Shown here: positions 1 to 64,000 of the stretch, piece by piece
Layout of the letters: every line of letters begins with the position of its first letter
How positions within the stretch are numbered: position 1 is the first letter of the stretch
DNA from: a virus
DNA length: 64,000 nucleotides
Virus record (IMG/VR): IMGVR_UViG_3300024270_000013
Coordinates: 48,575-112,574 of that record
Direction: 5' to 3' (one strand)
Notes under the pieces: generated by a model
Seen by the model: only the letters and a program-made list of their open reading frames with translations
What the model was told of the DNA's origin: nothing
The model's database searches: none
Program-made: the position numbers and the translations under genes

Positions 1-1
1 G

Positions 2-265
2 GAAAAACTTATGCGTGGGCGCGCAAAAGTAGCTGCTGAAAAGGGGCAATCTAATACTAGTATATTTAGCCAATATCTTTCAATACTAACAGTGGGATTG
101 GGTTCAATGTCACTTTAGGATGCGATGGATTTAACCATGTTCCAATTATATGATCTAGTTGAAAGATATATGCTATATATTAATTGGGATATGGACGTTC
201 GGTGCCGTTTGGCTGGCGGAAAACCAGATAGCTAGCCTGACAACTGGATGAAAAATATTCACTAA
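2..265 (+). CDS. 3' end of an upstream gene; start lies before the window. Frame contains 2 in-frame TAG and ends at TAA 263-265.
   Basis: Open frame from the window edge interrupted only by TAG, the same pattern as the rest of the module. No homology recognised. Confidence 0.3.
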
Positions 266-291
266 ATGAAAATTTAAGGAGGATATAAACC

Positions 292-1287
292 ATGAAATTT
301 GGTGTTCGCGAAATTTGTGATGTTGTTTTGAAGGCAAAGGCCGCACAGAAGATTGGTAACAAAATCTTCTATAAAAATGAGCCTGTTATTTACTTCGACA
401 CTTTGAAGACCTCTAGCATGGAAGGCGCAGCTACCACTGTTTATGCACAGGGCGGTCGTGGTAACTCTCGTCTAGTTGCTTGGGAAGGTGAGCGTACTAT
501 CACCTTCACTATGGAAGATGCTTTGATTTCTCCCGCTGGCTTTATGATTCTGTCTGGCGCAGGCTTGATTGAGGCTTCTGAGGCAACTCCTATTAAGGTT
601 CATACTACTGAGCAGACTGACAATGTTGCTGTTGATCCTGATAGCGGTGTTGTTACCATTACTCTGAAAGAAGCTGCTTACAATGTAGCTGACGATGCTG
701 AGGATTATGTTTATGTTATGCTGATGGAGAACGGCGAAGTTGTTTCTGAGCCTTTCATTCCCAGTGCTGTTGAGGGCAAGGTTTTAACTCTGTCTCCCGC
801 TTGGGAAGATGAGGGTCGTACCGGCAATATCAAGCCTCGTGGCAATGATTTGTCTGGTTTCTACAACCATTGTGTTGTAATGGTTGATTACTATGTTGAG
901 CGCAAGGGTAAGGCTCAGGAGATTACTATTACTCCCGATAAGTTCGGTGGTAACTACTACCTAGAGGCTTCTACTCTGTTCCGCACTCAGGATGGTGTCG
1001 ATATGCCTGCAGAGTTTGTAATTCCTAACTGCAAGATTCAGTCTAACTTCACTTTCACTATGGCTTCTTCTGGCGATCCTTCCACCTTCACTTTCACTAT
1101 GGACGCATTCCCTGACTATACTCGTTTCGACAGAACTAAGAAAGTCTTGGCTGCTATCCAGATTATCGAAGGCGGTAATGAAGCTGAAGACATCATGCGT
1201 GTAAGCACTCATTCTTTGGACTATGCTGACGCAAATGGTATGATTACTGGCGCTCGTCCTTTCGCAGGATTTAACGCTGTTGAGTAA
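292..1287 (+). CDS. Putative major tail protein (331 aa). No internal TAG.
   Basis: Strong RBS (TTAAGGAGGATATAAACC-ATG) and a strong terminator immediately downstream. It lies upstream of the assembly genes and the tape-measure gene. Function is inferred from position only. Confidence 0.5.
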   Translation: MKFGVREICDVVLKAKAAQKIGNKIFYKNEPVIYFDTLKTSSMEGAATTVYAQGGRGNSRLVAWEGERTITFTMEDALISPAGFMILSGAGLIEASEATPIKVHTTEQTDNVAVDPDSGVVTITLKEAAYNVADDAEDYVYVMLMENGEVVSEPFIPSAVEGKVLTLSPAWEDEGRTGNIKPRGNDLSGFYNHCVVMVDYYVERKGKAQEITITPDKFGGNYYLEASTLFRTQDGVDMPAEFVIPNCKIQSNFTFTMASSGDPSTFTFTMDAFPDYTRFDRTKKVLAAIQIIEGGNEAEDIMRVSTHSLDYADANGMITGARPFAGFNAVE

Positions 1288-1296
1288 TTGACAATT

Positions 1297-1342
1297 AAAT
1301 AAATTTAAGGGGAGAGGTTTTAAATAACCTCTCCCCTTTTTG
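1297..1342 (+). terminator. Rho-independent terminator
   Basis: GGGGAGAGGTTTTAAATAACCTCTCCCC hairpin followed by a T-run (TTTTTGTCGTTTT). Confidence 0.8.
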
Positions 1343-1367
1343 TCGTTTTGAGAGAAAGGAGAAAAAT

Positions 1368-2561
1368 ATGTTAGAAAGTTGGCAAAGTTTATTAAATACT
1401 CCTATTGATACGTCTGGCTATGATTAGGCCATGCTTCATTATAAAAATTTAAAAGAAAAAATGTTAGATTAGATTACTAATTCAGCAAAAGTTAAATTAA
1501 AAAATGAAGAATATAAAAAATTTATTAATGATATAGATATGTTAATTTTACAAAACGCAAGTGGATGGGGAGAAGGCTATGAAAATGCTCAACGCACATT
1601 AAATAATATTGAAGCAGCAGTAGTAAATTTAATTGAAAGTGGTTCAACTGCAGGAGCTAAAGAATTGTTGGAATCAATTCATAAACAAGTTTATGATAAA
1701 AAAGATAAAATTAAAAATGCCCAACAAACTTTTAAATAGAAATTAAATTTAAATAAAGATTTAATTTTTGCTGAATTAGGTATTAATAATCAATTTATTG
1801 AAAATATGCTTAGTGTTCAAGGAACTTCTGGAGATACTGCTGATATTGTTGCACAAGCATCTTCATATTTTATTCGTTATTTATATAGTAAATTATTTAA
1901 TGAGAAATCATTTGCTGAAGGCTCTCGTTTTAAATATGCGATGTCTTTAGGTGGTTATTATAAAGAGTTGCATGAGTATGAAGCTTTAGAAAAAGTATTA
2001 AATAATTTTTTAAATGTTTATCATACTGGTGGTACAAAAATGAGCGGACGCGATACTGAAATGGATATTTTTATTTCAACATTAGATAACTTAGAAAATG
2101 GATTAACGCAAAATGTAAAAGTTACTTAGATGATATCTTCTCTTTAGGAACCACCAGGGATTGAGGATATATTATTATCTTTGTCTCAATAGATTGATAG
2201 TTTTGGTGAGTAGGTAAAATCTAAAAGTCTAGGGAAAAGTGATACATTTGAAATTGGTAATAGAGCAGATTTGTATTCTGCATTTTTAAGCGAAGGTGGA
2301 AATGAATATAGTTCTTTATAGGCTTTACATTTCTTAGCACGTTTTAAAAATATTTTATTAAGTTTAGGTGTATCTAATGTTTTATTTAGTTCTAATAATA
2401 AAAGACAATGGATGGTTGATTTTATTGAAGATTTTAGAAGATAGTCATATTTACTGTCTTTTGTAAGACCAACAAATAAAGATAAATTAACTTCTAAAGT
2501 CGGATTAGAACAGTTATATACTTCATCCAGAAATTCTATTAGAAGTAGATTTTCAAATTAA
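1368..2561 (+). CDS. Hypothetical late protein of about 397 aa; possible tail assembly or structural protein. Read through about 9 in-frame TAG; ends at TAA 2559-2561.
   Basis: RBS GAGAGAAAGGAGA 5 nt before ATG 1368. ORF-track pieces 1539-1739 and 1806-2129 lie in the same frame and are separated only by TAG. Confidence 0.5.
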
Positions 2562-2564
2562 AAT

Positions 2565-2593
2565 TTGACAACTAAGAAATTTTTTGGTATAAT
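2565..2593 (+). promoter_or_regulatory. Perfect sigma-70 consensus promoter: TTGACA, 17 bp spacer, TATAAT.
   Basis: -35 TTGACA at 2565-2570; 17-bp spacer; -10 TATAAT at 2588-2593. About 30 nt upstream of RBS AAAGGAGGAG and ATG 2628. Confidence 0.7.
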
Positions 2594-2627
2594 AATATAA
2601 AAAGTGAGATAAAGGAGGAGTTTGACT

Positions 2628-3128
2628 ATGGCAAAAATTCCATTTTCCAAACTTGGTGTAAAAGTAAATTCTGAAATTGCTTTATTAACATGGGGGGAAT
2701 ATAATATTGAAATTCGTAAATATTTACCCATGGAAGAAAAGGCAAATTTGATTACAAATGTTTTAAATGCTTCTGCAGATGATAATAAATTTTATAATCC
2801 TTTGCGAGTAAAAGTATTTTTAACCTTGGAAGCTTTGTACGCATATACTAATTTAAGTTTTACTGAAAAAGCTAAAGAGAATTATTTAAAACTTTATGAT
2901 TCTGTTGTAAGTTCCGGTTTATTTGAACAGGTAATTAGTAATATTCCCAAGAGTGAATGGGATGATTTAGTATCTGCAATGTGGGAAACTATTTCTAAAG
3001 TTTATGAATATAATAATTCTGTATTGGGATTATTAGACAATATTTCTAATGATTATAGTAGCTTATCTTTGGAGGCTGCAGAAATTCAAAAAAAGTTAGC
3101 TGAAGGCAATGGTGTAGAATTTTTATAG
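2628..3128 (+). CDS. Putative tail assembly chaperone (166 aa), located directly upstream of the tape-measure gene.
   Basis: RBS AAAGGAGGAG 7 nt upstream of ATG. No internal TAG. The frame reaches TAG 3126-3128 and, if read through, adds 8 codons to TAA. Function is inferred from synteny only. Confidence 0.55.
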   Translation: MAKIPFSKLGVKVNSEIALLTWGEYNIEIRKYLPMEEKANLITNVLNASADDNKFYNPLRVKVFLTLEALYAYTNLSFTEKAKENYLKLYDSVVSSGLFEQVISNIPKSEWDDLVSAMWETISKVYEYNNSVLGLLDNISNDYSSLSLEAAEIQKKLAEGNGVEFL

Positions 3129-3199
3129 GATGTAATGAGTAAGCTGGGCTAATTAAGTTATTTTTATAGGAAAACTTTTCAAATTATCATAGGAATAGT

Positions 3200-3241
3200 C
3201 GAGGGATGAGATAAGTGATTATTCTCATCCCTCTTTTTTAT
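3200..3241 (+). terminator. Rho-independent terminator
   Basis: GAGGGATGAGATAAGTGATTATTCTCATCCCTC hairpin followed by TTTTTTATTTT. Confidence 0.75.
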
Positions 3242-3281
3242 TTTATAAAATAAAAATGGAGAGAAAGGAGATAGCTTTTAT

Positions 3282-6200
3282 ATGGCAAAGAATTTAAATG
3301 TTAGTTTATCTTTTTCTGCTGATTCATCAAAAGTTAGAGCTGAACTAAATAGTTTAAAAAAGTCTTTGAATGAATTATCTAACAGTATTGCTTTAAAGAT
3401 TCCGCATTTTGAATTTACTAAAGACCTTCAAGAAGCGAGTCGTGCAGCAGCTCAATTAAAAGTTCAATTAGATGCTGCAGTTAATACAAAAACTGGAAAC
3501 TTGGACTTGACTAAGTTCAGCGAGTCAATGAAAAAAAGTGGTATGTCTTTAGAGAAATACCAAAATCAATTATACTAGCTTGGACCTGCCGGTGAAAAAG
3601 CTTTTGCGGACTTAGCAAAGGCTATTACTATGGCGGATGTACCTTTGAGACGCAGTAGTAAATTATTAGATGAATTATGGACTACTATGAAAAATACTGC
3701 TAGATGGCAGCTAACTTCTAGCGCAATGCATGGATTCATGGGTGCAGTATCAAGCGCTTATGGGTATGCAAAAGATTTAAATGCATCTTTAAATGATATC
3801 AGAATTGTTACTGGCGCAAGTACTGAAAAGATGGCTGAGTTTGCGAAAGAGGCAAATAATGCCGCAAAAGCGCTAAGTACAACTACAACAGATTATACTA
3901 AAGCTTCTTTGATTTTCTATCAATAGGGTTTAAGTGATGAATAGGTTAAAGAGCGTACTGATGTTACTATAAAAATGGCTAATGCTGCGGGCGCAAGTGC
4001 CCAAGAAGTTTCTGATTAGTTAACCGCTGTTTGGAATAACTTTTATGATGGTACTAAATCTTTAGAGTATTATGCTGATGTCATGACTGCTCTCGGTGCG
4101 GCAACTGCTTCTAGTACTGATGAGATTGCTGGCGGATTAGAGAAATTTGCAGCCATCGGTAAAACAATTGGTTTAAGTTATGAATATGCTGCATCAGCCT
4201 TGGCAACAATTACTTCAAATACTCGCTAGAGTGAAGAAGTTGTTGGTACTGCCTTAAAGACTATTTTTGCTCGTATTCAAGGTTTGAATTTAGGTGAAAC
4301 TCTTGATGATGGAGTTACTTTAAATAAATATTCTCAAGCACTTGAAAAAGTTGGAATTAGTATATTTGATAGTACTGGAGAATTGAAGAATATGGATAAT
4401 ATTCTTGATGAAATGGCTGCAAAATGGGATGTCTTAAATAACTCTTAGCAAGTAGCATTGGCACAGACTGTTGCTGGTGTTCGTCAATATAACCAATTAA
4501 TTGCCCTAATGAATAACTGGGATAGTGGTGACAGTGATAGTATGGTCGCAAACTTAACTACTGCGACTAATTCTACAGGAACCTTACAGAATCAAGCAGA
4601 TATTTATGCTGAATCTTGGGAGGCTGCAAACAAGAGAGTAAAGGCTTCTACTGAAGCAGTTTATTCTGCTATTTTAAATGATGAGTTCTTTATTGATTTA
4701 ACTAATAGTTTTGCTGATCTTATAGATGGAGTTAAAACTTTTATTGATAGTTTAGGTGGTATTAAAGGTGTTTTATTAGCTATTGGTAGTATTGTAACAA
4801 GTGTTTTTTCTAAGCAAATTAGTTAGAGTATTCAAAATGCTGCTTTTAGTATTAAAGGATTTTTAAATCCAAAGGCTATTTTGGAGGCAGAAGTTAAATA
4901 GAAGGAAAAGGCCAATAAATTATTAGTTAGTGGTTTAAAGGATTAGGGAACTACTTCTAGTGGTTATAGCGCAGAAGCTTATAAAGCTTTAGGTGAAAAT
5001 CAATTAACTTATATTCAAAATATTGAAAGAATGAGTGAAGAAGAGTAGGCTATTAATTAGATTTTAATGGATAGAAATCGAGCCTTAGTAGATAATGCGA
5101 TTAAAGCTGGCGAAGAATTAGAAATAATTGAAGAAAAAATTGCTGCTGAAAGAAATATCCTTGTATTTTAGGCTCAAAAAGCTGGAAAAGGATCTTCAGA
5201 TCAAATCGCTCAAGTTCGAACATTGTCTAAACAGTATGAAGACTTATCAAAAAATGCTTCTAAATTCCAAGCAGTAGCAAATACTGCTTTTAAATCTATC
5301 GGCATGAATGAATAGGCTGAAGATGCTAAAGAATTAAAAAAGGAATTGTCAGAGACTGTTCAAGAAATGTTAAAACTAAAAAATGTTAATAAATTAACAG
5401 ATGCTCAAGGTATTGAAAAATTAAAAACTTCATTAAAAACGTTATTGCCGGAAGTTAATCTTACAACAACAGAAGTTAATGAATTATGGCAAACTATTAA
5501 AAATAGTGAAAATGTTTCTTTTGAATAGATTACTGCTGTATTTAATAGATTATCAACTGCAAGTACAGCTGCTGGAACAAGTATCCAATCAAAATTAAAA
5601 GTTGCGATGGAAGCTTGTGGTATGACAAGTGAAGAAGTAGAAAATGCTATTCGAGAGTATAATGCAGTTTTAGAATAGTTTGAAAATAAAAACGAAGGTG
5701 CTGAAGTTGCATTAAGAAAAGTAATTGTGGCGATGAAAGAGCATAATAAAAGCATGGAAGAGGCAAAATAGAAACCTATTCCAATGGCTGAAGCTTTTTC
5801 TAAAGCTGCCGGGGCAGCTATGGCATTGGGACAAGCCATTACTACTATTACTGGTATTATTGATGTATTTAATAATGAAGAAGCCACTACTAAAGATAAA
5901 ATTATGGCTTTAATATCTGGTATTGGAATGCTAACTGTTACTATAACATCTATTGTACCAGCATTTAGCACTGCAGAAGTTGCTGTGACTGCATTTGGAG
6001 TTACAACTTCTATCGCAATGTGGCAAATTACTTTAATTGCAATTGCAATTGCTGCTTTAATTGCTGGTATTGTTCTTTTAATTAATCATTTAAATGTCTA
6101 TGGACAGACGTTAGATAATGCTAATAAAAAATTAGAATAGGCTTCATAGGATGCTGAGAACGCAGCAAATGCTATTGATGATGCAAAGAATGCATATCAA

Positions 6201-9200
6201 GATTTAACCGATACAATTGAAGATTATCAAGGTGCAAAAGATGCCTTAGATACTTTAATAGAGGGTACAGAAGAGTTTAAAAATTAGTTAAAAGAGGCCA
6301 ATGACTATGCTCGTGAACTAATGGACACATATGGCATAAAAGGTTTATATAATGCTGAAAGCGGATTATGGGAAATCTCTGACGATGCATTAGAGAATGG
6401 AATGGCTGAATATAATAAAAAATTAGAACAAGCTTATATTGATAATGCAGTTGCTCAAAATGCACTCGCCGCGGCAAAAAATCATCAGGCTTTTGCTAAG
6501 TTAGCAGCTGAGGAAGATAAAACTTAGGGTGAGTTTTTATTAGAAAATATGGATAATCAATATTATAATAATAGTATTGGTACATATAGTGATCCTTCAG
6601 CAGCGGCTGGAGCTGCATTAGGTAATTTAATTTATTCTTGGATTGCAAGTTTTGGTGATATTCAATAGCAAGAAGATCAAAATAAATAGCAAATCGGAAT
6701 TTTAGATGAAGTTTTAAAATATTGGGATAGTTATGATGGTAATCTTAATAAGATTGTAAGAGAATTAAGTCTTGAAGGTATTGATTCTAAGGATGATTTA
6801 TTAAACGCCCTAGGAATGACTGAAGCTGCTTTATAGGACTTAATGAACACATTATCTTCAAATACATAGGCAATTCTTGAAAATAATAAGTTTATTATTA
6901 ATAATGCTTGGAAAGATAACGAAGTATATAGTGACTCAGAGCATAAAACAGCATTAAATAATTTAGCTGCTGCAGAAATGATGACTGAATCACAGCGTAT
7001 TCTTGACTAGTATGACAAATATGATAAGAAACAAAGGGAAAATTTATAGAAGTCGTACGCCAAAAAGAAAGATTTAACTTTTGTTTCTGAAAAAGATGGA
7101 ATTGTTGAATTTTTAGATACTGCTGGACAAACTATTAAATTCTCTAATGACAGTATTAAAGCTTTTATGGCTCAAGAGCAAGCTTTAGAAAATGTTGGCA
7201 TATCTTTAGAAACTTTTGCAAAGAACTTAGATAAATTGTCTGAAAAAAGTGAGTCTGGAGATTTGACTGGAGCCTTAGCATATTCTCAAGCTTCTGGAGG
7301 AGATATCTCAGATGTTTCAGTAGGATATGCAAACGGTGATATTCAAACTTTTAATACTGTTCAAGATTTACAAGATTATTTAGATATAGATGATAAAGCT
7401 TTTGAAGCTCTGTGGAAATCAAAGGGTTACATGAGTGCAGAGGCTTATTTAGAATCTTTCAATACACAAGTTTCTAGTTTTAAAGATCAAGTAGATAAGT
7501 TAGATATTGCAAAAGGCTTATCTGTTTTTGATGACTTAAGTTTAGGAATTGCTCAATCAATTGAGGCAGCTGCAGATAAAATGAATTTGGGCTCATTGGG
7601 ATTGCAAGCTGGTGATCAATATATAGAAGGCCTTAATTCTATGTTGTCATAGATTGATGAAGAGGATCAAATGACTGCATTAGAATAGTTATCAAGAATT
7701 GATTGGTCTTCTTGGGATGCTATGGAACAAGCTCAAACTATTTTAGCAAGTTTTGGTAAATAGATTAATACCACTGATTCTTACTGGAAAACTTTTATTG
7801 AAAATATGCGGATAGCTAATGGAGCTTTTCCAGATTTTACTAAATTGCAAACAAATTTACAAGAAATAAGTGCAATTTTAGGTTCTTTAGATTTCGGTGA
7901 TGTTATTAAAGACGAAGATTATGAGAAGTTAGTTGCTTATAATCAAGAGTGGGAAAAATTCTTTATTTTACAAGCTGATGGAACTCGCAAATTTATTGGC
8001 GATTCCGCAGAAATGTTAAATGCTACTAGAGAAAATATTGCGACTCAACGTGAAGATTTAGCAGTAAGAAAAGGATTGGTTGAGCAAGTTATTGATTCTG
8101 AAGCTGATTGGAAAATTTCTGCTACGTCCATTGATAAACAATATGGCGATGGTAAAGACGGTAAGCTAAGTAATCAGAATGGTATTAATCATGGCTACAA
8201 GAGCGGCGAAGATATGATTAATAACATTATGGCAGATCAAACTAAAAATTTAATTGATAATAATGCTGCAATAAAAGAAATTTTAGATAATAATAATTAT
8301 GATGAAACTACTATTAACACTATCCTTCAGGAAGCTCGAGATGGTAATAGAGAGCGTCTTGAGACAATGCTTACATATGTTGATGATTATATGACTCAAA
8401 ATTTAGAGACCTCTGAAGAATAGTTAAATGAAATGATGGCATCTACTGCTACTTCTATTTAGGATTTATAGAATTTATTTAGTCAAGGATTAATTGATGA
8501 AGCTGCTTATGATAAACAATTAACAGTTTTAGCTAATTAGGCTTCTTCTTTAGAAGAGTTAAAACAAATCCAATCTGTTGGTTTAAGTGAAGAGTCAGGA
8601 CTCGATACATATGAATATGGCCAAGCTCTTTTAACCTTAGCTGAGAATTATAGTAATTGCACAGAAGAAGCAGAAGAATATTCTAAAGCCTTACTAACTG
8701 GCAGTGAAACAGAGATTAAAGTTGCTCAAAGCGCATTAGAGGCTGCTGTTGAAGTGGGTGAATTGGCAGAAAAATATGATTTAAATGCAGAAGAATTAGA
8801 AGATTATACAAAAAGATTAAAAGATTTACATAAAGATTCTAATTTAAGTATTAAAGATGCTACAAAATTAGCAACTGCTAATATGCGTTTAGATCGAGGC
8901 GTAAGTAATTTAAATGATAATTTAAATGATTATAAAAAAGCCTTAAATACAACCAATAAAGGTAGCGCTGAGTGGTCTAATACTTTATCAAATTTAAAAA
9001 CAGATTTAGCTGATATAGTAAATGTCGCAGATGGGTCAATGTTAAGTGATCAATTTGCAGAAGATGCTTTAGCTTCTGAAGATTTAAAGTTGGCGCTTGA
9101 TGGCGATGTAGATGCGATTTTAAGATTAAGATTAGCCGCAGCAGATGATATTATTGCTAATTTAGATATTGAAGGCGATGAAAATATTCAAACAGTTCAA

Positions 9201-12200
9201 ACGTAGTGGGAATATTTAAAAGCAAATATGGCCGAAGGAGTATCTGCGGGTAATGTAGATCAATCTGCTTTAATTGATTCATTTAATGAAATGATTAAAG
9301 CTGGTAACATGACTAAAGAACAAATTGAAGCTGCATTAGCTGGATTAAATGTTAGTGCTAATGTTAAAACTAATTATGTTTAGCAAACTACCTCTGTCCC
9401 AACTACTATTACTGATGAATATTTAGAAAAACGGGGAGAACAAACTTATACAGTTGGCTATTAGGAAGATGGTACTCCAATTACAGCTCAATTACCAATG
9501 TATCGTAAATATACTTAGACTTATAGCGGAGAACCAGTAGAAGTTAATGGATGGGTTCCTCAATATACAATTGAAGGTACTGAAGGTGATGGAGATGTTA
9601 CTACAGCTTTTACTTCATTACCTGCTCCTCAAGTAAGTCAATCTTCTACCACAACTGGCAAATAGAGTGGAGGTTCTAAACCAAAGAAAACTTCAGAGGC
9701 TCGCCAAAAAAAATCTGATACGGTTGAACGCTATAAACCAGTAAATGATAAGCTTGATGATATGGCTGATGCTTTGGATGATGCATCTAAAGCGGCCGAT
9801 CGTTTATGGGGTACTGCTCGTATTAATCAAATGGAAAAGATTAATTCGATTTTAGAAGATGAGATTGAATTAATTAAAGAAAAAAGGTCTGAGGCTGAAG
9901 CTTATTTAAAGATTGATAGAGATGATTTAAATGCGGCTGCCGCTGATTTAGGGATTTCTTTCAATTATCAAGATGGCAATATTGCTAATTATGAGTCTCA
10001 AATGACAAAATTGTATAATGAGAGAGAAGCTCTATTAGACAGTTTTGGTGAAGAGATTGATGATACTGAACAAGAAACATTAGATGCTTTTGATAAGAAA
10101 TTAGATAGACTTAAAGAAGCTATTACTCAATACGATGAAACTCGTGAATTAATTGAAGATTTAGAGAATGAAGAATAGGATAAACGCAATGAAATTCAGG
10201 ATAATAATTTTGAAAAATTAAATTATGCTCTAGAAATTGAAATACAGTTTAATGAAGATGATTTGGCTATGATTGAATATCATATGAATAAAATGGAAGA
10301 CGATTTCTATTTAATGGCTGAAGCTTACGCTAAACTTAGTGAATCTAGTTCTATTTATGAAGAAAATCTTCAATTACAAAGACAATACGTTGCTGACTTA
10401 GAAGAAGCTTATAAAAATGGTGAAATCTCTCAAGCAGCTTATATTGAAGGATTGCAAAATGCAAAAGATGCCACTATGGAAAATGCTCAAGCACTAATCG
10501 ACTTAGACCGTCAAATGATAGAGTATTATGGAAATACTTTAGATGCGGCAAATGAAGAGCTAAGTAAATATACTGATAAAATGGAACATCTTACTTCTGT
10601 TTTAGATCATTATTCCAGTATTATGGATTTGTTAGGTAAGAAACAAGATTATGCAGTTATGGGTTCTATTCTAGAGGGATAGGCAAAAACTACTCGTAAT
10701 GAATTAGAAGTAGCACAGGCAACATATGCAATGTACGACGCTGAGGCAAAGCGATGGAAAGAGCAAATGGATAGCGCAATTGAGGGCTCTGATGCTTGGA
10801 AAGTATATAAGGCCAATTGGGAAGCTGCGCAAACTGCAGCTAATGATGCTCAAGATAATATGCTTTCAAAAACTGAAGCATGGATTGAAGCAATGAAAGC
10901 TGTTGTTGAAAATAATATGGCTGAGTTAAATCAAACTTTAGAAGAGACTTTAACAGGAGGCTCTGATTTTGATACGATGCTTGAATCTATGGAGCGTGCA
11001 AGCAGTCTTCAAGAAGAATATTTAACTACTACTAATTAGATTTATGAAACTAATAAATTAATGCGTACCGCACAACAAGAAATTGATAAAACTCAAAATA
11101 CTGTGGCAAAACGCAGATTAACTCAATTTATCCAAGAGACTGAGCAATTATAGAATCAAACTAAATTGAGTAATTATGAATTAGAAATTTAGTAGGCGAA
11201 ATATGATTTGCTTTTGGCAGAAATTGCTTTAGAAGAAGCTCAAAATGCAAAATCTACTGTTCGCCTATAGCGTGATGCTGAAGGTAATTTTGGTTACGTC
11301 TATACCGCAGATCAAGATAAAGTTGCTTAGGCTTAGCAAGAGCTTGAAGATGCTCAAAATTCACTATATAATATTGGACTAGAAGGTGCAAACGATTATA
11401 GCTAGAAATATGCTGAAACAATGCAAGAAATGTATGATACTTTAGCAGAATTGCAATAGGCATATTTAGAGGGTGAAATTGCTAACGAAGAGGAATATAA
11501 TGCTAAAATGGCTGCAGCAAAATAGCATTATTTTGACAAGCTAAAAGATTATTCTAGTCTTTATCAAGTGGCTTTAACCACTGATAGTAGAGTAATAAAT
11601 GATGCATGGAGTTCAGATTTTAATGATATGATTTACAAAACTGGTGAGTTATAGAATGCTGTAAATCAATATACTAAAGATAGTGCAAATACTTTATTGG
11701 GATGGTCAACAACTGTTAAAACTGCGCTAGATCAAACTGGTTTAGATAAAGTTGATAATCAAGTATTATCTATTACTATTGAAAGTGATAAATTAAAAGA
11801 GTCTTTAATTGGAAAAGATGGTAAAGGTGGAGTTGTTAATGCTATTTAGGCTGAAATTACTGAAGTTGGTAATTTAACAGGTGCTTATGCATTAGTTAGA
11901 GAACAAATTCAAGGATTAATTGGAGACCATGAACTATTAATAGGCGAAATTAATTAGACTCAAAAGGTTGAAGAAGAAGCTGCTAAACAAGCAAATGCAA
12001 ATGCTGAAAATGCTACTGACAATACTACTACAAATTAGCAAACACAAAACGATAGTGCTGAAAGTGAAAATAGTGCAGCTAGCTAGTATGATACAAGAAC
12101 TAAGGCAGGAGTCGCTTTAGCAATTATTAGAAATGCAACTGCGGCCGGTTGGGGTAACGGTTCTACGCGAAAAAAGAATCTTGAAGCTAAAGGATTTAGT

Positions 12201-12650
12201 TATAATGAAATTCAAGGTTTGGTAAATACTTATTTTGGTAATTCTTAGGCGTTAATTGCTGCTAATGGTATTAATTGGCCTAGCGATTATAGTAAGTATA
12301 TTTTCTCTCGTTTTAATACTGGTGGATATACTGGTTCTTGGGGATCTTATGGTAAACTTGGTATCTTAGATGAAAAAGAATTGGTTTTGAATTAGGGCGA
12401 TACAGCTAATTTCTTGGCTAGCATGGAAGTTTTAGAGCGTATTTTGTAGGTTATTGATTTACATAGCATGAATGCGCAACTGGGTGGATTATTATCTAGT
12501 CCTTCTTATGGAGGAAATAATAATGAAACTACAATTGAATAGAATGTTCATATCGAAGCTAGTTTCCCTGGCGTCAGTGATAGAAATGAAATCGAAGAGG
12601 CATTTAATAATTTAGTAAATCAAGCATCTCAATACGCGAATCGTAAATAA
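3282..12650 (+). CDS. Tail tape-measure protein, about 3122 aa. A single frame read through roughly 70 in-frame TAG; ends at TAA 12648-12650.
   Basis: Region 3630-4450 matches the TP901-type tape-measure core (…YYADVMTALGAATASSTDEIAGGLEKFAAIGKTIGLSYEYAASALATITSN…) and continues across TAGs. There is an internal hydrophobic segment at 5784-6140, extensive coiled-coil sequence, and the C-terminal motif FSRFNTGGYTGSWGSYGKLGILDEKELVLNQGDTANF. All ORF-track pieces are in frame 0 and separated only by TAG. The 11039-12650 stretch was read directly and contains only TAG interruptions. TAG TAG pairs give QQ in Q-rich coiled coils. Confidence 0.85.
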
Positions 12651-12652
12651 AT

Positions 12653-12695
12653 TTTAGGGTGGGTTATGAAAACATAACTCACCCTTTTTCTATTT
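12653..12695 (+). terminator. Rho-independent terminator after the tape-measure gene
   Basis: AGGGTGGGTTATGAAAACATAACTCACCCT hairpin followed by TTTTTC. Confidence 0.7.
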
Positions 12696-12711
12696 GGTCT
12701 AAATAAAAAAA

Positions 12712-12740
12712 TTGACTTTTCTAAATTTTTATGATATAAT
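12712..12740 (+). promoter_or_regulatory. Near-consensus sigma-70 promoter: TTGACT, 17 bp spacer, TATAAT.
   Basis: -35 at 12712-12717 and -10 at 12735-12740. Followed by RBS GAGAGAAAGGAGA and ATG 12770. Confidence 0.65.
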
Positions 12741-12769
12741 AGATTAAGGAGAGAAAGGAGATTGGTTAC

Positions 12770-15700
12770 ATGGACAATAATCATACTGATTATTTAGAGC
12801 AGTTGTTTTAGGGTGTAGATATCCTTATTGATCGAAAGCTCAAAGATATATCATTTGATACAACTATTATTTGTACTATTGTTGATGCAAGTGATAGTAA
12901 AAATGGTAGATATCAAGTAACTGATGGTACCGTTCGTTTTGAAGCATATAGTGATAATGATAAATACAAAGTGAATGATTAGGTTCGTGTTTCTATTATT
13001 AAGGGTGATCTTACAAAAAAGAAATTTATTGTTGGTAAATATGTAACTGATAATTACACTTAGCCAATTACATATGTATCACCTTTAAATACAGTAGTTA
13101 ATATTACAGGTAATTTAATTCCAAATGATAAATAGGGAATGAGCATTATTGCAAATGGAAAAATTACTGAAGATGATCCTGACCCAAAACATCATTTAAT
13201 TTGTTGTATTCCATTAGCTGATGGTGCTTTTGCTGATCTTCAAACTAATGGTATTTATAATACAATTACTTTAAAAGCAGATTTTAAAACTTTTTTACAT
13301 AATTATAATGTAAAATCTGGTACATATGGTTTATAGTTAGATTTAGTTGTAAAACCAAACAGAAATAGTACACGCAAACTTTTAAAAACTGCTTATTTAG
13401 AAAGTTCTGAAATGTTTGGTAATCCATATGCATTTTCTATTGCTACTTAGTAGACAAAAATTTTTGATATTGGAACAGTTGGTATTATTACAGATATTTT
13501 ACTGACATTATATCAAGATGGTAATTTTTTTGATATTAATGGAAATAAAATTGAACCTGCTTTAATTGGCAATATTACTGTAGAAAATATTGAGCTAGGA
13601 TTTGGTAGCGATTTAGTTGCAGTTGGTGATAACACTTTAAAAATTTATACTGAAAGTGATCCACAATATAAATATTATGGTCATAATCCATATCCCTATG
13701 ATAAAAAATTAGGCTATCCTAATGAAATTAATAAAGTTACTAATGAAAAGCGATTGGGTTTATTGTGGTATAATAAAAATGATTTAAATGAATATTTAGG
13801 TTTTAGTGACGGATTATATGACCCTGATTATGATGAAATAGAATATTTGAATTTAGCAAAAGAAGATACTAGATTAACTGCTTAGATGGGTAGAGAAGGT
13901 ATCCCGACAGACCGAGATAGTTTAAATCTTGCTGCTAATCTAGAAGAAGCTATTCCTTTAATTACAAAGGCAATGAAAGTAGTCACTTAGGATTTAACAA
14001 CTACTTTAAGAGCTTTGCGTTCTTAGGTAGAAGGAGTTACTACTTTTACAAATGAAATTGATAAATTAATTGCGCTTGCGGCCGCCGGAGGGTCCGATTC
14101 TTTAGCTGCCCTTGCCGCAGATATTGATGACAATCTTGAGCTTTTGGAAGCACAATATAAGGGTGTATTAGCACATGGTGTAAAAACTCAAAATCTTGAA
14201 TGGGCTAGCGATAGTGAAAAAATAAATAACTGGAATAGTAAATGGGATATTCACTATGGAAATAATATAAAGATTGCTTTTAAAACTGTGCGACAAAAGA
14301 TTGAAGCGTTATTAAATAATGTCATTAAACCAGGAGTGTATGGAGATGCTGCCGCATATAGTGGATATGCAGGAGTTTATGACACTTATAAAATACGATT
14401 GGAACGAGTGCTAAATACTTTGGAAGAGTATTTAGATCCAGAAAGTAAATATGATTTTCCAATTGATGTTTTTAATGGTGTTGATTATAATACTTTACAA
14501 TCTTACAAAAATACAAAAACTCAATGGAAATCTTATATTAAGAAAGATTTAAGTGCTTATGATAATAAGTATTGTATTTATTGGTTTAGATATGATAAAG
14601 ATTATGTTAATAATGAAGTTCATTAGTTTTTATCTAACGGTTGGCGTAGATTAACTGAACTTCCTCGCAATATAGGTGTTCCTGGTAAAGGTGAAAAAAT
14701 TGATGGTAAAACTTATAATGCAATTAAACTCGCTCCAGGAGAGGGATTAATTGATGTTATAATGAGATTTAATGAATCTGAAGAAAAATACAAAGCAGTA
14801 TTATTTTATAATCATGCAATGTATGAAAGCGATGAGTTAATTTTTACTAACGAAGATCGGATACCCGAAACCGCAAATATTGAAACAGGAGATTTATTAA
14901 TCTTTGAACATATTGATAAATCTCGCAATGATTATCAATGCTATAATTTAACTAATTATTTAATGGATAGCGCTGACGCAAGCCATTTACGACAAATTCG
15001 AGTTAAATATGATGGTTTATTATATGGTGATGAAATCCTTGCTAGCGGAGGTATTTATTGGTACGTTCCTATTACTTCAACTATGTTAACTGTTAATATT
15101 GATGAGCTTATCGCTCATGGATTTGTCACTGATTATGAAATGAATCCAAAACCACCTTATTCAAAAGCTGGATATATTTGTTTTTATAAATAGATTTAGG
15201 GAGAAAAAGATGAGTCTGGTAAATGGACTTTCTTGGATGGTAATGGATTTGATACAAGAGATTTTTGGTATAAAATTAAACCGTACTATGATGCTTCCGC
15301 AAGTATTAATTCTATTAAATGTGAATTTAGAGCTGCTACTGATAATGATATTGTAAGTGGCGAAGAATTTTTTAATTTTGGAGTAATAGGTAGCAATGGT
15401 ACTAAATATACTTTATCTATTAATCCTGCTACAAATTAGGTAGCAACTTTACCCACTAAAAATTTAATTTTAGATGTATCTTTAAGAGATTTTAATAATG
15501 AAGAAATTGATCTCAGTATTGGAGCTAATGGAGTCGGATAGACTTCTGAATTTACTTCCTCTTGGTTGTTTAAATTAAATGGCAATGCTCCTACAAAAAT
15601 TGAAGATGGAAATAAAGTTATTGGTTTAACTGCTTTTGGTGGAAGTTGTGGTATTGTTAAGGCAAGTACGAAATTTCAGTTAAGTGCGGCCGGGGCTGCT

Positions 15701-18700
15701 GAGGAGACTGCAGGAACAGTGAAATATCGTACGGTAACACTAGAGACAGTGCGTGCAATACCAGCGGCTGCAGGAGATTATTATATTTCTGGACCAACTT
15801 CTATTGTCTATAATAGTTTTGGTACTATTGATAATAGAAGTATGTTTGATAATCCTTATAAGTTATTTGCAATGAAAAAAATAACTTTAGGATCTAAGAC
15901 TTATAATCCCAATGATCAAATTGATGTTAATTGGGATATTGAATATTATAACGCAAATGGTGTACAATTTACAGATGAAAACAATAAAGAGTATTAGTTT
16001 TATCGTAATTATATGCCAATTATTAATGATGCGGGTGGTTTAACTCCAGCTTCATTATATTTGGATAATATTGATTGTTATGCTGTTGTAAAAGCATATT
16101 CTGCAATTACAAATGATTTATTATGGTCTCAGCCTATTGTAATTACATAGAATCGTTTTGCATCTTCTGTACTCAATGATTGGGACGGTAGCTTGACAAT
16201 TGACAAAAAAAATGGTACAATATTATCATCAATGGTAGGTGCTGGACGGAAAACTGAAAATAATACATTTCAAGGTGTGTTGATGGGTGATATTGGCGGT
16301 AATGCTGGTATTGATCTTGACGCAAAAACTGGATATGGTGTATATGGTTTTAATGATGGTGCCTAGAGTTTTGGATTTAATATTGATGGCACTGCTTTTA
16401 TTGGTAAAGCAGGTCGTGGTCGTATTAAATTCGATGGCAATAAAGGTGCGATTACAAGTGCTTCTTATGAATAGACTCGGTTAGATCGTAGTGAACAAGA
16501 TGGCGCTATTATTTATGATATTCCCGCAGGCATGAAAATTGATTTGAATGACGGATATATTGATATTCGTGGTGCAAGTTTAGGTTCTGATGGGAATAGA
16601 TATAAGTATTATGAAACTGTTTACAAAGAAGATGGCACGACAGAAGCTATTAATAATACTATTGCTAGTAGATATGCAAATCATATTTTATTAAGTGCTA
16701 CTGGAACGAACGGATCTACTAATACTAATTAGTATTTTTTAATTGAAGTTCCTTGGAATAAGGATTCTAGTGGTATTGAAGGTGCTTGGCAATTAAAACC
16801 ATTGATTTCTATTGGATTAAATAATTATTTCTTATAGTCTCGAAATTATCGGTCTGGTACCTATTGGATTACTGACGGAGTTGCTAATGATCGAGGTGAA
16901 GGTACTTATTTTGATTTAGTTAAAGGCTATATTGATGCTTTTAATTTTAAATTAACTTCTAAAAATGTAATGATTGATTCTAGTGATGGAGCTACTGCAT
17001 TTTTAGTTGTAAAAAATAATACGAGTGGAAATAATTTAATTTATATTGGTTCTGATGGATATTATTTAAAATCTGATGATTTTGATCCAATCGGAGCAAA
17101 TGGCGTACCCGGTGCTGGTATGAAAATTGATTTAAGTACTGGTCACATTCATGCATTTGATTTTGAGTTACGTTCAAGTAATATTATTATTGATGCATAT
17201 GATAATGATGGAGCAGGCTTAATTACTTTTACTGGAGATAGTGGTACTAATACTTTATCCATTACGAATAATCCTAATGGAATACCAATTGAAATTGGTA
17301 ATGCTTTTAAAATTAAATGGGATGGTAGTATTTAGGGAGGATCGACATCTCCCTGGTCTATTGATGCGGCTGGTAATGCTAAATTTACTAATGCTGATTT
17401 ATCTGGTAATATAAATATTAGTGGTAATCTTAATGTTAGTGGCACTGGTTCTATCGGCAATTGGAAAGTTACTTCAGATGGTAATTTATAGAGCGCTAAT
17501 AATAGCGTTATTTTAAATGGTAGTACTGGAGCTATTAGTGGTTCAGCCATTTCTGGTGGTACTATTTCTGGTACTAATATTTCAGGTTCTAGTATCAAAG
17601 CAGGAGAGACATTTAATGTTACTTCAGGAGGCAAATTAACTGCTACTAATGCAGAATTAACTTCTTTAACGGTTCATGGTACATTAGCTGTTAAAACTAC
17701 AGGTAAATTTGAATTAAGTGGTGAAGGTTGGATTTCTGGTCATTTAAAAATAGGTTAGAGTAGTTATAATAATGATTATCATTTATATGTAAATGGAAAA
17801 TCTTATTTAACTGGACACGTAGGAATTGGTATTGCTCCAAATGATACATGGGATTTACGAGTTAATGGAAAAACTCGAATTGGTGGTCATACTGGTATTG
17901 GTACTGATCCAGTTGATGATTATGTATTAAAAGTGAGTGGAGACACTTATATTACAGGAAATTTAGGAATTGGAATTGAGCCAGATAATAATTATGATTT
18001 AAGAGTTAATGGTAAAAGCTATTTTTCAGGCACTTTATATTTTTCTGATGCAGATACCTATCTTTTGGTAAACAAAGATTCTGGTGGCGGAATGTGGTTT
18101 TATGGTTCGACAATTACTTTGGCTACAAATAAAGTACAATTGGGAGTAGGTAATACAGAATGTTCTACTCTTATTTATCACTATTTAGAAATTCCAGAAG
18201 ATACTCATATCCGTGTGGGTAATGTAACATATACATTGCCAAATTATATTGCTGAGTTTGGCGGAGGATTTACTTTAATTGGAGATAATAAAGTAGCAAT
18301 TGCAAATAGTGCTTTAACTTTAGCCAATGGTTCTGGTACAAAATATAGTGTTGGCAGTACTAATTGGCCGGTATACTTTTCTGATGGTATACCTGTTGCA
18401 ATTTCTGTAGGATCTGCAGGTCAAGTGTTAGCAACTAATAGTGATGCTACTGGATTAGAGTGGAAAACAATATCATAGGGATCCACTTATCCATATGCTC
18501 CAACATCTAAAGGATCTAGTGGTTACGCTTGGATAGGTAATGGTACTGGTGCCAATGACAGTGGGCCATCTTGGCAATCTACTTATCATAGACATTCTAT
18601 TACTTTATATAAAAGTAGTACTGGGATATTATATGCTGCGTAGAATAGTAGTGGCACTCTCGAACAGGTTACTATTTATACTGGTTATTCTTATGTATAA
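12770..18700 (+). CDS. Large tail/baseplate-associated fibre protein, about 1976 aa. Read through many TAG; ends at TAA 18698-18700.
   Basis: All ORF-track pieces (13139, 14144, 14762, 15233, 15566, 16532, 16970, 17933) are in frame 2, and the gaps read directly contain only TAG. The C-terminal half carries Gly-rich beta-helix/fibre-like repeats (…GNLGIGIEPDNNYDLRVNGKSYFSG… / …GHTGIGTDPVDDYVLKVSGDTYITG… / …GHVGIGIAPNDTWDLRVNGKT…). Confidence 0.65.
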
Positions 18701-18751
18701 TTAGTTAACATAAAAAAAAATAAAAACTGAGATAAAGGAGATTTTTTTCTT

Positions 18752-19120
18752 ATGAAAATGACAAATAATGAAATTTATACTTATACTCGTCAGTTAATGG
18801 ATGCATTCCAGGATGGCGAACAGAAGTTACCTATTAAGATTAACTTCTATCTTCAGAAGAATAAGAATACTCTTCTGAGTTTGGCACAGGATATTGAAAA
18901 GGCTCGTTTAGAAATTGCTCAGACTTATGGTGTATTAGATGAGTCTGGCGAGCAATATCAGATTCCTAATGATAAGCTTGCTGAGGCTAGCAAGGAATTA
19001 GAGGATTTGTTTAATTTAGAGCAGGATGTTAATATTTCTAAGATTAGTGTCGATGCTTTAAGTGATGATTTGACTCTGACTACTGCTCAAATGGAAGCTT
19101 TAATGTTTATGATTGACTAA
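18752..19120 (+). CDS. Hypothetical protein (122 aa), no TAG.
   Basis: RBS GAGATAAAGGAGA; clean ORF ending at TAA, with a terminator downstream. Confidence 0.55.
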   Translation: MKMTNNEIYTYTRQLMDAFQDGEQKLPIKINFYLQKNKNTLLSLAQDIEKARLEIAQTYGVLDESGEQYQIPNDKLAEASKELEDLFNLEQDVNISKISVDALSDDLTLTTAQMEALMFMID

Positions 19121-19127
19121 TATATGT

Positions 19128-19165
19128 AGTAAGGTGTCAGAAATCTGACACCTTACTTTATTATA
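19128..19165 (+). terminator. Rho-independent terminator
   Basis: TAAGGTGTCAGAAATCTGACACCTTA hairpin followed by CTTTATT. Confidence 0.6.
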
Positions 19166-19186
19166 AGGTGAGAAAGGAGAACTAAA

Positions 19187-21739
19187 ATGGCAGTTGTAAA
19201 ATTAAATCCGCCACTTATTGATGGCGTTATTGTAGCTCAAAAGGGAGATACATTACGCATTCCCTTTCAAATGAATCGCTCTGTTGCTAAAGGTGATGTG
19301 GTAAAAATGAGAGCGATTATTAAATCTGTATAGACTAATGTTCAAATTACTACTGCAACTTGTGAAGTGGATTAGTGGTATTATAAGAATAACCAATGGA
19401 TTGCTTTATTTCCAATTAATCAATCTGATTTTTCAATTGGTTAGTATTATAAAGTGCAATTAGCATATGTCAATATGGATGGTGAAAATGATAATGATGG
19501 TTTCTATTCTTCAGTAGGAACTTTTAAATATACTTCATAGCCCTCTTTAATTATAAAAGATTTAGAGGGTGGTATTAAAATTAATACAAATATTTATAAT
19601 TATACGGGAGTTTATGAGAATGCATTAGACCCATCAGAAAAAGTTTATTCTTATTGGTTTAATATATTTGAATTAGGAAAAGATACTCCTGTGTAGACTA
19701 GTGGAGAATTATTGCATAATTCTTCTACTGATGAATTTACTGATAAATCATAGGATACCTGGACAACAAGATACGGATGTGATGGAGATTTTACTATTCA
19801 ATACTGTGTCAAAACAATTAATGGATTAGTAGAAGAAAGCCAAAAATATCGTATCACTGATAATCAAGCAGTTGATACAGATATTTTAAAATATTATCAA
19901 TTTGTTGCTAGAAATGATGCGGCCGGCGCATACGTGGAGCTTTCAATTGAGCCTCATAGCACGACAAAACCAGAAGACCGCAAATTTATTAATGGACAAT
20001 TTTTATTGCTTCGTGCTTCTAATGAAGATAACTATCAAAGTTGGTATTAGTTAACTGAATTTGTTTTGGCTAATTGGGATAGTTAGTCCCGTAGGTATTT
20101 ATGTCGAGATTACTGTGTATCTCAAGGAGTATCTTATAAATATGCACTACAAGCTTTTAATGCGGCAGGCATTTATTCTAAGCGTATTGAAACTGATATA
20201 TTAGACGTTGATTTTGAAGATATGTATTTAAGTGATGGTAAACGCCAATTGCGTATTCGCTACAATCCAAAAGTATCTTCTTTTAAAAATACTATTCTAG
20301 AATCTAAAATGGATACTATTGGCGGAAAGTATCCTTTCTTTTTCCGCAATGGCAATGTAAAATATAAAGAATTTCCAATTTCAGGTCTTATTAGTGTATT
20401 AACGGATGAGAATAACGAATTTATTGAGGGGCTTCAAACTATAGAGCCTTATCGAGTAAATACTCCATTTATTAATTCAGAAGAGTATCGCGGTGATTTA
20501 ACTAGTAGCCATACTGATTTGAGCGCAGATAATTTTCATAAGGAACGAGAATTTAAAATGGAAGTCTTAGAATGGTTAACTAATGGTAAACCTAAACTTT
20601 TCCGGTCTCCTGGCGAGGGCAGTTTTATTGTGCGTTTAATGAATACTTCAATGAGTCCTAATGATACTTTAAGTCGTATGCTTCATACTTTTACAAGCAC
20701 AGCTTATGAAATTGCAGATTGTACTTTTGAAAATTTACGTGCTTATGGTATGCTTATGGAAGAAAAATTAGAAACTCGTGATTTAGAGTTTATTCAAGTT
20801 ACTTTAAGTGATATTCCAAGTTCATAGTTTGGTATTTGGAGAGGTAACGCTGTTATGGCTACGATTATCGGGTAGCCAAATATTCGTTTTTATTATCAAC
20901 TACAAAATGATAATATTAAAGAAGCTGATTTGGGTGTAACTGGTATTTATGAATTTGATAAATATTTGTTAGCTGAAAATCCGCTAGTATTTTTATAGGC
21001 TAGAGCTTAGTCTTCTGCCTCTTGGAGTAGCGCTGTATTAACTTATGCGCAATATACTGAAGCTACTATTGAGCCTTTCAGTATCATTGAAGATGTTAAA
21101 ATTGAAGACAAAATTGATACATGGATTGGTTAGAATCGAGATGAGATTGAGGCTCATTTAGATAAAGGTATTTATAATTCAGTGTTTAATCTTGCTTCTC
21201 CATTAAGAGAAAGCATTGGTAATGTTTATTATCTTAAAGTTCAGGAACGACCTGTTATTACTGTATTATCAGTTACTGCTATTGAAGGTGGTAAATATCG
21301 TTTTTGGGATGGTAGCAAAGAATATCATCCAACTATCGATGTTATTGTAAAATGTGATGATAAATATTATGATGGATGGACTAGAAAATTAATTGGTTCT
21401 TCATTAGATTTAGATTACACATTTGATATTACCAATAACAAGACTAAGGAGGATGGTAGTTTAATTTCTGGTCAATATAGTAGTATTAGAACTGCAGGTC
21501 GTATGATTTTAACCAATTTATCCGATATTAAATATATGTATTTAGGTAATGCTTTATTTGTAGATATTGTATATCAATTAAATACAAAATATTATACTTT
21601 TGAAACAGGTAAACTTTTATAGTGGAGACAAGATTGGGAAAAAGACCCTGAGAATTATAGTTTATTTGAAAAATATTATCGAGCTTTGATTTCGACATAT
21701 GAAGCTACTATAGGAAGGGGGAGCATAAATGCTATATGA
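19187..21739 (+). CDS. Tail/baseplate structural protein, about 850 aa. TAG read through; ends at TGA 21737-21739.
   Basis: RBS GAGAAAGGAGA. ORF-track pieces 20222-20827 and 21182-21622 are in the same frame and the gaps contain only TAG. The stop overlaps the start of the next gene. Confidence 0.6.
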
Positions 21740-24176
21740 TAAAGATTTTTTATTAAAATTAGATAAATCAAAAAATAAAATTATTTATGCTCGTATTACT
21801 GCTCTTACTTTTCAAGAGCTACCCATTGAAACTATTGAAGGACGTGTTACGCAGGGGTCTATTAATATTGATGGATCCTCTGCGGTCCGTCGTACCTGTT
21901 CTCTAACTATTGTGGCACAAGATTTTAAATATAATGATTTTTATTGGGGTTTAAATACTAAATTTAAGTTAGAAGTTGGTGTTGAAAATACTATTGATAC
22001 TAAGTATCCTAAAATTATCTGGTTTAATCAAGGTATTTTTTTAATTACCGTTTTTAATACTTCTCGTAGTACGAATAATTTTTCTATAACCATTCAAGGC
22101 AAAGATAAAATGGCTTTATTAAATGGTGAAATTGGAGGTACATTAGAATCTTCAATTGATTTTGGCTGTATTGAGGAAGAAAATGCTGAAGGTGTATGGA
22201 CTCTTAGAAAGATTCCTATCCAAGATATTATTCGTAATGCAGTTCATGTATATGGTGGAGAACCATTACATAATATCATTATTAATGATTTAGATACATA
22301 CGGTTTAGAATTGCTAGAATATAGATATGATATTCCAATGTATTTGTATAGAAGTATTCATGATTAGTCTTATCGTAATGCTACCCTTGATGGAAAAAAA
22401 ATCTGTAGGGTCCAAAAAACCGGAGAGACGAAGACTCTCGATCGTTTGCGGCCAGAGGAATTAGAAATGTTAGTTGATCCATTTACAGGAACTTTAACTA
22501 ATGTAATTATTGAAATGGACGGTCAAGAGTGGTATGTAGCAAAAGTTGAGTATGGTTAGACTGCGGGCTATAGAGAAACTGATTTAGTATATGCAGGAGA
22601 CTTAATTGCGAATGTAGGTGAAAGTTTAACTAGCGTATTAGATAAAATTAAAAATATGTTAGTTGAATTTGAATATTTTTATGATATAGATGGAAGATTT
22701 ATTTTTTAGAAAAAATAGTCCTTTATTTCTACAATGTGGTCACCTGCGGCCACAACTTCAAATGCACCTATGAGCCAGGCTCTAGCGCTCGCTTCAACAC
22801 ATTCATATATGTTTAGTGGTAGTGAGTTAATTACAGCATTTAATAATAATCCCAATTTATTAAATCTTAAAAATGATTATTCAATTTGGGGTGAACGTGA
22901 AAGTGTGAGTGGAGCAAAAATTCCAGTACATATTCGTTATGCTATTGATCGCAAACCAAAACAATATACAAAAATTTTTGTAGAAGATAATAATAAAGAG
23001 TTACAAACTTATAATAATAATTATAAAGTAAATGTAAAAGGATAGGAATCTTCTACAATTACAGCAGATGAATCAGATTGGCGTGAAGTAATTTATCAAA
23101 TGGCACTTGATTATTATAAATATAATTTTTTAAGCGACTTTGAATTGCGAGTAGCCAAAGCGAATGGAGATTTATATCCGACTGGCCGCACAGGATATGA
23201 AATTTATTATATTGACTTACAAGGCTTTTGGAGATAGCTATATTATCCAGAATTGGATGAACAATATCAAGAGGCTTTAAACACATAGACTAATTTACAA
23301 CAATAGGTAGACACTTTGACTGTGATTGTTTTTGGAGAAGAAAATCCAAATACCGATAATCGTATCGGAGGACTAGAAAACTATTTAGCTGCAATTAATA
23401 ACGAATTATCTGATGATGATCAAACAGAAGCCAATTAGATATTAATTCAATTTAAAAATTAGTATCCACAGTATGCTTCTTTGTTTATTAATGTTTCTGA
23501 TCCTTATATCGCAATGGGAATTTTAAACGATTTATATTTTAGAGAAAAAGATCGTTTAGAAAATCTAAATTATGAATTAGATAAAATTACTATAAAAGTA
23601 GAGCAACTAATTGAGGACAGAAATGAAAATTATTATTAGAGCGGAGATCATAGATATTGGAACAAGGCCGTATATAAAAAACCTGAAACTTTAAACTTTT
23701 GGTTTGATTTTTTAGATGGTTCACATGAAGATAAAAAGAAATCTAGTGAATTATCTAAATACGATGTAAAGAACATTGGCGCACGGCCAAAAGCAATCAA
23801 TGACTCTAATGTAAAGTCCATTTACTTTAGAGAAACTCCTAATGTTATTTATGCGGCTCCCGGTGAGACGGGCGCTTTACCTGGTTTTCGCTATATTCAA
23901 TGCGCTGAGATTGATGGTATGTTTTCAATTAGCGCGCAAGGTAAATCCGCAAAAGAGCGATTAGATGAGTTATTATATCAGCACAGTTATTGTATTGAAA
24001 GTGCTACAATTACAGCTATTCCAATTTATTATCTTCAACCAAATACTCGTATTTATTTACATGATGATGATACAGGATTGGATGGAGATTATATTGTAAG
24101 TAAAATTACTTTACCATTATCTTATAATGGTACAATGTCTATTACTGCGACAAAGGCCGCAGAGAATATTATATAA
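21729..24176 (+). CDS. Tail/baseplate structural protein, about 815 aa. TAG read through; ends at TAA 24174-24176.
   Basis: RBS GGAAGGGGGAG. Pieces 21729-22367, 22734-23045 and 23919-24176 are in frame 0 and separated only by TAG. Confidence 0.6.
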
Positions 24177-24189
24177 GGAGGGATGAGAT

Positions 24190-24540
24190 ATGAAACGAAT
24201 GATGTAGTTCCGCTATCATGGTCCTGGAAATGAAAATAATTATCCATCTGGCTCATTGGCTGAACGAGATTGGGCAAATAATTTATTTTATAACTATGGA
24301 GCAGTATCTCATCTTGGTATATAGGGCGAACCGGGGGTTGTTTTCTATTTAAATGGAGGAAACAACCCTATTACTATTGGTAATACAGGTATTTATGAAC
24401 TTGATTTAGAAGGTGTTGGTCGTATTACCGGTTTGAGATTTGATGATAAGGTATTAACTAAAACTTATAATAATAGTGAAAGCATTAATCATAGACTCAT
24501 CGTGGATATAGTGTATGATGGACCGGAGGTATATGTATGA
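24190..24540 (+). CDS. Small structural-module protein, about 116 aa, with 2 in-frame TAG; ends at TGA.
   Basis: RBS AAGGAGGGATGAGAT-ATG. ATGA start/stop overlap with the next gene. Confidence 0.45.
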
Positions 24541-25352
24541 GTTTTTATGGTTCTATATATTATCAAGTTGCGCAATCTTTTGCAAAAATTTTATTTAAAA
24601 ATTCCGGTTGGGATTCAAAACAATTTTTAACTAATAAGCCATCTAATGGCTCTCTCGAGGCCGATAGCCGCACAGGTGTCTTTGGTATTGATAGTGGTAA
24701 CCGATGGATTCAAATTTAGCCTGATAATGAAGGTTGTAAAATTTGGCATAGTTTACCAAATACTATAACCCCAACTATTATTTAGGGGATTGAAAAAAGT
24801 GAATCTCCTCCAGCGCCATCTTCAGTTACTGAATTGGCTTCTGGAGATTATTTTAAAGTTCCTATTATTCAATATGATGAAGCGGGACATATTTTACCCG
24901 CTTCTAATGAAGCAGTTTATTATCGCATGCCCGTTATTGATATTATTAGTGATATTGATAATTTGGAAACTGCTGTAGATGAGCTTGAAGAAGTTACTAG
25001 TACAATGAATAAAGAAATTAAAGACAATGCTCAAAGTATTAATAAATTAAATGATTAGGTTAATACTTTAGATGATACCATTGGGGATTTTAGTTTAGTA
25101 ACTGATGATAGTGATGAATCAATTAGTGAAATTATTGGCAATGTAGATTCATTTCGAATCCTTTTAGAAGATGAAGATATTACATTAACATAGTCAATTT
25201 TAAATCTAAAAGATTATACTGAAGCTCAAATTGGTACGTTGTCTGCTAGTATTTAGGGCTTAGTTCAAACCACTGGTTTATTATCTGAAAATATTAAATC
25301 CTTACAAGAGCAAGTAAAAACTCTTGAAGAAAAAGTTAATTCTTTAGTATAA
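24537..25352 (+). CDS. Coiled-coil structural-module protein, about 271 aa. TAG read through.
   Basis: Starts in an ATGA overlap. Pieces 24537-24719 and 24834-25058 are in frame 0. Ends at TAA 25350-25352. Confidence 0.5.
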
Positions 25353-25412
25353 TTTCTTTCTTTTTGAGGGAAGTTTATATATAATAATTTTGAAAAGAAG
25401 GGAGAGATTATT

Positions 25413-26873
25413 TTGGCTAATTATGTAAAATTTAGACGAGGTACAACTGAAGCTTTTAAAGCATTACCAAAAGATCAGCTTGAATTAGATACTTTGTATT
25501 TTATTTATGATAATGATGCTTCAACAGCTGATTTGTATTTAGGTTCTAAGTTAATTTCAAGCGGTGCCAATGATGAATCTATTGGTGCTACTTCATTAGC
25601 TAAATTAAGCGACGTTGTTATCAATGCAGGTCTTGCTAATAAAGATCTATTGATTTATGATCCTTCCGCAGGCACTAATGGCGCTTGGGTAAATAAGCCT
25701 TTAGCAGAAGCCATTAGCGTTATGATTGGAGCTAATTCAACTTCTGATGGACAAGCTGGTCTTGTTCCAGCCCCCGCCGCCGGAGATGTAAATCGCTATT
25801 TACGTAGTGATGGTAAATGGGTGGCCATTACAGCTCAAGTGTTTGAGTTAGAGAATGTTGATAATGTTGATCATATTGAATTAATTGGTAGCAACACTAC
25901 TGGAAAGACTTTGGCAATTGGCGACATAGCAATCGTTAAAGATATTATTGTCGAAGGTAATTATCAACATACTGCCTACGTTTATGACGGTTTAGAATGG
26001 GCGGCGATGGATGGTAATTATAATGCTGAAAATGTCTACTTTGATGAAGATTTTATTTTCACTAAAGCATTAGGCACTGTAACCATTCCTTCTTCTGGTA
26101 GTACCACTGTAAAAGCAGCAGGCAAAAATTTGAAAGAATTTTTTGCAGGCTTATTCGCAGCTGAGCAGAATCCATCCGCTACTAAACCTAGTGCATCTAT
26201 TGCTTTGTAGAGTGCTGCTAGTGTTGAGGCTGGAACTTCCTATGAGCCAAGTTATGCTATTACTTTTAGTAAAGGCAAATATACTTATGGCCCTGACACA
26301 GGTATTACTGCAACATATGCTGTAACCGACACCAATGGTGGATCTAATGATGTGGCATCTGGTAAATTATCTACTTTTATTGTAGATGATACTACTGAGT
26401 ATAAAATCAGTGCTACTGTTAGCTATACTGAGGGTGCTGTTCCTGTTTCCAATTTAGGAAATCCAGTAGAAAGTAAAAAGATTGCGGCCGGCACTATTGA
26501 TTTAGTTACTGATGCAGTAAAAGGTTATCGCAATGCTTTCTATGGAACTTTGACTGAAAAGAATACTTTAACTTCTGATATTATCAGAGGTTTAAATAAA
26601 ACTAATGCCGATGTAACTGCAGGTTCAGTTATGACTGTTAATATTCCAGTAGGAACAATGAGAGTTGTTATTGCTTATGAAGCAACTATTCAAGATTTAA
26701 CAAGTGTTTTGGATAAGAACGACTCTAACGCGAATATTGTATCTGGTTTTGGCGAACCTCAAATTATTGCAGTTGAAGGCGCAGATCATCACAGCGCTAT
26801 TGATTATAAGGTTTATGTAATGGATTTTGCAAATCCTTACGATGCAGCAAATGTATTTACTGCTACTATTTAA
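25413..26873 (+). CDS. Tail-fibre protein, about 486 aa, with the conserved phage-fibre N-terminal motif. One TAG read through.
   Basis: Probable TTG start 7 nt after GAAGGGAGAG. The N-terminus MANYVKFRRGTTEAFKAL…DTLYFIYDNDASTADLYLG resembles the conserved tail-fibre/HylP-type N-terminal domain. Pieces 25413-26210 and 26352-26873 are in the same frame and separated by TAG 26208-26210. Confidence 0.6.
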
Positions 26874-26890
26874 TAAGGAGGTAAAGATTT

Positions 26891-28249
26891 ATGGCTATGA
26901 ACTTTGGTAAGGGCAATCGCTCTGTAGCTTTTAATCCTACTTCCGCTTTCCCTCTTGATGCACGAAGCTATTTTGAAAGTTATGATGCTGCGCTTAGTGC
27001 TGCAGCATTGGCAAAAGAGGTTGGAAGCTCTGAGTCTGTTTATTATTATGGTCAGACTTTAGTAGTAGTTGAAGATAATAAAGCTACTTTATATGTAATT
27101 CAGCCCGATAATAGTTTAGCTCCTATTGCGGGGGAGTCTGTAGAAGAGTTCGTTTTAGTTATTGATGATAAAGCTTTTGTAGTTGATTCTGAAACTGGCG
27201 AACTAAGTTTAAAGGGATTAGAAGGAGCGGCCGCAGGTACGGTATTAACTGTTGCATCTGATGGCTCAATCTCTTGGAAAGCTCCTGTTGATGCTTATAC
27301 TAAGGCTGAAACCGACGCGAAGATTGCGGCAGCTGCTCATTTAAAGAGAAAGATTGTTGGTAGTGTAGCAGATATTGAACAGTATATGGCTGAAAATGCT
27401 GATGCTGAACAATATATTTTTATGGTACCTGCCGATGAAATTTTTGATACTGATAAGTATGATGAGTATATGGTTGTCACCATTGCTGGTACTCAAGTGG
27501 TTGAAAAAGTTGGTTCTTGGGAAGTCGATTTAACTGATTATGCTAAGAAGAGTGACTTAAACAAAAAGGTTGATAAAGCGGATGGTGAACGTTTAATTAC
27601 AGCTGCTGAAGCTGAAAAATTAGAAGCTGTTAATGTAAATGCAGAAAAAAATATTATCAATTCTGTATCTAATGATTTTGAAGTTGTTAGTGAAGAAGGT
27701 ATTGATAGACAATTAACTTTAAAACCTTTTACTATCAATAAAGTTACTGGGTTACAAGATACTTTAAATAGTAAGGTTGATAAGATCGAAGGTTGGACTT
27801 TATTAAGTCCTACTGATTAGGGAAAATTAGCAAAGCTAGTTATTGATGAAGAGACTGGTAATGTTGGTATTTCTGGTACAGTTAATGTTGAGAATGTTCA
27901 AGGCTTGGAGGATTGGTTAAATAAAAATGCTGCTACCACCCCTGGACTTTCTGAAAACAATTTAACTGATGAAATGTATAATAAGCTATTAGATGCTTTG
28001 TTTATTAAAACCGTTGACACTAATCAATTAAATGTTGAAGATGGTCATTTGTCTATTAAGGCAATTGATTATTCAAAAGTTACTGGTCTTGATGAGGTTT
28101 TAGCACTTAAAGCTGATGCTTCTACTGTCACTGCGGTGAGCAGTAAAGTAAGTGCTTTAGAAACTTCTATTAATGATCACGTATCCGCTGCTAATAATAG
28201 ATTTACAGCAATTGAAGATCGTTTAACTTGGCACGGATTAACTAATTAA
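26891..28249 (+). CDS. Tail-fibre/coiled-coil protein, about 452 aa. One TAG read through (27818-27820).
   Basis: RBS AAGGAGGTAAAGATTT-ATG. Pieces 26891-27820 and 27905-28249 are in the same frame. Ends at TAA. Confidence 0.6.
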
Positions 28250-28269
28250 TTTAAAAGGAGAGTAATATA

Positions 28270-30636
28270 ATGGCTAATTTGAATTTTAAATGGGGTTCTC
28301 ATGAAAATCTAGTCAAAATGACTACTTCTGAAGTTGGTGCAATTTATTTCACTAAAGATGAGGGCTCTTTATATTTAGGCGTAGACGCAGAAAAAGCTCC
28401 TAAGAGAATTCAAGGTGTTGTTCAGTTCTATGAAAGTACTACTGCTTTTGCTGAAGCAACTAAGCCACCTTATTCTACTGATGTAATTTATTACATTGCG
28501 GATCAGGGTGCTTTAATCCGTTGGGATGATTCTACAGATAAGTTCTTGGTTATTAACGTTACTGCAGCAGAATTTACTGCTAAATCTGCTGAATTGTCTG
28601 GCAACATTACTGCTAATGCTAATGCTATTAGTGGTTTGCGCGGCGAAGTTGGTACCAAGGAAACTGACGAAAAAGCTGCTTTTGTATGGTTGAGAGATTT
28701 GCAAGATGCTGTCGATGCATTAAATGAATTAACAGGTCTAGGAAGTGGCGAAGGCGCCTCTTTGACTGAGCAGTTAAATACTTTAGTTGGCCGCTTAGAT
28801 GATGAAGGTGGTTTGGTTGACCGTATTGAAGCTTTAGAGTCTTGGAAAACTGATGCTGCTACTGATATCTTAGATCATGAGGGTCGTGTTACTACATTAG
28901 AAACCAACATGGGCACTCGTGCTGAAGGTGAGGCTGCTGTTTATCCTTGGTTAAATAGCTTACAGGATAGTGTAGACGACCATGAGACTCGTTTGGACGC
29001 TATTGATGGTGAAAACGGTAGCATCGCTACTGCTAATAGTCGCATTGATGGCTTGGCTTCTAGAACTACTGCAGTAGAAAATAAAGCAAACACTAATGCT
29101 GAGGATATTGTTAAGTTAAAGGCTGCTGATACCACTACTAATGCAGCTATTGAGGCTTTGCAGGGAGAAGATGGCTTGGCTGGCGTAAAGAGTCGTTTGA
29201 CTCCTTTGGAAACTGCCAAGACTGATCATGAAACTAGAATTCAAAAGTTAGAGAATGCTGATACCGAGATTAAAGCTGATGTAAAAGCAATTAATGATGA
29301 ATTACCAACTATTAGACAAGATATTTTAAATGCTGCCAATTCTGCAGCTGCTGCTAATGGTGCGATTGGTGATGCCAATACCGCAGGTACAGTAAAATAT
29401 GATATTGCTCAATTACAAGCAAAAGACACTTTAGTTGATGCTGATATCGAAGCTTTAGAAGGCCGAGTACAAGCTAATGAAAATGCTATTGGTAATGATG
29501 AAAAAGCTGATAGTATTAAGGGCCGTTTGAAGGCTACTGAGACTGTTGCAAATCAAGCTAAGGCTGATATTGTTACTATTAATAACACTTTAAGCGGCAA
29601 GGCTGATCAAAGTACTGTTAATGGTTTGAGTACTAAGGTTGGTAATTTAGAAACTGCCGTTGGTGCTCCAAAGTCTGGAAGCACTGCTGCTTCTGGTTTA
29701 TATGCAGAGACTGCTAACAATGCTGCTGCTATTGATTTAATTAATCAAAATATTGGCACTAAGGGCACTGCTGGTTCTACTGTTTATGGTGCTATTAAAG
29801 AAGTCGATGAAAAGACTCTTGCAAATGCTAATGAGATTAGCGCAGTAAGTGGTGTTGCTGATGGTGCTGCTGCTAAAGCCGCTGCCAATGAGGGCGCAAT
29901 CAATGATATCAATGATGAAATTGATGCTTTGAAGAAAGTGGATTCTGATCAGGCTACTACTAATGCTAATGTAGAATCTCGTTTAAGTACTGCTGAGGGT
30001 ACTATTAAGACTCATGGTACTGATATTCTTGCTTTGCAGAATGCTGCTTCTACTTATGCTAAGCAGGCTGATCTTGATAAAGAAATTGAAGATCGCGAAG
30101 CTGCTGATACTCAATTAAGAACTGATTTAAATGCTGAAATTGAAAGAAAAATTAATGCAGCTAATTCTTTAACTTATATTGATGGTATTTCTACTGCTGA
30201 TGAGTGGGATGCTGTAAAAGTAAAAGATGCTCATATTGGTGACACTTATGTTGTTGCTGAATCTAATTTAGCTTTAAATCTGGATTTGGACAATAATTCT
30301 AGTACTGCTGCAGTAAAGTGCTATGCTGGTGATTTGTTAATTGCCACTGCTAAAGAAGACGCTGTTGAAACTGAGGGTGTTTTGGCCGCTGCTGATATTG
30401 AGTGGGTCCATGTTCAGTCTGGTTATAAGGCAGAATTGCAGGGTAAGTTGAGTGTAGCTGATGTTGCTGGTACAGCTTCTGCCAATATTAACTTAACTTC
30501 TTTGAATGGTAATGGTACTGCAGGTGACTTAGGTCAGATTACTGTGACTTCTGCTTCTTCTAATTTGACTATTGAGGCTTCTGGCAACACTATGACCATT
30601 AATATGGTTTGGGATAGTTTTGATCCAGCTACTTAA
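28270..30636 (+). CDS. Tail-fibre protein (788 aa) with a fibre N-terminal motif and a long Ala-rich coiled-coil shaft. No TAG.
   Basis: Intact 788-aa ORF. N-terminus …NFKWGS…VGAIYFTKDEGSLYLGV. RBS AAAAGGAGAG. Terminator downstream. Confidence 0.8.
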   Translation: MANLNFKWGSHENLVKMTTSEVGAIYFTKDEGSLYLGVDAEKAPKRIQGVVQFYESTTAFAEATKPPYSTDVIYYIADQGALIRWDDSTDKFLVINVTAAEFTAKSAELSGNITANANAISGLRGEVGTKETDEKAAFVWLRDLQDAVDALNELTGLGSGEGASLTEQLNTLVGRLDDEGGLVDRIEALESWKTDAATDILDHEGRVTTLETNMGTRAEGEAAVYPWLNSLQDSVDDHETRLDAIDGENGSIATANSRIDGLASRTTAVENKANTNAEDIVKLKAADTTTNAAIEALQGEDGLAGVKSRLTPLETAKTDHETRIQKLENADTEIKADVKAINDELPTIRQDILNAANSAAAANGAIGDANTAGTVKYDIAQLQAKDTLVDADIEALEGRVQANENAIGNDEKADSIKGRLKATETVANQAKADIVTINNTLSGKADQSTVNGLSTKVGNLETAVGAPKSGSTAASGLYAETANNAAAIDLINQNIGTKGTAGSTVYGAIKEVDEKTLANANEISAVSGVADGAAAKAAANEGAINDINDEIDALKKVDSDQATTNANVESRLSTAEGTIKTHGTDILALQNAASTYAKQADLDKEIEDREAADTQLRTDLNAEIERKINAANSLTYIDGISTADEWDAVKVKDAHIGDTYVVAESNLALNLDLDNNSSTAAVKCYAGDLLIATAKEDAVETEGVLAAADIEWVHVQSGYKAELQGKLSVADVAGTASANINLTSLNGNGTAGDLGQITVTSASSNLTIEASGNTMTINMVWDSFDPAT

Positions 30637-30705
30637 TTGGACAAAAAATAATCATTAATTTATAAAAAAATTGAAATCTCTATGAGAGATAAAATATAAA
30701 GGCTT

Positions 30706-30748
30706 AAGGGGCGAAAGAGTTATCTCTTTCGTCCCTTTTTTCTTTTAT
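30706..30748 (+). terminator. Rho-independent terminator
   Basis: GGGCGAAAGAGTTATCTCTTTCGTCCC hairpin followed by TTTTTTCTTTT. Confidence 0.7.
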
Positions 30749-30786
30749 ACAAAAAAAATTATTTGAGAGAAAGGAGAACACTTCAT

Positions 30787-33700
30787 ATGAATACACCTTT
30801 CATTCCTATTTAGGGTAAGCGTGATACTATTCAAGCATAGGCAATTATTGAAGGTAATTTATATTTTGCTACTGACACTGGTGAAATGTTTTTGGATACC
30901 GCGAGTGAGCGTATTCCAGTTGGTGGTGGTGGAGTTTCTGTTCTATATGCAACTGCCGCAAGTGTTAGTCAAGATTTAACTGATTTAAGTTATATCATTT
31001 ATTTTGCTGATTTAGAAGATCAAGACGCTTCTCCTAAAAAAGACGACTTAATTATCAATTCTAATGGTACTTTCTATAAAGTTCGTTCTTATAATAAAAG
31101 TGCTGGTATTTTGAAATGTAGTCGTATTGCTGTTAGTGGAACTGGCGGCGGAGGGGGTTCTGGTGGTGGCGGCGGTGGAGACACTGGCGATGGTAAATAT
31201 GTAGAATTGGCTTGTGAAGGTACTGCTCCCAATGCGCAAACCTACATTTTTGAATAGCCATAGTTTATACATTTTTCTGTCGGTGCTTCACATGATTCTG
31301 TTTTAATTTTAAATTATCATGTTACCAATGTCGCAACAGAACAATCTAACACTTATTCCTTTTCTGTCCGTTCAGGAGAAACTCATAATTTTGATCTGGG
31401 TAGTGTGCTTGGTAAAGGTTAGAATACATTAGTCGTAGAGGCAATTGGTAGCAACTCTGGTACCAATCAACTACAATATGGTTCAATTTCTTGTATTGAA
31501 TTAGCATTAAAAGAAAGTTCTAATTTCAATCCTTTAAAATATGCCTATAACTCTGATATGAGTTTTCATTTTATTCCAGTAGGCACAGTAAAGAAAAGAT
31601 TAAATGTATATATTGATGATGTTTTGGAAGAGAGCGCCTGTAAGGATTTACTTGCAACAGATAATGAACAATCTATGTCTGTAACTATTCCAAAAAAGAA
31701 ACATGGTGTTTACACATTGAAGGCTGAGTTAACTTATAATACTGGTGTTACCACTATTGCAACAAAACCTTTGATTTATCAAATTGTCTTTTTGGAACCT
31801 AATAATGATGCTCCTGTTATTTGGTTTAATAATGTCCCAGAGAAAATTACTAACCATGATAAACTAAATATCCAATATATGGTTTATGATCCAGCATCTC
31901 CTGATCGTACTTCAATTCGTAGATGGATTAATAATAATGAGATTGCTAGCTTGGATAATATCGCTCATAGTGAAACTACCTGGTTAAATTGGAATATTTC
32001 CAATTATGAGGTGGGCGAAAATACATTTACTTTAATGTGTGGCACTACCTCTGCTAGCGTATCTTTGTATGTAGAAGAAGATGAATTACGAGATTTAGAT
32101 ATTTTAACTAGTGATTTATATTTAAATCTAACTTCTGTTGGTAGAAGTAATTCAGAAAACGAGACTGAACGCCAAACCTGGTTCTTTGAACGTAGTGATG
32201 GAACAAAGTCTGTTGTTAAGTTTAATAATTTTAACTGGTATAACAATGGTTGGGTTAATGATTTGGCTACTGGGGATTCAGTATTAAGAATTAGTAATGG
32301 TGCTTCCATTGAAATTCCTGTTAGTGTTATGAATACTCGTGATTTGGATACTAACTTAACTTTTGAAATTCAATTCAAATTAAGAAATGTCCAAAAGTAT
32401 GAAAATTTAATTGAGGTTACTTCTGAGGAAATTAAAGACGCAGAAGGCAATACTGTAGAAGTTAAAGTTACTAAAACTGTTAAATCTACTGACGGTGTAT
32501 GGTGCAATTATTATGATAATGAAATTGGCATGTGCTTAGGAACTCAAGAAGGTTTCTTTAAATCTAAGCAGGTTATTGCTTCTGGTCGTTATAAAGAAGA
32601 CGAAATTTTAACTGTAAGTTTTGTTGCTGAAAAAGCTGCTGCAACCAATCAATATCCTTTGATTTATATGTATATTAATGGCATTATGAGTTCTATTATT
32701 AATTATGATAAAACTAGTGATTCTTTTGCTAGTGGCGTAAAAACTTTAGTAATTAACTCAAATTATTGTGATGTTGATTTATATAAAGTTCGTATTTATT
32801 AGGCTGCTTTATCAAGCGCTGATGTGGTTCATAATTATATTGCCGATCAAAATAGCGCTGAGCTATATGATATGAACCAAATTATTGAATTTAAAGATAA
32901 TATCCCATCAATTAGTTATACTAAGATGAGAGATTATAATGATGCACATCCAGAAAGTCCATTATAGGCTTATGCAGTGTTGGAATGTGTAGATAAAACC
33001 GAGGATTTATTACCTTATATTAAAGGTGGTAAAAAGAAAGTTAATGTAACTTTCGTCAACCCTTCTTTGGATTATGCCTATAAAAATAAATTAATTACTG
33101 GTGCGCAATACTTAATGGGATGTCCTAGTTATACAGCTACTAATATTGAGTTTGACGTTCAAGGAACATCTTCTCAAGGTTATCCTCGTCGTAATTATAA
33201 AGGTAAATTCAAGAAGAAGGATGATAATTCTTGGAAATATACTGATGGCCCTCTTGCAGGTAAAGAAATCGGTGAAAAGAACGAGTATGAAGGAGTAGAG
33301 TATAAAGGATTCTATATGGATAATCATTACTCTGAAACTACATTTACTTGGAAAGCCGATTATATGGAAAGTTCTATGACTCATAATACGGGCTATGCTA
33401 GTTTTGTTAAGACTTTATATAGTAAACATCCTTTGCAAGATTATGATCCTGATATTGATGTAACTGATCGCCGCACTACGGTTTATGGTTTCCCAATGAT
33501 TGTTTTCCAAAAGAAAGCAGATGGCAGCTATGAATTTATTGGTCGTTACAATTATAATCTTGATAAAGGTTGTAATAATGTTATTGGATTTGAAGATGAA
33601 ACTGCTCATCCTTATGTTGAAGGCAAAACTTTTAAAGATGTTGCTGAATGCTGGGAGCTACTAAATAACCAAGGCGGCCGCACATCATTTACAGTCACTA

Positions 33701-36700
33701 ATTTTGATGAAGTAGATGATGAGGGTAAATTGGCTGTATTAAATGATTTTGAATATCGTTATCACGTTGATGAAGATGATATTGATGACGCTCTGGATAA
33801 GAAAAATGATTTTGCTAATAAAACTTAGACTGAAATTAACACTTTCTTATTGAGTAAATATGATAACCTACGTAAAGTGGCTGAGTGGTTAGAATCTACC
33901 AATTCTTTGGCACCAACCAATGAACCTATTGAACCTTATACTGCTGGTGGTTAGACTTATACGACAGACAGTGCTGAATATCGTTTAGCCAAGTTTGCTA
34001 ATGAATTTGATAAATGGTTTGATTAGGAATATTGTGCAATCTATTTTATTATGACTGAAATGTTACTATTATATGACTCTCGTGGTAAGAATATGATGTT
34101 GGCTACATGGGGACCTCAAGAGGTCGGTGGTAATTATATCTGGTATCCTATCTTCTACGATATTGATACTCAATTAGGTGTTAATAATTCAGGTGTACCT
34201 TCTTGGGAATATGATGTCGAACCATCTCCTATTGTTAATACCGAAGGTGGTATTTTCTCTACCGCAGGTAGTGTATTGTGGTATAATTTTGAAAAATGTT
34301 TCTTAGATACTGCAAAATCTTACTATCAAGATATTCGCAAGAATGGCTTAAAATATGAAAAATTAAAAGGTTATTATGACTATGATGCCAATGTAAGTGG
34401 ATCTTACGCTATGATGGGTCATCGTCCCGTTAATATTATTAATGTTGATCAATATTGGAAATATATTGCTCCTACTTTTAGTGGTTACATTAATACTAGT
34501 GGCACTATATCTAAAGATGAGGGTAAGCGCTTCTATTGTTTATAGGGTAGTCGTCAATTACATCGAGATTTATTCTTGAGAAATAGATTTAATTATATTG
34601 ATAGTAAATGGTTGGGAGATACTTATGCTTATGAGGGCGCAGTTTCTCAATTACAGATTCGTTGTAATGCCAACTATGGTGGTACTTCTGATAAATACTT
34701 AAATCGAGAGATTACTGCTGAAGATACAGGTTTTGAACAATATACTTATCCACATCCACTTGATGCGGATTTAACTTTTGAAGTTACTCCATATTTACAA
34801 TAGTACAATTCTTTATGGTTTGATAAAACTATGATGACATTCCCACAGAAGTGGGATGGAAAAAATCCAAATAAATTACAACTAACTGCGGAAAAACAAA
34901 CTGCTGTTGAAACTTATAAAGGTTTAACTCAACAGTTATTCTATATTGGCGGTGGCGAATACATTTCTTCTCTTGGAGATTTGAGTTTAAAGTATCCTGA
35001 TGAATTGTATTTAACTGCTTTAAAGCGCTTAAGAGACGTACGCGTGGGTAATGATACTCCTGGTTTTTATAATGGTATTTTAAAAGTCTTTACTTTAGGT
35101 GCTAGTGCTTTAAATCCAGATGGTACTCCTAACGAGAATACAAAAGCTCTACTTGAGCAAGTAATTTTAACCAATGTTCAATCTTTAACTGGCGCTATTG
35201 ATGTTACTGGTGCAGAAAAATTAAAAGAGTTCCGTGCTCTTGGAACAACTATTACTGGTGTATCATTTGCGGACGGTGGTCAAATGGAGATTGTACACTT
35301 GCCTAATACAATCGCACACTTGACATTTATTGAGCCAATTAAATTAAAAGGTTTAATTCAAGGTGAGAGCGATTGGAAAGATGCTAAGGGTAATTTTGTA
35401 CCTGGTCTTTATATTCCTGGTATCACTTCCACAGGTAATTTAAATGCTTCTACTGGTATTGAAAAATTGCAAGTTGTTGGCGGCAATATGGGATATAGTT
35501 CTTATCAATTAATGAAAAATTTAGTTGATATTAAGAAAACTATGCAGACCTCTGCTGAATTTACCAATGCTCAAAAGAATATTTCTATAGCATTAGAAAA
35601 AGTTTTATGGTCTCCTTATAAATTAGTTGAATCTGGAGTAGCTAAAAATAATGAGAAATCTTATGTTTTAAAAACTGAGAATTCTACATTTGTTCCTTAT
35701 ACTCCCACAGATGCTGATTGGGATCAAAATACATTAAATGCTTTGGTATATGAAGTATTGCCTGATGCTTTAAATGATCAAGATTGCTTAACTGATTTAA
35801 GTTTAATTAACTTATTTATTGGCGAAGAGAATTTGGCAAATCGTGATACTAACTATTTTAGAGATATTACTGAATATGGTGATGACCGTCCAACTTATCC
35901 ATATTTATCTGGTGATATTTTTATTAATAACCCAAGTACTTCAAAAATTTCTGAATTTGAAATTAAATAGATTATGGATACTTATTATCCCGATTTAAAT
36001 ATTTTTGTTGCGAATGTTGATCCTGCATATACTCTAAAAATGGTTGAAATTGTTACTGATGCAGAGGCAGGTACAAAACAAACTATTGAATTGCAATCTG
36101 TAAAGTATGATAAGAGTTCAACTACTCCTATTAAAGTGACAGATATTAAAGCAAATCCGTCTAGACTACATCACTACTTTAAGGGTTGGAGCCTAACTGA
36201 AGATGGAGAAGTTTTAAGTAATGAAGAAATTGAAGCTTTAACATTTAGCACCTCTAAAATGACTCATATTTTATATGCAGTATTTGATTGGGATAGCTAC
36301 ACTGCAACATTCTATAATGGTGATGTTGAATTGGGAGAAAAGCCAACAGTCATTTATGGTCAATATTTCTATGAGCCTGCTGAAGTACCAAGTAGAGAGG
36401 CGGATGAAGAATCATTGCCATTAACAGAGCGTTTGGCATTCTATGGCTGGTCTGATAAATATCAAACTAACCCTGTGGCGCCTTCTGAGGAGGCGGCCGC
36501 CAAGTTGGTAATTGATGTAACGGCAGTAAAAGCCATTGAAAATAGAAACTTCTATGCTGTCTTTGTTCAAGAGAATGTTTATAGTAAAGCAACTGATGAA
36601 AAATATTTTGAATTTATTGGACCTGTTACTGTAAATAACGTAGAAGGTTATTAGATTAGAACAAGTAGTGCCTATGATTTAAAGGGTAAAATTACTATTC

Positions 36701-37464
36701 CTGCAACCCATAATGGCTTACCTATTGTTTCTATGGGATATTTTACTAGCGCTTTAAGAGCTACTGGTATTTTCTTTATGGATAACATTTTCTTCTATGA
36801 AGTTGGTACTGAGGCATTTAAAACTGATATGCATAGCGCTGATATTAAATTAAAAGGTGTATATTTACCAGAGTCAGTTATGTATATTAGAGACAGTGCT
36901 TTTAATGGTGTTCAAGGATTGGAACATGTAAGTGAGCAATATGCGAAAGATGGTATCGTAGGACATTTGAGTGATAATCTTGTGTATATTGGAACGCGTG
37001 CTTTCTATAACACTAAGGCTCTATATGTTGCCAATTTACCTTCTAAATTGACTATTGTAAAAGATAGTAGCTTCTATGGAGCAGGAAAGAATGTAACATT
37101 ATCTGCCTTACCAGATAATATTACAAAAATAGAAATGGCAGCATTCATGCAATGTCCTAATATTCAAATTACGAATTTTGGTAAGCAAGCTAATGAAATT
37201 GGATCCTCTTCTGGATTAAGTTATATTGGTACTTATGCTTTCGCTAATGCGGGTTTAACTGGTGCTCATTCTTCTATTAAGAGTATCTTTATTTGGGATA
37301 CTGTTACATCCATTGAAGCAAATGCTTTTATGTCTTATGGATCTAATATAACTGCCTATACTTCATTTGCAGAAGCTCCTACTGGATGGACAGATGTTGC
37401 AATTAACGGCCCCTCTGCTCTTGGATTGGCTAATATTGAGTATAATTATACTGGGGAGGTATAA
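30787..37464 (+). CDS. Giant tail fibre/adhesin, about 2225 aa, with a C-terminal BspA-type leucine-rich repeat domain. Many TAG read through.
   Basis: RBS GAGAGAAAGGAGA. N-terminal fibre motif …AIIEGNLYFATDTGEMFLDT. There is a Gly-rich linker (GGGGSGGGGGGDTGDG). Eight ORF-track pieces (30886, 31558, 32977, 34051, 34576, 34831, 35974, 36733) are in frame 1 and each junction was read as TAG. The C-terminal 240 aa show BspA-like LRR repeats (IRDSAFNG…IGTRAFYN…IVKDSSFYGA…IEMAAFMQC…IGTYAFANA…IEANAFMSY). Ends at TAA 37462-37464. Confidence 0.65.
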
Positions 37465-37467
37465 TCT

Positions 37468-37680
37468 ATGACAAAATAGAAATTATATAAATATATCGGC
37501 TATAATGGAACTATTACTTCACCAGTCTTATTGCCTGGAATTGATCATTTGGAATTAATTGAGCTTCGAGCTGATGGCGATAAATATTTAACAGATGGAG
37601 AGCGTAAAGTGTCTTCCATTGTTGTTCCTGCCGATGAAGTCGATAATTGGACCGAAGAAGTTCGGGGTATTGTTGACTAA
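37468..37680 (+). CDS. Small hypothetical protein, about 70 aa, with TAG at codon 4.
   Basis: ATG 37468 preceded by GGGGAGG; ends at TAA 37678-37680. Preferred over the antisense ORF 37514-37816 on the minus strand because of operon orientation and the downstream terminator. Confidence 0.35.
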
Positions 37681-37705
37681 TCTTATTTGAAAATTTTTTA
37701 TAATC

Positions 37706-37742
37706 CAAGAGGAAGGAAACTTCCTCTTGGATTTCATTTATA
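37706..37742 (+). terminator. Hairpin terminator candidate
   Basis: CCAAGAGGAAGGAAACTTCCTCTTGG, a perfect 11-bp stem, followed by ATTTCATTTAT. Confidence 0.5.
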
Positions 37743-37760
37743 GAAAGGAAGGTATATAAC

Positions 37761-39671
37761 GTGGTTACTATTTTGAATAAAAATTCATCCGTTGAACTAT
37801 GGGAAAAATATGCCAAGTTATTTTCTAAGGCTTATGATGATTTAGTAAAATTAGGCAAGGTCGAGGCGGGCGGTCGTTTTACCAGTTTGGATCAATATTT
37901 TGCCCATATGGGTGATTTATTAGAAACTAATAAGCCAATGTATATGTTGTTACCTTTGGATGAAGCACCTTTCGCTGTTAATGCAAATGCAAGATCTGTT
38001 ACTATTCCTGCTGAGTTCGCTAAATGTGGCGCCGTTAAAGGAGATAATTATTGCGAGATTGCTACTTTTGTAATTGACAGATATTTTGATTATAAGGATT
38101 TGGCAGAAGCTAATATTGCTATTCAATGGGTGAATGCCAACAATGAAGAAGGTATTTCTCATATCCAATTAATTGATTTAGAAAGTGAAGAAGGTAAAAT
38201 CCGTTTCGGTTGGCCTTTAGTTGAGAATATTACTAAATATCCTGGCCCAATTAAATTCGCTATTCGTTTCTTTGTTCCAAGTGAAACGGAAGCTAATAAA
38301 TTTGATTATTTGTTAAACACTTTACCAGCTACTTTAACAGTTAAGGATGGCTTAAATGTTATTAATCCTAAGCATATTCATGAGAATGATTATAATGAAT
38401 TTAAGTCTTTTGTTAAAAACAGTCAAAATCCTGCTTATATTACTCCTGTATCCCCATTTTTTACAGAAGTAAATGGTGGCATTGATTTGGATAAATATGC
38501 TGCTATTGATCTTGACACAAATGAACTTAAATTTGAAGCTTAGGCCGTAACTTCTGATTTAGGCGATATTACTTATAAGTGGTTCTACATTCCTTCTGGC
38601 TCTACTGAAAAGCGAGAGGTTGTTGGTGGAGACGGAGTTTATGAAGTGAAATTAACTGACTATGTTAAAGTTGATTTAATCACCGATGAAAACGGTGTAG
38701 TTACTAACAAAAAAGGTTTAGATAAGTATTGGGTAAAAACTGGTAGTGATGAAGCTGCAAGTTATACTCTATATACTGGTGATTGGCCACCTGCCGCAGA
38801 TGCAGAACTATATGAAATTGTCACGTCTTTATCTTTTGAAGATAGCGAAGTTGATGTAGTTGGTGAGTATTGGGTTGAAGCGGTAAATACCATTGGTACT
38901 AACTCTGTAAATCCTGTTCCCAGCACTCATTGTATCGTTCCTGCTCCAAATGCTATGGTTTATACAAAAGATTTAAAAGCTCATGAGTTCGCAGTAGCCC
39001 CTGCCGCAGGCCAAGCTCCTAAGGCAGATTTAGCAATTGAATTAAAAGCAGATGGTAATAATCCTACTATCACCTACGCCTGGTATAAGAGCACTGCTGG
39101 TGCAGATGGCGATTTCGGTGAAGCTATCCCTGGAGCAGAAAGCGCCACTTATAGTGCTGCTGAGGCAGGCTGGTATAAAGTTGTTCCCGTTGCTCGTTTA
39201 AATCGTAAGATTGAAAGTGAAGAAAGTAATATTTGTAAAGTTACTATGCTGCCTGCTGAACCCGTTATTCAGAAAATGTCTTATAAATTAGAAACTGCAA
39301 CTGATTATACAGAATTACCATCATTGGCGGATGGCGGTACTATGTTTGATGTATATAAGTTCGGTAACATTATTAATTTAAAAGTTGAAACTGATTTAGA
39401 TAACGCTGCTGAATTAGGACTTTTATCTGAAGGTTTAACTTATGTTTGGTATGTTCAAGAACCTGATACCAACCCTCGTCAATTAACTGCCAAAGATATT
39501 GGCTCTAATACTTTATTAGAAGTTGGAACTAATTTAAATAGTGGCGAAATTAAAGTTCGATGCGTTGCTGATGGTGCTAAATATACTTATTTTTGCGATA
39601 TTATTAATACTATTCAGGGAGCAACTGCCAAAGTAAAGAGTTCTTCTTATAATACATTTACTATTGCTTAA
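37761..39671 (+). CDS. Structural protein, about 636 aa. One TAG read through at 38541-38543. Its N-terminal domain is a paralogue of the next gene.
   Basis: GTG start after GAAAGGAAGG. Pieces 37761-38543 and 38646-39671 are in the same frame. Ends at TAA. Confidence 0.6.
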
Positions 39672-39692
39672 TAAGATAGGGGGTAATATCAT

Positions 39693-40310
39693 ATGATTAC
39701 TACCTATGAAGAGTACAATAGCAATCTTCATTTAGTAAATAATGCTAATCCTCCAATCTATGCCATGCTACCCTCTGCAGAAAATATTTATAATATTGAT
39801 GCGTCCACTCGTGAGGTGGACGCACCAAAATTCTTATCTGTAGAAAAAGACCATAAATCTGAAACTATATATTTTATTGTTGATAGATTTGTTGATTATA
39901 TGGACTTAGCTACTACATGCTGTGTAGTAACATATACTAATCTTACAGCAGGGATTTCTCGTATTTATCATGTACCTTTTTATGATATCTATACATATGC
40001 CAATGAACAAAAAATGTTACTTCCTTGGTGTTTAGATGCTAATGTAGCAGTAAAAAAAGGTAAAGTTGAATTTGCAATTCAATTTTATAAAGTTGGAGAA
40101 GTTCCTGATGAAGAAAATGGTGGAACTAAAAAAGTTTTAACTTATAGTTTAAATACCATTCCCGCACGTAGTGAAATATTAGCAGGTATGGAAGTTAAAA
40201 AAATGGATAGTAGCTATTTATTAAATGCTAGTCAATATCAAGATTTAGATGATCGTTTAAAAAGATTAGAAGATCCTGTTAAGGCTGTCTATTGGACTAT
40301 TCTTGATTAA
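39693..40310 (+). CDS. Structural protein (205 aa), a paralogue of the N-terminal domain of the preceding gene. No TAG.
   Basis: Shared motifs: P(M/I)Y(M/A)(L/M)LP…, FVIDRYFDYKDLAEA versus FIVDRFVDYMDLATT, and KFAIRFF versus EFAIQFY. Confidence 0.65.
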   Translation: MITTYEEYNSNLHLVNNANPPIYAMLPSAENIYNIDASTREVDAPKFLSVEKDHKSETIYFIVDRFVDYMDLATTCCVVTYTNLTAGISRIYHVPFYDIYTYANEQKMLLPWCLDANVAVKKGKVEFAIQFYKVGEVPDEENGGTKKVLTYSLNTIPARSEILAGMEVKKMDSSYLLNASQYQDLDDRLKRLEDPVKAVYWTILD

Positions 40311-40315
40311 TTTAC

Positions 40316-40362
40316 ATGGAGGATGTAATTGTAAAAATTATATCCTCCATTTTTTTTATTGA
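40316..40362 (+). terminator. Rho-independent terminator
   Basis: GGAGGATGTAATT…ATATCCTCC hairpin followed by ATTTTTTTTT. Confidence 0.6.
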
Positions 40363-40445
40363 GGCCAAAATAATATAAATGTTCTATGAAGTTTTTCATA
40401 ATGTATAGATGAAAAAAATATATGAGGAAAGGAGAACATTTTTAA

Positions 40446-42647
40446 ATGGCTACAGATTTAAAATTAAAAACTGGTACCATTAGTAATTATAATAATATTA
40501 CTACAAAAGAAGATGGTACCATTTATTTTGCGACTGACACTGATGGTCGTGCTTATATATATTTAAATGGAAATAATATTGTGCCAAAGTTAGCTGATCT
40601 TCGCAATGGTGGATTGGGTGTTGATTTAACAAATGCCGCGGCTTATTCAGTTCTTCTGCGCGGTAATGGTAGTTACGATACTACTTATGCAGCTCCCACT
40701 TCTGGTGCATTTTATACTGATTCTACAAGCAATAAGCCAAAATTTGGTATATTACCCGTCGCTTAGGGTGGTAGTGGCGTAACATCTATTCCTAAAGGTG
40801 CAATTCTATATGGTAATGTTTCTAGTACGACAGGAGCAATTTCTACATTATCTCCGACTACCAATGGTTATATTCTTGTATCTACTGGCGCAAATAAAGC
40901 TCCAGCTTATGTAAAACCAACAATGAGTTGGACTAATGGTTCTACTGCAGGACCTATTTTTAATTTTACATTTAATACTAAAGAAGGTGCTGAAGTAAAA
41001 TTTGCTGGCGTTGCAATTCCAAAAGCTAGTGATTCTATTTCTGGTATTGTTACTACTGATGGACAAACATTTACCGGCGAAAAAACATTTATGAGCACAA
41101 CATATGCTTCTAGCATTTATCCTAGAACAAGCGGTAGTTATAGCTTAGGTTATTATACTAGCTCTAGTGATTATAAGCTTTGGAATTAGATTCATGTTTA
41201 GCATTTAAATGTCTATGGGGCAGAAAATAAATTAATTATATAGTCTAGTGAAACTGAAACAAATATCAGCTATGAAGATAAAGGAAACGCTATTCTAACT
41301 ATTGGTAATACTGGAGATGGAACTTCTCTAGGTGATAAGGATGGTATGCTAAGATTAGCATATGGAACAGGCTATGCTTCATTATCTGCTGTTGGCACTG
41401 GTACGTATACATTGCCAAGTAGCGGTGGTATGATTATGGTACGAACCGGTGAAGTCAATAATACAACTGCTCAAACTTGGTATATTCCATTTTAGACCTC
41501 TATGTCGGTATTTGACGCGGCTTATGGCTACAATGATGGATTTAGATTATATCATTAGAATGGTACTACCTCGACGACTGCGGGAAAATCTTATTTATAT
41601 TTAGGTAATAGCACTAAAGTCGGTCTTGCAGGGAATAAGGAAGGTCGTATTTTATTATACGGAGATAATACTGGATCAACTACTATTCGTCCAAATTAGT
41701 CCAATAGCACTTCAACATACACCGTATCTTTACCAGCAGCTTCTGGTGAATTAGTTTATCATACTGAAAATTCCGCACAAGGTGGTTCTGGTCGACTAAT
41801 TTCTGTATCTGCGGCTGGTCAAGTTGTTGCAGATACTACAACTGATATCGCTAGCGATATTAAGTTAATGTATTTGAAAGATGGTTTATTAACTGCCTCT
41901 GCCGCAACCAAAGGTTCTGGCGTTAAATTAATACATTTGTCTAGCGGTGCGATTACTGAATCAACTTCTGATGTCGCCTCAGGCACTGAACTGATATATT
42001 TAGCTAGTGGTACATTAACCAAATCTACTTCAGGAGTTGCTGGTTCAAAGCAACTAATGTATTTAGCTAGTGGTAAATTAACTGCTTCTGATGCAAATGA
42101 GGGTAATGGAACAAGACCTGTTTATTTATTAGATGGTGTTATTACTGCTTCTACTAGTAGTGTTGCCACCAGTACTCAATTAATGTATATGAGTAATGGT
42201 ACTCTTACTCCATCTACTGCTAATGTCGGTAGCGCAACACAACCTGTTTATTTACTTGATGGTGTGGTAACTGCGGCTGGCGCTTACTCGTCTCTATTGA
42301 CCGCATTCAGTGGTGCTGATAGTGCAAGTGATAATACAATGTCTATTACTGTGGGTGGTACCACAGATACGGCCACTATCATTGGCGGAGTGTCTAATAC
42401 TTGGACAAATGGCACTACAAATGGTCCCACTTTAAGCACTACCGTTAATGGTATTACTGGTACTGCAGCGTAGATTCCAAATGCTTCTTATAGTTATTCC
42501 GGTGCAGTAACTACAAGTACATAGACATTTAAAGGTGTAAAAACTTTTGGTGATGGTATGAAAGTTTCTGCTGCTGGTTCTACTACTGACTGTGCGACAT
42601 TTACTTATGATGCAAGTACAGATACTTTAACTATTAGTTTCCCTTAA
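40446..42647 (+). CDS. Tail fibre, about 733 aa, with the fibre N-terminal motif and internal tandem ~20-aa repeats. TAG read through.
   Basis: RBS GAGGAAAGGAGAACA. N-terminus MATDLKLKTGTISNYNNITTKEDGTIYFATDTDGRAYIYLNG. Pieces 40446, 40923 and 41868 are in frame 0 and separated only by TAG. Ends at TAA 42645-42647. Confidence 0.65.
41880..42290 (+). repeat. Coding tandem repeats, about 6 units of roughly 20 aa, inside the fibre gene.
   Basis: KLIHLSSGAITESTSDVASG / TELIYLASGTLTKSTSGVAGS / KQLMYLASGKLTASDANEGNG / TRPVYLLDGVITASTSSVATS / TQLMYMSNGTLTPSTANVGSA / TQPVYLLDGVVTAAG. Confidence 0.6.
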
Positions 42648-42665
42648 TATAATTTTTAAAGCGAG

Positions 42666-42706
42666 ATAGATATTTTATCTATCTCGCTTTTTTTGTTTTA
42701 ATTAAA
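42666..42706 (+). terminator. Rho-independent terminator
   Basis: AAAGCGAGATAGATATTTTATCTATCTCGCTTT hairpin followed by TTTTTGTTTT. Confidence 0.75.
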
Positions 42707-42865
42707 AATACCTAAAAACATATTTTTTAGGTTTCCTAAAAAACCTCTTAAGGTCCCGAAGTGGTGGACGTTTGGACAAAAGAGGGTAATTTTCCCATCC
42801 TAATTTTCATAATACTATGAGGGGATGGATAAGAAAATTTTTTGTATGGAGAGGAGACCTTACAT

Positions 42866-43309
42866 ATGTATTCAAACTATAATTATTATCCACAGCAACC
42901 CGTGCAACAGACCCAGCAAATCACCCAATAGCAACCAATGTACCAAGTACCGAATTACTTACGGCAGGCGCCGCCGCAAGTAAATTTAAAAGGTAGATTA
43001 GTTAGCTCATTGGAAGAGGCCCGTGCAACCTCTATTGATTTCGATGGTTCTGTATTCTACTTCCCAGATTTGGCGAACAAACGAATCTACACAAAACAAA
43101 TAAATATGGATGGCACTGCTTCACTATATGTATATGAATTAAGGGAAATGCCCGTTGAAGAAGAAAAAAGCAGCTTAGTTCCATCCGTTGAGAAATTTGT
43201 TACGCGAGAAGAGTTTGAGCGGGTCCTGGCGCAATTATTGCCCCAGAAGCCAACCGAGCCGGCCGCACCCGCCCCGCAAAAAGAGAAAGTAGAACTTTTA
43301 TCATTCTAA
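42866..43309 (+). CDS. Gln-rich hypothetical protein, about 147 aa. One TAG in a poly-Q context.
   Basis: RBS GGAGAGGAG. N-terminus MYSNYNYYPQQPVQQTQQITQ[TAG]QPMYQ…, so the TAG lies inside a Q run. Ends at TAA. Confidence 0.55.
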
Positions 43310-43319
43310 GGAGGTATGA

Positions 43320-43574
43320 ATGATGTATCCAGTAGATCCCAATGTTTTAATTTCAATGATTAGGTCTGGTAAAAACCCTCAATAGTTAATGTTATCCGTG
43401 CTTTAGGGTCAGGCCTACAATAATCCCCTCGGAAGAAATCTCCTGAGTTTAGCTCAACAGGGTCGCACTGCGGAACTAGAGAAAGTAGTTCGCAATATTT
43501 ACGCTCAATAGGGCGGTTAGGATTTCGACTCTGAATTTGAAGCCTTCAAACGTGCATTAGGCTACAACAACTAA
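43320..43574 (+). CDS. Small hypothetical protein, about 84 aa, with 4 in-frame TAG.
   Basis: RBS AAGGAGGT immediately upstream. The frame is open to TAA 43572-43574 apart from TAG. Confidence 0.35.
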
Positions 43575-43594
43575 AATTTAAGGAGGAAAAAATT

Positions 43595-44302
43595 ATGTTT
43601 AATGGAAAAGGTTACAATTTATCTGACATCGCCGCTGTAACTGGCCGCAATGGTGACGGTATGTTCGGTGATAATGGCTGGTGGATCATTTTATTGTTCT
43701 TATTTGCTGGTTGGGGCCGCGGTGGATTCGGCGGCTTTGGCGGAGGCGTAGAAGGCGTTCCCGCAACCCAGGCTGATGTAAGAGCAGCTGTCGATCAGCA
43801 GACTTTGATTTCCAAATTGGATAATCAGACTTATGGCTTGGCAGATAGCACTTACGCTTTGAATAACTCTATTATGAGTGGCTTCCATGGCGTAGATACT
43901 GCTGTTTGCACTCTTGGCTATAATATGCAGAATGGTTTCAATACTATTGCTCATCAGATTAGTGATTGTTGCTGCGAGACCGGTCGCGCAATTGAGCGTG
44001 GCTTCGCAGACACCAATTACAATTTAGCAACTCAAGCTTGCGACACTCGTCGCGCTATTGCTGATAGCACTCGTGATATTATTGATGCCAACAATGCAGG
44101 CGTACGCTCTATCTTAGACTTCTTGACTAATGATAAGATCGCTACCTTGCAGGCAGAGAATCAGGGCTTGCGCTTTGCCGCATCTCAGGCCGCACAGAAC
44201 GCTTACTTAGTAAACGAATTGCGTCCATGCCCCGTTCCCGCCTATACTGTACCTAATCCCTACTGCTGCAATACCTATTATGGTGGCTGCGGCGCATTCT
44301 GA
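43595..44302 (+). CDS. Membrane-anchored Gly/Cys-rich protein (235 aa). No TAG.
   Basis: RBS AAGGAGGAAAAAATT-ATG. Hydrophobic helix WWIILLFLFAGW followed by GRGGFGGFGGG. The C-terminus is Cys-rich (DCCCETG…CDTRR…CPVPAYTVPNPYCCNTYYGGCGAF). Ends at TGA. Confidence 0.65.
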   Translation: MFNGKGYNLSDIAAVTGRNGDGMFGDNGWWIILLFLFAGWGRGGFGGFGGGVEGVPATQADVRAAVDQQTLISKLDNQTYGLADSTYALNNSIMSGFHGVDTAVCTLGYNMQNGFNTIAHQISDCCCETGRAIERGFADTNYNLATQACDTRRAIADSTRDIIDANNAGVRSILDFLTNDKIATLQAENQGLRFAASQAAQNAYLVNELRPCPVPAYTVPNPYCCNTYYGGCGAF

Positions 44303-44318
44303 TAAGGAGGTCTGATTT

Positions 44319-44741
44319 ATGGAAATTATTGCTAATGCTGTATAGACTGTCCCAGCAAATCAAAATGTTTATTTCACAGACACCGTTATTTGTGGCAATA
44401 TGTCCATAGGTCATAGAGACGATTCTGGTTTGGTGACTCTTCGCGGAGTCACCAACTCCCAGTGCCGCGCTCGTTTTATGGTGACTTTTGGCGGCAATAT
44501 TGCTGTTCCCACAGATGGAACTGTCGGCCCAATCTCTTTGGCTATTGCTATTGATGGTGAGCCCGTTCCTGCTACTACTATGATTATTACCCCCGCCGCA
44601 GTTGAACAGTTCTTCAATGTGAAGTCAAGTGTATTTATTGACGTTCCTCGCGGATGTTGCGTTAGTGTTAGCGTGAAGAATACATCTACTGACGCAGTAG
44701 TTGTTCAAAATGCGAACTTAATTGTTACTCGTGAAGCATAA
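44319..44741 (+). CDS. Hypothetical beta-rich protein, about 140 aa. Possibly a jelly-roll/TNF-like fold resembling exosporium BclA/ExsF-type C-terminal domains. One TAG at codon 9.
   Basis: RBS AAGGAGGTCTGATTT-ATG. Alternating beta-strand pattern …VPTDGTVGPISLAIAIDGEPVP…VFIDVPRGCCVSVSVKN…NANLIVT. The resemblance is from memory and is not verified. Confidence 0.55.
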
Positions 44742-44755
44742 GGAGGGGTGACTGT

Positions 44756-45394
44756 ATGAGCCATGAAAAATTAAAATGGATGAAAGATTCATTAATTTGT
44801 GTAGTTGAAAATCAATTATGTAACCTTAGCGAAGTAGATACCGAAGAGCTTGGAGAAGCTATTGATATGATTAAGGATTTGGAAGAAGCTATCTACTATT
44901 GCACTGTTACTGAAGCGATGAATCATCAAGGCAAAGAAATGAAAATGAAAAATGGCGACCATCATCAGAAGCCTGAGGATGATCGCATGTATTATAGTGG
45001 TGGCTATCCTGCAATGTATGCGGATGGCGGTCGTAATCGTCGCGCAGATGGCACTTTCTATGCCGATGGTGGTCAGAATCATATGGGTGGTACCCAGAAT
45101 TACGCTGATTCTGGCGACATGAGTGGTACTAATAGTTCCAATGGTCGTAACTACTATGACGGGCCTATGTGGCGCGACGAGCGCGAAGGCCGCAGTTACA
45201 ATAGTCGCAGAATGTATATGGAAGCCAAGGAAATGAAACGAGATAAAGCTTCTCAATTACGTGAATTGGAGAAGTATATGCAGGAGTTGTCTCAAGACAT
45301 TACTGAAATGATTGCAGATGCCTCTCCAGAAGAAAAGCAGTATCTTGAGAAGAAAATTACCGCACTGGCTTCTAAGATCGGTCAGATGAAATGA
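44756..45394 (+). CDS. Low-complexity Gly/Asn/Tyr/Arg-rich protein (212 aa) flanked by helical ends. No TAG.
   Basis: RBS AAGGAGGGGTGACTGT-ATG. The central region …YYSGGYPAMYADGGRNRRADGTFYADGGQNHMGGTQNYADSGDMSG… is low complexity. Ends at TGA in an ATGA overlap with the next gene. Confidence 0.65.
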   Translation: MSHEKLKWMKDSLICVVENQLCNLSEVDTEELGEAIDMIKDLEEAIYYCTVTEAMNHQGKEMKMKNGDHHQKPEDDRMYYSGGYPAMYADGGRNRRADGTFYADGGQNHMGGTQNYADSGDMSGTNSSNGRNYYDGPMWRDEREGRSYNSRRMYMEAKEMKRDKASQLRELEKYMQELSQDITEMIADASPEEKQYLEKKITALASKIGQMK

Positions 45395-45702
45395 TTATCA
45401 ATGGAGTTGTCTGGCGAGTCCGATTGGTCTCGCCAGCACATCCTTTGTTACTAACTCCGTGGAAAACTCATGCTCTTGGAGTCTGTGATAAAGTCACTCA
45501 GACTATTTGCGTTGATAAGACCCTTTCCCCTCAACTTTTAAAAGAGGTCTTATGTCACGAAATCGTACACGCATTTATGTATAGTTACATGATTGACTTG
45601 TCCTATAGCGAGGAAGAGTTAGTGGCAGAATTGATGTCATAGTATGGAGAGGATATATTGTTAGAAACGAATGCAATTTATAATGGAATCAAAATGAAAT
45701 AA
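45391..45702 (+). CDS. Small HExxH protein, about 103 aa; putative zinc metallopeptidase-like. One TAG read through at 45640-45642.
   Basis: Motif LCHEIVHAF. The frame continues past the TAG for 20 codons to TAA 45700-45702. Confidence 0.45.
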
Positions 45703-45704
45703 AA

Positions 45705-45750
45705 AAAGGCTAGTTATGATTAATTTCATAACTAGCCTTTATTTTTTTTA
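45705..45750. terminator. Bidirectional rho-independent terminator
   Basis: GGCTAGTTATGATTAATTTCATAACTAGCC hairpin flanked by an A-run upstream and a T-run downstream. It serves convergent genes on both strands. Confidence 0.7.
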
Positions 45751-46329
45751 TGATGAAGGCACCCACGATGAGCCATTCCAAACATAGGGCATTGCCTATA
45801 TCCATGATGAACCATTCCAAATATAGGGAATTGCACTAACCCAAGAAGAACCATTCCAAATACGTACAGCTCCTGCGTCGCTCACTGATCCTCCATAATA
45901 TGAAGTTCCCCAAGTACCGGCGCACAAAACAGCAGTACTCCAATTGGGTATTCTAAATGTCATTTGTACATATACAGTTGCTCCTGGATTAACTAAAACA
46001 ATATCATTAAAAGTCCATTCACATTTTTTCATATTGTCATAAGTGGAATTATAACTAATATTATTTATTGTAATTTCACTAGAGCTAACAGTTTTACCTG
46101 TACTATCCGTAATGGAAGCTGTGATATAATATGTATTACCATTACCTGTCATACCTCCATATGTGCCGCTACCAGTACTAAAATACATAAAACAACTATT
46201 AATTTTTACTGGCTTGCCAGTGTCATTGTAATAGACAATCATTTGTCCACGAGTGGTAGAACCGGCTGCGGGAACCCAATAACTAAAATTACAACCGTGA
46301 CCTTCGGTGCTTACAATAGACCATCCCAT
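45748..46329 (-). CDS. Tail-fibre-like/receptor-binding-like protein on the opposite strand, about 193 aa, with C-terminal WNGSSW repeats. One TAG read through.
   Basis: Own RBS AAGGAGG before ATG 46329. C-terminus …VRIWNGSSWVSAIPYIWNGSSWI[TAG]AMPYVWNGSSWVPSS, ending at TAA. Confidence 0.55.
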
Positions 46330-46492
46330 AGATATCTTTCCTCCTTTTTCTCATTTTATCTATATAGATATAAAAAATCTAAATAAATTATTATTATATT
46401 TTGGCCTAAAATAAGAAAGAATAATAATAAAAAATTTAATATTATATAGAAATATAACTCTTTTTATTTTGAGAGAAAGGAGATTTTAATAT

Positions 46493-48229
46493 ATGGGAAC
46501 TTTGAAAGTTAATGGTAGTGTAAATATTTAGGATTTACTTACTTTAAAAAGTGGCACAGATGCTTACACCACACCTTCTATTGCTTTTGGAACTGATGTA
46601 CGAATTGGTTGTGGTTCAAAAAATTTTGGTATTTATTCCAGTAATAAAATTTATTTTAGACCAAACAATGGAACTTTAGGCTATTCTGATGGCATTGAAC
46701 TTTCTACTACATCGTTAATTCCTACAAAAAATAACACCGTTACATTAGGTGATTCAACGCATAAGTGGTCTAGTATATATGCAACTACATTTCATGGAAA
46801 TTTAAGTGGTAATGCTGATACTGCAAGCAGATTGCTTAATAAATACAATATTAGTGGTGATAGCCATAGCTTAGCCTTAAAAGCCGCATTTGATACTTAT
46901 AAAAATTCAACCCCAAAAGATGAGTTCTTAACATATTATTCTTCAGCTTATAATAATGGTAGTATGTATATGGGATATTTTATTAGCGGATATGATTCCA
47001 CTCCGTATGGAGGCTTTTATGTAGCTCATTATAATACTCCTTATTATGTTGGTATCTAGTATGGTAATTATGAACAATAGACTATATTAACTAGCTCTAA
47101 TTATGCGTCTTGGTGCGCCCCTGCATCACATACACATAGCTATTTACCATTAAGCGGAGGTACATTAACTGGAGCTGCAGCGATTAATTTTCCAGCGGGG
47201 TCAGTATCTGTTTCCGCAAGCACTCCAATGTCTTTATCTTACGGAAGATTAGCTTGTTATGGTACTTTATATATTAACGCAAATACTGATAATAGTGGAG
47301 ATGAATATGTCGTCATTACTGCGGGAAAGGGATTAAGTTCTTCTAATAGTGATGGTTTGGCTATCGGCTCTTCTAGCCTTACTTGGTAGGGATCTACTGT
47401 TTTAACCACCGGTAATTTTCCATCTTCAAGTTCTTTGGCTCGGTAGACAGACATGTGGATTAGTGCAGCTAGTTTGGATGTAAATACTTATTATCCAGTA
47501 GTAATTTCTTTACCAGCAAATGGTTTAAATAGAATTAAATTGGCAGTACAATTAAATAGTAGTACAAGACCTTCTTGGAGTACGCACAATAGAGGATTTA
47601 CTTCTAATATTGATGTAGAAATTATTTAGGCAGGATGGGGAACAGTTAGTCCATTTAGATATTTACTTCGTCAAGATGATTATAGCTTTGCTAATGTGAA
47701 ACCTGCTTATTTTGCGGGACAATTAAGTAATGCAAGTTTAGCTGTTTTTTATGTACGGGGTGGAGGATCTTATAGATTTATTTGTGACTGGGCAGATGCA
47801 TCTATATCGTTGAGAACGTCATCAACAGATTATAATGGATAGACAGTGGCACCTACAACGAGCACTTCTGTATTCCATAGCGGATCTAAGTCTCATTTGT
47901 ATTGTAATGTTGATTATGCTTCAGGCGCAGGTAATGCTGATACCTTGGATGGAAACCATGCTTCTGCTTTTGCATTAGCTTCTCATTCTCATTCATATCT
48001 TCCGCTGAGTGGTGGTACAATGAGTGGAACTATTATTACCCCTGGTAATGATAGTTCTGTTATTCGACCACCTAAAAGTAATTATGATCAAATTGGAGCT
48101 TCTGACTATTTATTTTGGAAGATGTTCGCTACATACGGTTATTTTAACTATGTTGTTACAACAAATTATGGTACTAGTGCTCCAACATCAACTTCTTTAC
48201 CTGTCGGTACTATTTATTATAAAATTTAA
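46493..48229 (+). CDS. Tail fibre/receptor-binding protein, about 578 aa. TAG read through.
   Basis: RBS GAGAGAAAGGAGA. Pieces 46832-47059 and 47846-48229 are in the same frame. Fibre-type motif WSSIYATTFHGNLSGNADTA. Ends at TAA. Confidence 0.6.
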
Positions 48230-48242
48230 TTATAAAAAAAAA

Positions 48243-48290
48243 TAAGGGCGAGACATTGATTAATTTCAATGTCTCGCCCTTTTTGCTATT
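48243..48290. terminator. Bidirectional rho-independent terminator between the convergent late (+) and early/lysis (-) modules.
   Basis: GGGCGAGACATTGATTAATTTCAATGTCTCGCCC hairpin flanked by an A-run upstream and a T-run downstream. Confidence 0.75.
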
Positions 48291-48338
48291 TTAGGGTCTG
48301 GGAGGTAATTGAATACATTGTTCATAATAAATCTTTGC

Positions 48339-48731
48339 CTATCCGTTGCCACCTAATCCGGTATATAATTTATAGAATTCATCTAATTGAGTTCTTTGCT
48401 CCATTGTAATATATCCTTGAGCCAAGAATCCTTTACATAACTGAACTAAACGGAAACGATAAGAGGCAATAATTAGATTCATATGAGATTGCTCAATATT
48501 CTTTGCATCTCGAATATGCTTTCTGATTTCTTCCAGCTCTTCATAAATTGGTTCTAATTTGATTTCAATAGAGTTTTCAATCTCTTTCTTTTCTTTTTCA
48601 GCAGCCAAATCTTTGGCACTTTGTAATTCTTTTTTCAGTTTATCACCATGCCACTTGGCCCAGCCCATAACGGCTGCACTAATCAAAGCAAATAAGATCT
48701 CTAAACCCCATTCTGCTAATAAAGCTTCCAT
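48339..48731 (-). CDS. Putative holin-like membrane protein (130 aa)
   Basis: N-terminal hydrophobic helix (LEILFALISAAVMGWAKW) followed by a charged coiled coil. Holin-like architecture only; there is no family-level match. Confidence 0.4.
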   Translation of the reverse strand: MEALLAEWGLEILFALISAAVMGWAKWHGDKLKKELQSAKDLAAEKEKKEIENSIEIKLEPIYEELEEIRKHIRDAKNIEQSHMNLIIASYRFRLVQLCKGFLAQGYITMEQRTQLDEFYKLYTGLGGNG

Positions 48732-48797
48732 AAAAAACTTTATCCCCCTTTCTACTTCTCTAACGATACTAAAGAAGCAGATAGGGGGATTATCTCA

Positions 48798-49292
48798 TTA
48801 GGACCAATCGAAGACATTACTTATGTCATAGTAATACAACGCAATACAAAGTGAGTCAGCCTCGTCTTCGGTGCATTTAATTCCGTATTCTTTTAAAACA
48901 TATGCTTGTGCCATTTTCTTTTCTTGCGGACGGCCTTTTCCAGCAATCTTGAAATGAGCCTTCCATTGAATTGGCATAGCGATACTATATGGCATTTTAA
49001 TTTCTGTTAATGTCTCGTGAACTACTCCGAAAGCTTCTGCTAAAATTTTAAATGTTTTAACACCTTTTTCTTTACTGCCATTTACATCTTGCAATTGAAT
49101 ATCTTCAAATACAACTTCATCAATGTCATATGTATCAATTAATTCAAGCACTTTTTTTCTTAGCTGTAATAATCTATCACCAAGGTCGTCACCGATACAT
49201 TCAAAATGACTAACCTTTACAATTTTTCCGTCATCAAGAACGGTATATCCAGTAGTGCGGGAAGATTGATCTAATGCTAAAATTTTAGCCAT
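48798..49292 (-). CDS. ruvC: RuvC-like Holliday junction resolvase
   Basis: MAKILALDQSSRTTGYTV… matches the N-terminal catalytic motif of RuvC (ILGIDPG…). The C-terminal EDEADSLCIALY matches the RuvC active-site region. No TAG. Confidence 0.7.
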   Translation of the reverse strand: MAKILALDQSSRTTGYTVLDDGKIVKVSHFECIGDDLGDRLLQLRKKVLELIDTYDIDEVVFEDIQLQDVNGSKEKGVKTFKILAEAFGVVHETLTEIKMPYSIAMPIQWKAHFKIAGKGRPQEKKMAQAYVLKEYGIKCTEDEADSLCIALYYYDISNVFDWS

Positions 49293-49824
49293 TGGTAGAT
49301 CCGAAGCCGCCGACGCGTTCACCAGAAGACACATCGTCTTCAGTTACGCCATAGGGTAAGATAATACCCTGTCCAATTGCTTCGCCTTCATGGATTTGAA
49401 TATTGAAGGGAGATAGATTATAAATCTGTAAGAAAATTTCACCCTCATTATCGGGATTGTTATAATAGTCAGCATCAATAATGCCAACTCCATTAGCAAG
49501 CATAAGCCAGTATTTCAAAGGAGAAGAACTGCGTACACTCAACTGCAAGAAGGTGCCAGGATCGAGCTTACACTTCATTCCAGTAGAAACTAAAGTGGGT
49601 CTATACTTAGTCAACTTAGTAAACTCAGCCATTTGATCGAGAGTAACATACTCTTCTTCCCCGACAGTCCATACTTCCTCAGCTTCTCCAGCAAGTTGAA
49701 ATACGGAAGGAATAATATAATCCTCTGCGGCGACCAGGTCATATCCTGCGGATTGACTGGTCTTGCGCACGGGCATTACGATTTCTTTGTCTGCATAACG
49801 GGATACTTTCTCGAACTTTGCCAT
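49285..49824 (-). CDS. dut: dUTP diphosphatase (dUTPase)
   Basis: Motifs SAGYDL, GIIDADY and GGFGSTNG at the C-terminus. RBS GAGAGGGG. No TAG. Confidence 0.85.
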   Translation of the reverse strand: MAKFEKVSRYADKEIVMPVRKTSQSAGYDLVAAEDYIIPSVFQLAGEAEEVWTVGEEEYVTLDQMAEFTKLTKYRPTLVSTGMKCKLDPGTFLQLSVRSSSPLKYWLMLANGVGIIDADYYNNPDNEGEIFLQIYNLSPFNIQIHEGEAIGQGIILPYGVTEDDVSSGERVGGFGSTNG

Positions 49825-49826
49825 AT

Positions 49827-50071
49827 TCTTAGCCCCTCTCGTAACTCACAGTGAAGACATCTTCAGGGTCTTTCTCTGCCGTAAAAACCTTGGTGGCTTG
49901 CACGACCATATATTCCTCAATAACTTCACCCTTAGCTTTGATCTACTTCACTTTATAACTGAAGCCAACAAGATCAAATGCGGGATCGTTTAGAAGCTCT
50001 TCATGCAGGACTTCTACAGCTGCCTCATCGGGTACTCTGTAAGTATCAACAGCTTTCAATAAATATCTCAT
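49827..50071 (-). CDS. Hypothetical protein, about 81 aa, with one in-frame TAG.
   Basis: ATG 50071 preceded by GAGGT. The open frame ends at TAA 49827-49829 and is not in the ORF track because of the TAG. Confidence 0.4.
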
Positions 50072-50072
50072 A

Positions 50073-50342
50073 TTATTTTACCTCAATCACAATATTATTT
50101 TTATGACTATAATTCATTTTAGAATACGCCAAAATGTCTTCTGACACCATGTGAGCGTAAGATAGATTGCCGCCTAGATGTACATTCGGAATACCGGTTT
50201 CCGCACATACCGCATTGATTACTTCTGGTAACTCTTCAATAGTAGCAATAGCAACACATTCTAAACTACCAGTTTCAGTATCATATACATAAATTTTTTG
50301 ACTTAAGTCAAAAATATGTAAATCACAATATATTTTTTTCAT
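50073..50342 (-). CDS. Hypothetical protein, about 89 aa.
   Basis: ATG 50342 preceded by GGAGGATAAG. Confidence 0.5.
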   Translation of the reverse strand: MKKIYCDLHIFDLSQKIYVYDTETGSLECVAIATIEELPEVINAVCAETGIPNVHLGGNLSYAHMVSEDILAYSKMNYSHKNNIVIEVK

Positions 50343-50343
50343 C

Positions 50344-50808
50344 TTATCCTCCAACAACTTTTACATCATTTGCAATGGGACGTAAATAAAGTACCAACTC
50401 TTTTTCATCTTGTTTAGAAATTAATGTAAATATAATTTCTTCGTTATTATATATAATTTCACGAACATATCCTAATTCTTCTAATGCTTTAATAACACCA
50501 TCTGCGAGAGTATTATAGTCTTTCGGATAATGTATTGCAATAGAAGTAAATATATAATAATATTTTGCATTTAAACCGGTCATAATAGAATCAGTTAAAA
50601 TGTATATGGTACCATTTCGAACTTTAAAATTATTAATATTAATCTTTGCCTATTCTAATTCTTTTATATCATCTAAGAGACCTAAAATTGAACTAGTAGA
50701 ACGATTAATTTCTTTATAGTGTCCAGTATTGCCAATTTCTTCAAGAGTTACTTTCTAATACTTAACACCATCGTAAGTTGTAATTGTTTTTGTTTCAGCC
50801 ACAATCAC
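50344..50808 (-). CDS. Hypothetical protein, about 154 aa, with 2 in-frame TAG.
   Basis: ORF-track piece 50344-50583 extends upstream in frame across two TAGs to a GTG at 50808 that overlaps the TGA of the upstream gene (GTGA overlap). Confidence 0.45.
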
Positions 50809-51299
50809 TCACCAACCTGTACAATTCCCATGTCATAGGGGAATAGGTATAAGCAAGTGGGTTCATTCTCATATATAACCCAAACTTCAATAGCATCAGT
50901 AGCTTCAGTTAAATCGATCGCTTTCACTATACCAATATTTTGAATTACATCAACTACTTCACGAGCAAATGCGATATGCTCTTTAATCTTAAATACAGTG
51001 AAATAAGAAATCTCCTTACCGTAAAGCATATAATAATCATTATGCCAATCAGTGTCAAACTTTGTCAAAGTTTCAGACACTCGATCCCAGTCGGTCAAAT
51101 CGGGTAGCTGTGCAATAATTTGCTTATTCATATCGTAAAGTCCCATTTCTACACCAGAACTTTCCATTTTGAATTCATGCCAATTATCATTATGCCAGAT
51201 GTAATATTTGCCATCAGTAGCATTTTGCATAATTTCACCTTCAATGGGAATAAAATTCACTTGAGACAAATCCATCTTTTTGATTTTTTGTTTACCCAA
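50805..51299 (-). CDS. Hypothetical protein (164 aa)
   Basis: Probable TTG start 7 nt after AAAGGAGGG. No TAG. Confidence 0.5.
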   Translation of the reverse strand: MGKQKIKKMDLSQVNFIPIEGEIMQNATDGKYYIWHNDNWHEFKMESSGVEMGLYDMNKQIIAQLPDLTDWDRVSETLTKFDTDWHNDYYMLYGKEISYFTVFKIKEHIAFAREVVDVIQNIGIVKAIDLTEATDAIEVWVIYENEPTCLYLFPYDMGIVQVGE

Positions 51300-51338
51300 A
51301 TTATAACCCTCCTTTATCTCATTTATATAAATATTATA

Positions 51339-51821
51339 TCATTTTTTTTCGGATAAGTCAATAATACGCTGATTTCGTGAGCCTCTCATATTCAGTGTAA
51401 TATCTCGCTCTTCTTCAATATATGGACCATCAATTAAAACATCAGCTAATTCTAACGCTCCGCGCACTTGCGGATGGTTGCGATGTTGTAATTCTTCATA
51501 GGTATATCCGCTCCATATATACACCTTGACTCCTGGCACCTTATCTTTGACCTCTTTGATGACTAAATAGGTAAGAAAGGCGTTTTCGTCACAAAGAGGC
51601 TCGCCGCCCATGATACACAGATCACGCTGGATACCTTGGGCGGTGAGGCCGGTAATAATTTGATTTAGGGTGTCAGAAGTAAATTCTTTGCCTCGACCAA
51701 ACTCCCAAGTCTCTGGGTTGTGACAACCCTTACATCTGTGGGGACATCCCTGTACGAAAAAGCTCACACAAAGACCGGGGGCCGCAGTAATATCATTCAA
51801 AATGAGACCACTGTAATTCAT
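51339..51821 (-). CDS. nrdG: Anaerobic ribonucleotide reductase activating protein (radical-SAM)
   Basis: CPHRCKGC radical-SAM cysteine motif near the N-terminus. RBS AAAGGAG. Located immediately downstream of nrdD. Confidence 0.8.
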   Translation of the reverse strand: MNYSGLILNDITAAPGLCVSFFVQGCPHRCKGCHNPETWEFGRGKEFTSDTLNQIITGLTAQGIQRDLCIMGGEPLCDENAFLTYLVIKEVKDKVPGVKVYIWSGYTYEELQHRNHPQVRGALELADVLIDGPYIEEERDITLNMRGSRNQRIIDLSEKK

Positions 51822-51870
51822 ACGAACTTACTCCTTTCTAATAGCGTAGCTAATTCGTAGTTAGCTACAA

Positions 51871-54075
51871 TTAGGAAAATTGTGAATGTTTGACTCTATG
51901 TTCGACCTCTGACTGTTTTCCCTTGTTGAAATGGCGATAGTCAGTAGTCAAATAACCAGTTACACGACGCAACTGCTGAATATTGTGGCTGCCACACTCG
52001 GGACAAGCATCATTGAACTCACCCTAGAAGCCGCAATCTAAGCAGGAGTCAATGGGGAAATTGAATGCTAAATAAGGAATATCTAACTCCTTGAAAGCAT
52101 AATCAATAATCTGTTCGATAGCCTTGGTATTCTTTACGAAAGTGCTATCAAGCTCGACATAAGTAATACATCCACCAGTAGGATACTTACAGAATGGAGC
52201 CTCAACCGCAAGCTTATCGAAGATACTAATCTCATGCCATACGGGTACATGGTGGCTATTGGTTAAGAACTCATGGTCGGTAACATTAGGAATAACTCCA
52301 TATTGCTTACGCAGAGCCTTTGCAGCGGTGTGGCATAGACCTTCCGCGGGGGTAGCGTAGCAAGAGAAGTTCAAATCATGACGCTCAGAAGCTTCCTTAG
52401 CATATTCATTGATACGCTTTACAACCTTCAAAGCGAACTCGTGTACTTTTGGATCTTCGGCATGATTCTTACCAAACAATGCTTGACACATTTCGGCAAT
52501 ACCAATGTAACCCATAGCCAAAGTTCCGTGCTTCAATGCTTCGTAGTTAGATACTCGGCATTTCTGGGCGTCTTTCATAGTACCATTTTGATACATGAAA
52601 GGACCAGCCTCAGGAGGCTGATTTACCATAATATCAAAACGCTCCAAAAGACCCTGTTCGCATAACATCAATAAATCCTCGAATGCAGACCAGAAGCCAT
52701 CTAAATCCGGGGTCTCACGCTTACCTAAACAGATACCATATTCGATACCTAACTTTGGTAAAATCATAGTATTGGGGCACAGGTTACCACGACCAACGCG
52801 GTTGTAGGAATCAGTATGACGGTCATAACCTAACATTGTGCGGCAGCCCATTGTGGCGAAGTATGTGTCGGGATCATTAGGATCTTCGTGCGCCTGTGAA
52901 AAATCGCAGTTGACGAAGTTAGGATAAATTCTCTTACTCAAAGATTCGATAGCTAATTGCTTCAAATCGTAGTTTGGATCTTCTGGATTAGCATTACATC
53001 CTTGTTTATACTGGAAAATACTAATTGGGAAGATAGGAGTTAAATGGTGCTTACCAACGCCAGATAAAGAAGCTCTTAACATCTTCTCACTTACAAAACG
53101 ACCCTCGGTAGAAGTGTCACGACCGAAGTTGATAGAAGTGAAAGGAACCTGGCTACCCGCACGAGACTCCAGAGTATTTAAGTTATGATACAAAGCTTCA
53201 CTTGCCTGGATACCTTCACGCTCTAGCTGACGCATAGCAAACTTATAAGCAGGAGTATCCTTAATTGCTTCATTGTCAATTACGCAAGGCTCATACTTAG
53301 CCTTTAATACAATTTCAGCATCTTCCTTAGACAAGCCTTCAACATCAGTGAAGTAGTTACGCATATGCTTGTAGAAGCTCTTGGCAACATATGGAGCCAA
53401 GTCATAGTCAGCATGGACTGTACCAACGCCACCAAATTGAACCTGGGACTGGCATTGGAAAATAACTGCATATTGCTGACAAGCAGTATCATATTTTGAT
53501 GGTGGACGCACATCGCCGTTGCGAGTTACGAAACCATCAGTAAAAATCTTTTTGAAATCAACGAACAAGCAGTTATGTTCGCCAATATTTGTTTTCTCAT
53601 TATCGTGTTGATATAACAACATATCCTTATGAGCTTGCGCTACTTCGGGGGATAGAGTATAATCCAACGCAATTATCTTCTAAATGTCTGCGGAAGCTTC
53701 CTTCTCACGACCGGAGAAGCTCTTCTCATCAACATTCGCATTGGAATTTTCAACAGCAGTAGCTTCAGTTCTACGCATAACTGCCTTTAATAATTTACTT
53801 TGACGCATACGAGCCTTACTGCGCTCGTCACGATATAAAATGTAAGCCTTGGCAACTTCTGGATATTCACTCTTCATCAAATATCCTTCAACCAAGTCTT
53901 GAATTTGTTCGACGGACATATCGACACCGCGACTACCAATTAGATCTGCGATTTCTTCAGCAGTATCGGATTCATACACGGAGCCGTATGCGCTAATCAT
54001 AGCCTTATTGATGGCATTTACAATCTTATCGGGATTGAATAGAACTCTTGTACCATCTCTTTTAATTACATGCAT
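51871..54075 (-). CDS. nrdD: Anaerobic ribonucleoside-triphosphate reductase (class III), about 734 aa, read through 2 in-frame TAG.
   Basis: N-terminal ATP cone (MHVIKRDGTRVLFNPDKIVNAI…), then TAG at 53677-53679, then the catalytic core (ORF 52024-53667), then TAG at 52022-52024, then the C-terminal CPECGSH Zn-ribbon and glycine-radical motif RVTGYL. Ends at TAA 51871-51873. RBS GGAGGT 7 nt before ATG 54075. Confidence 0.85.
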
Positions 54076-54162
54076 ACTAATTACCTCCATTATAAAATAC
54101 TATATCTTGTGGAGAGCGTAAAAACTCTCTACAAAATATAGCGTTTTATCTTGATCTATTAA

Positions 54163-54754
54163 TCAATGTCGTCCTTGCGCGAGCATGTCCTCGATCTGGC
54201 CTGCAATCTGCTCGGCGTTCGCATAGAAATCGTCAAAAGTCTCGTTGACAACTTCGGTGTAGTCAAAATCAATATCAGCAAAATCTTCTTCATCAGCATT
54301 GAAGCGACGAACAATCTCTTTAACGTCGGGATTTTCCTCTCGACTAAGCTGACGATATAAGCGCTGTTTATCAGAAACAGTTACCCAATAAACAGTGACT
54401 TCACAATCCGGCCGGTCAAGCAACTGCCGCACACCCGCAGGATTGAAAACACCGATATTGATAATGCCATCGCTGCGTACAGACTCATAACTAGTACCAT
54501 ACCACCAATTGTTGAAATTAGTAAATTCCAACATTTCATCATTCATAATTTTCATTGCAAAATCATCGGGATGATAGTAATAGTAATTGATGCCGTGAGC
54601 TTCGCCCTCTCGCATTGGTCTACTGGTACAGCTTACGATCTCGTGGACCTCAGAAATAATTTTCTTTTCAGCGAGTAATTTTAATACCTATTTCATCAAT
54701 GAGTCTTTACCAGCGCCGCCTTTACCCATAAAAAGAACTATTTTATACATTTTC
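54163..54754 (-). CDS. Guanylate-kinase-like nucleoside monophosphate kinase, about 196 aa, with one in-frame TAG.
   Basis: P-loop GKGGAGKDS, then TAG, then the TSRPMREGEAHGINYYY guanylate-kinase motif. RBS GAGGAGG before ATG 54754. Confidence 0.65.
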
Positions 54755-54964
54755 ATTGTCCTCCTCAAACTCATATTGAATTTTTCCGGGGACTTCATGC
54801 GCCCAGAAGGTAGCACGACCATCGCAGTCGGGGTTACTGCAACGGAATGGGTATTGCTCGGGGTAGGTAGAATATACCATCCCCGTGCTCACCATTTTAC
54901 TACCACACTTATCGCAGAACGCTTCTAATACATATGCTTTTTTTACATATCTCTTAGTCAACAT
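54743..54964 (-). CDS. Small zinc-ribbon protein (73 aa)
   Basis: CDKC…CSNPDC C4 arrangement. RBS AAGGAGG. Overlaps the 3' end of dnaE. Confidence 0.45.
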   Translation of the reverse strand: MLTKRYVKKAYVLEAFCDKCGSKMVSTGMVYSTYPEQYPFRCSNPDCDGRATFWAHEVPGKIQYEFEEDNENV

Positions 54965-57900
54965 CTTCTGCAGTGCCTCCTTGATAACGACTATCTTGTA
55001 ATACTAAGTCACCATTATCCAAGATCTCATTGATACGATATAGCTGATGTCCGCCAGTAGAAGCATACTTCTTAGAAACAAAATCATCACCGCTGCGGAT
55101 TCCCGTTACGACGATCATATTACCGCGGTTGAACCAACTCTTCTCAACGACGTGCTTGACGCCATCTGCGCCACGCTCGGAGATCTGCTTATCGAACATC
55201 GCAAAATATTCTTTTCTGAATTTGACATTTACAACACCTGTTGTTGTCAAAATGGTAACTGTACTCTTAGTCTTATTCTTTGCAATACAAGTTCCGCAAA
55301 TACGATTCAAATGAAAGATATGAATGTCTTTGCCTCCCTTATGGAATGTCTTTTCAATGATCGGATCTTCTGGCAATAGGTTGAAATCAACAAAGCCATA
55401 TTTATCATTATTGACATTTTGCAATTCGTGGTCATGATAATAGAAGCACAAGACTTCCATCTCCCACGCAGAGATAGTACCCTTCGCATATTTATTCCAA
55501 TCTTCCATGAAGATTTCTGTATTCAGCGCATTTAAGATTGTATCTTTTTCTGCGGCGATCCACTTTCTGAATACATCCATATGCTTCTGGTATACATTAT
55601 CCCAAGCCTTAGTTTTTATATACCAAGACACATTATCTGTTGTCATAAGATTTTCGCAATCAATCTCCTGCAAGAAAGCGATTGCTCTCGTATCAAGACT
55701 ATACATATCCTTATAAGCATACTTATCAGCCTTAGTAATTGCCTTCAAATATCTATTGAACTCATATACTCGACGAGCGAGAATTTGCTCTTCAGTTTTT
55801 TCAGGCAATAATCCGTGCTTGATAAGTCCACCCATATTTTGTAAGGTGATACGACTCTTCTTATCACAAGTCTCCCAGATATACCAAGCCATTACAAATT
55901 GACGCTCTTCCATATCGTCAAATGCGCCACCCTTGATAAGGGCAATCATAGCTTGCTTACTGGGTCTAACTCTATTCAAGAAATCTTTTGGAGAGCTATA
56001 AGGTCTGTTTTCAATAATGCTGGCAATCAAATCATCGCCCACATTCAACATACCTTTCAATCCAAAAAGAATTCGATTATTTTCTACATCTGGAGCAAAT
56101 CCAAAATCTGATTTATTAATGTTTGCCAAGCTAACTTTAATTCCTGCACCAGTGATATCACCGATTGCTTTGGCAATTTTTCCATAATCAGTTGAACCTC
56201 CTGCTTCTTCATCAGTTGCACCACTGTTTACAATCAAACAAGCAGTATTCCAATAAATTGGATTGAAATTCATAACAAAGTAAATTGATTGAATACCAAC
56301 AAAAGAATAAGGCAGAGAGTGGTTCAGACTAAATGCATATCCTAACTGGGGTGCAATTGCATTTTCCCAGAAATAATTTGCCGACTGAACCCGGTCAAAT
56401 TTACTATAGACCTGTTCGCGCAATTCCGGAATCTTACTCATTTGCTTCTTACCAACAATCTTTCTCGCATTATTGGCTTCACCTAATGTGAAATTTGCAA
56501 CATCCATAAGTAATTCCATCATCTGCTCCTGGATAGCACAACAACCCCAGTATTGGTCACAATGCTTATGCATTAGCGCAATCATATTTTGATCCAGACC
56601 AGCTTCGTGCATTTCTCGATCAAATTCTTCCAATCCTCGCTTTTGGATACGAACATATCTATCTTGCTGAGATTCCTTGCCTTTTTCAGACATAAGTCTC
56701 ATCATTGCGTTCGCCGCAGTCATCTCCATAGGATTCTTTGGTTTCAACTTTTTTGCAATAGCTAATCCAACGCCAGTGCTGAACTGGAACACATCCAGAA
56801 CATCACCGGCCGCAAGATGCTCCCAAATGCGGGGATCAGTTGTATCAATCACTTCTGGATGAATATACTTATTATATAGATTACGCAAACCAATATCTTC
56901 AATTACTTTATCTGCGGTAAGTAATTCAAAACATTTGATAATCTTATCTGAAATTTCAGTTACCAAGAAGTCATACTTGGTATCACCTGCGGCCTCTGCT
57001 TTATGCAGGTCATAGCAGGTAATCAAATCTCCACTTGGAGTTCTCATAAATGCCGCAGTTTCAAACGGGTCACTACCATATAAGATAACACCCGAAGCGT
57101 GAGAAGAACGCTTATTTACTAGTCCTTCAATTGACTGAATAATAGCCAATAGACCAGGATAGTTATTTACTTCTCGAATGAATGGAGCAACGGGTTTTCT
57201 ATCTTTCTCCTCATTGCCGTTGATAACATCACTAATCGGCCATAAGAATCCACGCTCTTGGGGGATTAGAGAAGACATGTACTGGGCTTGATCGACATCG
57301 ATTCCATCTGGGAAATCCTCGCTTCGATAACCGCGGCAAGCCGTGAGTACAGCTGATTTCGTTCCTTCTGTTCCGAAGGTTGCGACCTGGATAAGTCCCA
57401 ACTCTCCACGCTCTTTACGAATTGCTTCAAAAATTGCGGGTCGTTTTGATGGAGCGAGGTCAATGTCAATATCGGGCAACTCGGCTCTCTCCTTATTAAG
57501 GAAACGCCAGTAAGGTAGATTCCATCTGATGGGGTCGAGCTGCGTGATGCCCAAGAGGTAGTTAGACAAAAATCCTGTGGCCGAGCCTCGACCTGGGCCA
57601 ACAATTGAGCCACACTCCCAGAATAGGTCGATGTAATGCTTGAAGGTGTTGAAATAGGCGAATAGACAGTCATCTAATTTCTCTCCAATATCTAAAATAA
57701 CATCAGCTTCGGTTTCTAATCTCTGCCAATATTCAACTTTATCTTGTAAGCCTTTTTCATTTAGGCTCTTCGCGCACTCATATAGCCAATATCTCTCTTG
57801 GACGTTACCATCAACTAACAAATGCGCTAAACATGGATAGAACTTATTTAGGTTCCAATCGATTTCATATGGAATGTACTCTTGAATTTCTCGTTCAGAA

Positions 57901-58847
57901 TGAGTTGGCAGAGGAATCTTAGGAATCATCTGTTTACGCTCTAAAGAGTATGAAGTATATTGTTCACCCAATTTACGAGAGTTTTCTAAGATTTCAGTGA
58001 CAATATAATCATTTCCAAAGCAATGATGCAATAGTTTATAAACTTCATCATATGACATCAAATGAGCAAACTCATAGAAACTATCAACCTCACGCTCGCC
58101 GCCCTTAGAATTTAGATAAGACTTATGGACGTATCTATCTTCCTTGGTGAGATAGTGAGAGTCAGTACCAACAATCAAAGGAATATCATATGCTTTTGCA
58201 ATACGATATAACTTGCGGTTGGTGATACATTGATCCTCAGCGGTTGAAGGCGCACATTCAATATAGAAATCATTACCGAACACATCAAGACAATACTTGA
58301 TGAAATCGCAAATTTGATTATAAAACACTCCTGCGGAAATCTTATCATTGACATTTTCAGCGCAGGCCATGTTGTATGCGGCGGTGGATAACTCGCCACC
58401 CATACAGGCGGTTGAAGCAATTACATGCCCCTTATACTTCGCCATAATGGTTGCCAATTCGTCTTTGGTAATGGGCACGCGCTCCATACCTCGATCGACA
58501 TAGGAATGATACCAAGCAGTTGAGCTCAATTCACGCAGAGCCTTGTGTCCGATTTCATCCTTGGCAGTTAGAATAAAGTGATAATATTTGATACCACTCT
58601 CTCGTTTATCTACTAAATAAACCTCATTGCCTAAAACAATTACAAAATCGGGATACTTCTCCTTTATCTTCTAAGCATACTGATTGACTTCCATATGTCC
58701 GGATAGACATTCGTGGTCTGTAATCGCAATGCCGGAAAGACCCAATTCAATTGCTTTGTCAATGAGGTCCTTAGGTCTATTGATACAATCGAGTAAGCGG
58801 ATATTCGAATACATTGTATGGTTGTGAATATTGAAATATGTTCCCAT
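54954..58847 (-). CDS. dnaE: DNA polymerase III alpha subunit (DnaE-type), about 1297 aa, with one in-frame TAG in the PHP domain.
   Basis: ORF 54954-58529 carries the Pol III alpha core (…GPGRGSATGFLSNYLLGITQLDPIRWNLPYWRFLNKERAELPDIDIDL…). The N-terminal PHP domain (MGTYFNIHNHTMYSNIRLLD…ITDHECLSG…) lies upstream in the same frame, separated only by TAG 58670-58672. ATG 58847 is preceded by GAAAGGGATAATCGA. Confidence 0.85.
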
Positions 58848-58882
58848 TCGATTATCCCTTTCAATTTGATTTCTTATACTAT

Positions 58883-58911
58883 ATTATACCAATTTTTTTC
58901 TCTATTGTCAA
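58883..58911 (-). promoter_or_regulatory. Perfect sigma-70 consensus promoter on the minus strand: TTGACA, 17 bp spacer, TATAAT. It lies upstream of dnaE.
   Basis: Reverse complement: TTGACA at 58911-58906, a 17-nt spacer, and TATAAT at 58888-58883. Overlaps the 3' end of the helicase gene. Confidence 0.65.
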
Positions 58912-60083
58912 CTATCTCGCACGATAACGAGCTTTTCTTTGGCGCGCGTAGCAGCTGTATATAGCCACTCTGCATGGTGTCCACCACGCAAAAATTCTTC
59001 AAAAACAAGAACTTTATCATATTCACTACCCTGCGCCTTATGGGTAGTAATACAATAACCATAGTCGAATTCACGGGGGCGCCAAATCTTAGGGAAGCGC
59101 TTCCAGTTCTGCGCGGTTACGGTCGGCTCACCAGTAGTGAGTAATCTGTAATCCATATTTACACCACGGAAAATCAAATCCTGTGGAGAGTTTTCAACAT
59201 CATCGTCTGAATAATCATCAGACCAAAAATCGCAAACCATCATCGGCCGCAAATAAGGATTGTTATTCAACAAATCAATCTTAGTAAGTGTGCCAATAGT
59301 GCCATTCACCATTACATCGCCCGCTTCACTCGGATGATCCCAGTCATTCCGCAAACAAATAACCTTATCTCCTACTATTGGAGTCGGATCGTCAATGTCA
59401 TGTAAATACTTACGCATAAGATGATTTACCGTACGGCGTGTCTCATTCTTTGCTACAAGGATCTGGTCGGCCCAAGTATACATACCAGACACAACATCTT
59501 TCTTATCAATGATTTGCACTTCGTTTCCTCGGAAGAGTTCGAGAGGTTTGCCGTCTCGAATATCCATAGTCAAACGAATGATTTCACTCTCCTGGGCTTG
59601 GCGCATAATCTCATCCAAGAAAATGTGCGGATGGTCGAGCACTCCATTAGACTCACCAATAGGAGGAAGCTGGCCGGGGTCGCCAAGAGCAATAACATGA
59701 ATACGATGTGAAGTCAACAAATCCCAAATCTCTTTTGGAAGCATTGAAATTTCATCGACAACAATCAACTTATATGGATAGTCCAGAGGTCTACGAGGTT
59801 TGTGATAGAATGTTCCATCATTGCGAGGATAGGACTGATATAACAGTCTGTGTGCGGTCATGGCATTCTCGCATCCTTTTTCACGCAAAACCTTTGCGGC
59901 CTTGCCTGTGAATGCGATATAACAAACCTCTGCGGGATATAGACCCAGCGCTGCAACGATAAACTTCACAAGTGTACTCTTACCAGTACCAGCGTAACCG
60001 GCGATACAGGTCCAGGGTTCATTGTTCTTATAGCGGGCGACCGCAATCTTTAATCCCTCTTCCTATTTAGCAGTAAGTACCAT
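58908..60083 (-). CDS. SF1 RecD/Dda-like DNA helicase, about 391 aa, with one in-frame TAG near the N-terminus.
   Basis: Walker A AGYAGTGKST just upstream of ORF 58908-59969, reached across TAG 60064-60066. Also VVDEISM, GDPGQLPPI and TTHKAQGSEYDKVLV motifs. Start ATG 60083 lies 6 nt after GGAGG. Confidence 0.75.
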
Positions 60084-60354
60084 TTTCATCCTCCTTTGGA
60101 TGGGCGTGAACCAGCTGTTCTAATGTCATATAAAAATGCTGCTTACGACCATTCATACGCCGACGCGCGTCAACGGGGTCAATATGATCGGCTCTAGACA
60201 TATACGCAGCCAATTCATCACAGACTTCGGCATATCTAAAATAGATACTATCAAATCCAAAATCTAAACGGTCTTTTACCAATTCATCGAAATCTTCTCT
60301 TGGTAATCTTACAATATCCAATTTTTCTTTCAGACTTTTTGCGTAATCCGTCAT
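60067..60354 (-). CDS. Hypothetical protein (95 aa)
   Basis: RBS AAAGGTGAG. No TAG. Confidence 0.45.
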   Translation of the reverse strand: MTDYAKSLKEKLDIVRLPREDFDELVKDRLDFGFDSIYFRYAEVCDELAAYMSRADHIDPVDARRRMNGRKQHFYMTLEQLVHAHPKEDENGTYC

Positions 60355-60402
60355 TTTATTCTCACCTTTTTATTTTTATTATACCAAAATATTTTATATA
60401 AA

Positions 60403-60845
60403 TCAATTCAAAAACATATTGGTCTTGTCTAAGTTTATAATATCATCAGACCAACCAATATCTCCCAAAATAAGAAAATCCTCACTGGGAACAATTCGAT
60501 TTGAAATTTCTAAACCGCCTTTTTGATTTGAGTTTTCGGTCTTGGCGTCCAATGCCGATCGGAGCTCGTCTATTTGCATTTCTACCAAGTCTGTCCGAGC
60601 GCTATTAGCGGCATCCGCACAATCCACATCATACCTCAAATCACTCATTGAATCCTTTATGGCAGTGATTTCAGTAGTCGCCCAATCCATCTGTTGCATC
60701 AACTCTGATAACTTACGCAGAGCTTCTGTCATTTGCTATGTGGTACAGCCGACTTGGGCCACCACTGAACTCAAACTTATTGTAGCGTCTGATACGCTTG
60801 GTAAGTTTAGCATAATATCATTTTGTATCTATTTCAAAACTGCCA
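60403..60845 (-). CDS. Hypothetical coiled-coil protein, about 147 aa, with 2 in-frame TAG.
   Basis: ATG 60845 lies 8 nt after AGGAG. ORF-track piece 60403-60732 extends upstream in frame across TAGs. Confidence 0.4.
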
Positions 60846-60859
60846 TCTTTCCATCTCCT

Positions 60860-60905
60860 ATAAACAAAAATAAGGGTTATATAGGGGCGAACCCCTATAT
60901 AACCT
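60860..60905 (-). terminator. Rho-independent terminator on the minus strand
   Basis: GGTTATATAGGGGTTCGCCCCTATATAACC, a 13-bp stem, followed by CTTATTTTTGTTT on the minus strand. Confidence 0.7.
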
Positions 60906-60911
60906 ATTTAC

Positions 60912-61802
60912 TTACCCTACGAAATACTCGTAAGCTCGTCTTGCGTATCCTCTACGAGGCGCTCTATGTCCTTCACCACAACGCTCGAAATAACAAGCGA
61001 AGGCGTAGGCACATTCTTCCGGAGTGTCGGCTTCCATGATTTGCTCGAGTTGCCAATTTGTAACTTGTTTGGTAACTCCATCAGTGCCGTGCAACTCATC
61101 GTGCATAAAATTGAGCTGATCTTCAATACTTGGATTTTCTCCGTAAATTGAAAATAGTTGACGCTTGCGGCCGCCTAGCCACTGAATCATACCGAAACCA
61201 CTTGAGCTATGTACGTCCCAATCGAGATCGGAAGTCCAGCAACCGCCGCACTCAGCCATCATATTACCCATAATACCGGCGCACACAGTATCACTATAAC
61301 CCAGCTCATTCTTCATATAGAGCCAGACTTGAGTAGCAACTGGATACTCGGCCGCACGCTTCTCCCATTTGAGTTTCTCTTCCCAAATTGAGAATTGCTC
61401 TTGGTAATACTCAACTTCAATTGTTGCATTTTCAATATCGGTTTTAGCTAATACTACTGCGGGATGGTCGTCCGCATAACCGAGAGTTAGGAAACCTTGA
61501 TAGATGGTTTCAGTAAGCTCCTGGCGAGCAATAGCTTCTTCCAATAGAGAAGTAGCTTCATCATATGTAGTAGGTTCAACACGCTTGAACTCCACGGTAT
61601 CTAATACAATAACTACCTCTTCTGGTTCAGTAGACTCAGTATCTACTGGAAAGGTGGTAGTCTCAGAAGGGATGTAATCTTCCGAAAAAGTAGCAACTGG
61701 ATTGGTGTCTGCGACCACAGTACCTGCTGCATATGCAATAACACTTAGAGTGCTAATAAACATGGCTATAATCAACAATACACCGATAATTTTCTGTTTC
61801 AT
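60912..61802 (-). CDS. Secreted lysozyme-like/peptidoglycan hydrolase-like protein (296 aa). Candidate Sec-dependent endolysin or virion-associated lysin.
   Basis: N-terminal signal peptide (MKQKIIGVLLIIAMFISTLSVIAYAAG) and a Thr/Glu/Pro-rich linker. The C-terminal domain carries a DTVCAGIMGNMMAECGG motif resembling phage tail-lysozyme-like domains. The family assignment is from memory. Confidence 0.5.
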   Translation of the reverse strand: MKQKIIGVLLIIAMFISTLSVIAYAAGTVVADTNPVATFSEDYIPSETTTFPVDTESTEPEEVVIVLDTVEFKRVEPTTYDEATSLLEEAIARQELTETIYQGFLTLGYADDHPAVVLAKTDIENATIEVEYYQEQFSIWEEKLKWEKRAAEYPVATQVWLYMKNELGYSDTVCAGIMGNMMAECGGCWTSDLDWDVHSSSGFGMIQWLGGRKRQLFSIYGENPSIEDQLNFMHDELHGTDGVTKQVTNWQLEQIMEADTPEECAYAFACYFERCGEGHRAPRRGYARRAYEYFVG

Positions 61803-61835
61803 AATTTCCTCCTAATATTACTATCAGGCCGTCAA

Positions 61836-63575
61836 TTAGAAATAGTATTTCTGTTCTCCTACAATTTCGTAATCTTCAATAATAATTTGTGGACTTACAA
61901 TACCATTCCATATGTTGCGTTCACACTTGCCCACAACATTGATGGTTATACAACCAGTTTCAGAGTGTAATTTTTCATACTCCTCTTGTGACGACTTGAA
62001 TTTGATTAAACTCGTACCATTTGGTAAGGTTATCTTTAGAGTAGGACTCTTGTCTGGTGACATAAGAACAATATTATCTTTATGTAGATTGATATGTTCG
62101 ATGGCAACCAGAGGTTCATCTACTCCTTGGCCCCATAAAGATTTGAGTTCAGCAATTTCCACAATGTCTTTTCCTCTGAAATCATCACCGTGGAAAATGA
62201 AATCAACCTTATAACAAGGGGTAAAGTCAAAATCTGCCAAAGCGTGATTGGAGTAATTTACAAATTGAGTAAAGTTTGCATCAGTGATACCAACACCCAA
62301 TGCGTTGGCGTGACCTTCTGCATACATTACCAATTCACTATCTTTCAAAAACTCACGGAGGTTATCAAATTTCGATTTATCGTATCCTCTTCCTGAACCC
62401 TCCCAGCCATCTTCTGTCTTATTAAGTAGAAGTACTGGGCGTTGATATTTCGCCATTAGCTGGTTTGCAATCAAACCAGTAAGGTTTTTATCGGCCGCAA
62501 AAGTATCTAATTTGATAGCCAAAATCTTATTCTCTAACAGATTTTTCTCTTTGATTATGCGTTCAATTGTCTCCAAGGCTGCGTCTCTTGCTTTTGTTTG
62601 CCTATTTTTGATGTTAGTGCAATTACGACAAGCCTGTTCTACTCTCGTCTCCTGCTGACCCTTACATCCTCTTTTGGTTGATGGGACTAGTTCATATCCC
62701 CGATAGTCAAGCATAGACTCGAATAGCATGAGCTTTTCTTCCTGCGTTCCCATTCTTATCGTGGCATTTACATAGGGAGCAATATAAAAAGCTACTCCAA
62801 TAGGACTGATACCGTCTTTCAACGAATATGCTTGTTTGTCTACCATTCCCTTGAAGTATGGATTGCGAATATTCTCGAGTCCTCGCGTGATAAGGTGTCT
62901 CGTTTCAAAATCGCGTAGATCCATCATGTCGGCCACCATTCCGAGTGCGACCAAATCTAAAAACTGATCTGCATAATCAACATTCATAAGCTCGTCGATA
63001 TAGGAACAGAATTTATATACCATTCCGACACCAGACAAAGACTTAGTGGGATAATCACACAGCTGATTGTTGATAATACAGGCGTGTTCTGAGATACTAT
63101 CTGCTTCGTGGTGGTCAATTACCAGCACATCCACGCCTTTTTCAGCCAATGTCTTATGCTCTTCATAATCATTGGAACTTGAGTCGGGCGCAATCACTAA
63201 CTTGACATCTGCGGGAACAGTATCAAGAATAATGCCGTGCTGTTTCCCCGTATGGATACGATAATATACATTGTTCTACACAAAACCGGGGAATAGACAA
63301 TTCAGATAGTTGATAAGGGCGGCCGCACTTGTATAACCATCACAGTCGCTATCAATCTGAATTAGAACTTTGTCATTTTGTGCGATATGTTTGATGAGAA
63401 GTTTTACACCCTCTTGGATATTCATAAGAATTTTTGGGTCTAAAATATCTGCATCAGTAGTATGTAGATAGTGTTCTACATTCGCCGGTACAATGCCCCG
63501 GTTGGCAAGTACCTATTCGACCGCTGTTAGCTATTTCTCCAGCGGGATATTAGGTACAATAAGTTGATACTCCAT
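61836..63575 (-). CDS. recJ: RecJ-like DHH-family single-strand DNA exonuclease, about 579 aa, with 3 in-frame TAG in the N-terminal part.
   Basis: DHH motif VIDHHE. Upstream, in frame across TAGs, the DHH motif I …IQIDSDCDGYTSAAAL…. RBS AGGAGG before ATG 63575. Confidence 0.7.
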
Positions 63576-63616
63576 AAAGTATTCAACCTCCTTTCATGTA
63601 GATCACCACTAACTTA

Positions 63617-63973
63617 TTATATGAATTTTGCTTCAATTTCTTCATCCTCTCTCGTCCAGTCATAAGAGGAAGGAAGATAAAAACGAAATGATTGATAAGG
63701 CATAGCCTTAGTTGCTGGCTTAATAATGGTGTTGATTGCTTCTTGAGAAATGCGGCGGTCGATATAAGACACATTTGCCGAGTGACCTCGTCCGCTATCC
63801 GAGGCGCGCACAACTCTCCAAATATCATCATTATCGAATAAAATCCAAGAGCCTGCAGATTTACTAATTACTCGTCTTATTGGTTTAATATCCATTCGAG
63901 CATACTGCTCTTCAATTTCAAGTAATTTTTCATTCGCCCCATCACTTTCATAGGCCCAAATAATTCCTCTCAT
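63617..63973 (-). CDS. Hypothetical protein (118 aa)
   Basis: ATG 63973 preceded by GAGGT. Ends at a TAA TAA double stop. Confidence 0.45.
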   Translation of the reverse strand: MRGIIWAYESDGANEKLLEIEEQYARMDIKPIRRVISKSAGSWILFDNDDIWRVVRASDSGRGHSANVSYIDRRISQEAINTIIKPATKAMPYQSFRFYLPSSYDWTREDEEIEAKFI

Positions 63974-64000
63974 AGCTGGAACCTCGGTTTACTACTAATT

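Follow-up and report, generated by a model that had tools for sequence, protein, structure and literature searches.

In-frame TAG is a sense codon, most likely for glutamine, in a 64-kb window of a gut phage genome

How are the genes of a viral genome read when nearly every long reading frame is crossed by TAG? The question is raised by a stretch of 64,000 nucleotides from IMG/VR record IMGVR_UViG_3300024270_000013 (hereafter the window), for which an earlier note, made from the letters alone, had proposed a genome-wide reassignment of TAG, most likely to Gln, with TAA and TGA as the only terminators. We called genes greedily on the 64-kb window with TAG as a sense codon, and ran the same caller under code 11. 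With TAG as sense, the call gives 46 genes, 97.4% coding sequence and a longest product of 3122 aa, whereas code 11 yields 102 fragmentary ORFs, the longest of 1191 aa, and a coding share of 75.6%; the comparison of tables 15 and 11 that the note had suggested thus bears out its view that a standard-code caller shreds this genome. Coverage of the whole window by ORFs of at least 150 aa rises from 0.60 to 0.93 once TAG is sense, whereas treating TGA as sense gives just 0.63. The interruptions are by TAG only, as had been claimed: over the 20,742 codons of the 46 genes we count 184 in-frame TAGs, and the TAA and TGA codons that we also looked for, which at comparable frequency would have pointed to decay, number 0 each. 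Since TAA and TGA together make up 8.2% of off-frame codons, the probability that a frame of 3122 codons is free of both by chance corresponds to ln P of about -269. All genes end as the note had it, 36 at TAA and 10 at TGA, and none of the 46 at TAG, which terminates 7.6% of genes in standard-code relatives. TAG-bearing genes make up 29 of the 46 (63%), and 15 of the 17 with at least 300 aa. We regard it as confirmed that TAG is a sense codon in the window and that the observation of a reassignment is real.

Table 1 Features of the window, with in-frame TAG counts where given
Position	Strand	Feature	Basis
1..64000		Whole window; positions 62,493-126,492, reversed, of ENA contig ERZ27248446:k141_1906683 (181,006 bp)	Exact protein look-ups
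292..1287	+	Tail tube protein, YomU-like, 331 aa, 0 TAG	PF27173 YomU_Tube; 275 relatives in IMG/VR
1368..2561	+	Structural-module protein, 397 aa, 9 TAGs	Gene call
2622..3152	+	YomO-like protein	Weak PF27287 match
3282..12650	+	Tape-measure protein, 3122 aa, 59 TAGs	PF10145 PhageMin_Tail, PF08230 CW_7
12770..25352	+	Distal tail/baseplate genes, 1976, 122, 850, 815, 116 and 271 aa, 58 TAGs together	Homologues in at least 49 relatives
25413..30636	+	Three fibre-like genes, nearly TAG-free: 486, 452 and 788 aa with 1, 1 and 0 TAGs	Gene call
30763..37464	+	Virion-associated protein, 2233 aa, 14 TAGs	
37761..48229	+	Further late-region genes, including 733 aa (9 TAGs), 578 aa (7 TAGs) and a Q-rich protein (42842-43309)	Gene call
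45748-46329	-	Lone minus-strand gene within the preceding range	
48291..51821	-	Small genes, TAG rare	Pfam, TAG counts
48798-49334	-	RuvC-like resolvase	Pfam
49285-49824	-	dUTPase	Pfam
51339-51821	-	NrdG activase	Pfam
51871..54090	-	Anaerobic ribonucleotide reductase NrdD, 739 aa	Pfam ATP-cone, NRDD, Gly_radical
54163..54822	-	Guanylate kinase-like protein	Pfam
54954..58847	-	YorL-type DnaE (Pol III alpha) polymerase, 1297 aa	Pfam; DnaE matches
58908..60089	-	RecD/PIF1-like SF1 helicase	Pfam
61836..63575	-	RecJ-like DHH exonuclease	Pfam

Several frames in Table 1 carry conserved domains that, by Pfam and PDB comparison, run continuously across their TAGs. NrdD, described in the note as TAG-separated segments of one frame, can be aligned over its full length with PDB 8p23 (residues 7-735), without a break at codon 137 (53680-53682) or codon 689 (52024-52026). 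The guanylate kinase-like protein has, as had been noticed, a TAG (codon 45, 54688-54690) between its P-loop at residue 33 and its TSRP motif at residue 66, and the single TAG of DnaE (codon 59, 58671-58673) lies within the PHP domain (Pfam 7-198) that the note had extended across it. For the RecJ-like protein, the frame with three TAGs stands, but the motif DSDCDGY, said to lie upstream of all three, is upstream of one only, because it sits at residue 75 and the TAGs at codons 15, 21 and 100, the last of them (63276-63278) within the DHH domain. Likewise, the tape measure is the single frame that was described, with 59 TAGs rather than about 70. The TAGs near the C-termini, which the note had seen continuing to a nearby TAA, are read through, because the residues after them are conserved in relatives. 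In the YomO-like gene, 7 codons separate the TAG at codon 169 (3126-3128) from the TAA, and the residues that they encode (170-176) are preserved across more than 60 relatives, the terminal G in 61 of 61. The gene at 45391-45702 likewise has conserved residues beyond its TAG at codon 84. Nowhere in these cases do the TAGs mark domain ends with unrelated sequence downstream. The 397-aa structural-module protein gave no match in a Pfam search.

Which residue is inserted was addressed by aligning 140 TAG columns of the window to relatives drawn from several hundred related loci. Q accounts for 20.8% of relatives' residues at these columns and for 3.6% in the background, a 5.8-fold excess of the kind that the note had expected from homologue alignments, and in a log-likelihood ranking Q comes first, about 40 nats above K and E. 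Among the 23 TAG columns with a consensus of at least 70% in relatives, the consensus is Q in 15, five of which are 100% Q, each in 13-38 distinct relatives; tape-measure codon 215 (3924-3926), for instance, is matched by Q in all 38 distinct relatives that have a sense codon at this site, helicase codon 9 (60063-60065) by Q in all 30 relatives, and at RecJ-like codon 100 the relatives are 70% Q. The assignment is of a statistical nature, since many TAG columns are variable and R, K, E, T or A takes the place of Q in the other 8 of the 23 conserved columns. The alignments thus support a genome-wide reassignment of TAG, most likely to Gln, and we consider it highly probable that this phage is written in genetic code 15, with TAG read as Gln and only TAA and TGA terminating. 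Of the local sequence context, which the note had also called upon, only part is confirmed: the stretch ITQ-TAG-QP is present in the Q-rich protein gene, but TAG-TAG pairs, said to be frequent, number just two in the window, and no enrichment of Q adjacent to TAG was found there.

The TAGs are unevenly distributed, with 11.0 per 1000 codons on the plus strand and 2.8 on the minus strand (Fisher p = 1e-9). By class, early genes have 1.9, replication genes about 3-4, head and packaging genes 7.5 and tail genes 13-23 per 1000 codons (13-18 for the TAG-bearing distal tail and baseplate genes). Tape-measure and baseplate genes are dense in TAG, and head and packaging genes moderately so; the codon is rare in replication genes and almost absent from early small genes, gyrase and ligase. 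TAG is thus enriched in late structural genes over early ones. A simple rule by which only late genes are recoded nevertheless fails, because the essential DNA polymerase has a TAG; the most abundant virion proteins (major capsid-like and tube) are TAG-free, and the endolysin of relatives contains TAG. From published work on recoded phages, one could envisage that infection would open with genes readable in the standard code of the host, and that a UAG-decoding activity would appear next, normally a phage-encoded CUA-anticodon tRNA onto which host enzymes (GluRS plus GatCAB in Bacillota) would load Gln, possibly assisted by lowered RF1 activity. DNA polymerase, NrdD, most tail genes and the endolysin of relatives would be completed only afterwards, and the recoding is therefore proposed also to time late functions.

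The tRNA expected from such a scheme was not encountered. The window holds no tRNA of any kind by ARAGORN, lenient ARAGORN or Rfam (at gathering score and at E up to 1), and no CUA-anticodon tRNA was found in 113 of the 181 kb (62%) of this genome, nor in roughly 600 related loci, although the positive control, ARAGORN on phage phAss-1, recovers all three of its CUA tRNAs. Release-factor and aminoacyl-tRNA synthetase genes were likewise not seen in the Pfam-annotated parts of the genome. One could thus speculate that the whole clade recodes TAG to Gln with no canonical suppressor tRNA of its own, by reprogramming host decoding, either through antagonism of host RF1 combined with a near-cognate host tRNA-Gln or through alteration or repair of host tRNAs, in which case the TAG-free genes for a YqeY-like (GatB-tail-like) protein, a Thg1-like enzyme, RNase T and an RNA ligase found in relatives would be candidate helpers. 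Suppressor tRNAs were detected in just 40% of TAG-recoded genomes (Borges et al., bioRxiv 10.1101/2021.08.26.457843), in keeping with such a route. We nevertheless think it improbable, though the most credible of the alternatives: the remaining 68 kb or so and the matching region of relatives lie outside the DNA searched, in more distant phages recovered by the same protein searches (L514, L515) the same UPF0316-like membrane-protein gene is followed a few kb downstream by arrays of tRNAs, the helper genes are known from relatives only and could plausibly have other roles, and near-cognate decoding would cope inefficiently with the 59 TAGs of the tape-measure gene. The negative search over most of the genome map bears on how TAG is decoded in that majority of TAG-recoded phages, about 60%, for which no suppressor is detected.

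With no tRNA whose identity elements could be inspected, one may also ask whether TAG is sense but stands for Lys, Glu, Tyr, Trp or pyrrolysine, the more so as E and K rank after Q at TAG columns (about 10-11% each) and eight conserved columns have a residue other than Q. However, besides the excess of Q, its lead in likelihood and the five invariant columns, the E/K neighbour profile at TAG columns is that of genuine Q columns, and relatives' own TAGs land on window Q at 38 per 1000, close to the 47 per 1000 for window TAG, against about 11 per 1000 for window E and K. Y and W, although they occupy highly conserved columns, almost never occur at TAG columns. Another decoded residue is thus very unlikely.

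Marginally less credible still is a host whose own code has TAG as a sense codon, with no switch during infection. The lack of a phage suppressor tRNA and a replication polymerase that requires TAG decoding would fit such a host, but the early genes, gyrase and ligase are free or nearly free of TAG, close relatives are standard-code or TGA-recoded, and TAG is not known to mean Gln in any bacterial lineage. The 63% of genes with TAG also falls within the 26-71% of genes with the recoded codon in phages of standard-code hosts, and below the approximately 90% in host-matched code-25 phages (bioRxiv 10.1101/2021.08.26.457843). That the TAGs are real stops, in a decaying prophage, in pseudogenes or through assembly errors, as gene fragmentation by standard-code callers (JGI calls, for example) might suggest, is effectively refuted by the absence of in-frame TAA and TGA, by the conserved, domain-continuous sequence past the TAGs and by the recurrence of identical proteins in independent ENA, JGI and Logan assemblies and of the same TAG pattern in hundreds of relatives.

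The phage read in this way with code 15 is, with little doubt, an SPbeta-like siphovirus of gut Bacillota with a genome of about 180 kb. Its genome contains the families PF27173 YomU_Tube, PF27364 YonB, PF27290 YonD_N, PF27256 YomW, PF27211 YomV, PF27337 YorF and PF26927 YorH, shared with Bacillus phage SPbeta and Enterococcus EF1-like phages, as is the YorL-type DnaE, whose best matches are to SPbeta yorL at about 39% identity. Identities to these phages are low, and, unlike the window, they are written in the standard code. Together with SD-like sites upstream of 32 of the 46 genes and with MAG bins that are mostly Bacillota, these families support the Firmicutes link noted earlier.

The likeness to alternative-code gut phages was also rightly seen. 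The closest named relative with TAG recoding is phAss-1 of the proposed genus Phassvirus (OQ749652; PMC10607447), likewise a large gut siphovirus with TAG read as Gln, a predicted Bacillota host, a tape measure of about 3100 aa, a DnaE-type polymerase and NrdD/NrdG. It is nonetheless distant (DnaE 38.6%, tube about 50% identity), and of its 36 tRNAs three are CUA suppressors, two of them adjoining nrdD, where the window, as elsewhere, has none. Megablast of 18 kb of the window against a phage collection gave no nucleotide match, and with protein identities of 39-50% we do not place the phage in Phassvirus. The crAss-like, Lak and "gemstone" phages of Borges et al. (bioRxiv 10.1101/2021.08.26.457843) similarly have in-frame TAG aligned with Gln, most abundant in structural and lysis genes and of varying frequency in replication genes, often with no detectable suppressor tRNA; they also share predicted Firmicutes hosts, codes 11, 15 and 4 mixed within a clade, genomes of 130-200 kb and animal guts as habitat. 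In genome size, habitat, Firmicutes link and mixed codes the present phage is compatible with their Agate, Jade and Sapphire clades. TAG-free abundant virion proteins and a TAG in the DNA polymerase set the present phage apart from them. In crAss-like phages, code 15 has been validated by proteomics (PMC9523058).

TAG recoding, its late-gene bias and mixed-code clades are thus already published, and the window is a new example rather than a new phenomenon; the novelty implied by the earlier note was overrated, the more so as ENA-derived gene calls already give the tape measure at its full 3122 aa, whereas JGI calls are fragmented. Standard-code annotation is wrong for this genome and its many relatives, and because it fragments their genes, databases hold truncated proteins for the clade. 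The lineage, from herbivore and human guts, is well sampled and comprises standard-code, TAG-recoded and TGA-recoded members side by side, which makes it useful for studying the origin of code changes.

Read with the standard code, the window (35.5% G+C) has longest open reading frames of 1239, 794 and 552 amino acids, and these become 3134, 2255, 1987 and 1310 amino acids once TAG is treated as a sense codon, with coverage by frames of at least 150 amino acids rising from 0.60 to 0.93; treating TGA as sense instead gives only 0.63. Using a greedy gene caller for which TAA and TGA were the sole stops, we obtained 46 genes occupying 97% of the window, whereas the same caller rerun under code 11 yielded 102 ORFs that cover 75.6%, the longest encoding 1191 amino acids. 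Of the 20,742 codons in the 46 genes, 184 are in-frame TAGs, and the genes terminate at TAA (36) or TGA (10). TAG was never needed as a terminator in the window, while it ends 7.6% of genes in standard-code relatives. In the two off-frames of the window genes, 8.2% of codons are TAA or TGA, and for a 3122-codon frame lacking both, ln P is approximately -269, so that a chance origin is impossible. The observation in an earlier note, based on the sequence alone, that genes here are broken by TAG only and stop at TAA or TGA is thus confirmed.

Several individual proteins that the earlier note described as continuous across TAG proved to be so. The Pfam NRDD domain (residues 117-735) bridges TAG codons 137 and 689 of NrdD, residues 7-735 of which can be aligned to the solved NrdD structure 8p23, while the PHP domain of DnaE (residues 7-198) bridges codon 59 and Guanylate_kin (residues 27-205) bridges codon 45. 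The DHH domain of RecJ (residues 69-213) likewise crosses a TAG, at codon 100, but its motif I lies upstream of one TAG rather than three, and the tape measure is indeed a single TAG-interrupted frame, although with 59 TAGs rather than about 70. TAG-TAG pairs, which had been called frequent, number two. Pfam gave no match for ten structural proteins. In two genes a TAG lies close to the C-terminus and the residues following it are conserved in relatives, showing that translation passes through those TAGs.

For the identity of the inserted amino acid, we translated the window genes with X at TAG, aligned them to the TAG-sense ORFs of all related loci, leaving out duplicates and copies from the same phage, and recorded which residue or codon faces each TAG. 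Residue-level alignments were used because TAG is rare in the early and replication regions, which makes locus-level code typing from ORF coverage unreliable there. The position-weighted profile over 140 TAG columns is dominated by Gln (20.8%, against a background of 3.6%), followed by Glu (11.0%) and Lys (10.2%), and the neighbour profile at these columns is that of genuine Gln columns. The likelihood of the counts is best under a Gln substitution profile (-379, compared to -418.5 for Lys and -422.8 for Glu). TAGs of relatives are found opposite a window TAG at 47 per 1000 and opposite a window Gln at 38 per 1000, compared to about 11 per 1000 for Glu or Lys. At the 23 conserved TAG columns, defined by at least eight distinct relatives agreeing at 70% or more, the consensus is Gln in 15, Arg in three, Lys in two, and Glu, Thr and Ala in one each; Gln is invariant in five, among them codon 215 of the tape measure and codon 9 of the helicase. 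These alignments support the interpretation, put forward in the earlier note, that TAG probably encodes Gln.

TAG-to-Gln recoding in gut phages is already established, and the phenomenon is not new: it was confirmed by proteomics in crAss-like phages (PMC9523058) and reported for phAss-1, a gut siphovirus that is predicted to infect Bacillota and has a tape measure of 3149 aa (PMC10607447). The present phage is a distant relative of phAss-1, outside its proposed genus Phassvirus. Both late-gene concentration of TAG and Firmicutes-infecting clades of 150-200 kb that mix codes 11, 15 and 4 have been described (bioRxiv 10.1101/2021.08.26.457843).

Exact look-ups with two TAG-free proteins placed the window, reversed, at 62,493-126,492 of ENA contig ERZ27248446:k141_1906683 (181,006 bp), and the two proteins are also present on several JGI and Logan contigs. 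The Pfam families precomputed for this set of contigs are of SPbeta type (YomU tube, YonB, YonD, YomW, YomV, YomO, YorF, YorH). The polymerase DnaE, a YorL-type protein, is about 39% identical to each of its best named matches: SPbeta-like Bacillus phages, Enterococcus EF1-like phages and 'Phage Phass-1'. An exact-match search of IMG/VR with the window gave no hit. A megablast of 18 kb of the window against GenBank phages gave no match, and no close relative was found in that collection; a chimeric four-protein query found no exact copies among metagenome contigs, and two further homologue searches returned 90%-cluster representatives only, on other contigs. JGI calls of this phage's genes are shredded, and ENA-derived calls include the tape measure (3122 aa), DnaE (1297 aa) and RecJ (579 aa) at full length; one pipeline has therefore already used a TAG-sense code.

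Relatives in IMG/VR number in the hundreds (tube protein, 275; portal-like protein, 239) and lie on contigs of 130-200 kb. Most are TAG-recoded, the standard code is used at about one quarter to one third of structural-region loci, and a few (L029, L055, L562, L565, L567) are clearly TGA-recoded, their structural regions opening only with TGA as sense (for example from 0.64 to 0.95), so that the clade holds three genetic codes. The GTDB matches are entire phage contigs that had been binned into MAGs; these MAGs are taxonomically mixed, though mostly Bacillota, and come from samples of sheep, yak, deer, rabbit and human origin. This hints at a Bacillota host but does not amount to a host assignment.

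Of potential interest is that no suppressor tRNA turned up in the part of the genome that was read. ARAGORN found no tRNA in the whole window, and none at ps90 either, and Rfam gave no match there, whether at the gathering score or with E values up to 1; at ps80, or with introns allowed, ARAGORN produced only noise within coding regions, one example being a false 'CTA' call in nrdD. In contrast, phAss-1 carries three CUA tRNAs, two adjoining nrdD, all of which ARAGORN recovered as a positive control. Exact look-ups added 10 kb past each window end, and protein-seeded IMG/VR scans (same-phage loci L081, L088, L096, L139, L219 and L299) followed, by which contig positions ~42.1-155.3 kb, 113 of 181 kb, were read stepwise. 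Among relatives, we sampled about 600 loci, using as markers the tube, portal, thyA, gyrB and dnaE genes, one baseplate gene, an early AbrB-like gene, the gene for a UPF0316-like membrane protein, and a metallophosphatase gene that lies upstream of the lysis genes. The CUA tRNA that the earlier note proposed to look for was found neither in these 113 kb nor in the relatives' loci, which contain hardly any tRNA. Since more distant phages (L514, L515) that the same protein searches brought up have tRNA arrays ~5 kb beyond the same UPF0316-like gene, a suppressor in the remaining 68 kb is quite possible. Suppressors were detected in only 40% of TAG-recoded genomes by Borges et al. (bioRxiv 10.1101/2021.08.26.457843).

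A tRNA-like gene in one relative (Rfam tRNA, 33.4 bits), flanked by terminator-like hairpins, was rejected as a CUA suppressor: its 8-nt anticodon loop has no CTA anticodon (ARAGORN reads 'cttg'), and it has no counterpart in this phage's loci. Other relatives encode a free-standing, TAG-free YqeY-like protein (PF09424 at 31-35 bits, above the gathering score) within an NAD-salvage cluster (nicotinamidase, PRPP-synthetase-like, SIR2, NAPRTase, NAD synthase, NADAR) that is situated upstream of the lysis genes. As YqeY/GatB-tail domains bind tRNA-Gln in other systems, a link to TAG-to-Gln decoding is conceivable by analogy. In one relative, an RNA-ligase-like gene and an RNase T gene are grouped with genes for a sigma-70 family factor and for a Thg1-like homologue of tRNA-His guanylyltransferase (106 bits); the latter two, which were checked, have no in-frame TAG. 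A 50-aa ORF with a 'faint' precomputed match to ArfA, a ribosome-rescue factor recruiting RF2, bears on termination control as a hint only.

Among 783 inferred Gln codons, CAA accounts for 436, TAG for 184 and CAG for 163. TAG use differs between the plus and minus strands of the window (Fisher p = 1e-9) and varies widely among gene groups (see table), a gradient that fits the published scheme of standard-readable genes early and recoded genes late, with two nuances. TAG is avoided in very abundant virion proteins: none occurs in the tube protein, in the major-capsid-like protein (YonB) or in the scaffold-like protein. In addition, replication already relies on TAG decoding, with one to three TAGs in each of the genes for polymerase, NrdD, helicase and RecJ. 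TAGs are also found in the endolysin and PhoH-like genes of TAG-recoded relatives.

TAG use by gene group and coordinates of individual features (L-numbers denote loci of this phage or of its relatives)
Feature	Source	Position	Strand	TAG
Plus-strand late genes	window		+	11.0 per 1000 codons
Replication and nucleotide-metabolism genes	window		-	2.8 per 1000 codons
Early small-gene region	same phage, outside window	L139 1-3130 (minus strand); L299 10,280-20,273		1.9 per 1000 codons
Gyrase B and A, RNase H, DNA ligase	outside window			0 per 1000 codons
Head and packaging genes	outside window			~7.5 per 1000 codons
Tape-measure and baseplate genes				13-23 per 1000 codons
Five TAG-poor tail-region genes (486, 452, 788, 636, 205 aa)	window	25413-30636, 37761-40310		1, 1, 0, 1, 0
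GIY-YIG domain protein	same phage, outside window	L096 8720-9709 = L081 1-733		12 in 329 codons
gyrB insert	same phage, outside window (IMGVR_UViG_3300024303_000441)	L219 ~70-1330		
tRNA-like gene	relative (ENA ERZ27298558:k141_157766)	L543 5636-5713		
YqeY-like proteins	relatives	L588 3507-3989; L590 2936-3433; L592 8516-8998; L594 3644-4141		0
Thg1-like gene cluster	relative (ENA ERZ27297790:k141_691109)	L592 666-5730		
ArfA-like ORF	relatives	L584 1246-1398; L585 7254-7406		

Each of the many early small genes is preceded by a near-identical promoter-like block (TTGACA-like, TATAAT-like) and a ribosome-binding site, and an AbrB/SpoVT-like gene lies at the edge of this region. The GIY-YIG domain protein has the highest TAG density observed outside the tail genes, although it lies in the otherwise TAG-poor replication region. 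A GIY-YIG endonuclease, named 'group I intron endonuclease' by JGI, is encoded by a 1.3-kb insert that appears to split gyrB just behind its first ~24 codons, the N-terminal gyrB motif occurring again after the insert. This endonuclease family is found very widely, with 475 proteins at E <= 1e-20, and a chimeric homologue search was flooded by it. Finally, five large tail-region genes are nearly devoid of TAG among TAG-dense neighbours, and may be fibre genes that are highly expressed or of recent acquisition.

Follow-up and report, generated by a model that had tools for sequence, protein, structure and literature searches.

The DNA analysed here, a stretch of 64,000 nt termed the window, raises the question of why in-frame TAG codons are abundant in some phage genes and absent from others, and whether those near the 5' ends of replication genes serve to time expression. 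Its source is an SPbeta-like siphophage of approximately 181 kb from herbivore-gut metagenomes, of which the window represents about one-third. The lineage contains homologues of YomU, YonB, YonD, YorF, YorH, YorK and YorL, and belongs to a mosaic clade of 160–206 kb genomes from herbivore guts, in which many members are TAG-recoded and the gene orders around the early block differ. Bacillus phage SPbeta (NC_001884) and its relatives are the closest annotated genomes and have the virion and replication gene families in common with the present phage (SPbeta YorK, a RecJ-like protein, is 38% identical to the window RecJ across 99% of the protein), but SPbeta is smaller (~134 kb), infects Bacillus and uses the standard code.

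Code 15 (TAG = Gln) is used across the phage and TAG is never a stop. Open reading frames of at least 300 aa cover 79% of the window with TAG open and 25% under the standard code, and the 45 genes terminate with TAA (36) or TGA (9). TAG columns in alignments are occupied by Gln at 56% in relatives, against a 3% background; Gln is the majority residue in 23 of 35 such columns, a 17.8-fold enrichment. Pfam searches confirmed the gene identities, and each block was given a probable temporal class on the basis of the genes it holds, its strand and its promoter-like motifs. The features are as follows.

2-48229, + strand: late (virion) block of 27 genes, in-frame TAG in 21; structural Pfam/PHROG matches
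292-1287, + strand: tail tube protein (YomU_Tube); 0 TAG, 0 CAA, 7 CAG
3282-12650, + strand: tape-measure protein, 3122 aa; 59 TAG, 124 CAA, 12 CAG, GC3 0.17
12770-18700, + strand: virion gene, 1976 aa; 26 TAG (53% of Gln-type codons)
28270-30636, + strand: fibre, 788 aa; 0 TAG, 22 Gln codons, P(0 TAG) = 6e-4
39693-40310, late block: TAG-free gene
43595-44302, late block: TAG-free gene
44756-45394, late block: TAG-free gene
48244-48281, no strand assigned: bidirectional terminator-like hairpin, 16-bp stem, separating the convergent late and early/middle blocks
48291-63973, - strand: distal end of a long leftward early/middle array, TAG present in 9 of its 18 genes here
48291-48731, - strand: holin-like candidate; one TAG, codon 131
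48798-49334, - strand: RuvC; 0 TAG
49285-49824, - strand: dUTPase; 0 TAG
51339-51821, - strand: NrdG; 0 TAG
51871-54090, - strand: NrdD anaerobic ribonucleotide reductase; TAGs 53680-53682 (codon 137) and 52024-52026 (codon 689)
54163-54750, - strand: nucleotide kinase, guanylate-kinase-like; TAG 54688-54690 (codon 21), directly past the P-loop
54954-58847, - strand: DnaE-type polymerase, YorL-like; one TAG 58671-58673 (codon 59), PHP domain
58883-58911, - strand: sigma-A-type promoter match, TTGACA-17-TGnTATAAT (12/12), 35 nt 5' of the DnaE ATG
58908-60089, - strand: SF1 (RecD/PIF1-like) helicase; one TAG 60063-60065
60403-60846, - strand: 147-aa gene; TAGs at codons 6 and 37, start less certain (two orthologues)
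60912-61802, - strand: lysozyme-like gene; 0 TAG
61836-63575, - strand: RecJ-like exonuclease, YorK homologue; TAGs 63531-63533, 63513-63515 and 63276-63278 (codons 15, 21 and 100)

Coding status of the 5' TAGs

The TAGs of RecJ, the SF1 helicase, DnaE, NrdD and the kinase all fall within conserved coding sequence, as an earlier note on this DNA had assumed for the N-terminal extensions that cross them. Shine–Dalgarno sites are found 5' of the ATGs upstream of the TAGs, and in relatives the conservation of RecJ, helicase, DnaE and DnaB begins at residue 1. The RecJ alignment with 48 relatives and SPbeta YorK starts at Met1, and the third TAG is located 3' of DHH motif I (DSDCDG), so that all three TAGs need read-through. 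The helicase TAG is codon 7 from an ATG with proper Shine–Dalgarno spacing (AAGGAGG) and falls in the N-terminal LTxKQEEGL stretch, 5' of Walker A; its column is Gln in 26 of 26 orthologues, and no in-frame start codon intervenes between the TAG and Walker A. The DnaB TAG column is Gln in 66 of 67 relatives, the DnaE TAG sits past the PHP HNHT motif, and both NrdD TAGs are internal, the second being part of the C-terminal Cys cluster, ahead of the glycyl-radical motif RVTGY.

It is scarcely credible, then, that the true starts lie downstream, which would place the 5' TAGs in leader sequence that is not translated and make the early genes compatible with the standard code. The JGI standard-code calls for the same genome do start RecJ, DnaB and the helicase downstream and split DnaE, and two small genes (60403-60846 and 50344-50808) have putative starts, but conservation, motif positions and Shine–Dalgarno sites refute the downstream-start reading for RecJ, helicase, DnaB, DnaE, kinase and NrdD. 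The RecJ start that had been put forward at the Met of MIAPDSS does not exist, as the sequence reads VIAPDSS. With TAGs in conserved coding sequence and starts supported by Shine–Dalgarno sites ahead of them, these six proteins depend on TAG suppression.

Density and position of TAG

The late block contains 171 TAGs in 15,514 codons (11.0 per 1000; 29% of Gln-type codons) and the minus-strand block 14 in 5,074 (2.8 per 1000; 7.7%), giving a Fisher odds ratio of 4.8 (p = 3.6e-10). Late genes also differ among themselves (chi2 p = 1e-6): TAG is frequent in low-copy tail genes and missing from the most abundant virion proteins, the tape-measure protein gene being the clearest TAG-rich, CAG-depleted case. 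These counts reproduce those given earlier for DnaE, helicase, RecJ, NrdD and the kinase, and the list of TAG-free genes apart from its holin-like entry, for which the only candidate found carries a TAG. The conflict that the earlier note saw with published models of recoding is not supported, as the late block exceeds the replication block 4-fold in TAG density, and TAG has already been described in replication or DNA-processing genes (Borges et al.; phAss-1 paper).

The recoded gut phages of Borges et al. (bioRxiv 10.1101/2021.08.26.457843) comprise crAss-like, Lak and ‘gemstone’ clades with TAG reassigned to Gln (code 15), whereas the present lineage is SPbeta-like. In those phages recoding is concentrated in structural genes, the replication machinery is ‘variably encoded in alternative code’, which the graded density seen here matches, and suppressor tRNA(CUA) genes lie within a standard-code-compatible region. 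The text searched mentions neither a positional gradient within genes nor a tie between TAG and overall codon preference, and it does not describe major capsid or tube proteins as avoiding TAG. TAG in DNA-processing genes was also described for phAss-1 of the proposed Phassvirus (Babkin et al. 2023, PMC10607447; GenBank OQ749652), likewise a large phage (~136 kb) with predicted Clostridia hosts, whose RecJ homologue is broken up into four annotated ORFs when the standard code is applied. Its RecJ is only 34.5% identical to that of the present phage, and the paper reports no per-gene or positional TAG analysis.

Within the early array of the nearest relative, successive 10-kb bins hold 0, 0.7, 1.0, 3.8, 1.2 and 1.7 TAG per 1000. 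Its earliest genes contain 0 TAG in 2,848 codons, and the first 10 kb uses CAG 97 times and CAA 9 times. Some 15 small promoter-proximal genes are TAG-free. An early-array GIY-YIG gene, with 10 TAGs among 243 codons, would fit the cost model set out below only under weak selection or late expression.

TAG usage follows general codon bias. Over 39 genes the TAG share correlates with CAA/(CAA+CAG) (Spearman rho 0.69), with GC3 (-0.63) and with the AAG fraction (-0.63). The capsid, scaffold and tube proteins encode Gln by CAG only; neither TAG nor CAA occurs in the genes of the MCP, the 275-aa protein and the tube protein, where CAG is used 12, 15 and 7 times respectively. Across the clade the TAG share is 0.7% for tube (orthologues in 47 relatives), 1.5% for MCP, 0.4% for DnaE, 24% for portal and 37% for YomV.

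The 5' bias that had been noted for replication-gene TAGs is statistically real, the mean relative position in minus-strand genes being 0.26 against 0.50 (P = 0.0002, permutation among Gln codons), and it recurs more weakly in relatives. In the early/middle genes, where only 14–17 TAGs stand behind the gradient, the TAG share of Gln-type codons is 22% at codons 1–10, 33% at 11–25, 14% at 26–50, 7% at 51–100, 2.8% at 101–200 and 0.9% beyond 200, with 8 of 17 TAGs inside the first 25 codons. The share over the first ~50 codons (~30%) equals the late-gene level (29%), and past codon 200 it is ~1%. GC3 is flat along the codon index in these genes, the positions of CAA and CAG do not differ significantly (p = 0.11), and late-gene TAGs are uniformly placed. 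At independent sites in relatives the early-gene share drops from 0.32–0.37 to 0.09 and head genes are nearly flat; the mean position is 0.43 versus 0.52 under a null model that takes Gln columns as exchangeable, and head genes show a slight 5' excess too (0.47 versus 0.50). Less constrained N-termini could account for part of the 5' excess.

Suppression and the origin of uneven TAG usage

In relatives, a tRNA array that leads the TAG-free early array, on the same strand, includes one or two Gln-like tRNA(CUA) genes (loci L490/491, L497, L500, L530, L532, L534 and L535), and at five of these loci a perfect sigma-A-type promoter (TTGACA-17-TGnTATAAT, 12/12) is situated 41–226 nt upstream. A search of ~84 kb of this genome (the window, L001 and L008) turned up no tRNA genes, nor did one of ~100 kb (~58%) of the closest IMG/VR relative (171.6 kb); judging from other clade members, this genome presumably encodes the same suppressor. 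The proposal that suppression is available very early fits the promoter-proximal tRNA(CUA) of relatives, but nothing indicates the virion-delivered or host tRNA offered with it. Suppression from either of those sources would make TAG readable from the onset of infection and early TAGs cost-free. It would suit the lack of a tRNA gene in the 84 kb searched, but is very improbable given that clade members have their own tRNA(CUA) behind strong promoters and that the early/middle gradient implies a cost of TAG in those genes. The complete absence of TAG from the nearest relative's earliest genes and from the small promoter-proximal genes also speaks against it, and avoidance this complete in the earliest genes points to a host that is unable to read the codon.

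One reading offered in the earlier note is that the 5' TAGs form a built-in timing or quality checkpoint; on this view they would be selected to delay RecJ, helicase, DnaB and DnaE until the suppressor tRNA is present. Their strong 5' bias, its recurrence in relatives, their location in essential genes 5' of catalytic motifs and the retention of at least one TAG by 39 of the 48 RecJ orthologues compared all favour such a gate. The TAG sites are lineage-specific, however, with none conserved individually, which leaves a programmed checkpoint unsupported: the RecJ, helicase and DnaB sites are mostly CAA or CAG in relatives, TAG-free orthologues make up 21/26 for DnaE, 11/26 for helicase and 41/74 for DnaB, and a TAG in the first 50 codons occurs in 1 of 26 helicase and 0 of 26 DnaE orthologues. 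A 5' share no higher than that of late genes is predicted by relaxed purifying rather than positive selection, and with consensus sigma-A promoters on the relatives' suppressor and, here, on DnaE, transcription of the two would probably be simultaneous, leaving little delay to exploit. We therefore consider the gate unlikely. A mosaic origin, in which TAG-free and TAG-poor genes are recent standard-code imports and unevenness tracks time since import, is rather doubtful as well. The clade is visibly mosaic, fibres are often exchanged among phages, and the 788-aa fibre and its TAG-poor neighbours have a GC of 0.36–0.39 versus 0.31–0.33 in adjacent tail genes. Yet TAG avoidance in tube, MCP, scaffold-like protein and DnaE holds over 26–54 orthologues at 37–100% identity and is thus maintained rather than transient, and import explains neither the within-gene 5' gradient nor the CAG-only usage of the major virion proteins.

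It seems reasonably probable that TAG frequency is instead set by a mutation–selection balance, and not by a binary early/late code switch or a dedicated timing switch. AT-biased mutation would convert CAG to TAG through a single C>T change, and selection would remove TAG the more strongly the costlier a failure of suppression is, in which host RF1 terminates instead of the suppressor tRNA decoding; the source of suppression, by analogy with relatives, would be Gln-like tRNA(CUA) genes under consensus host sigma-A promoters. This cost would be highest in the most abundant proteins (capsid, scaffold and tube), whose Gln codons are all CAG, and in genes translated before or during suppressor build-up, the earliest being TAG-free and the replication genes TAG-poor. 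It would be equally marked at codons far from the start, as an aborted long peptide is more wasteful than a short one, which would explain the accumulation of early/middle TAGs in the first ~50 codons. In bacteria and yeast, selection against translational nonsense (processivity) errors is position-dependent, the cost of premature termination rising with codon index. The errors considered there are drop-off events at ordinary sense codons, whereas here termination by RF1 would occur at a reassigned stop, but such selection similarly predicts weaker constraint near the 5' end, matching the early/middle pattern, and the TAG gradient of this phage may represent the same kind of selection.

Gene organization and the reading of TAG

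The 64-kb window (GC 35.5%) is built from two convergent gene blocks. Gene content, strand and promoter-like motifs suggest that the virion genes form a late class and the replication genes an early/middle class.

2-48229, plus strand: virion block with the tube protein, a 3122-aa tape measure, baseplate and fibre genes
48244-48281, both strands: bidirectional terminator-like hairpin with a 16-bp stem, between the late and early/middle blocks
48291-63973, minus strand: replication block, with Pfam assignments to a holin-like protein, RuvC, dUTPase, NrdG, NrdD, a guanylate-kinase-like kinase, a DnaE-type polymerase, an SF1 helicase, phage lysozyme and RecJ
58883-58911, minus strand: perfect match to an extended -10 sigma-A-type promoter, inside the 3' end of the helicase gene and 35 nt before the DnaE start
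60874-60905, between the lysozyme-like gene and the next gene: second long hairpin

Both hairpins are perfect, carry T-runs on each strand and resemble bidirectional terminators.

By exact protein matches, the window belongs to several JGI contigs and to a 181,006-bp ENA contig (ERZ27248446:k141_1906683), where it takes up roughly positions 62,493-126,492 in reverse orientation. The flanking genes belong to the YomU, YomV, YomW, YonB, YonD, YorF and YorH families (precomputed Pfam), and the phage shares virion and replication families with SPbeta-like phages (YomU tube, YonB, YonD, YomV/W, YorF, YorH, YorK and a YorL-type DnaE). The best annotated matches of RecJ are SPbeta YorK, which is 38% identical over 99% of the protein, and its relatives; protein identity to annotated relatives stays below 40%, and a megablast search of the replication block against GenBank phages gave no nucleotide match. 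Because of the RecJ identity, the shared families and the lack of a GenBank nucleotide match, the phage would be classed as a distant and much larger SPbeta-like phage, a distant relative at best. Relatives are plentiful in IMG/VR and in gut assemblies from ruminants and other herbivores, on contigs of 160-206 kb. A host and prophage scan of genome contigs returned phage-sized contigs of the clade alone (140-175 kb; L544-L582), binned in metagenome-assembled genomes (MAGs) of conflicting taxonomy: Lachnospiraceae, Clostridium, Bacilli, Mollicutes, Bacteroidales, Treponema and Gastranaerophilaceae. Such labels almost certainly stem from faulty binning, and no host is assignable from them. A scan of metagenome contigs returned short contigs alone.

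Open reading frames of at least 300 aa cover 25% of the window under the standard code and 79% with TAG open, compared with 28% with TGA open. The 45 genes end in TAA (36) or TGA (9) and never in TAG. When genes of this genome were aligned with orthologues drawn from hundreds of related loci, 23 of the 35 TAG columns had a Gln majority, and the Gln share at TAG columns was 56.5% against a background of 3.2%. Stop usage and alignments alike indicate that TAG is read as glutamine, and never as a stop, throughout the phage (code 15). Incorporation of Gln at TAG has reportedly been proved by proteomics in crAss-like phages. The JGI standard-code calls for the same genome (L002, L003, L007 and L010) give a RecJ of 453 aa where the full protein has 579, truncate DnaB and the helicase, and break up DnaE, NrdD and the tape measure; the ENA calls treat TAG as sense. 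Gene callers that work with one-code blocks will mis-start or split RecJ, DnaB, the helicase and DnaE, as the JGI calls did.

TAG density and codon bias

TAG is far denser in the late block, with 171 in 15,514 codons (11.0 per 1000; 29% of the Gln-type codons CAA, CAG and TAG), than in the minus-strand block, with 14 in 5,074 (2.8 per 1000; 7.7%; Fisher OR 4.8, p=3.6e-10). Per-gene counting agrees with the uneven usage described in the earlier note, two minor slips aside: the one holin-like candidate found, listed there as TAG-free, has one TAG, and the RecJ motif given as MIAPDSS is VIAPDSS. The genes free of TAG are those for the tube protein, the 788-aa fibre, 39693-40310, 43595-44302, 44756-45394, dUTPase, RuvC, NrdG and lysozyme. 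Late genes are also uneven among themselves (chi-square p=1e-6), and for the 788-aa fibre to have no TAG at all the probability is 6e-4. Virion genes that lack TAG are the abundant ones. These genes, and the head genes a short way upstream of them (in L008, a flanking stretch of the same genome), have CAG as almost their sole Gln-type codon.

Gln-type codons in virion genes
Major capsid protein YonB: 0 TAG, 0 CAA, 12 CAG
275-aa head protein: 0 TAG, 0 CAA, 15 CAG
Tube protein: 0 TAG, 0 CAA, 7 CAG
Tape measure: 59 TAG, 124 CAA, 12 CAG

Across 39 genes the TAG share of Gln-type codons rises with CAA/(CAA+CAG) (rho 0.69) and falls with GC3, the AAG fraction and the GAG fraction (rho ~ -0.63 each). 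TAG therefore behaves as an AT-rich 'unpreferred' synonym of CAG. Clade-wide, its share is 0.4% in DnaE, 0.6% in NrdD, 0.7% in the tube protein and 1.5% in the capsid protein, and at the high end reaches 24% in the portal and 37% in YomV. In the nearest relative, a merged 59.8-kb stretch of the leftward array, on the upstream side of RecJ, was divided into 10-kb bins, which successively hold 0, 0.7, 1.0, 3.8, 1.2 and 1.7 TAG per 1000 codons; the value of 3.8 is due to one GIY-YIG gene with nine TAGs. The earliest genes of this array are TAG-free, and its first 10 kb contains 97 CAG against 9 CAA.

Several local features accompany this grading. The orthologue of the nine-TAG GIY-YIG gene in the genome studied here, a homing-endonuclease-like gene ~9 kb past the right end of the window (2-730 of the flanking stretch L001), has 10 TAGs in 243 codons, by far the densest TAG in an otherwise TAG-poor early/middle array. 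The TAG-free fibre gene (28270-30636) and its two TAG-poor neighbours (25368-28249) have a GC of 0.36-0.39, above that of the surrounding tail genes, and a more balanced use of CAA and CAG; this region could be a recently exchanged host-range cassette. Upstream of the terminase in the nearest relative (L396 14,400-20,800; L474 10,000-15,900) lie ~15 small TAG-free genes, each preceded by the same promoter-like repeat, a TTGACA-type -35 with TGnTATAAT, which translates as ...LTN...CAII...; they look like an immediate-early set. Between early gene clusters, L474 15,935-18,400 is a stretch of ~2.4 kb without a clean ORF in any frame, also with TAG open, and is a candidate for an origin, for an attachment or terminal region, or for a non-coding RNA. 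The nearly TAG-free early block of relatives (L478 1-11,140; L313; L154; L516/L530) encodes a sigma-70-family factor, a Thg1-like enzyme, RNase T, RNA ligase, a DUF2828/TROVE-like protein, an 840-aa major-vault-protein-like protein, a GyrB/GyrA-like topoisomerase, an NAD-dependent ligase and a full NAD-salvage set (NAMPT-like, PRPP transferase, NadE, Sir2 and a macro domain).

In-frame TAG in replication genes and the suppressor tRNA

The TAGs of the replication genes fall at the following positions.

DnaE: 1 TAG, codon 59, after the PHP His motif
Helicase: 1 TAG, codon 7 from an ATG with proper Shine-Dalgarno spacing
RecJ: 3 TAGs, codons 15, 21 and 100, the third after DHH motif I
NrdD: 2 TAGs, codons 137 and 689, the second upstream of the glycyl-radical motif
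Kinase: 1 TAG, codon 21, after the P-loop

If translation began downstream of these codons, the TAGs would lie in leaders and the genes would be independent of suppression. Alignment of RecJ starts at Met1 with 48 relatives, TAG-free ones included, and with SPbeta YorK. The helicase TAG column is Gln in 26/26 orthologues, inside the conserved N-terminal LTxKQEEGL, and there is no in-frame start between the TAG and Walker A. DnaB, encoded just outside the window, has a TAG at codon 13, in a column that is Gln in 66 of 67 relatives. Downstream starts are rejected on these Met1 alignments and Gln columns, on the positions of the motifs and on the strong Shine-Dalgarno sites that precede the upstream ATGs; the N-terminal stretches across TAG are real coding sequence. 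Judged from the placement of these codons, RecJ, the helicase, DnaB, DnaE, the kinase and NrdD could not be produced without suppression, and the dependence proposed in the earlier note is supported by TAGs inside conserved coding sequence.

ARAGORN and Rfam (gathering thresholds) detected neither tRNA genes nor other RNA families across the window and the 10 kb on either side of it. The closest IMG/VR relative likewise yielded no tRNA over ~100 kb of its 171.6-kb contig (5,956-45,301 and 106,287-166,091), the remainder being ~11 kb at the ends and ~61 kb with homology to the window. The suppressor was located elsewhere in the clade. In more distant members (L490/491, L497 and L500), a vault-protein-like gene of the TAG-free early block has tRNA(CUA) genes 7-10 kb upstream of it. 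Close relatives reached via homologue searches and cluster members (L530, L532, L534 and L535) carry an array of 11-14 tRNA genes, including one or two tRNA(CUA), upstream of the early genes and in the same orientation. The array is followed in order by an abhydrolase, DUF2828, a metallophosphatase, a Thg1-like gene, a sigma-70-like factor, RNase T, RNA ligase, NAD salvage genes, a topoisomerase, a ligase, DnaB and RecJ. A perfect TTGACA-17-TGnTATAAT promoter match lies 41-226 nt upstream of the suppressor in five tRNA(CUA) loci, with an 11/12 match in a sixth. Since these matches are of the sigma-A type, the suppressor in the clade would be poised for immediate transcription by host RNA polymerase. 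By extension from these clade members, the phage studied here, ~84 kb of whose genome was scanned, probably encodes a tRNA(CUA) as well. That the suppressor might be available very early, as had been suggested, is thus supported by its position in relatives, behind consensus promoters at the head of the early array.

Some tRNA(CUA) genes of the close relatives (L530 6288-6384; L532 621-717; L534 6805-6895) measure 91-97 nt and have a long, class-II-like variable arm, which is unusual in a Gln-type tRNA. The long genes adjoin (as in L534, next to 6896-6970), or stand in for, a normal 75-nt tRNA(CUA), and their acceptor stems (UGGGG...CCCCA) resemble those of co-resident tRNA-Gln genes.

The 5' bias of TAG and its meaning

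Within the minus-strand genes of the window the 14 TAGs have a mean relative position of 0.263, compared with 0.495 when TAG labels were shuffled among the Gln-type codons of each gene (P=0.0002). The 169 late-gene TAGs are uniform along their genes (mean position 0.488). With 13 further early/middle genes in L001 added (17 TAGs in total), the TAG share falls steeply with codon number.

TAG share of Gln-type codons in early/middle genes
Codons 1-10: 22%
Codons 11-25: 33%
Codons 26-50: 14%
Codons 51-100: 7%
Codons 101-200: 2.8%
Codons >200: 0.9%

In the same genes GC3 is flat by position and CAA versus CAG shows no significant positional difference, so the gradient is not an ordinary AT-rich 5' codon ramp. 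Relatives were compared at independent sites, with the columns of the window genome excluded. Their early orthologues have 0.32-0.37 distinct TAG columns per Gln column over the first 50 codons and 0.09 past codon 200, and the mean TAG position is 0.433 against a null of 0.52; their head genes are nearly flat by position. The permutation result and the sites in relatives therefore demonstrate that the 5' bias is statistically real and recurring, and not a quirk of one genome.

The earlier note read such 5' TAGs as a built-in timing or quality checkpoint, which invites the question of whether they are conserved. A programmed stop-codon gate would be expected to show a conserved stop position, and here the position is not conserved: sites that are TAG in the window are mostly CAA or CAG, and rarely TAG, in relatives. 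DnaE is TAG-free in 21 of 26 orthologues and DnaB in 41 of 74, and 25 of 26 helicase orthologues have no TAG in the first 50 codons (1/26 has one). The checkpoint reading is not sustained by these comparisons. The 5' TAG share of the early/middle genes (~30%) matches that of late genes (29%) without rising above it, a sign that purifying selection is relaxed close to the start codon and not that a gate was selected.

The explanation favoured here is that code 15 is in use genome-wide and that TAG frequency probably reflects AT-biased CAG-to-TAG mutation opposed by selection, scaled to the cost of the host release factor RF1 winning at TAG. This cost would be greater in highly expressed genes, in genes translated early compared with the build-up of the suppressor, and at codons far from the start. 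The replication block would then represent a 'middle' class, dependent on suppression, in which TAG is still selected against except near the 5' end. We tentatively suggest that the 5'-to-3' decay of TAG confined to early/middle genes is a previously undescribed footprint of incomplete suppression in early infection, although the odds lie somewhat against it. If true, sequence alone would show when and how fully a recoded phage switches code, and would single out the genes translated ahead of the completed switch.

The core of the finding is already known, because the same recoding traits have been reported: recoding is biased to late genes, with replication machinery variably recoded, and mostly recoded in Lak phages (Borges et al., bioRxiv 10.1101/2021.08.26.457843), and TAG occurs in DNA-processing genes of phAss-1 (Babkin et al., PMC10607447), whose RecJ homologue is likewise fragmented under the standard code. 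The grading described here agrees with Borges et al., and the conflict with published models that had been proposed is not supported. In the literature searched, which was not exhaustive, there was no report of a positional bias of recoded stops in phages, of a tie between TAG and codon bias in general, or of major virion proteins avoiding TAG; the within-gene gradient, the codon-bias tie and the virion-protein avoidance are the parts worth pursuing.

Stop-codon recoding in phages is usually pictured as a two-state system, with a standard code early and an alternative code late. The window shows a continuum, in which TAG follows the codon-bias axis and, in early/middle genes, the distance from the start codon as well. 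If the gradient generalises, it would provide a cheap ranking of genes, from sequence only, by the suppression available when they are translated, and would make the 'code switch as lysis timer' model testable without culturing the phages.

Follow-up and report, generated by a model that had tools for sequence, protein, structure and literature searches.

How much of the DNA between positions 3282 and 12650 of this window (the whole stretch of 64,000 nucleotides of viral DNA that was analyzed) is a single gene, what does it encode, and how long a tail would its product measure? It is very probable that the region constitutes a single genuine gene, that its product is a tape-measure protein of the TP901/PhageMin_Tail type, that the gene belongs to a gut-metagenome phage in which TAG is read as glutamine, and that it lies in an SPbeta-like module for a non-contractile tail. 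The features that carry this reading are collected in Table 1.

With regard to the frame, a count of stop codons from position 3282 gives 59 TAG, no TGA, and a single TAA, which is the terminal one (12648-12650); each of the remaining five frames of 3282-12650 contains 172-483 stop codons. The gene is 9,369 nt long, i.e., 3,122 codons plus the stop, and the protein has 3,122 aa. The G+C content of the DNA in question is 32%, and at this composition a run of 3,122 codons with neither TAA nor TGA cannot be attributed to chance. A previous examination of the letters alone, hereafter the sequence-only reading, had proposed a single 9.4-kb frame with TAG readthrough and a product of about 3120 aa, and this is confirmed as one gene; the overlooked internal TAA or TGA that it had named as a refutation occurs nowhere in the frame. 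The frame is opened by a TAA at 3246-3248 and its first ATG is at 3282; this start is right, because the N-terminus MAKNLNV... is common to the homologues of the protein. Neither self-BLASTP nor Tandem Repeats Finder detected internal repeats in the protein, and therefore its length does not derive from a recent tandem duplication.

How are the TAG codons read? All 42 predicted genes of the window stop at TAA (34) or TGA (8) and none at TAG; the window genes contain 182 TAG codons, spread over 28 of the 42, and the dense gene packing of the window is obtained only with TAG as a sense codon. The tail tube gene has no TAG, and its seven glutamine codons are all CAG. In the homologues of the tape-measure protein, glutamine makes up 32.5% of the residues at the 59 TAG columns and 32.1% at the CAA/CAG columns, compared with 6.2% overall. 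A locus 80% identical to the query (L002) has TAG at 31 of the query TAG sites and CAA or CAG at 12, with the same pattern in the reciprocal comparison, and the interchange of TAG with CAA/CAG is observed in two related loci; with a 47%-identical homologue, only 2 TAG sites are shared. P0111, a homologue that uses the standard code and shares the gene order, has an uninterrupted ORF of 3,109 aa that translates under table 11 without internal stops, and it carries glutamine at 11 of 48 TAG sites against a background of 6.1% (p = 1e-4). Including TAG, the query has 195 glutamines and its standard-code relatives have 180-219, so that the glutamine content normal for the family is reached only when TAG is counted. 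On these sequence comparisons, TAG in the tape-measure gene is shown here to behave as a glutamine codon.

Or, is TAG a genuine stop at some of the 59 sites, with several shorter products or a decayed pseudogene as the result? In public assemblies annotated with the standard code, this DNA is indeed cut into pieces of 39-205 aa, and tRNA scans, which covered the 64-kb window and four related loci, detected no tRNA, suppressor or other, the window being a minor part of a genome that public contigs extend to at least 181 kb. Against these two points stand the long frame free of TAA and TGA, TAG sites that are not conserved and exchange with CAA/CAG, the glutamines at the TAG columns of the homologues, the single ORF of the standard-code relative, and the fact that TAG terminates no gene in the window. 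In addition, the N-terminal core known from single-chain tape-measure proteins and their C-terminal motif occupy opposite ends of the frame, and signals for a restart (Shine-Dalgarno plus start codon) follow 2 of 59 TAG codons versus 4 of 136 CAA/CAG codons, so that there is no excess after TAG. Several products or a pseudogene are thus contradicted by both the homologue comparisons and the frame, and this explanation, to which we give next to no credence, was rejected.

Table 1. Features of the tape-measure gene and its surroundings (positions of the window)
Feature	Coordinates	Strand	Remarks
Tail tube (major tail) protein, 331 aa	292..1287	+	phrog_2729, E 1e-54; PF27173 YomU_Tube on identical public gene
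Terminator-like hairpin (13 bp) and T-run, directly 3' of tube gene	1307..1338	+	-23.8 kcal/mol, z -5.9
Conserved 397-aa protein, role unassigned, between tube and chaperone-like genes	1368..2561	+	9 TAG codons
Perfect sigma-70-type site (TTGACA, 17 nt, TATAAT, with TG), 5' of chaperone-like gene	2565..2593	+	Consensus match only
Candidate tail assembly chaperone, 174 aa, YomO-like	2628..3152	+	phrog_30570, E 2e-13
Terminator-like hairpin (3201-3233) and U-run (3234-3246), between chaperone-like and tape-measure genes	3201..3246	+	-21.6 kcal/mol, z -4.6
Shine-Dalgarno GGAGAGAAAGGAG	3258..3270	+	11 nt 5' of tape-measure ATG; kept in homologous loci
Tape-measure protein gene	3282..12650	+	3,122 codons and TAA; 59 in-frame TAG read as Gln
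TP901-type tape-measure core, residues 152-494	3735..4763	+	TIGR01760, PF10145; 61-79% identity to query, 120 homologues
First hydrophobic segment, residues 490-510	4749..4811	+	Kyte-Doolittle 19-residue window maximum 1.81
Second and third hydrophobic segments, residues 873-896 and 904-941	5898..6104	+	Kyte-Doolittle maxima 2.08 and 3.09
Conserved non-helical insert, residues 2028-2097	9363..9572	+	Modeled long beta-hairpin; pLDDT 55-70, low confidence
Long helical region, residues 2152-2906	9735..11999	+	Model; 41-77% identity across homologues
Single CW_7 peptidoglycan-binding repeat, residues 2957-2983	12150..12230	+	PF08230, 32.4 bits vs cutoff 25
Conserved C-terminal motif, residues 3011-3122 (TGGYTGxWG...KELVLN...ASQYANRK)	12312..12647	+	BLASTP
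Terminator-like hairpin (13 bp) and T-run, 6 nt past tape-measure stop	12656..12685	+	-19.7 kcal/mol, z -5.4
Near-consensus sigma-70-type site (11/12 positions, with TG), 5' of next gene	12712..12740	+	Consensus match only
Next tail-module gene, 1,976-aa protein, 26 TAG codons	12770..18700	+	Position and size conserved in homologous loci

The identity of the protein is given by its domains, for which the sequence-only reading had listed a TP901-type core, a hydrophobic segment, long coiled-coil stretches and a conserved C-terminal motif, and had recognized no lytic transglycosylase or peptidase domain. The core exceeds both curated thresholds, with 118.6 bits for TIGR01760 (cutoff 28.8; residues 152-494) and 98.2 bits for PF10145 (cutoff 33.2; residues 192-399), and tape-measure PHROGs are matched down to E 2e-59. 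Three hydrophobic segments were found by Kyte-Doolittle analysis where one had been claimed, and the latter two are candidate membrane-inserting helices. No transglycosylase or peptidase domain was found in the protein by Pfam, NCBIfam or PHROGs, in agreement with the claim, and the same Pfam scan does detect SLT and M23 domains in YomI of SPbeta and an SLT domain in the tape-measure protein of Lactococcus phage phiL47. The C-terminal motif is likewise borne out: in BLASTP it aligns with the C-terminal ends of known tape-measure proteins, that of Enterococcus phage VRE9_4 at E 5e-17 and, at about 2e-7, those of phiL47 and SPbeta (YomI), it has 23 invariant columns in 24 homologues, and it has a weak profile match to residues 722-764 of lambda gpH (E 0.27).

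As for the fold, structure models were made on homologue segments 99% and 90.6% identical to the query, both low in confidence, with mean pLDDT values of 55.7 and 63.0. For the 90.6%-identical segment (P0001), which covers the C-terminal 1,188 aa, the AlphaFold2 model contains 66% helix, about 8% strand and 26% coil at this low confidence, and helix reaches 85% over residues 2152-2906; the C-terminal 40% of the protein is thus predicted by the model to be mostly helical, and the claimed coiled coils correspond to long helical stretches at that same confidence. Also in the low-confidence model, the beta-hairpin insert is followed by a disordered linker rich in S, T, G and K (residues 2101-2148), and the helical region that comes next holds the most conserved stretch together with a small beta-hairpin, VRLQRDxEGNFGYVYT (residues 2659-2675). 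A Foldseek search of the PDB with the C-terminal model, the one with a pLDDT of 63, gave no significant match, and a PDB profile search gave only weak hits, to a Cpl-7 module and to lambda gpH.

What the sequence-only reading missed is the CW_7 repeat just N-terminal of the C-terminal motif. CW_7 (PF08230, Cpl-7 type) has a three-helix fold and usually occurs in tandem copies; the tape-measure protein has one copy, which scores 38.3 bits in the 99%-identical segment (P0002). The stretch is modeled as helical with a pLDDT of 70-89; it resembles 4cvd with a target TM of 0.64 and an rmsd of 2.6 A at a non-significant E of 9.5 (Foldseek), and it weakly matches the Cpl-7 wall-binding module 5i8l at E 0.018 in the profile search. 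The module that occupies this slot varies among homologues, with CW_7, an SH3-like module and LysM among the occupants, and such a swappable wall-binding slot ahead of the C-terminal motif is a better lead than the length of the protein.

The gene order around the tape-measure gene (the tube gene first, then the genes for the unassigned, chaperone-like and tape-measure proteins, and last those for the large distal tail proteins) recurs in homologous loci with the Pfam families YomW, YomV, YomU_Tube and YomO, the Yom/Yon names being precomputed Pfam hits on public contigs. The 174-aa protein is, from its position, a candidate chaperone; its identical public copy has a weak match to PF27287 YomO, and its PHROG also occurs 5' of the tape-measure gene in VRE9_4. 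The 397-aa and 1,976-aa proteins have no match in the PHROGs or in a Pfam set that lacks the recent Yom/Yon families; homologous loci have a gene for 326-442 aa in the position of the former, and counterparts of 1,917-1,976 aa for the latter. From the gene order and the family names, the tail module is in all likelihood SPbeta-like and non-contractile, of the siphovirus type.

The window starts only about 290 nt 5' of the tube gene, so that a sheath gene could lie further upstream and the protein might measure the inner tube of a contractile, myovirus-type tail. Yet in longer homologous loci the genes directly upstream are YonB, YomW, YomV and YomU_Tube, with no sheath family recorded there, and all cultured relatives, as recognized through the tape-measure protein and the neighboring PHROGs, are SPbeta-like, Enterococcus or Lactococcus 949-group phages, phiL47 among them being described as a siphovirus. 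On these grounds the myovirus tail, a very improbable alternative, was rejected.

How long, then, would the siphovirus-type tail be, and how exceptional is the gene? In phiL47, a tape-measure protein of 3,275 aa goes with a tail of 480 nm by EM, i.e., 0.147 nm per residue, and this calibration gives about 458 nm for 3,122 aa. By analogy, a tail of about 460 nm, plausibly anywhere from 400-490 nm, is predicted, with roughly 110 tube rings, and the 450-470 nm of the sequence-only reading agrees with this prediction, which provides a testable tail length for an uncultured gut phage lineage. Its claim of exceptional length, at the extreme end of known tailed phages, is not supported. Tape-measure proteins are longer in cultured phages of the Lactococcus 949 group, where tails measure 480-500 nm (LW81, 3,213 aa; phiL47, 3,275 aa), and for the Thermus phages P23-45 and P74-26 a protein of 5,002 aa is reported together with a tail that approaches 1 um. 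Moreover, the C-terminal half of the query is matched by 1,971 metagenomic clusters (50% identity) at E <= 1e-30, and the best 120 database homologues all have 2,699-3,782 aa, with a median of 3,182 aa. The gene is long rather than exceptional, and tape-measure proteins of about 3,000 residues are a large, length-conserved family and not an oddity.

Perhaps not all of the protein is a ruler. Some 10-15% of the chain appears non-helical in the low-confidence models (the beta-hairpin, the linkers and the CW_7 region), and therefore 0.15 nm per residue may overestimate the tail length. If the hairpin of residues 2028-2097, the linkers, the CW_7 region and the hydrophobic block contributed less than 0.15 nm per residue, the tail would be clearly shorter than 460 nm. 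The strand and coil contents of the modeled C-terminal 1,188 residues speak for this possibility, as does the Thermus P23-45 protein, the N-terminal part of which is reportedly an RNA polymerase and not a ruler. On the other hand, phiL47 carries SLT and LysM domains that are not ruler and still has 480 nm for 3,275 aa, and the total length is kept at 2.7-3.8 thousand aa despite identities of 35-50%. A substantially shorter tail is rather unlikely, and we retain the estimate of about 460 nm.

With regard to relatives, a megablast search of window positions 1-25000 against GenBank phages returned one match of 77 bp only, and therefore there is no close cultured relative; a scan of species genomes yielded nothing but metagenome bins from diverse taxa (Gastranaerophilaceae, Muribaculaceae, Mollicutes, Bacteroides, Clostridia). 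Among known systems, VRE9_4 and its EF1/H1-type relatives (2,673 aa, phrog_34405) are the best cultured match at both ends: the start of the VRE9_4 protein aligns with residues 84-505 at 30% identity, and its very end with the last 112 residues at 37%. VRE9_4 also lacks a lytic domain and has the neighboring PHROGs 4051, 2729 (tube) and 30570, but its protein is about 450 residues shorter and without CW_7, the small genes that separate the tube gene from the tape-measure gene are in a different order, and the code is standard, TAG being the stop codon of its tape-measure gene. The 949 group (Audreyjarvisvirus; phiL47 orf166, LW81) is of the same length class and has a homologous PhageMin_Tail core at 25-26% identity, whereas the central 2,400 residues are without detectable similarity. 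In phiL47, the core begins at about residue 600-700 instead of about 150, the homologous C-terminal motif is preceded by LysM instead of CW_7, and there is an SLT lytic domain that the query lacks; the group uses the standard code, unlike the query with TAG as glutamine, and has an integrase-like gene directly 5' of the tape-measure gene, which differs from the arrangement here. SPbeta YomI (2,285 aa) shares the core and the C-terminal motif, the Yom/Yon Pfam families of the tail module are a further common feature, and a stem-loop is annotated just 5' of the YomI gene; YomI is nevertheless 840 residues shorter, is read with the standard code, and has the SLT and Peptidase_M23 domains that are absent here.

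Structural and tape-measure genes broken under the standard code have been reported for gut phages that read TAG as glutamine, including phAss-1 of the proposed Phassvirus (PMC10607447; bioRxiv 10.1101/2021.08.26.457843), and the late structural genes are the focus of recoding both in such phages and here. The phAss-1 core is 34% identical to the query, with the similarity confined to the core, and its genome of about 136 kb has three suppressor tRNA-CUA genes, compared with at least 181 kb and none in the 64 kb examined here. In the Thermus phages, too, the length of a siphovirus tail, a very long one, is reported to be set by a giant tape-measure protein, though by a much longer one with a virion RNA polymerase as its N-terminal part.

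How might such a protein work? By analogy with the models for lambda, TP901-1 and T5, the chaperone would keep several copies, few in number, of this largely helical protein in an extended state, their C-termini would dock on the tail-tip initiator, and tube hexamers would polymerize around them until the N-terminal end, so that the length of the protein would set that of the tail. During infection, the protein would be expelled, with the CW_7 repeat near the tip-proximal C-terminus contacting peptidoglycan and the hydrophobic segments (490-510 and 873-941) inserting in the membrane and lining a DNA channel. As assembly would begin at the C-terminus, termination at even one of the 59 TAG codons would leave the chain inert, and therefore tails may form only once TAG suppression is efficient. 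A further, tentative and rather doubtful proposal is that the tape-measure gene is the strictest checkpoint of the code switch, given its 59 TAG codons, C-terminus-first assembly and conserved attenuating terminator, and that this SPbeta-like recoded lineage (at least 181 kb, about 460 nm) is an undescribed, very abundant clade with the longest tails in the gut. If true, tail formation would be possible only after near-complete TAG suppression.

A correct annotation of the gene is also of practical value: the standard code breaks it into dozens of fragments and hides a structural protein of 3,122 residues. An identical 3,122-aa sequence, translated with TAG as glutamine, is already present among the public ENA predictions.

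Another point concerns the terminator-like hairpin at 3201..3246, the position of which is kept in four homologous loci (L002, L008, L001 and L007) while the stem sequences differ. A conserved terminator 5' of the tape-measure gene is, like the wall-binding slot, a better lead than the length of the protein.

The proposal, made from the sequence alone, that the tape-measure gene is a single frame encoding about 3120 aa is correct in coordinates and in substance. From its start at 3282 the frame contains 59 TAG, no TGA, and a single TAA, the terminal codon (12648-12650), so that no TAA or TGA splits it internally; the remaining five frames of the same stretch contain 172-483 stop codons apiece. 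The preceding in-frame TAA (3246-3248) opens the frame, ATG 3282 is the first start, and a Shine-Dalgarno sequence, GGAGAGAAAGGAG at 3258-3270, lies 11 nt upstream of it. With TAG taken as an amino acid, the product has 3,122 residues. Stop usage agrees across the window: the 42 predicted genes end in TAA (34) or TGA (8) and never in TAG, and they pack end to end only with TAG as sense.

Which amino acid does TAG encode, and does any of these codons end a product? Four concordant lines of evidence (alignment columns, codon interchange, a standard-code relative, and glutamine content) identify one gene in which TAG is Gln. When the protein is aligned with its best 120 database homologues, Gln makes up 32.5% of homologue cells in the TAG columns (n = 59), 32.1% in the CAA/CAG columns and 6.2% in all columns. 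As recoding affects many of these homologues too, with TAG rendered as Gln by the database, codons were also compared directly. At the TAG sites of the query, the related locus L002 (80% identical) shares TAG at 31 and carries CAA/CAG at 12, the more distant L001 (47% identical) has CAA/CAG at 14, and the reciprocal comparison gives the same pattern. The standard-code homologue P0111, whose gene order matches that of the query locus, is 3,109 aa long without an internal stop of any kind in table 11 translation, and has Gln at 11 of the 48 aligned TAG sites (background 6.1%, p = 1e-4). The total of 195 Gln (136 CAA/CAG and 59 TAG) reaches the family norm, 180-219 in standard-code relatives, only because the TAG codons are counted. 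Restart signals (Shine-Dalgarno plus start codon) follow 2/59 TAG and 4/136 ordinary Gln codons, with no excess after TAG. Read-through to one product, as the sequence-only reading had assumed, is thus borne out.

Public ENA predictions already include the identical protein of 3,122 residues, Gln standing at its TAG positions, on five contigs, the longest being 181 kb; the JGI standard-code predictions of the same DNA are pieces of 39-205 aa. Pieces of exactly this protein lie on 18-21 JGI contigs, of which four are 0.2-1 Mb long and the longest is 406 kb. Among species-representative genomes, tape-measure relatives are confined to taxonomically varied metagenome bins (L010-L017); the two best bins are Gastranaerophilaceae, at most a weak hint of the host.

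TAG usage differs gene by gene in the window. Its share of Gln codons is 34% in the tail module and 7.5% in the minus-strand replication genes; in most tail genes it is 30-58%, with CAG nearly absent. The tube gene has 7 CAG, 0 CAA and 0 TAG, and the genes at 18752-19120, 28270-30636 and 43595-44302 are likewise CAG-rich and TAG-free.

As for the identity of the protein, the TP901-type core is confirmed by TIGR01760 (tape_meas_TP901; residues 152-494, 118.6 bits, cutoff 28.8) and, in a Pfam scan of the recoded translation, by PF10145 (residues 192-399, 98.2 bits); eight tape-measure PHROGs match as well (best E 2e-59). Where a hydrophobic segment had been claimed, three are present (residues 490-510, 873-896, and 904-941). 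In Enterococcus phage VRE9_4 the tape-measure protein is an uninterrupted chain of 2,673 aa, whose start aligns with residues 84-505 and whose extreme end aligns with 3011-3122; thus, the ends of the 9.4-kb frame are those of a known single-chain protein class. The conserved C-terminal motif recognized earlier is this last stretch, to which SPbeta YomI and Lactococcus phiL47 align as well. No internal repeats were found in the protein. For the homologue P0001, the C-terminal 1,188 residues (90.6% identical to the query) were modelled with AlphaFold2; the model is 66% helix, rising to 85% in the part matching residues 2152-2906, with a small conserved hairpin within the motif VRLQRDxEGNFGYVYT; its mean pLDDT of 55.7 is low, so the model is support and not proof. 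The same model predicts that a conserved non-helical insert in mid-protein forms a very long beta-hairpin, adjoined on its C-terminal side by an S/T/G/K-rich disordered linker.

Pfam, NCBIfam and PHROGs gave no match to a transglycosylase or peptidase domain, in agreement with the sequence-only reading. The negative holds because the same Pfam scan does detect SLT in both YomI and the phiL47 protein, and Peptidase_M23 in YomI, domains that the query lacks. One peptidoglycan-binding CW_7 repeat (PF08230; residues 2957-2983, 32.4 bits, cutoff 25) had been overlooked. It lies in a variable slot before the C-terminal motif, which holds CW_7 in 6 of 24 sampled homologues, SH3-like sequence in some, and different sequences or nothing in the remainder; in phiL47 the slot carries LysM instead. 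To judge from these sequences, the slot may be a swappable cell-wall-binding module beside the tail-tip end of the protein.

How long would the tail be, and how unusual? At the textbook value of 0.15 nm per residue, a chain of 3,122 residues would span 468 nm. The phiL47 tail measures 480 nm by EM and that of phage 949 500 nm (PMC3888941). The phiL47 protein has 3,275 aa, hence 0.147 nm per residue and ∼458 nm here, and the earlier prediction of 450-470 nm stands; once non-helical parts are taken into account, a reasonable interval is 400-490 nm. At an assumed tube rise of ∼4 nm per ring, this corresponds to roughly 110 rings. The claim of exceptional length, at the extreme end of tailed phages, does not survive. 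LW81 (3,213 aa) and phiL47 have longer proteins; a 440-nm tail is reported for Bacillus phage Tsamsa, and a 5,002-aa protein with a tail of nearly 1 μm for Thermus phages P23-45 and P74-26. The best 120 homologues, many of them recoded, span 2,699-3,782 aa (median 3,182 aa). A profile of the C-terminal half matches 1,971 clusters at 50% identity with E ≤ 1e-30, and among its best 150 matches 127 of the 144 newly returned sequences have at least 2,500 aa. The protein is thus typical of a large family in which length is conserved; the gene is real, correctly read, and of an ordinary, known kind.

In longer homologous loci, YonB, YomW and YomV lie further upstream, with no sheath family recorded there. 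Among cultured phages, the tape-measure protein finds matches in SPbeta-like Bacillus phages, ∼140 kb Enterococcus phages, the Lactococcus 949-group, and phAss-1, a TAG-recoded gut phage. A non-contractile tail is therefore most likely, as judged from gene order.

Features of the window
Feature	Position	Strand or place	Remarks
Tail tube protein gene	292-1287	upstream of tape-measure gene	phrog_2729; identical public gene carries YomU_Tube
Conserved 397-aa protein		between tube and YomO-like genes	
YomO-like protein, 174 aa		between 397-aa and tape-measure genes	phrog_30570; likely chaperone
Terminator-like hairpin + U-run	3201-3246	between chaperone-like and tape-measure genes	putative attenuator
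Mid-protein insert	9363-9572	residues 2028-2097	predicted beta-hairpin
Variable slot	12150-12311	residues 2957-3010	with matching homologue region
1,976-aa protein	12770-18700	immediately after tape-measure gene	26 TAG codons
Long Ala/Thr/Ser-rich fibre-like proteins	25413-48229		several
2,233-aa protein	30763-37464	among the fibre-like proteins	
Replication/nucleotide module	48291-63973	minus	
NrdD	51871-54090	minus	
DNA polymerase, 1,297 aa	54954-58847	minus	
RecJ-like exonuclease	61836-63575	minus	

Protein identity, single chain, Gln at TAG, layout of parts and gene order are shown by the data; for assembly, a pathway can be proposed by analogy with lambda, TP901-1 and T5. A few extended copies would dock on the tip complex via their C-termini, and the tube would polymerise along them up to the N-terminal end; upon infection the protein would exit the tube, and the wall-binding repeat and hydrophobic helices would then work at the cell envelope. 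A chain ended at any TAG would lack the C-terminus and start no tail. As a per-codon read-through of 0.95 over 59 TAG would leave <5% full-length chains, efficient suppression would be required.

The hairpin preceding the tape-measure gene has counterparts at the same position in L002 (2199-2328), L008 (7886-8012), L001 (9878-10000) and L007 (1312-1446), with wholly different stem sequences and compensatory changes. A conserved AUAGGAAUAGUCG motif lies on its upstream side, and an A/U palindrome and the Shine-Dalgarno sequence on its downstream side; the hairpin may set tape-measure protein stoichiometry. Strong terminators are predicted after the tube and tape-measure genes, and near-consensus promoters before the chaperone-like gene and the gene following the tape-measure gene, a layout that would fit much less tape-measure protein being made than tube protein.

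The 1,976-aa protein, without a PHROG or Pfam match, is kept in size (1,917-1,976 aa) and position across related loci and takes the place that small distal-tail proteins have in SPbeta. PHROGs without an assigned function (phrog_14959, E 4e-61) are the only matches to the 2,233-aa protein. The replication module has a G+C of ∼0.40 versus 0.32, and the sign of the GC skew flips close to 48 kb, at the strand switch.

What the first reader, a model, noticed from the sequence alone, without database searches (positions are those of the whole stretch)
12130..63326. Strong over-representation of the palindrome GCGGCCGC and related GGCCGC/GCGGCC words in an AT-rich genome
GCGGCCGC occurs at least six times: 14078, 27227, 33674, 36493, 61167 and 63319. 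Fewer than about 0.1 occurrences are expected at this base composition. GCGGCCG or GGCCGCA words occur at about 20 further sites, for example 12140, 15686, 19916, 22448, 26485, 43253, 56810, 59244 and 62493, on both strands and in different reading frames. Some encode Ala-Ala-Ala and others Gly-Gly-Arg or Ser-Ala-Ala, so protein-level selection seems unlikely. The positions were read by eye. A DNA-level role is plausible, for example a modification or methylation target, a recombination (Chi-like) signal, a packaging-related motif, or a nucleoid or anti-restriction signal.
Basis: seen in the sequence. Interest (0 to 1): 0.5.

Follow-up and report, generated by a model that had tools for sequence, protein, structure and literature searches.

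The report
Enriched asymmetric GC word in phage

Summary
GCGGCCGC occurs exactly six times at the stated coordinates, against 0.09 expected.

The palindrome is not the unit. The signal is an asymmetric word family. Its core is CCGCA/GCCGCA (127 and 59 copies, against 58 and 17 when synonymous codons are shuffled within genes). Its longest form is CGGCCGCA (14 copies against 0.7). Five of the six NotI sites are this octamer plus one matching base. In the window plus 20 kb of flanks, 16 of 20 CGGCCG sites carry the CA flank on one side only, and none on both.

The words sit mostly in Ala-Ala codon pairs (GCG-GCC, GCC-GCA). They are also enriched in other frames and equally in both orientations, so the cause lies in the DNA, not in protein or translation.

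The window is a TAG-recoded, SPbeta-like phage of about 181 kb. Relatives down to about 52% polymerase identity share the bias. Bacillus phage Goe13 and phage phAss-1 do not. Close relatives keep the same density, but individual sites turn over.

The mechanism is unresolved. I favour, weakly, a sequence-specific enzyme that reads duplex DNA (HIP-like methylation or repair). Chi-like, primase-site and neutral-bias readings remain open. Host DNA could not be obtained.

The parts
12140..12147 (-). octamer CGGCCGCA (+ strand reads TGCGGCCG); sense codons ACT GCG GCC GGT (Thr-Ala-Ala-Gly) in the 3134-aa tape-measure ORF
14077..14084 (-). octamer CGGCCGCA, overlapping the NotI site at 14078-14085 (TGCGGCCGC); sense CTT GCG GCC GCC (Leu-Ala-Ala-Ala)
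15685..15692 (-). octamer CGGCCGCA; sense AGT GCG GCC GGG (Ser-Ala-Ala-Gly)
19918..19925 (-). octamer CGGCCGCA; sense GAT GCG GCC GGC (Asp-Ala-Ala-Gly)
26483..26490 (-). octamer CGGCCGCA; sense ATT GCG GCC GGC (Ile-Ala-Ala-Gly); last octamer in this orientation before the apparent switch
27227..27235 (+). NotI site at 27227-27234 plus octamer CGGCCGCA at 27228-27235 (GCGGCCGCA); sense GCG GCC GCA (Ala-Ala-Ala)
33674..33682 (+). NotI site plus octamer (GCGGCCGCA); a different frame: GGC GGC CGC (Gly-Gly-Arg)
36493..36500 (.). the only NotI site with no octamer (gagGCGGCCGCcaa); sense GCG GCC GCC (Ala-Ala-Ala)
43260..43267 (+). octamer CGGCCGCA; sense CCG GCC GCA (Pro-Ala-Ala); reads CGGCCGTA in 4 of 5 aligned close relatives
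56807..56814 (+). octamer CGGCCGCA inside the DnaE-type polymerase gene (- strand; sense GCG GCC GGT). The same Ala-Ala is GCC-GCA in 4 close relatives, so a word of the family is kept in the opposite orientation
59244..59251 (+). octamer CGGCCGCA in the Dda-like helicase gene (- strand); sense TTG CGG CCG (Leu-Arg-Pro), a third frame
61166..61174 (-). octamer CGGCCGCA plus the NotI site at 61167-61174 (TGCGGCCGC on the + strand) in the lysozyme-like gene (- strand); sense GGC GGC CGC (Gly-Gly-Arg)
61349..61356 (+). octamer CGGCCGCA; sense GCG GCC GAG (Ala-Ala-Glu)
62492..62499 (+). octamer CGGCCGCA in the RecJ-like gene; sense GCG GCC GAT (Ala-Ala-Asp); the only octamer kept in 5 of 6 close relatives
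63319..63327 (+). NotI site plus octamer (GCGGCCGCA) in the RecJ-like gene; sense GCG GCC GCC (Ala-Ala-Ala)
1..64000 (.). window-wide background of the core word: CCGCA 65 and TGCGG 62 on the + strand (127 against 58.5 expected); GCCGCA/TGCGGC 59 against 17.3; 17 CGGCCG sites against 3.1. All lie in coding sequence, and they are denser in the GC-richer 40-64 kb part

Best explanation
SHOWN. The NotI palindromes are by-products of a DNA-level enrichment of one asymmetric GC-rich word family, and that enrichment is shared by the phage lineage. The minimal core is CCGCA, the strong core is GCCGCA, and the longest form is CGGCCGCA. The 3' part (GCCGC-A) is constrained and the two 5' bases are loose. 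The words are written into synonymous positions, mostly in the Ala-Ala codon pairs GCG-GCC and GCC-GCA. They occur equally in both orientations and in several reading frames. Relatives keep the same density (2.6-3.2 CCGCA per kb, and one octamer per 4-8 kb) while individual sites turn over.

INFERRED. The force acts on DNA sequence, independent of orientation, not on protein or mRNA, and it depends on density, not on position. I think the most likely agent is a sequence-specific DNA enzyme of the lineage or of its host clade, whose sites are kept by weak selection or regenerated by biased repair. The closest model is the methyltransferase-linked 'highly iterated' words of cyanobacteria (HIP1), here with an asymmetric recognition site.

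I put about 0.85 on the descriptive part and about 0.3 on the named mechanism. The confidence field below (0.3) refers to the mechanism.
For: Sharp specificity under the synonymous-shuffle null. CCGCA is 127 against 58.5 (z = 11.2), while every single-base variant is at 1.5-fold or less. The 4-mer CGCA is 341 against 231.

Enrichment rises with match length. GCCGCA is 3.4-fold, and CGGCCGCA is 14 against 0.71 by shuffle and 0.61 analytically. That is 14 of 158 synonymous opportunities used.

Asymmetry. 16 of 20 CGGCCG sites have one CA flank and none has both (p = 0.005). The deviation profile shows positions 3-8 nearly fixed and positions 1-2 loose.

The cause is at the DNA level.
- Several frames and both orientations are enriched. 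GCGGCC in frame 0 is 14 against 2.2. GGCCGC in frame 2 is 11 against 2.7 and in frame 0 is 7 against 3.1. CGGCCG in frame 0 is 2 against 0.28. GCCGCA in frame 1 is 9 against 2.2. TGCGGC in frame 2 is 22 against 7.
- The sense and antisense counts are 31 and 28.
- The + strand counts are 65 and 62, and even in all 8-kb bins.
- GC-rich third positions in neighbouring codons are not correlated (0.003), so local GC patches are not the cause.

Lineage-wide.
- GCCGCA-type words are the top hexamers in nearly all 35 IMG/VR relatives down to about 52% polymerase identity.
- They are absent at 46-47% identity.
- They are absent in Bacillus SPbeta-like phage Goe13.
- They are absent in TAG-recoding phage phAss-1.

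Density is kept with turnover in six relatives at 77-82% nucleotide identity. Where the amino acids are conserved, CCGCA is identical in 106 of 185 cells against 87.4 expected, and GCCGCA in 61 of 104 against 45.9. At one Ala-Ala site the codon pair switches between GCG-GCC and GCC-GCA.

Precedent: HIP1 words are linked to methyltransferases and to a proposed repair ratchet.
Against: No methyltransferase or Vsr-like gene was found in the window or its flanks. A motif scan of all fetched loci also found none. That scan is an unvalidated heuristic, and about 97 kb of the genome was not seen.

The T-for-C neighbours of the words are not specifically depleted, which a very-short-patch type repair would predict.

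The octamer is at least tenfold sparser than HIP1. Conservation of its sites is barely above matched controls: 8 of 19 against 5.6 for the octamer, and 2 of 6 against 2.2 for NotI. HIP1 sites are clearly conserved.

Most of the octamer excess follows from pentamer frequencies (order-4 expectation 7.7 against 14), so a short-context neutral bias could suffice.

Site density follows local GC content and is not evenly spread.

No host DNA could be examined, so a host-imposed signature cannot be told apart from a phage-intrinsic one.
Confidence: 0.3

Rival explanations
1. Neutral lineage signature. A context-dependent mutation or repair bias of the replication and repair machinery, either the phage's own DnaE-type replisome or the host's, raises these pentamers. 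The octamers and NotI sites follow by overlap, and nothing reads the word.
For: Order-4 Markov expectation explains most of the 8-mers: 7.7 of 14 for CGGCCGCA and 8.1 of 12 for GCGGCCGC. The bias is orientation-independent and seen in all frames. Density tracks local GC content and coding opportunity. Sites mostly turn over and are only 1.2-1.3 times more conserved than matched windows. The bias tracks polymerase relatedness: it is present in relatives down to about 52% polymerase identity and absent at 46-47% and below.
Against: The specificity is sharp. All five positions of CCGCA are needed, and the neighbours sit at 0.6-1.5 times expectation. This is unusual for polymerase-type context effects, which depend on one or two neighbouring bases. 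The octamer still exceeds the order-4 expectation 1.8-fold. GCCGCA retention is above the controls (z about 3), while other GC-rich words fall below expectation. The avoidance of the double flank (p = 0.005) is not predicted.
Confidence: 0.2
2. Chi-like signal. The word (TGCGG, extended to TGCGGCCG, or its complement) is recognised by the host's AddAB/RecBCD-type nuclease. It has been accumulated to protect or recombine phage DNA ends, as in phages P1, LLS and MD8.
For: Phages are known to accumulate the host Chi octamer to one per about 1.9 kb, with 7-of-8 variants also common. P1 carries Chi on both strands, 31 of 50 on one strand. Firmicute Chi words (AGCGG, GAAGCGG) share GCGG with TGCGG. 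The cultured relative Goe13 is visibly shaped by its host's Chi, with AGCGG at 54:2 on one strand over 121 kb. The octamers show an orientation switch between 26483 and 27228 in the extended sequence (<<<<<<>>>>><>>>>). A best-split score this high has p = 0.006 for 16 random orientations.
Against: The 5- and 6-mers have no polarity: 65:62 in the window, and 477:547 in 25 relatives. The sense bias of the octamer (10:4) is what coding opportunity predicts (0.40:0.21). Only the ordering within the + strand gene block is odd (p about 0.02, my own hand estimate, not a tool result), and many unrelated words show similar splits. The phage encodes a Sak4-like annealase, a RecJ-like exonuclease and a RuvC-like resolvase, whereas Chi-rich phages typically lack recombination modules. 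The core is conserved across deeply diverged phages. The host's Chi is unknown.
Confidence: 0.15
3. Priming sites for the phage's own primase. The template 5'-(G)CCGCA-3' would direct a primer pppGCGG(C), with the 3' A as the uncopied 'cryptic' base. An AT-rich genome has been enriched for a GC-rich start site on both strands.
For: The lineage carries its own DnaB-like helicase, primase (PHROG 47, E = 3e-33) and DnaE-type polymerase. DnaG-type primases read a 3'-anchored trinucleotide with a cryptic 3' base, extended to pentamers. Phage SP6 primase uses 5'-GCA-3'. The word has the same architecture, with a constrained 3' end and a loose 5' end. Its density is about one per kb per strand. The bias tracks polymerase relatedness: it is present in relatives down to about 52% polymerase identity and absent at 46-47% and below.
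Against: There is no precedent for strong enrichment. T7's own primase pentamers are only 1.0-1.6 times expectation in T7 (GGGTC 94 against 57-74; TGGTC 141 against 125-139). SP6 shows no enriched NNGCA word. Sites are not evenly spaced and follow GC content. The primase-like protein has no Pfam match. Nothing was tested biochemically.
Confidence: 0.1
4. Translational codon-pair preference. Ala-Ala is simply best translated as GCG-GCC or GCC-GCA, for example by alternating tRNA-Ala isoacceptors, and the DNA words are a side effect.
For: 21 of 31 places are Ala-Ala. GCG-GCC is 14 against 1.9 and GCC-GCA is 21 against 6.2 in the Ala-Ala codon-pair table. 13 of 17 CGGCCG sites are in the frame nCG GCC Gnn.
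Against: The reverse-complement words are enriched in their own frames. GGC-CGC is 7 against 3.1, CGG-CCG is 2 against 0.28, GCCGCA in frame 1 is 9 against 2.2, and TGCGGC in frame 1 is 3 against 0.41. The sense and antisense counts are equal (31 and 28). Other GCS-GCN pairs are not raised. Ala-Ala dominates because it is by far the commonest peptide that can hold the word.
Confidence: 0.05

Closest known systems
HIP1 (GCGATCGC), the highly iterated palindrome of cyanobacteria, and its alternate HIPs
   Same: A GC-rich octamer with a CG...CG frame, strongly over-represented. It is placed in coding sequence regardless of frame. It is not explained by peptide or RNA function. It is linked to DNA methyltransferases and to a proposed repair ratchet, and its function is still debated.
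   Different: The unit here is asymmetric (CGGCCGCA), and the full 10-bp palindrome is absent. The octamer occurs once per 4-8 kb instead of about once per kb. Site conservation is close to neutral, unlike HIP1. No cognate methyltransferase was found. It is a phage lineage, not a cellular phylum. GCGGCCGC and CGGCCG do not appear anywhere in the main text of the 97-genome HIP survey.
Chi octamers accumulated by phages (P1, LLS, Pseudomonas phage MD8)
   Same: An asymmetric 8-mer far above expectation in a phage genome, with 7-of-8 variants also common. It lies inside genes and is not explained by codon usage. In P1 it occurs on both strands.
   Different: Chi in LLS, MD8 and Goe13 is strongly polar (20:3, 32:0, 54:2), whereas the core word here is 65:62. 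This phage has its own recombination genes. The host nuclease and its Chi are unknown.
DNA uptake sequences (USS of Pasteurellaceae, DUS of Neisseria)
   Same: By statistical behaviour this is the best match (own knowledge). They are asymmetric words found equally in both orientations, at about one per kb. They are placed where coding allows, and their density is maintained by a drive rather than by site conservation.
   Different: No sequence-specific uptake is known for the likely Gram-positive host clade, and a phage does not need it. The USS core AAGTGCGGT shares TGCGG but is not enriched here (6 against 6.8).
Primase recognition sites of phages (T7 5'-GGGTC/TGGTC/GTGTC-3'; SP6 5'-GCA-3')
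   Same: A 3'-anchored short word ending in GCA, needed on both strands, in a phage that has its own primase.
   Different: The known sites are at most 1.6-fold enriched in T7 and not enriched in SP6. No assay exists for this primase.
Word biases left by very-short-patch repair next to Dcm methylation in E. coli
   Same: A strand-symmetric, modest over-representation of an enzyme's target word at the 4-5-mer level.
   Different: That process depletes the T-containing precursor words. No such specific depletion is seen here.

Membership tests
Chi (RecBCD/AddAB regulatory sequence) | a short asymmetric word of 5-8 nt, over-represented beyond composition and codon usage | tested here: met
   CGGCCGCA is 14 against 0.28 (dinucleotide shuffle) and 0.71 (synonymous shuffle). 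CCGCA is 127 against 58.5.
Chi (RecBCD/AddAB regulatory sequence) | orientation bias relative to replication or packaging direction | tested here: not met
   CCGCA:TGCGG is 65:62 and even in all bins. In 25 relatives it is 477:547. The octamer pattern is bipolar, but it is largely what gene direction predicts. The comparator Goe13 has AGCGG at 54:2.
Chi (RecBCD/AddAB regulatory sequence) | the same word is frequent and skewed in the host chromosome and is recognised by the host nuclease | not testable with these tools
   The host is unknown. The only lead is a relative's 176-kb contig binned with an Acutalibacteraceae MAG. No host chromosomal DNA was retrievable.
Chi-rich phage class (Zheng et al. 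2025) | the phage lacks its own recombination module | tested here: not met
   A Sak4-like annealase, a RecJ-like exonuclease and a RuvC-like resolvase are present.
HIP-type highly iterated palindrome | the palindromic octamer itself is the hyper-abundant unit (15-300-fold, about one per kb) | tested here: not met
   GCGGCCGC is 17-fold over the codon-aware null, but occurs only once per 10.7 kb. It is explained by its 5-mers. Five of the six sites are the asymmetric octamer plus one base. TGCGGCCGCA occurs 0 times.
HIP-type highly iterated palindrome | a methyltransferase specific for the inner hexamer is encoded in the genome | tested here: inconclusive
   None was found in the 84 kb read or in the fetched loci. 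The motif scan had no positive control, and about 97 kb of the genome was unseen.
HIP-type highly iterated palindrome | sites are conserved between genomes above the neutral expectation | tested here: not met
   NotI is 2 of 6 against 2.2, the octamer 8 of 19 against 5.6, and CGGCCG 9 of 25 against 10.5. Only the core GCCGCA is modestly above expectation (61 of 104 against 45.9).
DNA uptake sequence (USS/DUS) | an asymmetric word, equal on both strands, about one per kb | tested here: met
   (2-3 CCGCA per kb in all relatives).
DNA uptake sequence (USS/DUS) | matches a known uptake word, and the host has sequence-specific uptake | tested here: not met
   AAGTGCGGT with up to 1 mismatch is 6 against 6.8. 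Host competence could not be tested.
Restriction-site avoidance or restriction-modification target | palindromic targets are depleted in the phage | tested here: not met
   CGGCCG and GCGGCCGC are enriched. True avoidance is seen for other palindromes: ACGT 0.44, CTAG 0.66, CATG 0.72, GATC 0.74, GAATTC 7 against 21.5, ATCGAT 4 against 18.5.
Primase recognition site | a 3'-anchored trinucleotide with a cryptic 3' base, and a phage-encoded primase | tested here: inconclusive
   The architecture fits and a primase-like gene is present. The control genomes T7 and SP6 show little or no enrichment of their known sites.
Conserved peptide motif | all sites encode one homologous peptide | tested here: not met
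   The flanks and the proteins differ at every site. The enrichment persists with the protein sequence held fixed.

The most novel reading that the evidence does not exclude
This lineage of TAG-recoding, SPbeta-like gut phages has tuned the silent sites of its whole genome to supply an asymmetric recognition word (GCCGCA, extended to CGGCCGCA) for one of its own DNA enzymes. The enzyme could be a modification enzyme or the lineage's primase. That would be a phage-borne, non-palindromic counterpart of the cyanobacterial HIP words. The word is supplied in either orientation, and the perfect 10-bp palindrome is avoided.
Probability: 0.2. Interest if true: 0.7.

Novelty: new variant of a known kind. 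Interest (0 to 1): 0.5.

Why it matters
Short words that genomes keep at a set density, such as Chi, uptake sequences, HIP1 and KOPS, have each led to a DNA-processing machine. Here such a word is sharply defined, shared by a large uncultured phage lineage and absent from its cultured cousins. It therefore marks a specific protein-DNA recognition event that can be sought directly, through methylation calls, the 367-aa primase-like protein, or the host's AddAB nuclease.

If the word proves to be host-imposed, it would give a sequence handle for assigning hosts to these recoded phages, and possibly the first Chi-type word for gut Clostridia.

There are practical consequences too. The finding shows that synonymous sites in these genomes are not free, which affects codon-based and dS-based analyses. 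It also shows that rare-cutter sites (NotI, EagI) are unexpectedly frequent in an AT-rich phage.

Tried and rejected
- **Chance or composition.** Rejected.
- **Local GC-rich patches.** The correlation of residual GC3 between neighbouring codons is 0.003.
- **Avoidance of GCWGC pushing Ala-Ala into GCS codons.** GCWGC is only 20% low, and only two specific codon pairs are raised.
- **Conserved peptide or repeated element.** All contexts differ.
- **Very-short-patch signature.** There is no specific T-neighbour depletion.
- **Family-wide trait of SPbeta-like or TAG-recoding phages.** The bias is absent in Goe13 and in phAss-1.
- **Haemophilus-type USS.** Not enriched.
- **A uniform polar word like AGCGG in Goe13.** None was found. 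The best candidates (TTAGGG, ATTTAGG) are TAG-codon contexts.
- **Bipolar orientation as a replichore-like boundary.** Many unrelated words give similar splits inside the + strand gene block, and coding opportunity predicts the 2:1 sense bias. I kept this only as a weak hint.
- **Testing polarity in relatives of the structural module.** There are no close homologues in IMG/VR.
- **Host k-mer comparison.** The single genome-contig scan and the NrdD homologue search returned only phage contigs.
- **Microdiversity.** Contigs carrying identical proteins are 100% identical in DNA.
- **Methyltransferase search.** Pfam and PHROG scans of window and flank genes, plus a motif scan, found none.
- **Precedent for primase-site enrichment.** T7 and SP6 show little or none.
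- **Literature.** There is no report of GCGGCCGC over-representation in a genome.

Full report
**Observation.** GCGGCCGC occurs exactly six times, at 14078, 27227, 33674, 36493, 61167 and 63319. Dinucleotide-preserving shuffles give 0.09, with a maximum of 1. The window is 35.5% G+C.

Merging all GCGGCC, GGCCGC and CGGCCG hits gives 31 places.

Markov expectations for the both-strand count of 12 are 0.13 (order 0), 0.99 (order 3), 8.1 (order 4) and 14.2 (order 6). The excess is real, but it is generated at the level of 5- and 6-mers and not by the palindrome as such.

**What the window is.** It has no close DNA match among 50,697 deposited phages. It encodes a DnaE-type polymerase, NrdD and NrdG, a RecJ-like exonuclease, a Dda-like helicase, dUTPase, a RuvC-like resolvase and a tail tube protein.

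Genes appear broken under the standard code. Reading TAG as sense raises total ORF length from 17,956 to 26,672 aa. It also yields ORFs of 3134, 1987 and 2255 aa holding 59, 27 and 14 in-frame TAGs. The replication genes hold 0-3 each. No tRNA lies in the window.

Contigs carrying identical proteins come from goat-gut-type JGI samples and ENA assemblies, the longest at 181,006 bp. They show SPbeta-type genes (YomU, YonB, YonD, YomW, YorF, YorH), and some gene callers used code 15 on them.

The closest cultured polymerases are from Bacillus SPbeta-like phages, at 39% identity. A published group of TAG-recoding, SPbeta-related gut phages (phAss-1) has a 3149-aa tape measure and predicted Clostridia hosts. 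It is a different lineage. All frame assignments below use code 15.

**What the enriched unit is.** I shuffled synonymous codons within each gene, which keeps every protein and each gene's codon usage. Against that null the top words of the whole window are:

| Word | Observed | Expected |
|---|---|---|
| CCGCA/TGCGG | 127 | 58.5 (z = 11.2) |
| CGGCC/GGCCG | 66 | 28 |
| GCCGCA/TGCGGC | 59 | 17.3 |
| GCGGCC/GGCCGC | 36 | 9.2 |
| CGGCCG | 17 | 3.1 |
| CGGCCGCA | 14 | 0.71 |
| GGCCGCAC | 8 | 0.39 |
| GCCGCACA | 7 | 0.25 |
| GCGGCCGC | 6 | 0.36 |

Every single-base variant of CCGCA is at 0.6-1.5 times expectation. GCCGC is enriched only when followed by A (inference from the counts).

An analytic count finds 158 places where the proteins would allow the octamer in either orientation. 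The expectation is 0.61 and 14 are used. For NotI there are 45 places, an expectation of 0.36, and 6 used.

To get more sites I joined the window to 20 kb of identical flanking sequence, giving 83.7 kb. In that stretch, 16 of 20 CGGCCG sites carry the outward flank CA on exactly one side and none on both. TGCGGCCGCA never occurs (p = 0.005). Positions 3-8 of CGGCCGCA hardly vary, while positions 1-2 do.

Five of the six NotI sites are the octamer preceded by G (GCGGCCGCA or TGCGGCCGC). Only 36493 is not. The palindrome is therefore a by-product of an asymmetric word.

**Protein, translation or DNA?** 21 of the 31 places are Ala-Ala. In the Ala-Ala codon-pair table, GCG-GCC is 14 against 1.9 and GCC-GCA is 21 against 6.2. 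Other GCS-GCN pairs are not raised, and GCT-GCT is as expected.

Ala-Ala dominates because it is the commonest peptide that can hold the word. The reverse-complement words are enriched in their own frames:
- GGC-CGC is 7 against 3.1.
- GGCCGC in frame 2 is 11 against 2.7.
- CGG-CCG is 2 against 0.28.
- GCCGCA in frame 1 is 9 against 2.2.
- TGCGGC in frame 1 is 3 against 0.41, and in frame 2 is 22 against 7.

GCCGCA is on the sense strand 31 times and its complement 28 times. On the + strand CCGCA:TGCGG is 65:62, and even in every 8-kb bin. Residual GC3 of neighbouring codons is uncorrelated (0.003), so local GC patches are not the cause. The cause acts on DNA sequence regardless of orientation.

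**Distribution among relatives.**
- 35 IMG/VR loci were found through the polymerase, at 46-80% amino-acid identity. They carry 24 NotI sites against about 2 expected.
- GCCGCA is 4-6 times over the order-2 expectation in nearly all of these loci.
- CCGCA-containing words are the top hexamers down to about 52% identity, and they vanish at 46-47%.
- CGGCCG is a top word in only some sub-lineages. Other sub-lineages favour TTGCCGCA, CTGCCGCA or AAACCGCA. The core is therefore shared and its 5' extension varies.
- A 176-kb relative binned with an Acutalibacteraceae MAG has the bias.
- Goe13, a Bacillus SPbeta-like phage, does not: GCCGCA is 2 against 3-5, and CGGCCG is 0.
- phAss-1 does not either: CCGCA is 117 against 116-139.

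**Turnover.** At 72-78% nucleotide identity, CCGCA is kept at the same position in 34% of cases and GCCGC in 40%. GC-rich pentamers in general are kept in 22-24%.

Six closer relatives were fetched through NrdD variants. They are at 77-82% nucleotide identity, and 61-71% identity at third positions of conserved codons. They keep the same density: 45-72 CCGCA, 2-5 octamers and 1-3 NotI sites per 17-22 kb. The positions, however, are mostly different.

Conditioning on conserved amino acids and matching codon phase gives:

| Word | Identical cells | Expected |
|---|---|---|
| CCGCA | 106 of 185 | 87.4 |
| GCCGCA | 61 of 104 | 45.9 |
| Octamer | 8 of 19 | 5.6 |
| NotI | 2 of 6 | 2.2 |
| GCWGC (control) | 29 of 66 | 34.4 |
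| CCGCT/AGCGG (control) | 13 of 45 | 22.6 |
| GGCGC/GCGCC (control) | 22 of 50 | 27.9 |

At 56807 the same Ala-Ala is GCG-GCC in the window and GCC-GCA in four relatives. A word of the family is kept while its orientation flips. The force therefore maintains density, not particular sites.

**Polarity.** In the 83.7-kb extended sequence the octamers read <<<<<<>>>>><>>>>. The switch lies between 26483 and 27228, not at the transcription switch near 48 kb. A best-split score this high occurs in 0.6% of random orientations.

Coding opportunity alone, however, predicts a 2:1 preference for TGCGGCCG on the sense strand (0.40 against 0.21 expected; 10 against 4 observed). That accounts for most of the pattern. 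Only the ordering inside the + strand gene block is left (p about 0.02, my own hand estimate, not a tool result). Many unrelated words give equally clean splits there. The 6-mers that are not part of octamers are not polar. I treat polarity as unproven.

**Candidate mechanisms.**

(a) *HIP-like, enzyme-linked word.* HIP1 and alternate HIPs are GC-rich octamers tied to methyltransferases, with a proposed repair ratchet and debated function. Orientation independence, sharp specificity and density maintenance fit this reading. Asymmetry would imply a non-palindromic recognition site. Against it, no methyltransferase was found in 84 kb or in any fetched locus. There is no T-neighbour depletion. 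Site conservation is weak.

(b) *Neutral bias.* Pentamer frequencies already predict 7.7 of the 14 octamers, and density follows GC content. The five-position specificity and the avoidance of the double flank are hard to get from simple context effects.

(c) *Chi-like.* Phages P1, LLS and MD8 accumulate the host Chi, and P1 does so on both strands. TGCGG resembles Firmicute AGCGG and GAAGCGG. In Goe13 the host Chi AGCGG is 54:2 on one strand regardless of gene direction, along with SRS-like G-rich words. The word here is not polar, however. The phage also has Sak4-like, RecJ-like and RuvC-like genes, unlike Chi-rich phages.

(d) *Primase site.* The lineage has its own primase-like protein. The word ends in GCA, which is the SP6 primase trinucleotide. 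It has the 3'-anchored architecture of T7 sites. T7's and SP6's own sites are barely enriched, though.

(e) *Codon-pair translation.* Rejected, by the frame and strand symmetry above.

**Verdict.** The real feature is an asymmetric word family (core GCCGCA, longest form CGGCCGCA). It is specific to the lineage, independent of orientation, and maintained in density.

The decisive data could not be obtained here. They are the host chromosome, methylation calls, the remaining 97 kb of the genome, and a substitution model over the many close relatives.

Noticed in passing
window 1-64000 (e.g. 3249-12650, 12740-18700, 30700-37464): TAG is read as a sense codon (code 15). There are 188 in-frame TAGs and giant ORFs of 3134, 1987 and 2255 aa. 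TAG is concentrated in the structural genes upstream of about 24-25 kb and is nearly absent from the replication genes. No suppressor tRNA lies in the window.
   Followed up: partly
window-wide: TAG codons are followed by a purine in 132 of 188 cases. The strong strand bias of TTAGGG (17:1) and ATTTAGG (26:1) is explained by the codon context T-TAG-GG.
   Followed up: yes
window-wide: Classical restriction-type palindromes are depleted relative to the synonymous-shuffle null: ACGT 0.44, CTAG 0.66, CATG 0.72, GATC 0.74, GAATTC 7 against 21.5, ATCGAT 4 against 18.5. This contrasts with the enriched CGGCCG.
   Followed up: partly
L049+L050+L046 (Bacillus phage vB_BsuS-Goe13, MT601274, 1-121363): The B. 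subtilis Chi pentamer AGCGG is 54 on one strand and 2 on the other across the whole genome, regardless of gene direction. AGGGGA, GGGAG and GAGAAGG (SRS-like) are polar in the same way. The controls TGCGG (25:25) and GGCGG (24:21) are not.
   Followed up: partly
window 56807-56814 versus L059-L063: The same Ala-Ala dipeptide in the polymerase is GCG-GCC in the window and GCC-GCA in four relatives. A word of the family is retained, but in the opposite orientation.
   Followed up: yes
the window plus its flanks, 83.7 kb (window coordinates -9708 to 73973): The perfect 10-bp palindrome TGCGGCCGCA never occurs, although 16 of 20 CGGCCG sites carry one CA flank (p = 0.005). At Ala-Ala-Ala sites preceded by T, the third codon is GCC, not the otherwise favoured GCA.
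   Followed up: partly
L036 5555-8187 (just right of the window end, reverse orientation): The DnaB-like helicase gene appears to be split by a GIY-YIG/HNH-type homing-endonuclease ORF. The order is a DnaB_C part, then the endonuclease at 6802-7482, then a 139-aa DnaB C-terminal fragment. This suggests an intron or intein-like insertion.
   Followed up: no
L055 (Acetatifactor muris DSM 23669 contig NZ_JANJZD010000026, 41597-63216): A phage-like region whose NrdD is 67% identical to the window's. Total ORF length rises from 9705 to 15644 aa if TGA is read through. It may be a TGA-recoded element in a cultured isolate.
   Followed up: no
proteins P0001-P0120: More than 100 distinct NrdD variants at 87-99% identity occur in ENA and Logan assemblies (sample names suggest gut metagenomes), on contigs up to 207 kb. 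This is a large, microdiverse population of the phage lineage, although the surrounding DNA is only 77-82% identical (mosaic).
   Followed up: partly
window 43541-44302: A 253-aa protein next to the tail genes has a glycine-rich hydrophobic stretch (GWGRGGFGGFGGG) and many cysteines. It has no family match. It may be lysis- or membrane-related.
   Followed up: no

Follow-up and report, generated by a model that had tools for sequence, protein, structure and literature searches.

Four late genes in this viral DNA begin with the same short motif, raising the question of whether they encode alternative fibers for one site on the baseplate or distinct fibers that are built together into one tail tip. 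In the window (the whole 64,000-nucleotide stretch analyzed, positions 48,575 to 112,574 of IMG/VR record IMGVR_UViG_3300024270_000013), the region from 24190 to 48229 would encode the distal tail, or host-adhesion, module of a large TAG-to-Gln recoded siphovirus, SPbeta-like and from the anaerobic gut. It would close the late operon, with the tail-tip protein Tal on one side and replication genes transcribed divergently on the other, and the whole is probably best explained by a set of co-assembled fibers together with a conserved multi-domain giant protein at the tail tip.

Reading TAG as a sense codon, namely as Gln, is both necessary and justified in this phage. The giant gene contains no TAA or TGA ahead of its end, and TAG readthrough lifts the long-ORF content of the window from 12,952 to 21,732 aa. 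Among the residues that standard-code orthologues have opposite 84 aligned TAG sites, Gln was the most enriched (16.9% versus 2.9% background). The siphovirus context is supported by a tape measure of ~3100 aa (PMC10607447), and the anaerobic RNR (nrdDG) that had been proposed for this phage was confirmed (NrdD, E = 2e-126; NrdG, E = 1e-38). The nearest relatives of DnaE, 38-39% over 99% of the length, are found in SPbeta-like Bacillus phages and ~140-kb Enterococcus phages; the same Enterococcus phages are nearest for Tal, and 63% of the genes have a strong Shine-Dalgarno sequence. These last three features lend indirect support to the Firmicutes (Bacillota) host suggested earlier, which is plausible. 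The module itself starts at 24190, directly after Tal, which is earlier than had been noted. Tal and the genes of the module are as follows:

21729..24176, + strand, Tal-like tail-tip protein, the upstream module boundary (815 aa, 11 in-frame TAG)
24190..24540, + strand, conserved protein after Tal (116 aa; found in 39 loci)
24537..25352, + strand, coiled-coil protein (271 aa; conserved 'MSFYG' N terminus; weak coiled-coil-type Pfam matches only)
25413..26873, + strand, fiber type 1 (486 aa, TTG start, one TAG; HMM iE 4e-14)
26891..28249, + strand, fiber-body protein without the motif (452 aa)
28270..30636, + strand, fiber type 2 (788 aa, no TAG; HMM iE 8e-15)
30787..37464, + strand, giant type-3 protein (2225 aa, single ORF, 14 in-frame TAG)
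37468..37680, + strand, conserved protein that always follows the giant (70 aa)
37761..39671, + strand, ~636-aa protein (GTG start deduced by aligning orthologues)
39693..40310, + strand, 205-aa protein, the most conserved module gene (92/87/60/41% in relatives)
40446..42647, + strand, fiber type 4 (733 aa, nine TAG; HMM iE 4e-15)
42866..45702, + strand, six-gene block, not fibers, inserted between fiber genes (GC elevated, 0.41-0.43)
45748..46329, - strand, orphan gene (193 aa; 39-nt tandem repeat, WNGSSW repeats)
46493..48229, + strand, fiber-like late protein without the motif (578 aa, seven TAG; matches phrog_10903)

With TAG read as Gln, the motif spans ~45-50 aa and heads exactly four genes, 25413, 28270, 30787, and 40446, the same four that were originally named. 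Against 500 shuffles, pairwise scores among the N termini of 28270, 30787, and 40446 gave z = 8.4, 8.3, and 4.7, while the N terminus of 25413 reached z = 3.0-3.5 with 28270 and 40446 and only z = 0.8 with 30787. An HMM built from the clade (41 sequences, the four window N termini included) matched just these four genes in the window (iE 4e-14 to 5e-16), the runner-up having an iE of 0.17. Independent support comes from a profile built on just the four sequences of the window, which picks up motifs at N termini in almost all related loci. In every related locus, two to four consecutive motif genes lie downstream of Tal. Each of the four genes is preceded by a Shine-Dalgarno site at the correct spacing, and the motif therefore lies at the true N terminus. 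The wider family holds 1,462 representative clusters, and in 146 of its 150 best members the motif begins at or before residue 10, with bodies of 60-755 aa. Elsewhere there are also tandem, internal, and C-terminal copies of the unit, with three to seven within single proteins. No Pfam model matched the window's own four N termini; the clade sequences gave signals for Phage_tail_C and Mtd_N, which are weak links, and a weak match to Collagen_trimer.

Structure prediction for the giant's copy gave a confident model (pLDDT 85.5), in which aa 1-50 adopt a beta-alpha-beta-beta-beta arrangement that can be overlaid on 3n3f and 3hsh (44-48 columns, 1.9-2.4 A). The predicted fold of the motif unit thus resembles that of the collagen XV/XVIII trimerization domain. 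The same fold has been solved at the N terminus of the K1 lyase tailspike of Klebsiella phage NTUH-K2044-K1-1, where it takes the shape of a triangular prism within the trimer (PMC8822698). Common to these domains are a small beta-sheet with one short helix and, in the tailspike, a place at the very N terminus of a trimeric receptor-binding protein. However, no sequence similarity to them is detectable save the one weak Collagen_trimer match, and a trimer is only presumed here. Unlike that of the tailspike, the present unit heads several paralogous fibers, and the giant has a further beta-domain and a poly-Gly linker behind it. In its first half (VKF.RGT..aY..L...d.DTLYFI), the motif fits the 26-position model PF24243 (Phage_tail_C, described in Pfam as 'phage tail tip domain'), which matches 11 of the 41 clade sequences and whose cut-off is passed by fragments of 25413 orthologues (28.2 versus 23.7 bits). 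Likewise, the last 26 residues of Staphylococcus phage 80alpha FibU (gp68, 6v8i) align to the motif (E = 0.03), in a C terminus that is not resolved in that structure. Judging by its name and by the FibU match, this family is C-terminal, whereas the unit here is N-terminal; FibU attaches via an N-terminal BppU-like Ig domain (PMC7048315). Signals for the N-terminal domain of Bordetella phage BPP-1 Mtd (Mtd_N, PF18454; 1yu0) were below significance, with no match in the window sequences, and unlike BPP-1 Mtd, the system here has no DGR and no C-type lectin body.

Across ~50 related loci, the three main paralogous types (25413-like, 28270-like, and giant 30787-like) keep type-specific N termini, with scores of 68-129 within a type versus 27-45 between types. 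All three co-occur in a fixed order in full-length relatives, and the module is syntenic gene for gene in L050, L052, L055, and L056. Type 1 carries the motif MANYVKFRRGT...DTLYFIY...LYLGSKLI ahead of an exchangeable body; orthologues are present in 41 loci, those in L050 and L052 are conserved over aa 1-160 only, and the C-terminal part matches phrog_35541. The body of 26891 (aa 121-450) is homologous to that of a 588-aa L050 protein that itself has a type-1 N terminus, implying that modules have been shuffled. Types 2 and 4 are both fast-evolving. In 28270, of which P0012 is an N-terminal orthologue, the motif leads into a long coiled-coil-like Ala/Asn/Thr-rich shaft; in 40446 it leads into a Ser/Thr/Gly-rich shaft with ~17-aa repeats. 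The 40446 protein is 48% and 35% identical in close relatives, and its L050 and L052 orthologues have a degenerate or absent N terminus. The last + strand gene ahead of the divergent replication module, 46493, has short fiber motifs in common with L052 fibers and weak N-terminal similarity to a 528-aa gene at the same position in L056. Comparison of fiber content among related genomes thus revealed module shuffling and unequal rates, and of the three additional genes once taken for fiber-like, 26891 and 46493 keep that description but 45748(-) does not.

The giant had been called exceptionally large. It is large but not unique, as full-length orthologues make up a clade-wide family of >300 clusters, and its CotH-kinase-fold core had been missed. 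End to end, it is 78/68/66/37% identical in relatives and is more conserved than the adjoining fibers: relatives in which the giant reaches 78% and 68% show 48% and 32% for 28270. An N-terminal fiber domain (1-117) and a flexible poly-Gly linker (~117-133) are followed by a beta-rich region, the core, Flg_new repeats, and a leucine-rich repeat (LRR) end:

30787..31137, + strand, N-terminal domain (motif unit, aa 1-50; small beta-domain, aa 50-117)
32884..34383, + strand, CotH-kinase-like core (aa ~700-1199)
36112..36558, + strand, Flg_new (Listeria-Bacteroides repeat) region (aa ~1776-1924; inferred through orthologues)
36760..37335, + strand, BspA-type leucine-rich repeat region (aa ~1992-2183)

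The BspA-type end predicted for this protein was borne out by a domain search of the recoded translations, which found LRR_5 at aa 2061-2183 (E = 3.7e-24; 85.5 bits versus a cut-off of 27.7). An LRR region is present in 15 of 18 giant orthologues, and the nearest structures to the family profile in the PDB are BspA-type LRR surface proteins (4gt6, E = 3e-23; also 4fs7 and PcpA, 4cp6). LRR_5 repeats are shared with such proteins of gut and oral bacteria, including 4fd0 and TpLRR (6mlx), but here they make up the last ~230 residues of a late protein from a phage rather than belonging to a bacterial surface protein. Flg_new was found in 5 of the 18 orthologues (best E = 2.8e-8) and placed via alignment A4. 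For the core, whose model is poor past segment residue ~420, the only significant Foldseek matches in the PDB were to the atypical kinase CotH of B. cereus (5jda, E = 5.6e-5; 5jd9, E = 2e-4; probability 1.0), with a TM of 0.52 to the target and 10% identity. Pfam CotH matches occur in 4 of the 18 orthologues (above the cut-off in P0093, P0123, and P0131) and map onto aa 1059-1199 of the giant. The CotH assignment of the window protein rests on this predicted fold similarity and these orthologue matches; unlike the proteins in the CotH crystal structures, the core sits inside a 2200-aa protein. Among 18 diverse orthologues, the catalytic-like motifs YDSRGKN (D1097, K1101, N1102) and IW(1119)YPIFYD(1125)ID(1127)TQLG are invariant. 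Gut-phage proteins combining CotH with a C-type lectin were called 'unstudied' by Benler et al. 2021; unlike those, the giant has a fiber N-domain and an LRR end, and no DGR was seen. The core also shows distant homology to hypothetical proteins from Bacteroides phage p00 and temperate phages related to it, and we found no published description of a kinase-like core joined to an LRR tip in the literature.

Because the types keep their own N termini and co-occur in a fixed order, our analysis favors distinct fibers that would be co-assembled at distinct positions rather than alternatives for one site. The phage would make a fixed set of differing fibers assembled together, comprising the three types and a fourth here (40446), each headed by the motif unit, whose likeliest job would be to nucleate the fiber trimer and form a proximal knob holding the fiber in the tail tip. 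Since the N-terminal signatures are kept across the clade, a separate partner or position is probable for each type, although the signatures could instead reflect co-evolution of each N terminus with its own shaft. The original prediction held that the motif is a conserved baseplate-attachment domain by which all four fibers, alternatively or together, use one site in a possibly multi-receptor apparatus. A real common N-terminal module survives from that claim, but the predicted trimerization-like fold, the lack of a Pfam match in the window, and the copies at other places in proteins do not fit the label. Sharing of one site is quite unlikely, as within-type likeness far exceeds between-type likeness clade-wide, every full-length relative retains all types, and the unit is found at the distal C terminus of 80alpha FibU, which attaches by its other end, and repeatedly within single proteins. 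The tandem, internal, and C-terminal copies, on account of which a docking role is not proven, agree together with the predicted collagen-type fold with a unit that is a folding or trimerization nucleus alone. The fibers would then be held by fiber-to-fiber branching or by other module proteins (the 116-aa protein, the 205-aa and 636-aa paralogues, or the 70-aa protein), and highly conserved small non-fiber proteins such as 39693 are indeed interleaved with the fibers. We regard this as unlikely: the unit lies at the extreme N terminus of nearly all best family members, the usual anchoring end of phage fibers, and its type-specific conservation suggests partner-specific surfaces. Moreover, a BppU-like role for the 205-aa and 636-aa proteins lacks sequence support, and searches of families and the PDB detected no BppU-like Ig or XD domains in the module.

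For the giant, a virion-borne or secreted, active CotH-type kinase would be conceivable instead of what is mainly a fiber or adhesin; it would modify a host-surface or intracellular target, with the LRR and Flg_new regions as targeting modules. Its predicted fold, the invariance of DSRGKN and W-x5-D-x-D across 18 orthologues, a W-to-D spacing the same as between W245 and D251 of B. subtilis CotH, and its end-to-end conservation, unlike that of the adjoining fibers, speak in this direction. However, profile and alignment searches gave no residue-level alignment to a characterized CotH, an extracellular ATP supply is doubtful, CotH-family domains also act as binding proteins, as in Mucorales invasins, and the fiber-type N terminus and adhesin-type LRR end point elsewhere, so that we consider this reading rather doubtful. 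The preferred reading of the giant is a conserved adhesin/enzyme with several domains that would sit at the tail tip. There is next to no likelihood that the motif is a compositional or chance likeness and the giant ORF an artifact of joined unrelated ORFs. The low GC of the region (33-39%) and the pieces into which the giant falls under the standard code might suggest as much, but the shuffles, the HMM specificity, and the 1,462 homologous clusters rule out a merely compositional motif, and the giant's fragments all lie in one frame with TAG alone between them, while standard-code relatives carry full-length orthologues.

Branched multi-tailspike phages such as CBA120 and G7C offer a comparison. 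Like these and 80alpha (RBP, FibL, and FibU), the phage here would bear several fibers or receptor-binding proteins on one tail tip. Unlike theirs, whose anchors are BppU-like Ig or XD domains, its module spans ~24 kb, with three to four paralogous N-domains and one 2225-aa member. As in the 80alpha baseplate, distal parts that can be exchanged are joined to conserved proximal modules (PMC7048315).

At the upstream boundary, Tal matches phrog_32343 and phrog_1887 'tail protein', and the final late gene of Enterococcus phage VRE9_2 encodes a homologue of it; searching with Tal yielded 49 related loci. The 116-aa protein is fused to the Tal C terminus in L012-L014 and L044 and is 69% identical in L056. 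Only the N-terminal ~130-147 aa of 24537 are conserved (L050, L055); its C-terminal part varies, and relatives' proteins measure 494-1424 aa, the L052 orthologue having 1424 aa. The 70-aa protein is 79/64/62/41% identical in L055, L056, L050, and L052, at the same position. The N-terminal ~170-aa domain of 37761, which has no Pfam or PDB sequence match, is paralogous to 39693, a candidate structural scaffold with no family match in Pfam, PHROGs, or the PDB. The six-gene block matches PHROGs of unknown function only; it is missing at the equivalent place in L056 and conserved elsewhere in the clade.

In VRE9_2, Tal is directly followed by RuvC, dUTPase, guanylate kinase, DnaE, helicase, and RecJ, in the order of window positions 48798-63575, and the motif and module homologues are absent from the region examined in this one cultured Enterococcus relative. 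Judged by this gene order, the ~24-kb module is an expansion relative to VRE9_2. Collectively, phAss-1 and 'code 15' gut phages (OQ749652), SPbeta-like Bacillus phages, and the ~140-kb Enterococcus phages share TAG-to-Gln late-gene recoding, a ~3100-aa tape measure, a DnaE-type polymerase, and a homologous Tal with the present phage. However, identity to them is only 28-39%, and phAss-1, like VRE9_2, lacks the motif and fiber module in the regions examined. The orphan gene 45748(-) was rejected as a fiber, having no fiber feature and no homologue in the related loci examined; a convergent hairpin at 45689-45756 parts it from the + strand block.

Human and animal guts commonly harbour large TAG-recoded phages. 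These phages are uncultured, and their annotation is usually wrong because standard gene calling breaks up the late genes. Under the standard code the present region is likewise shredded, and the open reading frames between 30886 and 37464 all lie in one frame. As a single gene (30787–37464), this frame contains 14 in-frame TAG codons and no TAA or TGA before the gene end. Once TAG is read through, the summed length of long open reading frames in the window rises from 12,952 to 21,732 amino acids, and a compact late operon emerges on the plus strand from 1 to 48229; beyond 48291, early and replication genes with few TAG codons occupy the minus strand. At 84 TAG sites aligned with orthologues of standard-code relatives, Gln was the most enriched residue (16.9% versus a background of 2.9%), followed by Glu, Lys, and Arg, which makes TAG-to-Gln (code 15) the appropriate translation. 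The features of a code-15 phage are therefore present, namely in-frame TAG concentrated in late genes and Gln at the aligned standard-code positions. The 64-kb window, which is part of a genome of probably 130–200 kb (related contigs are as large as 195–202 kb), contains no tRNA genes and therefore none for a suppressor tRNA; the TAG decoding machinery, if there is any, must be encoded in another part of the genome. The clade is a mixture of TAG-recoded and standard-code members. In the related locus L055 (ENA ERZ28633378 scaffold_81), the giant protein is 78% identical to that of the window and its gene has no in-frame TAG, and only eight were counted over the 11 module genes checked, versus 14 in the giant gene of the window alone. 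The genetic code thus switches across a short evolutionary distance.

The outcome is a usable gene map of the host-recognition module in TAG-recoded gut phages. The features discussed below are the following (plus strand unless indicated; single numbers are gene starts).

292–1287: 331-aa virion protein (phrog_2729)
3282–12650: 3122-aa protein with the look of a tape measure
12770–18700: 1976-aa protein between the tape measure and a Dit-like protein
21729–24176: 815-aa Tal-like tail-tip protein (phrog_32343 and phrog_1887)
25413: motif-bearing fibre, type 1
26891: fibre body
28270: motif-bearing fibre, type 2
30787–37464: giant 2225-aa protein, motif-bearing, type 3
37761–39671 and 39693–40310: paralogues sharing an ~170-aa N-terminal domain
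40446: fourth motif-bearing fibre
42866–45702: six-gene block
45748–46329, minus strand: gene containing a 39-nt tandem repeat
46493: late, fibre-like protein
48798–63575, minus strand: replication genes
60912–61802, minus strand: Phage_lysozyme2 protein

The original prediction that four of these genes open with one shared motif was borne out by alignment tests, by the specificity of a hidden Markov model (HMM), and by the placement of ribosome-binding sites. In local alignments of the first 60 residues against 500 composition-preserving shuffles, 28270, 30787, and 40446 scored pairwise above all shuffles (z = 4.7–8.4). The first fibre, 25413, was weaker, with z = 3.0–3.5 against 28270 and 40446 and z = 0.8 against 30787; the same comparison revealed no motif in 26891, 46493, 24537, or 39693. 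A profile made from the four window sequences alone recovered N-terminal motifs in nearly every related locus. An HMM trained on 41 clade sequences, including the four from the window, matched exactly four genes when run over both strands of the whole window (iE 4e-14 to 5e-16; next best 0.17). Moreover, a Shine-Dalgarno (SD) sequence lies at the proper distance ahead of all four genes, which places the motif at their real N termini.

N-terminal motif of the four fibre genes
25413 (TTG start): MANYVKFRRGT..DTLYFIYDN..ADLYLGSKLI
28270: MANLNFKWGS..GAIYFTKDEGSLYLG
30787: ..FIPIQGKR..GNLYFATDTGEMFLDT
40446: ..LKLKTGT..GTIYFATDTDGRAYIYLNG

With the 815-aa Tal protein as an anchor, 49 related IMG/VR loci were collected; the giant as sole query returned no related locus in IMG/VR, and the loci were found through Tal and the encoding contigs instead. 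Two to four consecutive motif-starting genes follow Tal in every related locus, and three orthologous types with their own signatures are recognizable. N-terminal alignment scores averaged 129, 68, and 127 within types and only 27–45 between types, indicating that the types are ancient paralogues with type-specific N termini. All four whole-module loci (L050, L052, L055, and L056) are syntenic with the window, in the order Dit-like protein, Tal, ~116-aa protein, "MSFYG" protein, type 1, (body), type 2, giant, and proteins of ~70, ~600–700, and ~205 aa, followed by one or more further fibres. The proposed multi-fibre arsenal is real, but it is most likely a clade-conserved, co-assembled, multi-component tail-tip set rather than a choice of alternatives for one baseplate site, and the type-specific signatures themselves argue against one shared docking site.

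Signatures of the three N-terminal types
Type 1 (25413-like): YVKF.RGT...DTLYFI....LYLG.KLI
Type 2 (28270-like): FKLGTQ...G.FYLTSDT.RLYIG
Type 3 (giant): FRP.RGT...GY.YFATDTG.IYLD..ER..MGG

Amino acid identity of module proteins to the whole-module loci
Giant, full length: L055, 78%; L056, 68%; L050, 66%; L052, 37%
39693: L055, 92%; L056, 87%; L050, 60%; L052, 41%
28270: L055, 48%; L056, 32%; L050 and L052, ends only
40446: L055, 48%; L056, 35%; L050 and L052, weak
25413: L055, 76%; L056, 83%; L050 and L052, aa 1–160 only
46493: weak N-terminal match only

The components of the module evolve at unequal rates. The conserved scaffold parts are the N-terminal units, the giant, and the 205-aa protein 39693, whose gene is the most conserved of the module and which may serve the fibres as a structural scaffold. 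Host range is probably set by the parts that evolve fast and are exchangeable. In L050, a type-1 N terminus and a body homologous to 26891 form one protein, whereas 26891 is a separate gene in the window; the N-terminal unit is thus a constant head to which interchangeable bodies are attached. The suggestion that 26891 and 46493 are fibre-like held up, as a fibre body and a late fibre-like protein, respectively, and both are devoid of the motif. A BppU/FibL-type Ig-like ring domain was considered for 39693 and its paralogue 37761, and no Pfam match to BppU_N or other models was obtained; an eight-sequence profile matched only unrelated proteins in the PDB (best E = 0.59).

The N-terminal unit belongs to a large family with poor annotation. 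When 1.84 billion representatives were searched exhaustively with HMMER, 1,462 clusters matched at E ≤ 0.001 and 355 at E ≤ 1e-10, and the unit starts at or before residue 10 in 146 of the best 150 members, which are 60–755 aa long. By comparison, the four-sequence profile searched against 5.8 billion proteins returned only fragments of 39–91 aa, which are truncated N termini of recoded relatives. The N termini of the window proteins matched no Pfam model even at E ≤ 10, including Mtd_N (PF18454). Some fragments reached Phage_tail_C (PF24243), a 26-position "phage tail tip domain" model; P0020, a fragment of a 25413 orthologue, scored 28.2 bits against a cut-off of 23.7, and P0010 fell just below it at 23.2 bits. 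Among 41 diverse clade sequences searched at E ≤ 1, this model was found in 11 (best 8e-9, with the window copies unmatched), Mtd_N in two (best E = 0.004), and Collagen_trimer in one (E = 0.03). Judging from its name and its match to 80alpha FibU, Phage_tail_C is C-terminal, whereas the unit here is at the extreme N terminus. The best PDB sequence match of the motif is the last 26 residues of FibU (E = 0.03), a C-terminal part that is unresolved in a protein anchored via its N-terminal Ig domain (PMC7048315). The designed "Cake/Scone" propellers that topped the PDB search with the motif profile were dismissed as spurious, their scores being only sums of many 2–3-bit repeats, and a single N terminus as the PDB query gave chance matches only.

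The predicted monomer of the unit is a candidate for the collagen XV/XVIII-type trimerization fold, in which a four- to five-stranded sheet and a short helix would superpose on 3n3f/3hsh. A solved example of this fold exists in one tailspike, that of the Klebsiella phage K1 lyase, where three N-terminal copies form a triangular prism (PMC8822698). We read the unit as a portable element that would nucleate trimers and form a proximal knob of the fibres, and a docking role at the N terminus is plausible. Of two further family members, P0151 and P0185, one has three tandem N-terminal copies and the other seven dispersed copies, one of them at the extreme C terminus as in 80alpha FibU. As a practical matter, the unit offers a simple sequence handle for finding fibre genes in recoded genomes.

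The most interesting element of the module is the conserved giant, which combines a CotH-kinase fold with a leucine-rich repeat (LRR) end. The predicted BspA-type LRR end was confirmed by a match of aa 2061–2183 to LRR_5 (PF13306; 85.5 bits versus a gathering cut-off of 27.7, E = 3.7e-24), and the nearest solved structures of this end are BspA-like LRR surface proteins (4gt6, 4fs7, 4fd0, and TpLRR; E down to 3e-23). The giant family comprises more than 300 clusters of 2100–2540 aa on contigs up to ~200 kb. Across 18 diverse orthologues, Pfam detected LRR_5 in 15, Flg_new in five, CotH in four, and Laminin_G_3 and CBM_4_9 in one each. A whole-family profile matched only LRR proteins in the PDB. 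In the family alignment, dozens of positions from aa ~450 to 1300 are invariant.

This conserved core carries the CotH resemblance. Neither the window giant nor the 99%-identical P0031 matched Pfam CotH (PF08757) at E ≤ 0.01, but the orthologues P0093 (41.7 bits), P0123 (28.9), and P0131 (25.9) exceeded the gathering cut-off of 23.8. Their matches map onto aa 1059–1199 of the window giant, precisely where the invariant motifs YDSRGKN and IW(Y/F)PI(F/Y)YD(I/V)DTQLG lie. When a structure model of aa 700–1330, confident only for residues ~1–420 of the segment, was compared with the PDB by Foldseek, only Bacillus cereus CotH was significant (5jda, E = 5.6e-5; 5jd9, E = 2e-4), with a probability of 1.0 and target TM scores of 0.52–0.53; the next match had E ~0.9. 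No CotH was retrieved from the PDB at the sequence level with a core profile. In Bacillus subtilis CotH, activity needs the catalytic Asp D228 and the metal-binding Asp D251, and W245 stacks on adenine (10.1101/469122). The residues D1097, W1119, D1125, and D1127 are invariant in the giant family, and the W1119-to-D1125 spacing of six equals that of W245 and D251. The motif residues of the giant are candidate counterparts of these B. subtilis CotH residues; no residue-level alignment to a characterised CotH was obtained.

These features reveal a large conserved family whose members, encoded in a tail module, unite a CotH-kinase fold with adhesin-type repeats. The literature has so far touched on CotH domains of phages only in passing; Benler et al. 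mentioned gut-phage fusions of CotH domains with C-type lectins, calling them "currently unstudied" (PMC8008677), and our search of the literature on CotH domains in phage tail or virion proteins turned up no account of a tail protein with both CotH and LRR parts. A bolder reading, which we regard as rather unlikely, is that the ~2200-aa protein would be a virion-borne, active CotH-type kinase, held on the host surface by its Flg_new/BspA-LRR end and phosphorylating a host envelope or protein target, while the N-terminal unit would act as a portable, collagen-XVIII-like cassette that provides trimerization and anchoring and lets unrelated bodies be mounted on the tail. If this were true, a widespread clade of large gut phages would have a phosphorylating enzyme in its adsorption or infection machinery, and an active CotH domain would be an enzymatic activity of a new kind for the adsorption machinery of phages.

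The phage has no close DNA relative among annotated phages, as megablast of 25000–48500 gave no match. Among cultured phages, its DnaE has its nearest relatives in the SPbeta-like Bacillus group (39%, over 99% of the length) and in Enterococcus phages of ~140 kb (38%); Tal has its nearest in the same Enterococcus phages (28%, E ~1e-19) and in Phass-1. The late genes of Enterococcus phage VRE9_2 end with those for a phrog_30026 protein and Tal, and divergent genes for RuvC, dUTPase, guanylate kinase, DNA polymerase (DnaE), helicase, and RecJ come directly after. The window retains this replication-gene order at 48798–63575 on the minus strand, but unlike VRE9_2 has nrdD and nrdG added between dUTPase and guanylate kinase. 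VRE9_2 contains neither the motif nor a homologue of any window gene between 24190 and 48229, suggesting that the ~24-kb module is a gut-clade-specific expansion at the end of the tail operon.

The 3122-aa protein of the window is comparable to the ~3150-aa tape measure of the TAG-recoded phAss-1 group, which also has a DnaE-type polymerase (PMC10607447). Phass-1, the GenBank annotation of which is fragmented, was rejected as a close relative: in the region compared, only Tal and the 850-aa (Dit-like), 1976-aa, and 331-aa proteins are distantly related and the motif is absent. The 331-aa protein is a homologue of a 538-aa Phass-1 "structural tail protein," which is encoded downstream of Tal in Phass-1 and upstream of the tape measure in the window, implying that tail genes were rearranged between the two groups.

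The evidence on the host is indirect but consistent and points to Bacillota, which the DnaE and Tal relatives infect. An SD core of at least 5 nt precedes 27 of the 43 genes, versus 2.2% of random positions, and Bacteroidota largely lack SD-led initiation. Distant similarity links the core of the giant to hypothetical proteins from Bacteroides phage p00 (tblastn, 23% identity) and from temperate phages related to it. This similarity is the sole hint against a Bacillota host, a weak one, and a Bacteroides host is outweighed by the DnaE and Tal relatives and SD usage. The authors who described phAss-1 tentatively named Clostridia as its host (PMC10607447). NrdD and NrdG, both present in the window as originally reported, fit an anaerobic setting.

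Within the late operon, the six-gene block between two fibre genes differs in composition from its neighbours (GC 0.41–0.43 versus 0.33–0.35) and has strong, uniform TAAGGAGG ribosome-binding sites. It is missing at this position in the close relative L056, 72–90% identical in L050, and 40–66% identical in distant clade members. Searches of PHROGs and Pfam gave only PHROGs of unknown function, and no convincing flanking repeats marking a mobile element were found around the block. Its products include a metallopeptidase-like protein with HEIVH and another protein in which a transmembrane segment occurs alongside Gly- and Cys-rich regions. The adjacent minus-strand gene at 45748, listed as fibre-like in the original prediction, shows no fibre feature and has no homologue among the related loci compared. 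Convergent genes are separated at 45689–45756 by an inverted repeat (31-nt arms, 84% complementary) that probably terminates transcription in both directions.

The 1976-aa protein upstream of the module matched no Pfam model, and PHROGs and Pfam together indicated only unknown function; its C-terminal part contains fibre-like repeats, implying that the adhesion apparatus may extend upstream of the module. The Phage_lysozyme2 protein ("phage tail lysozyme," E = 8e-22), which has a signal-peptide-like N terminus, is encoded among the early/replication genes rather than with the late operon.
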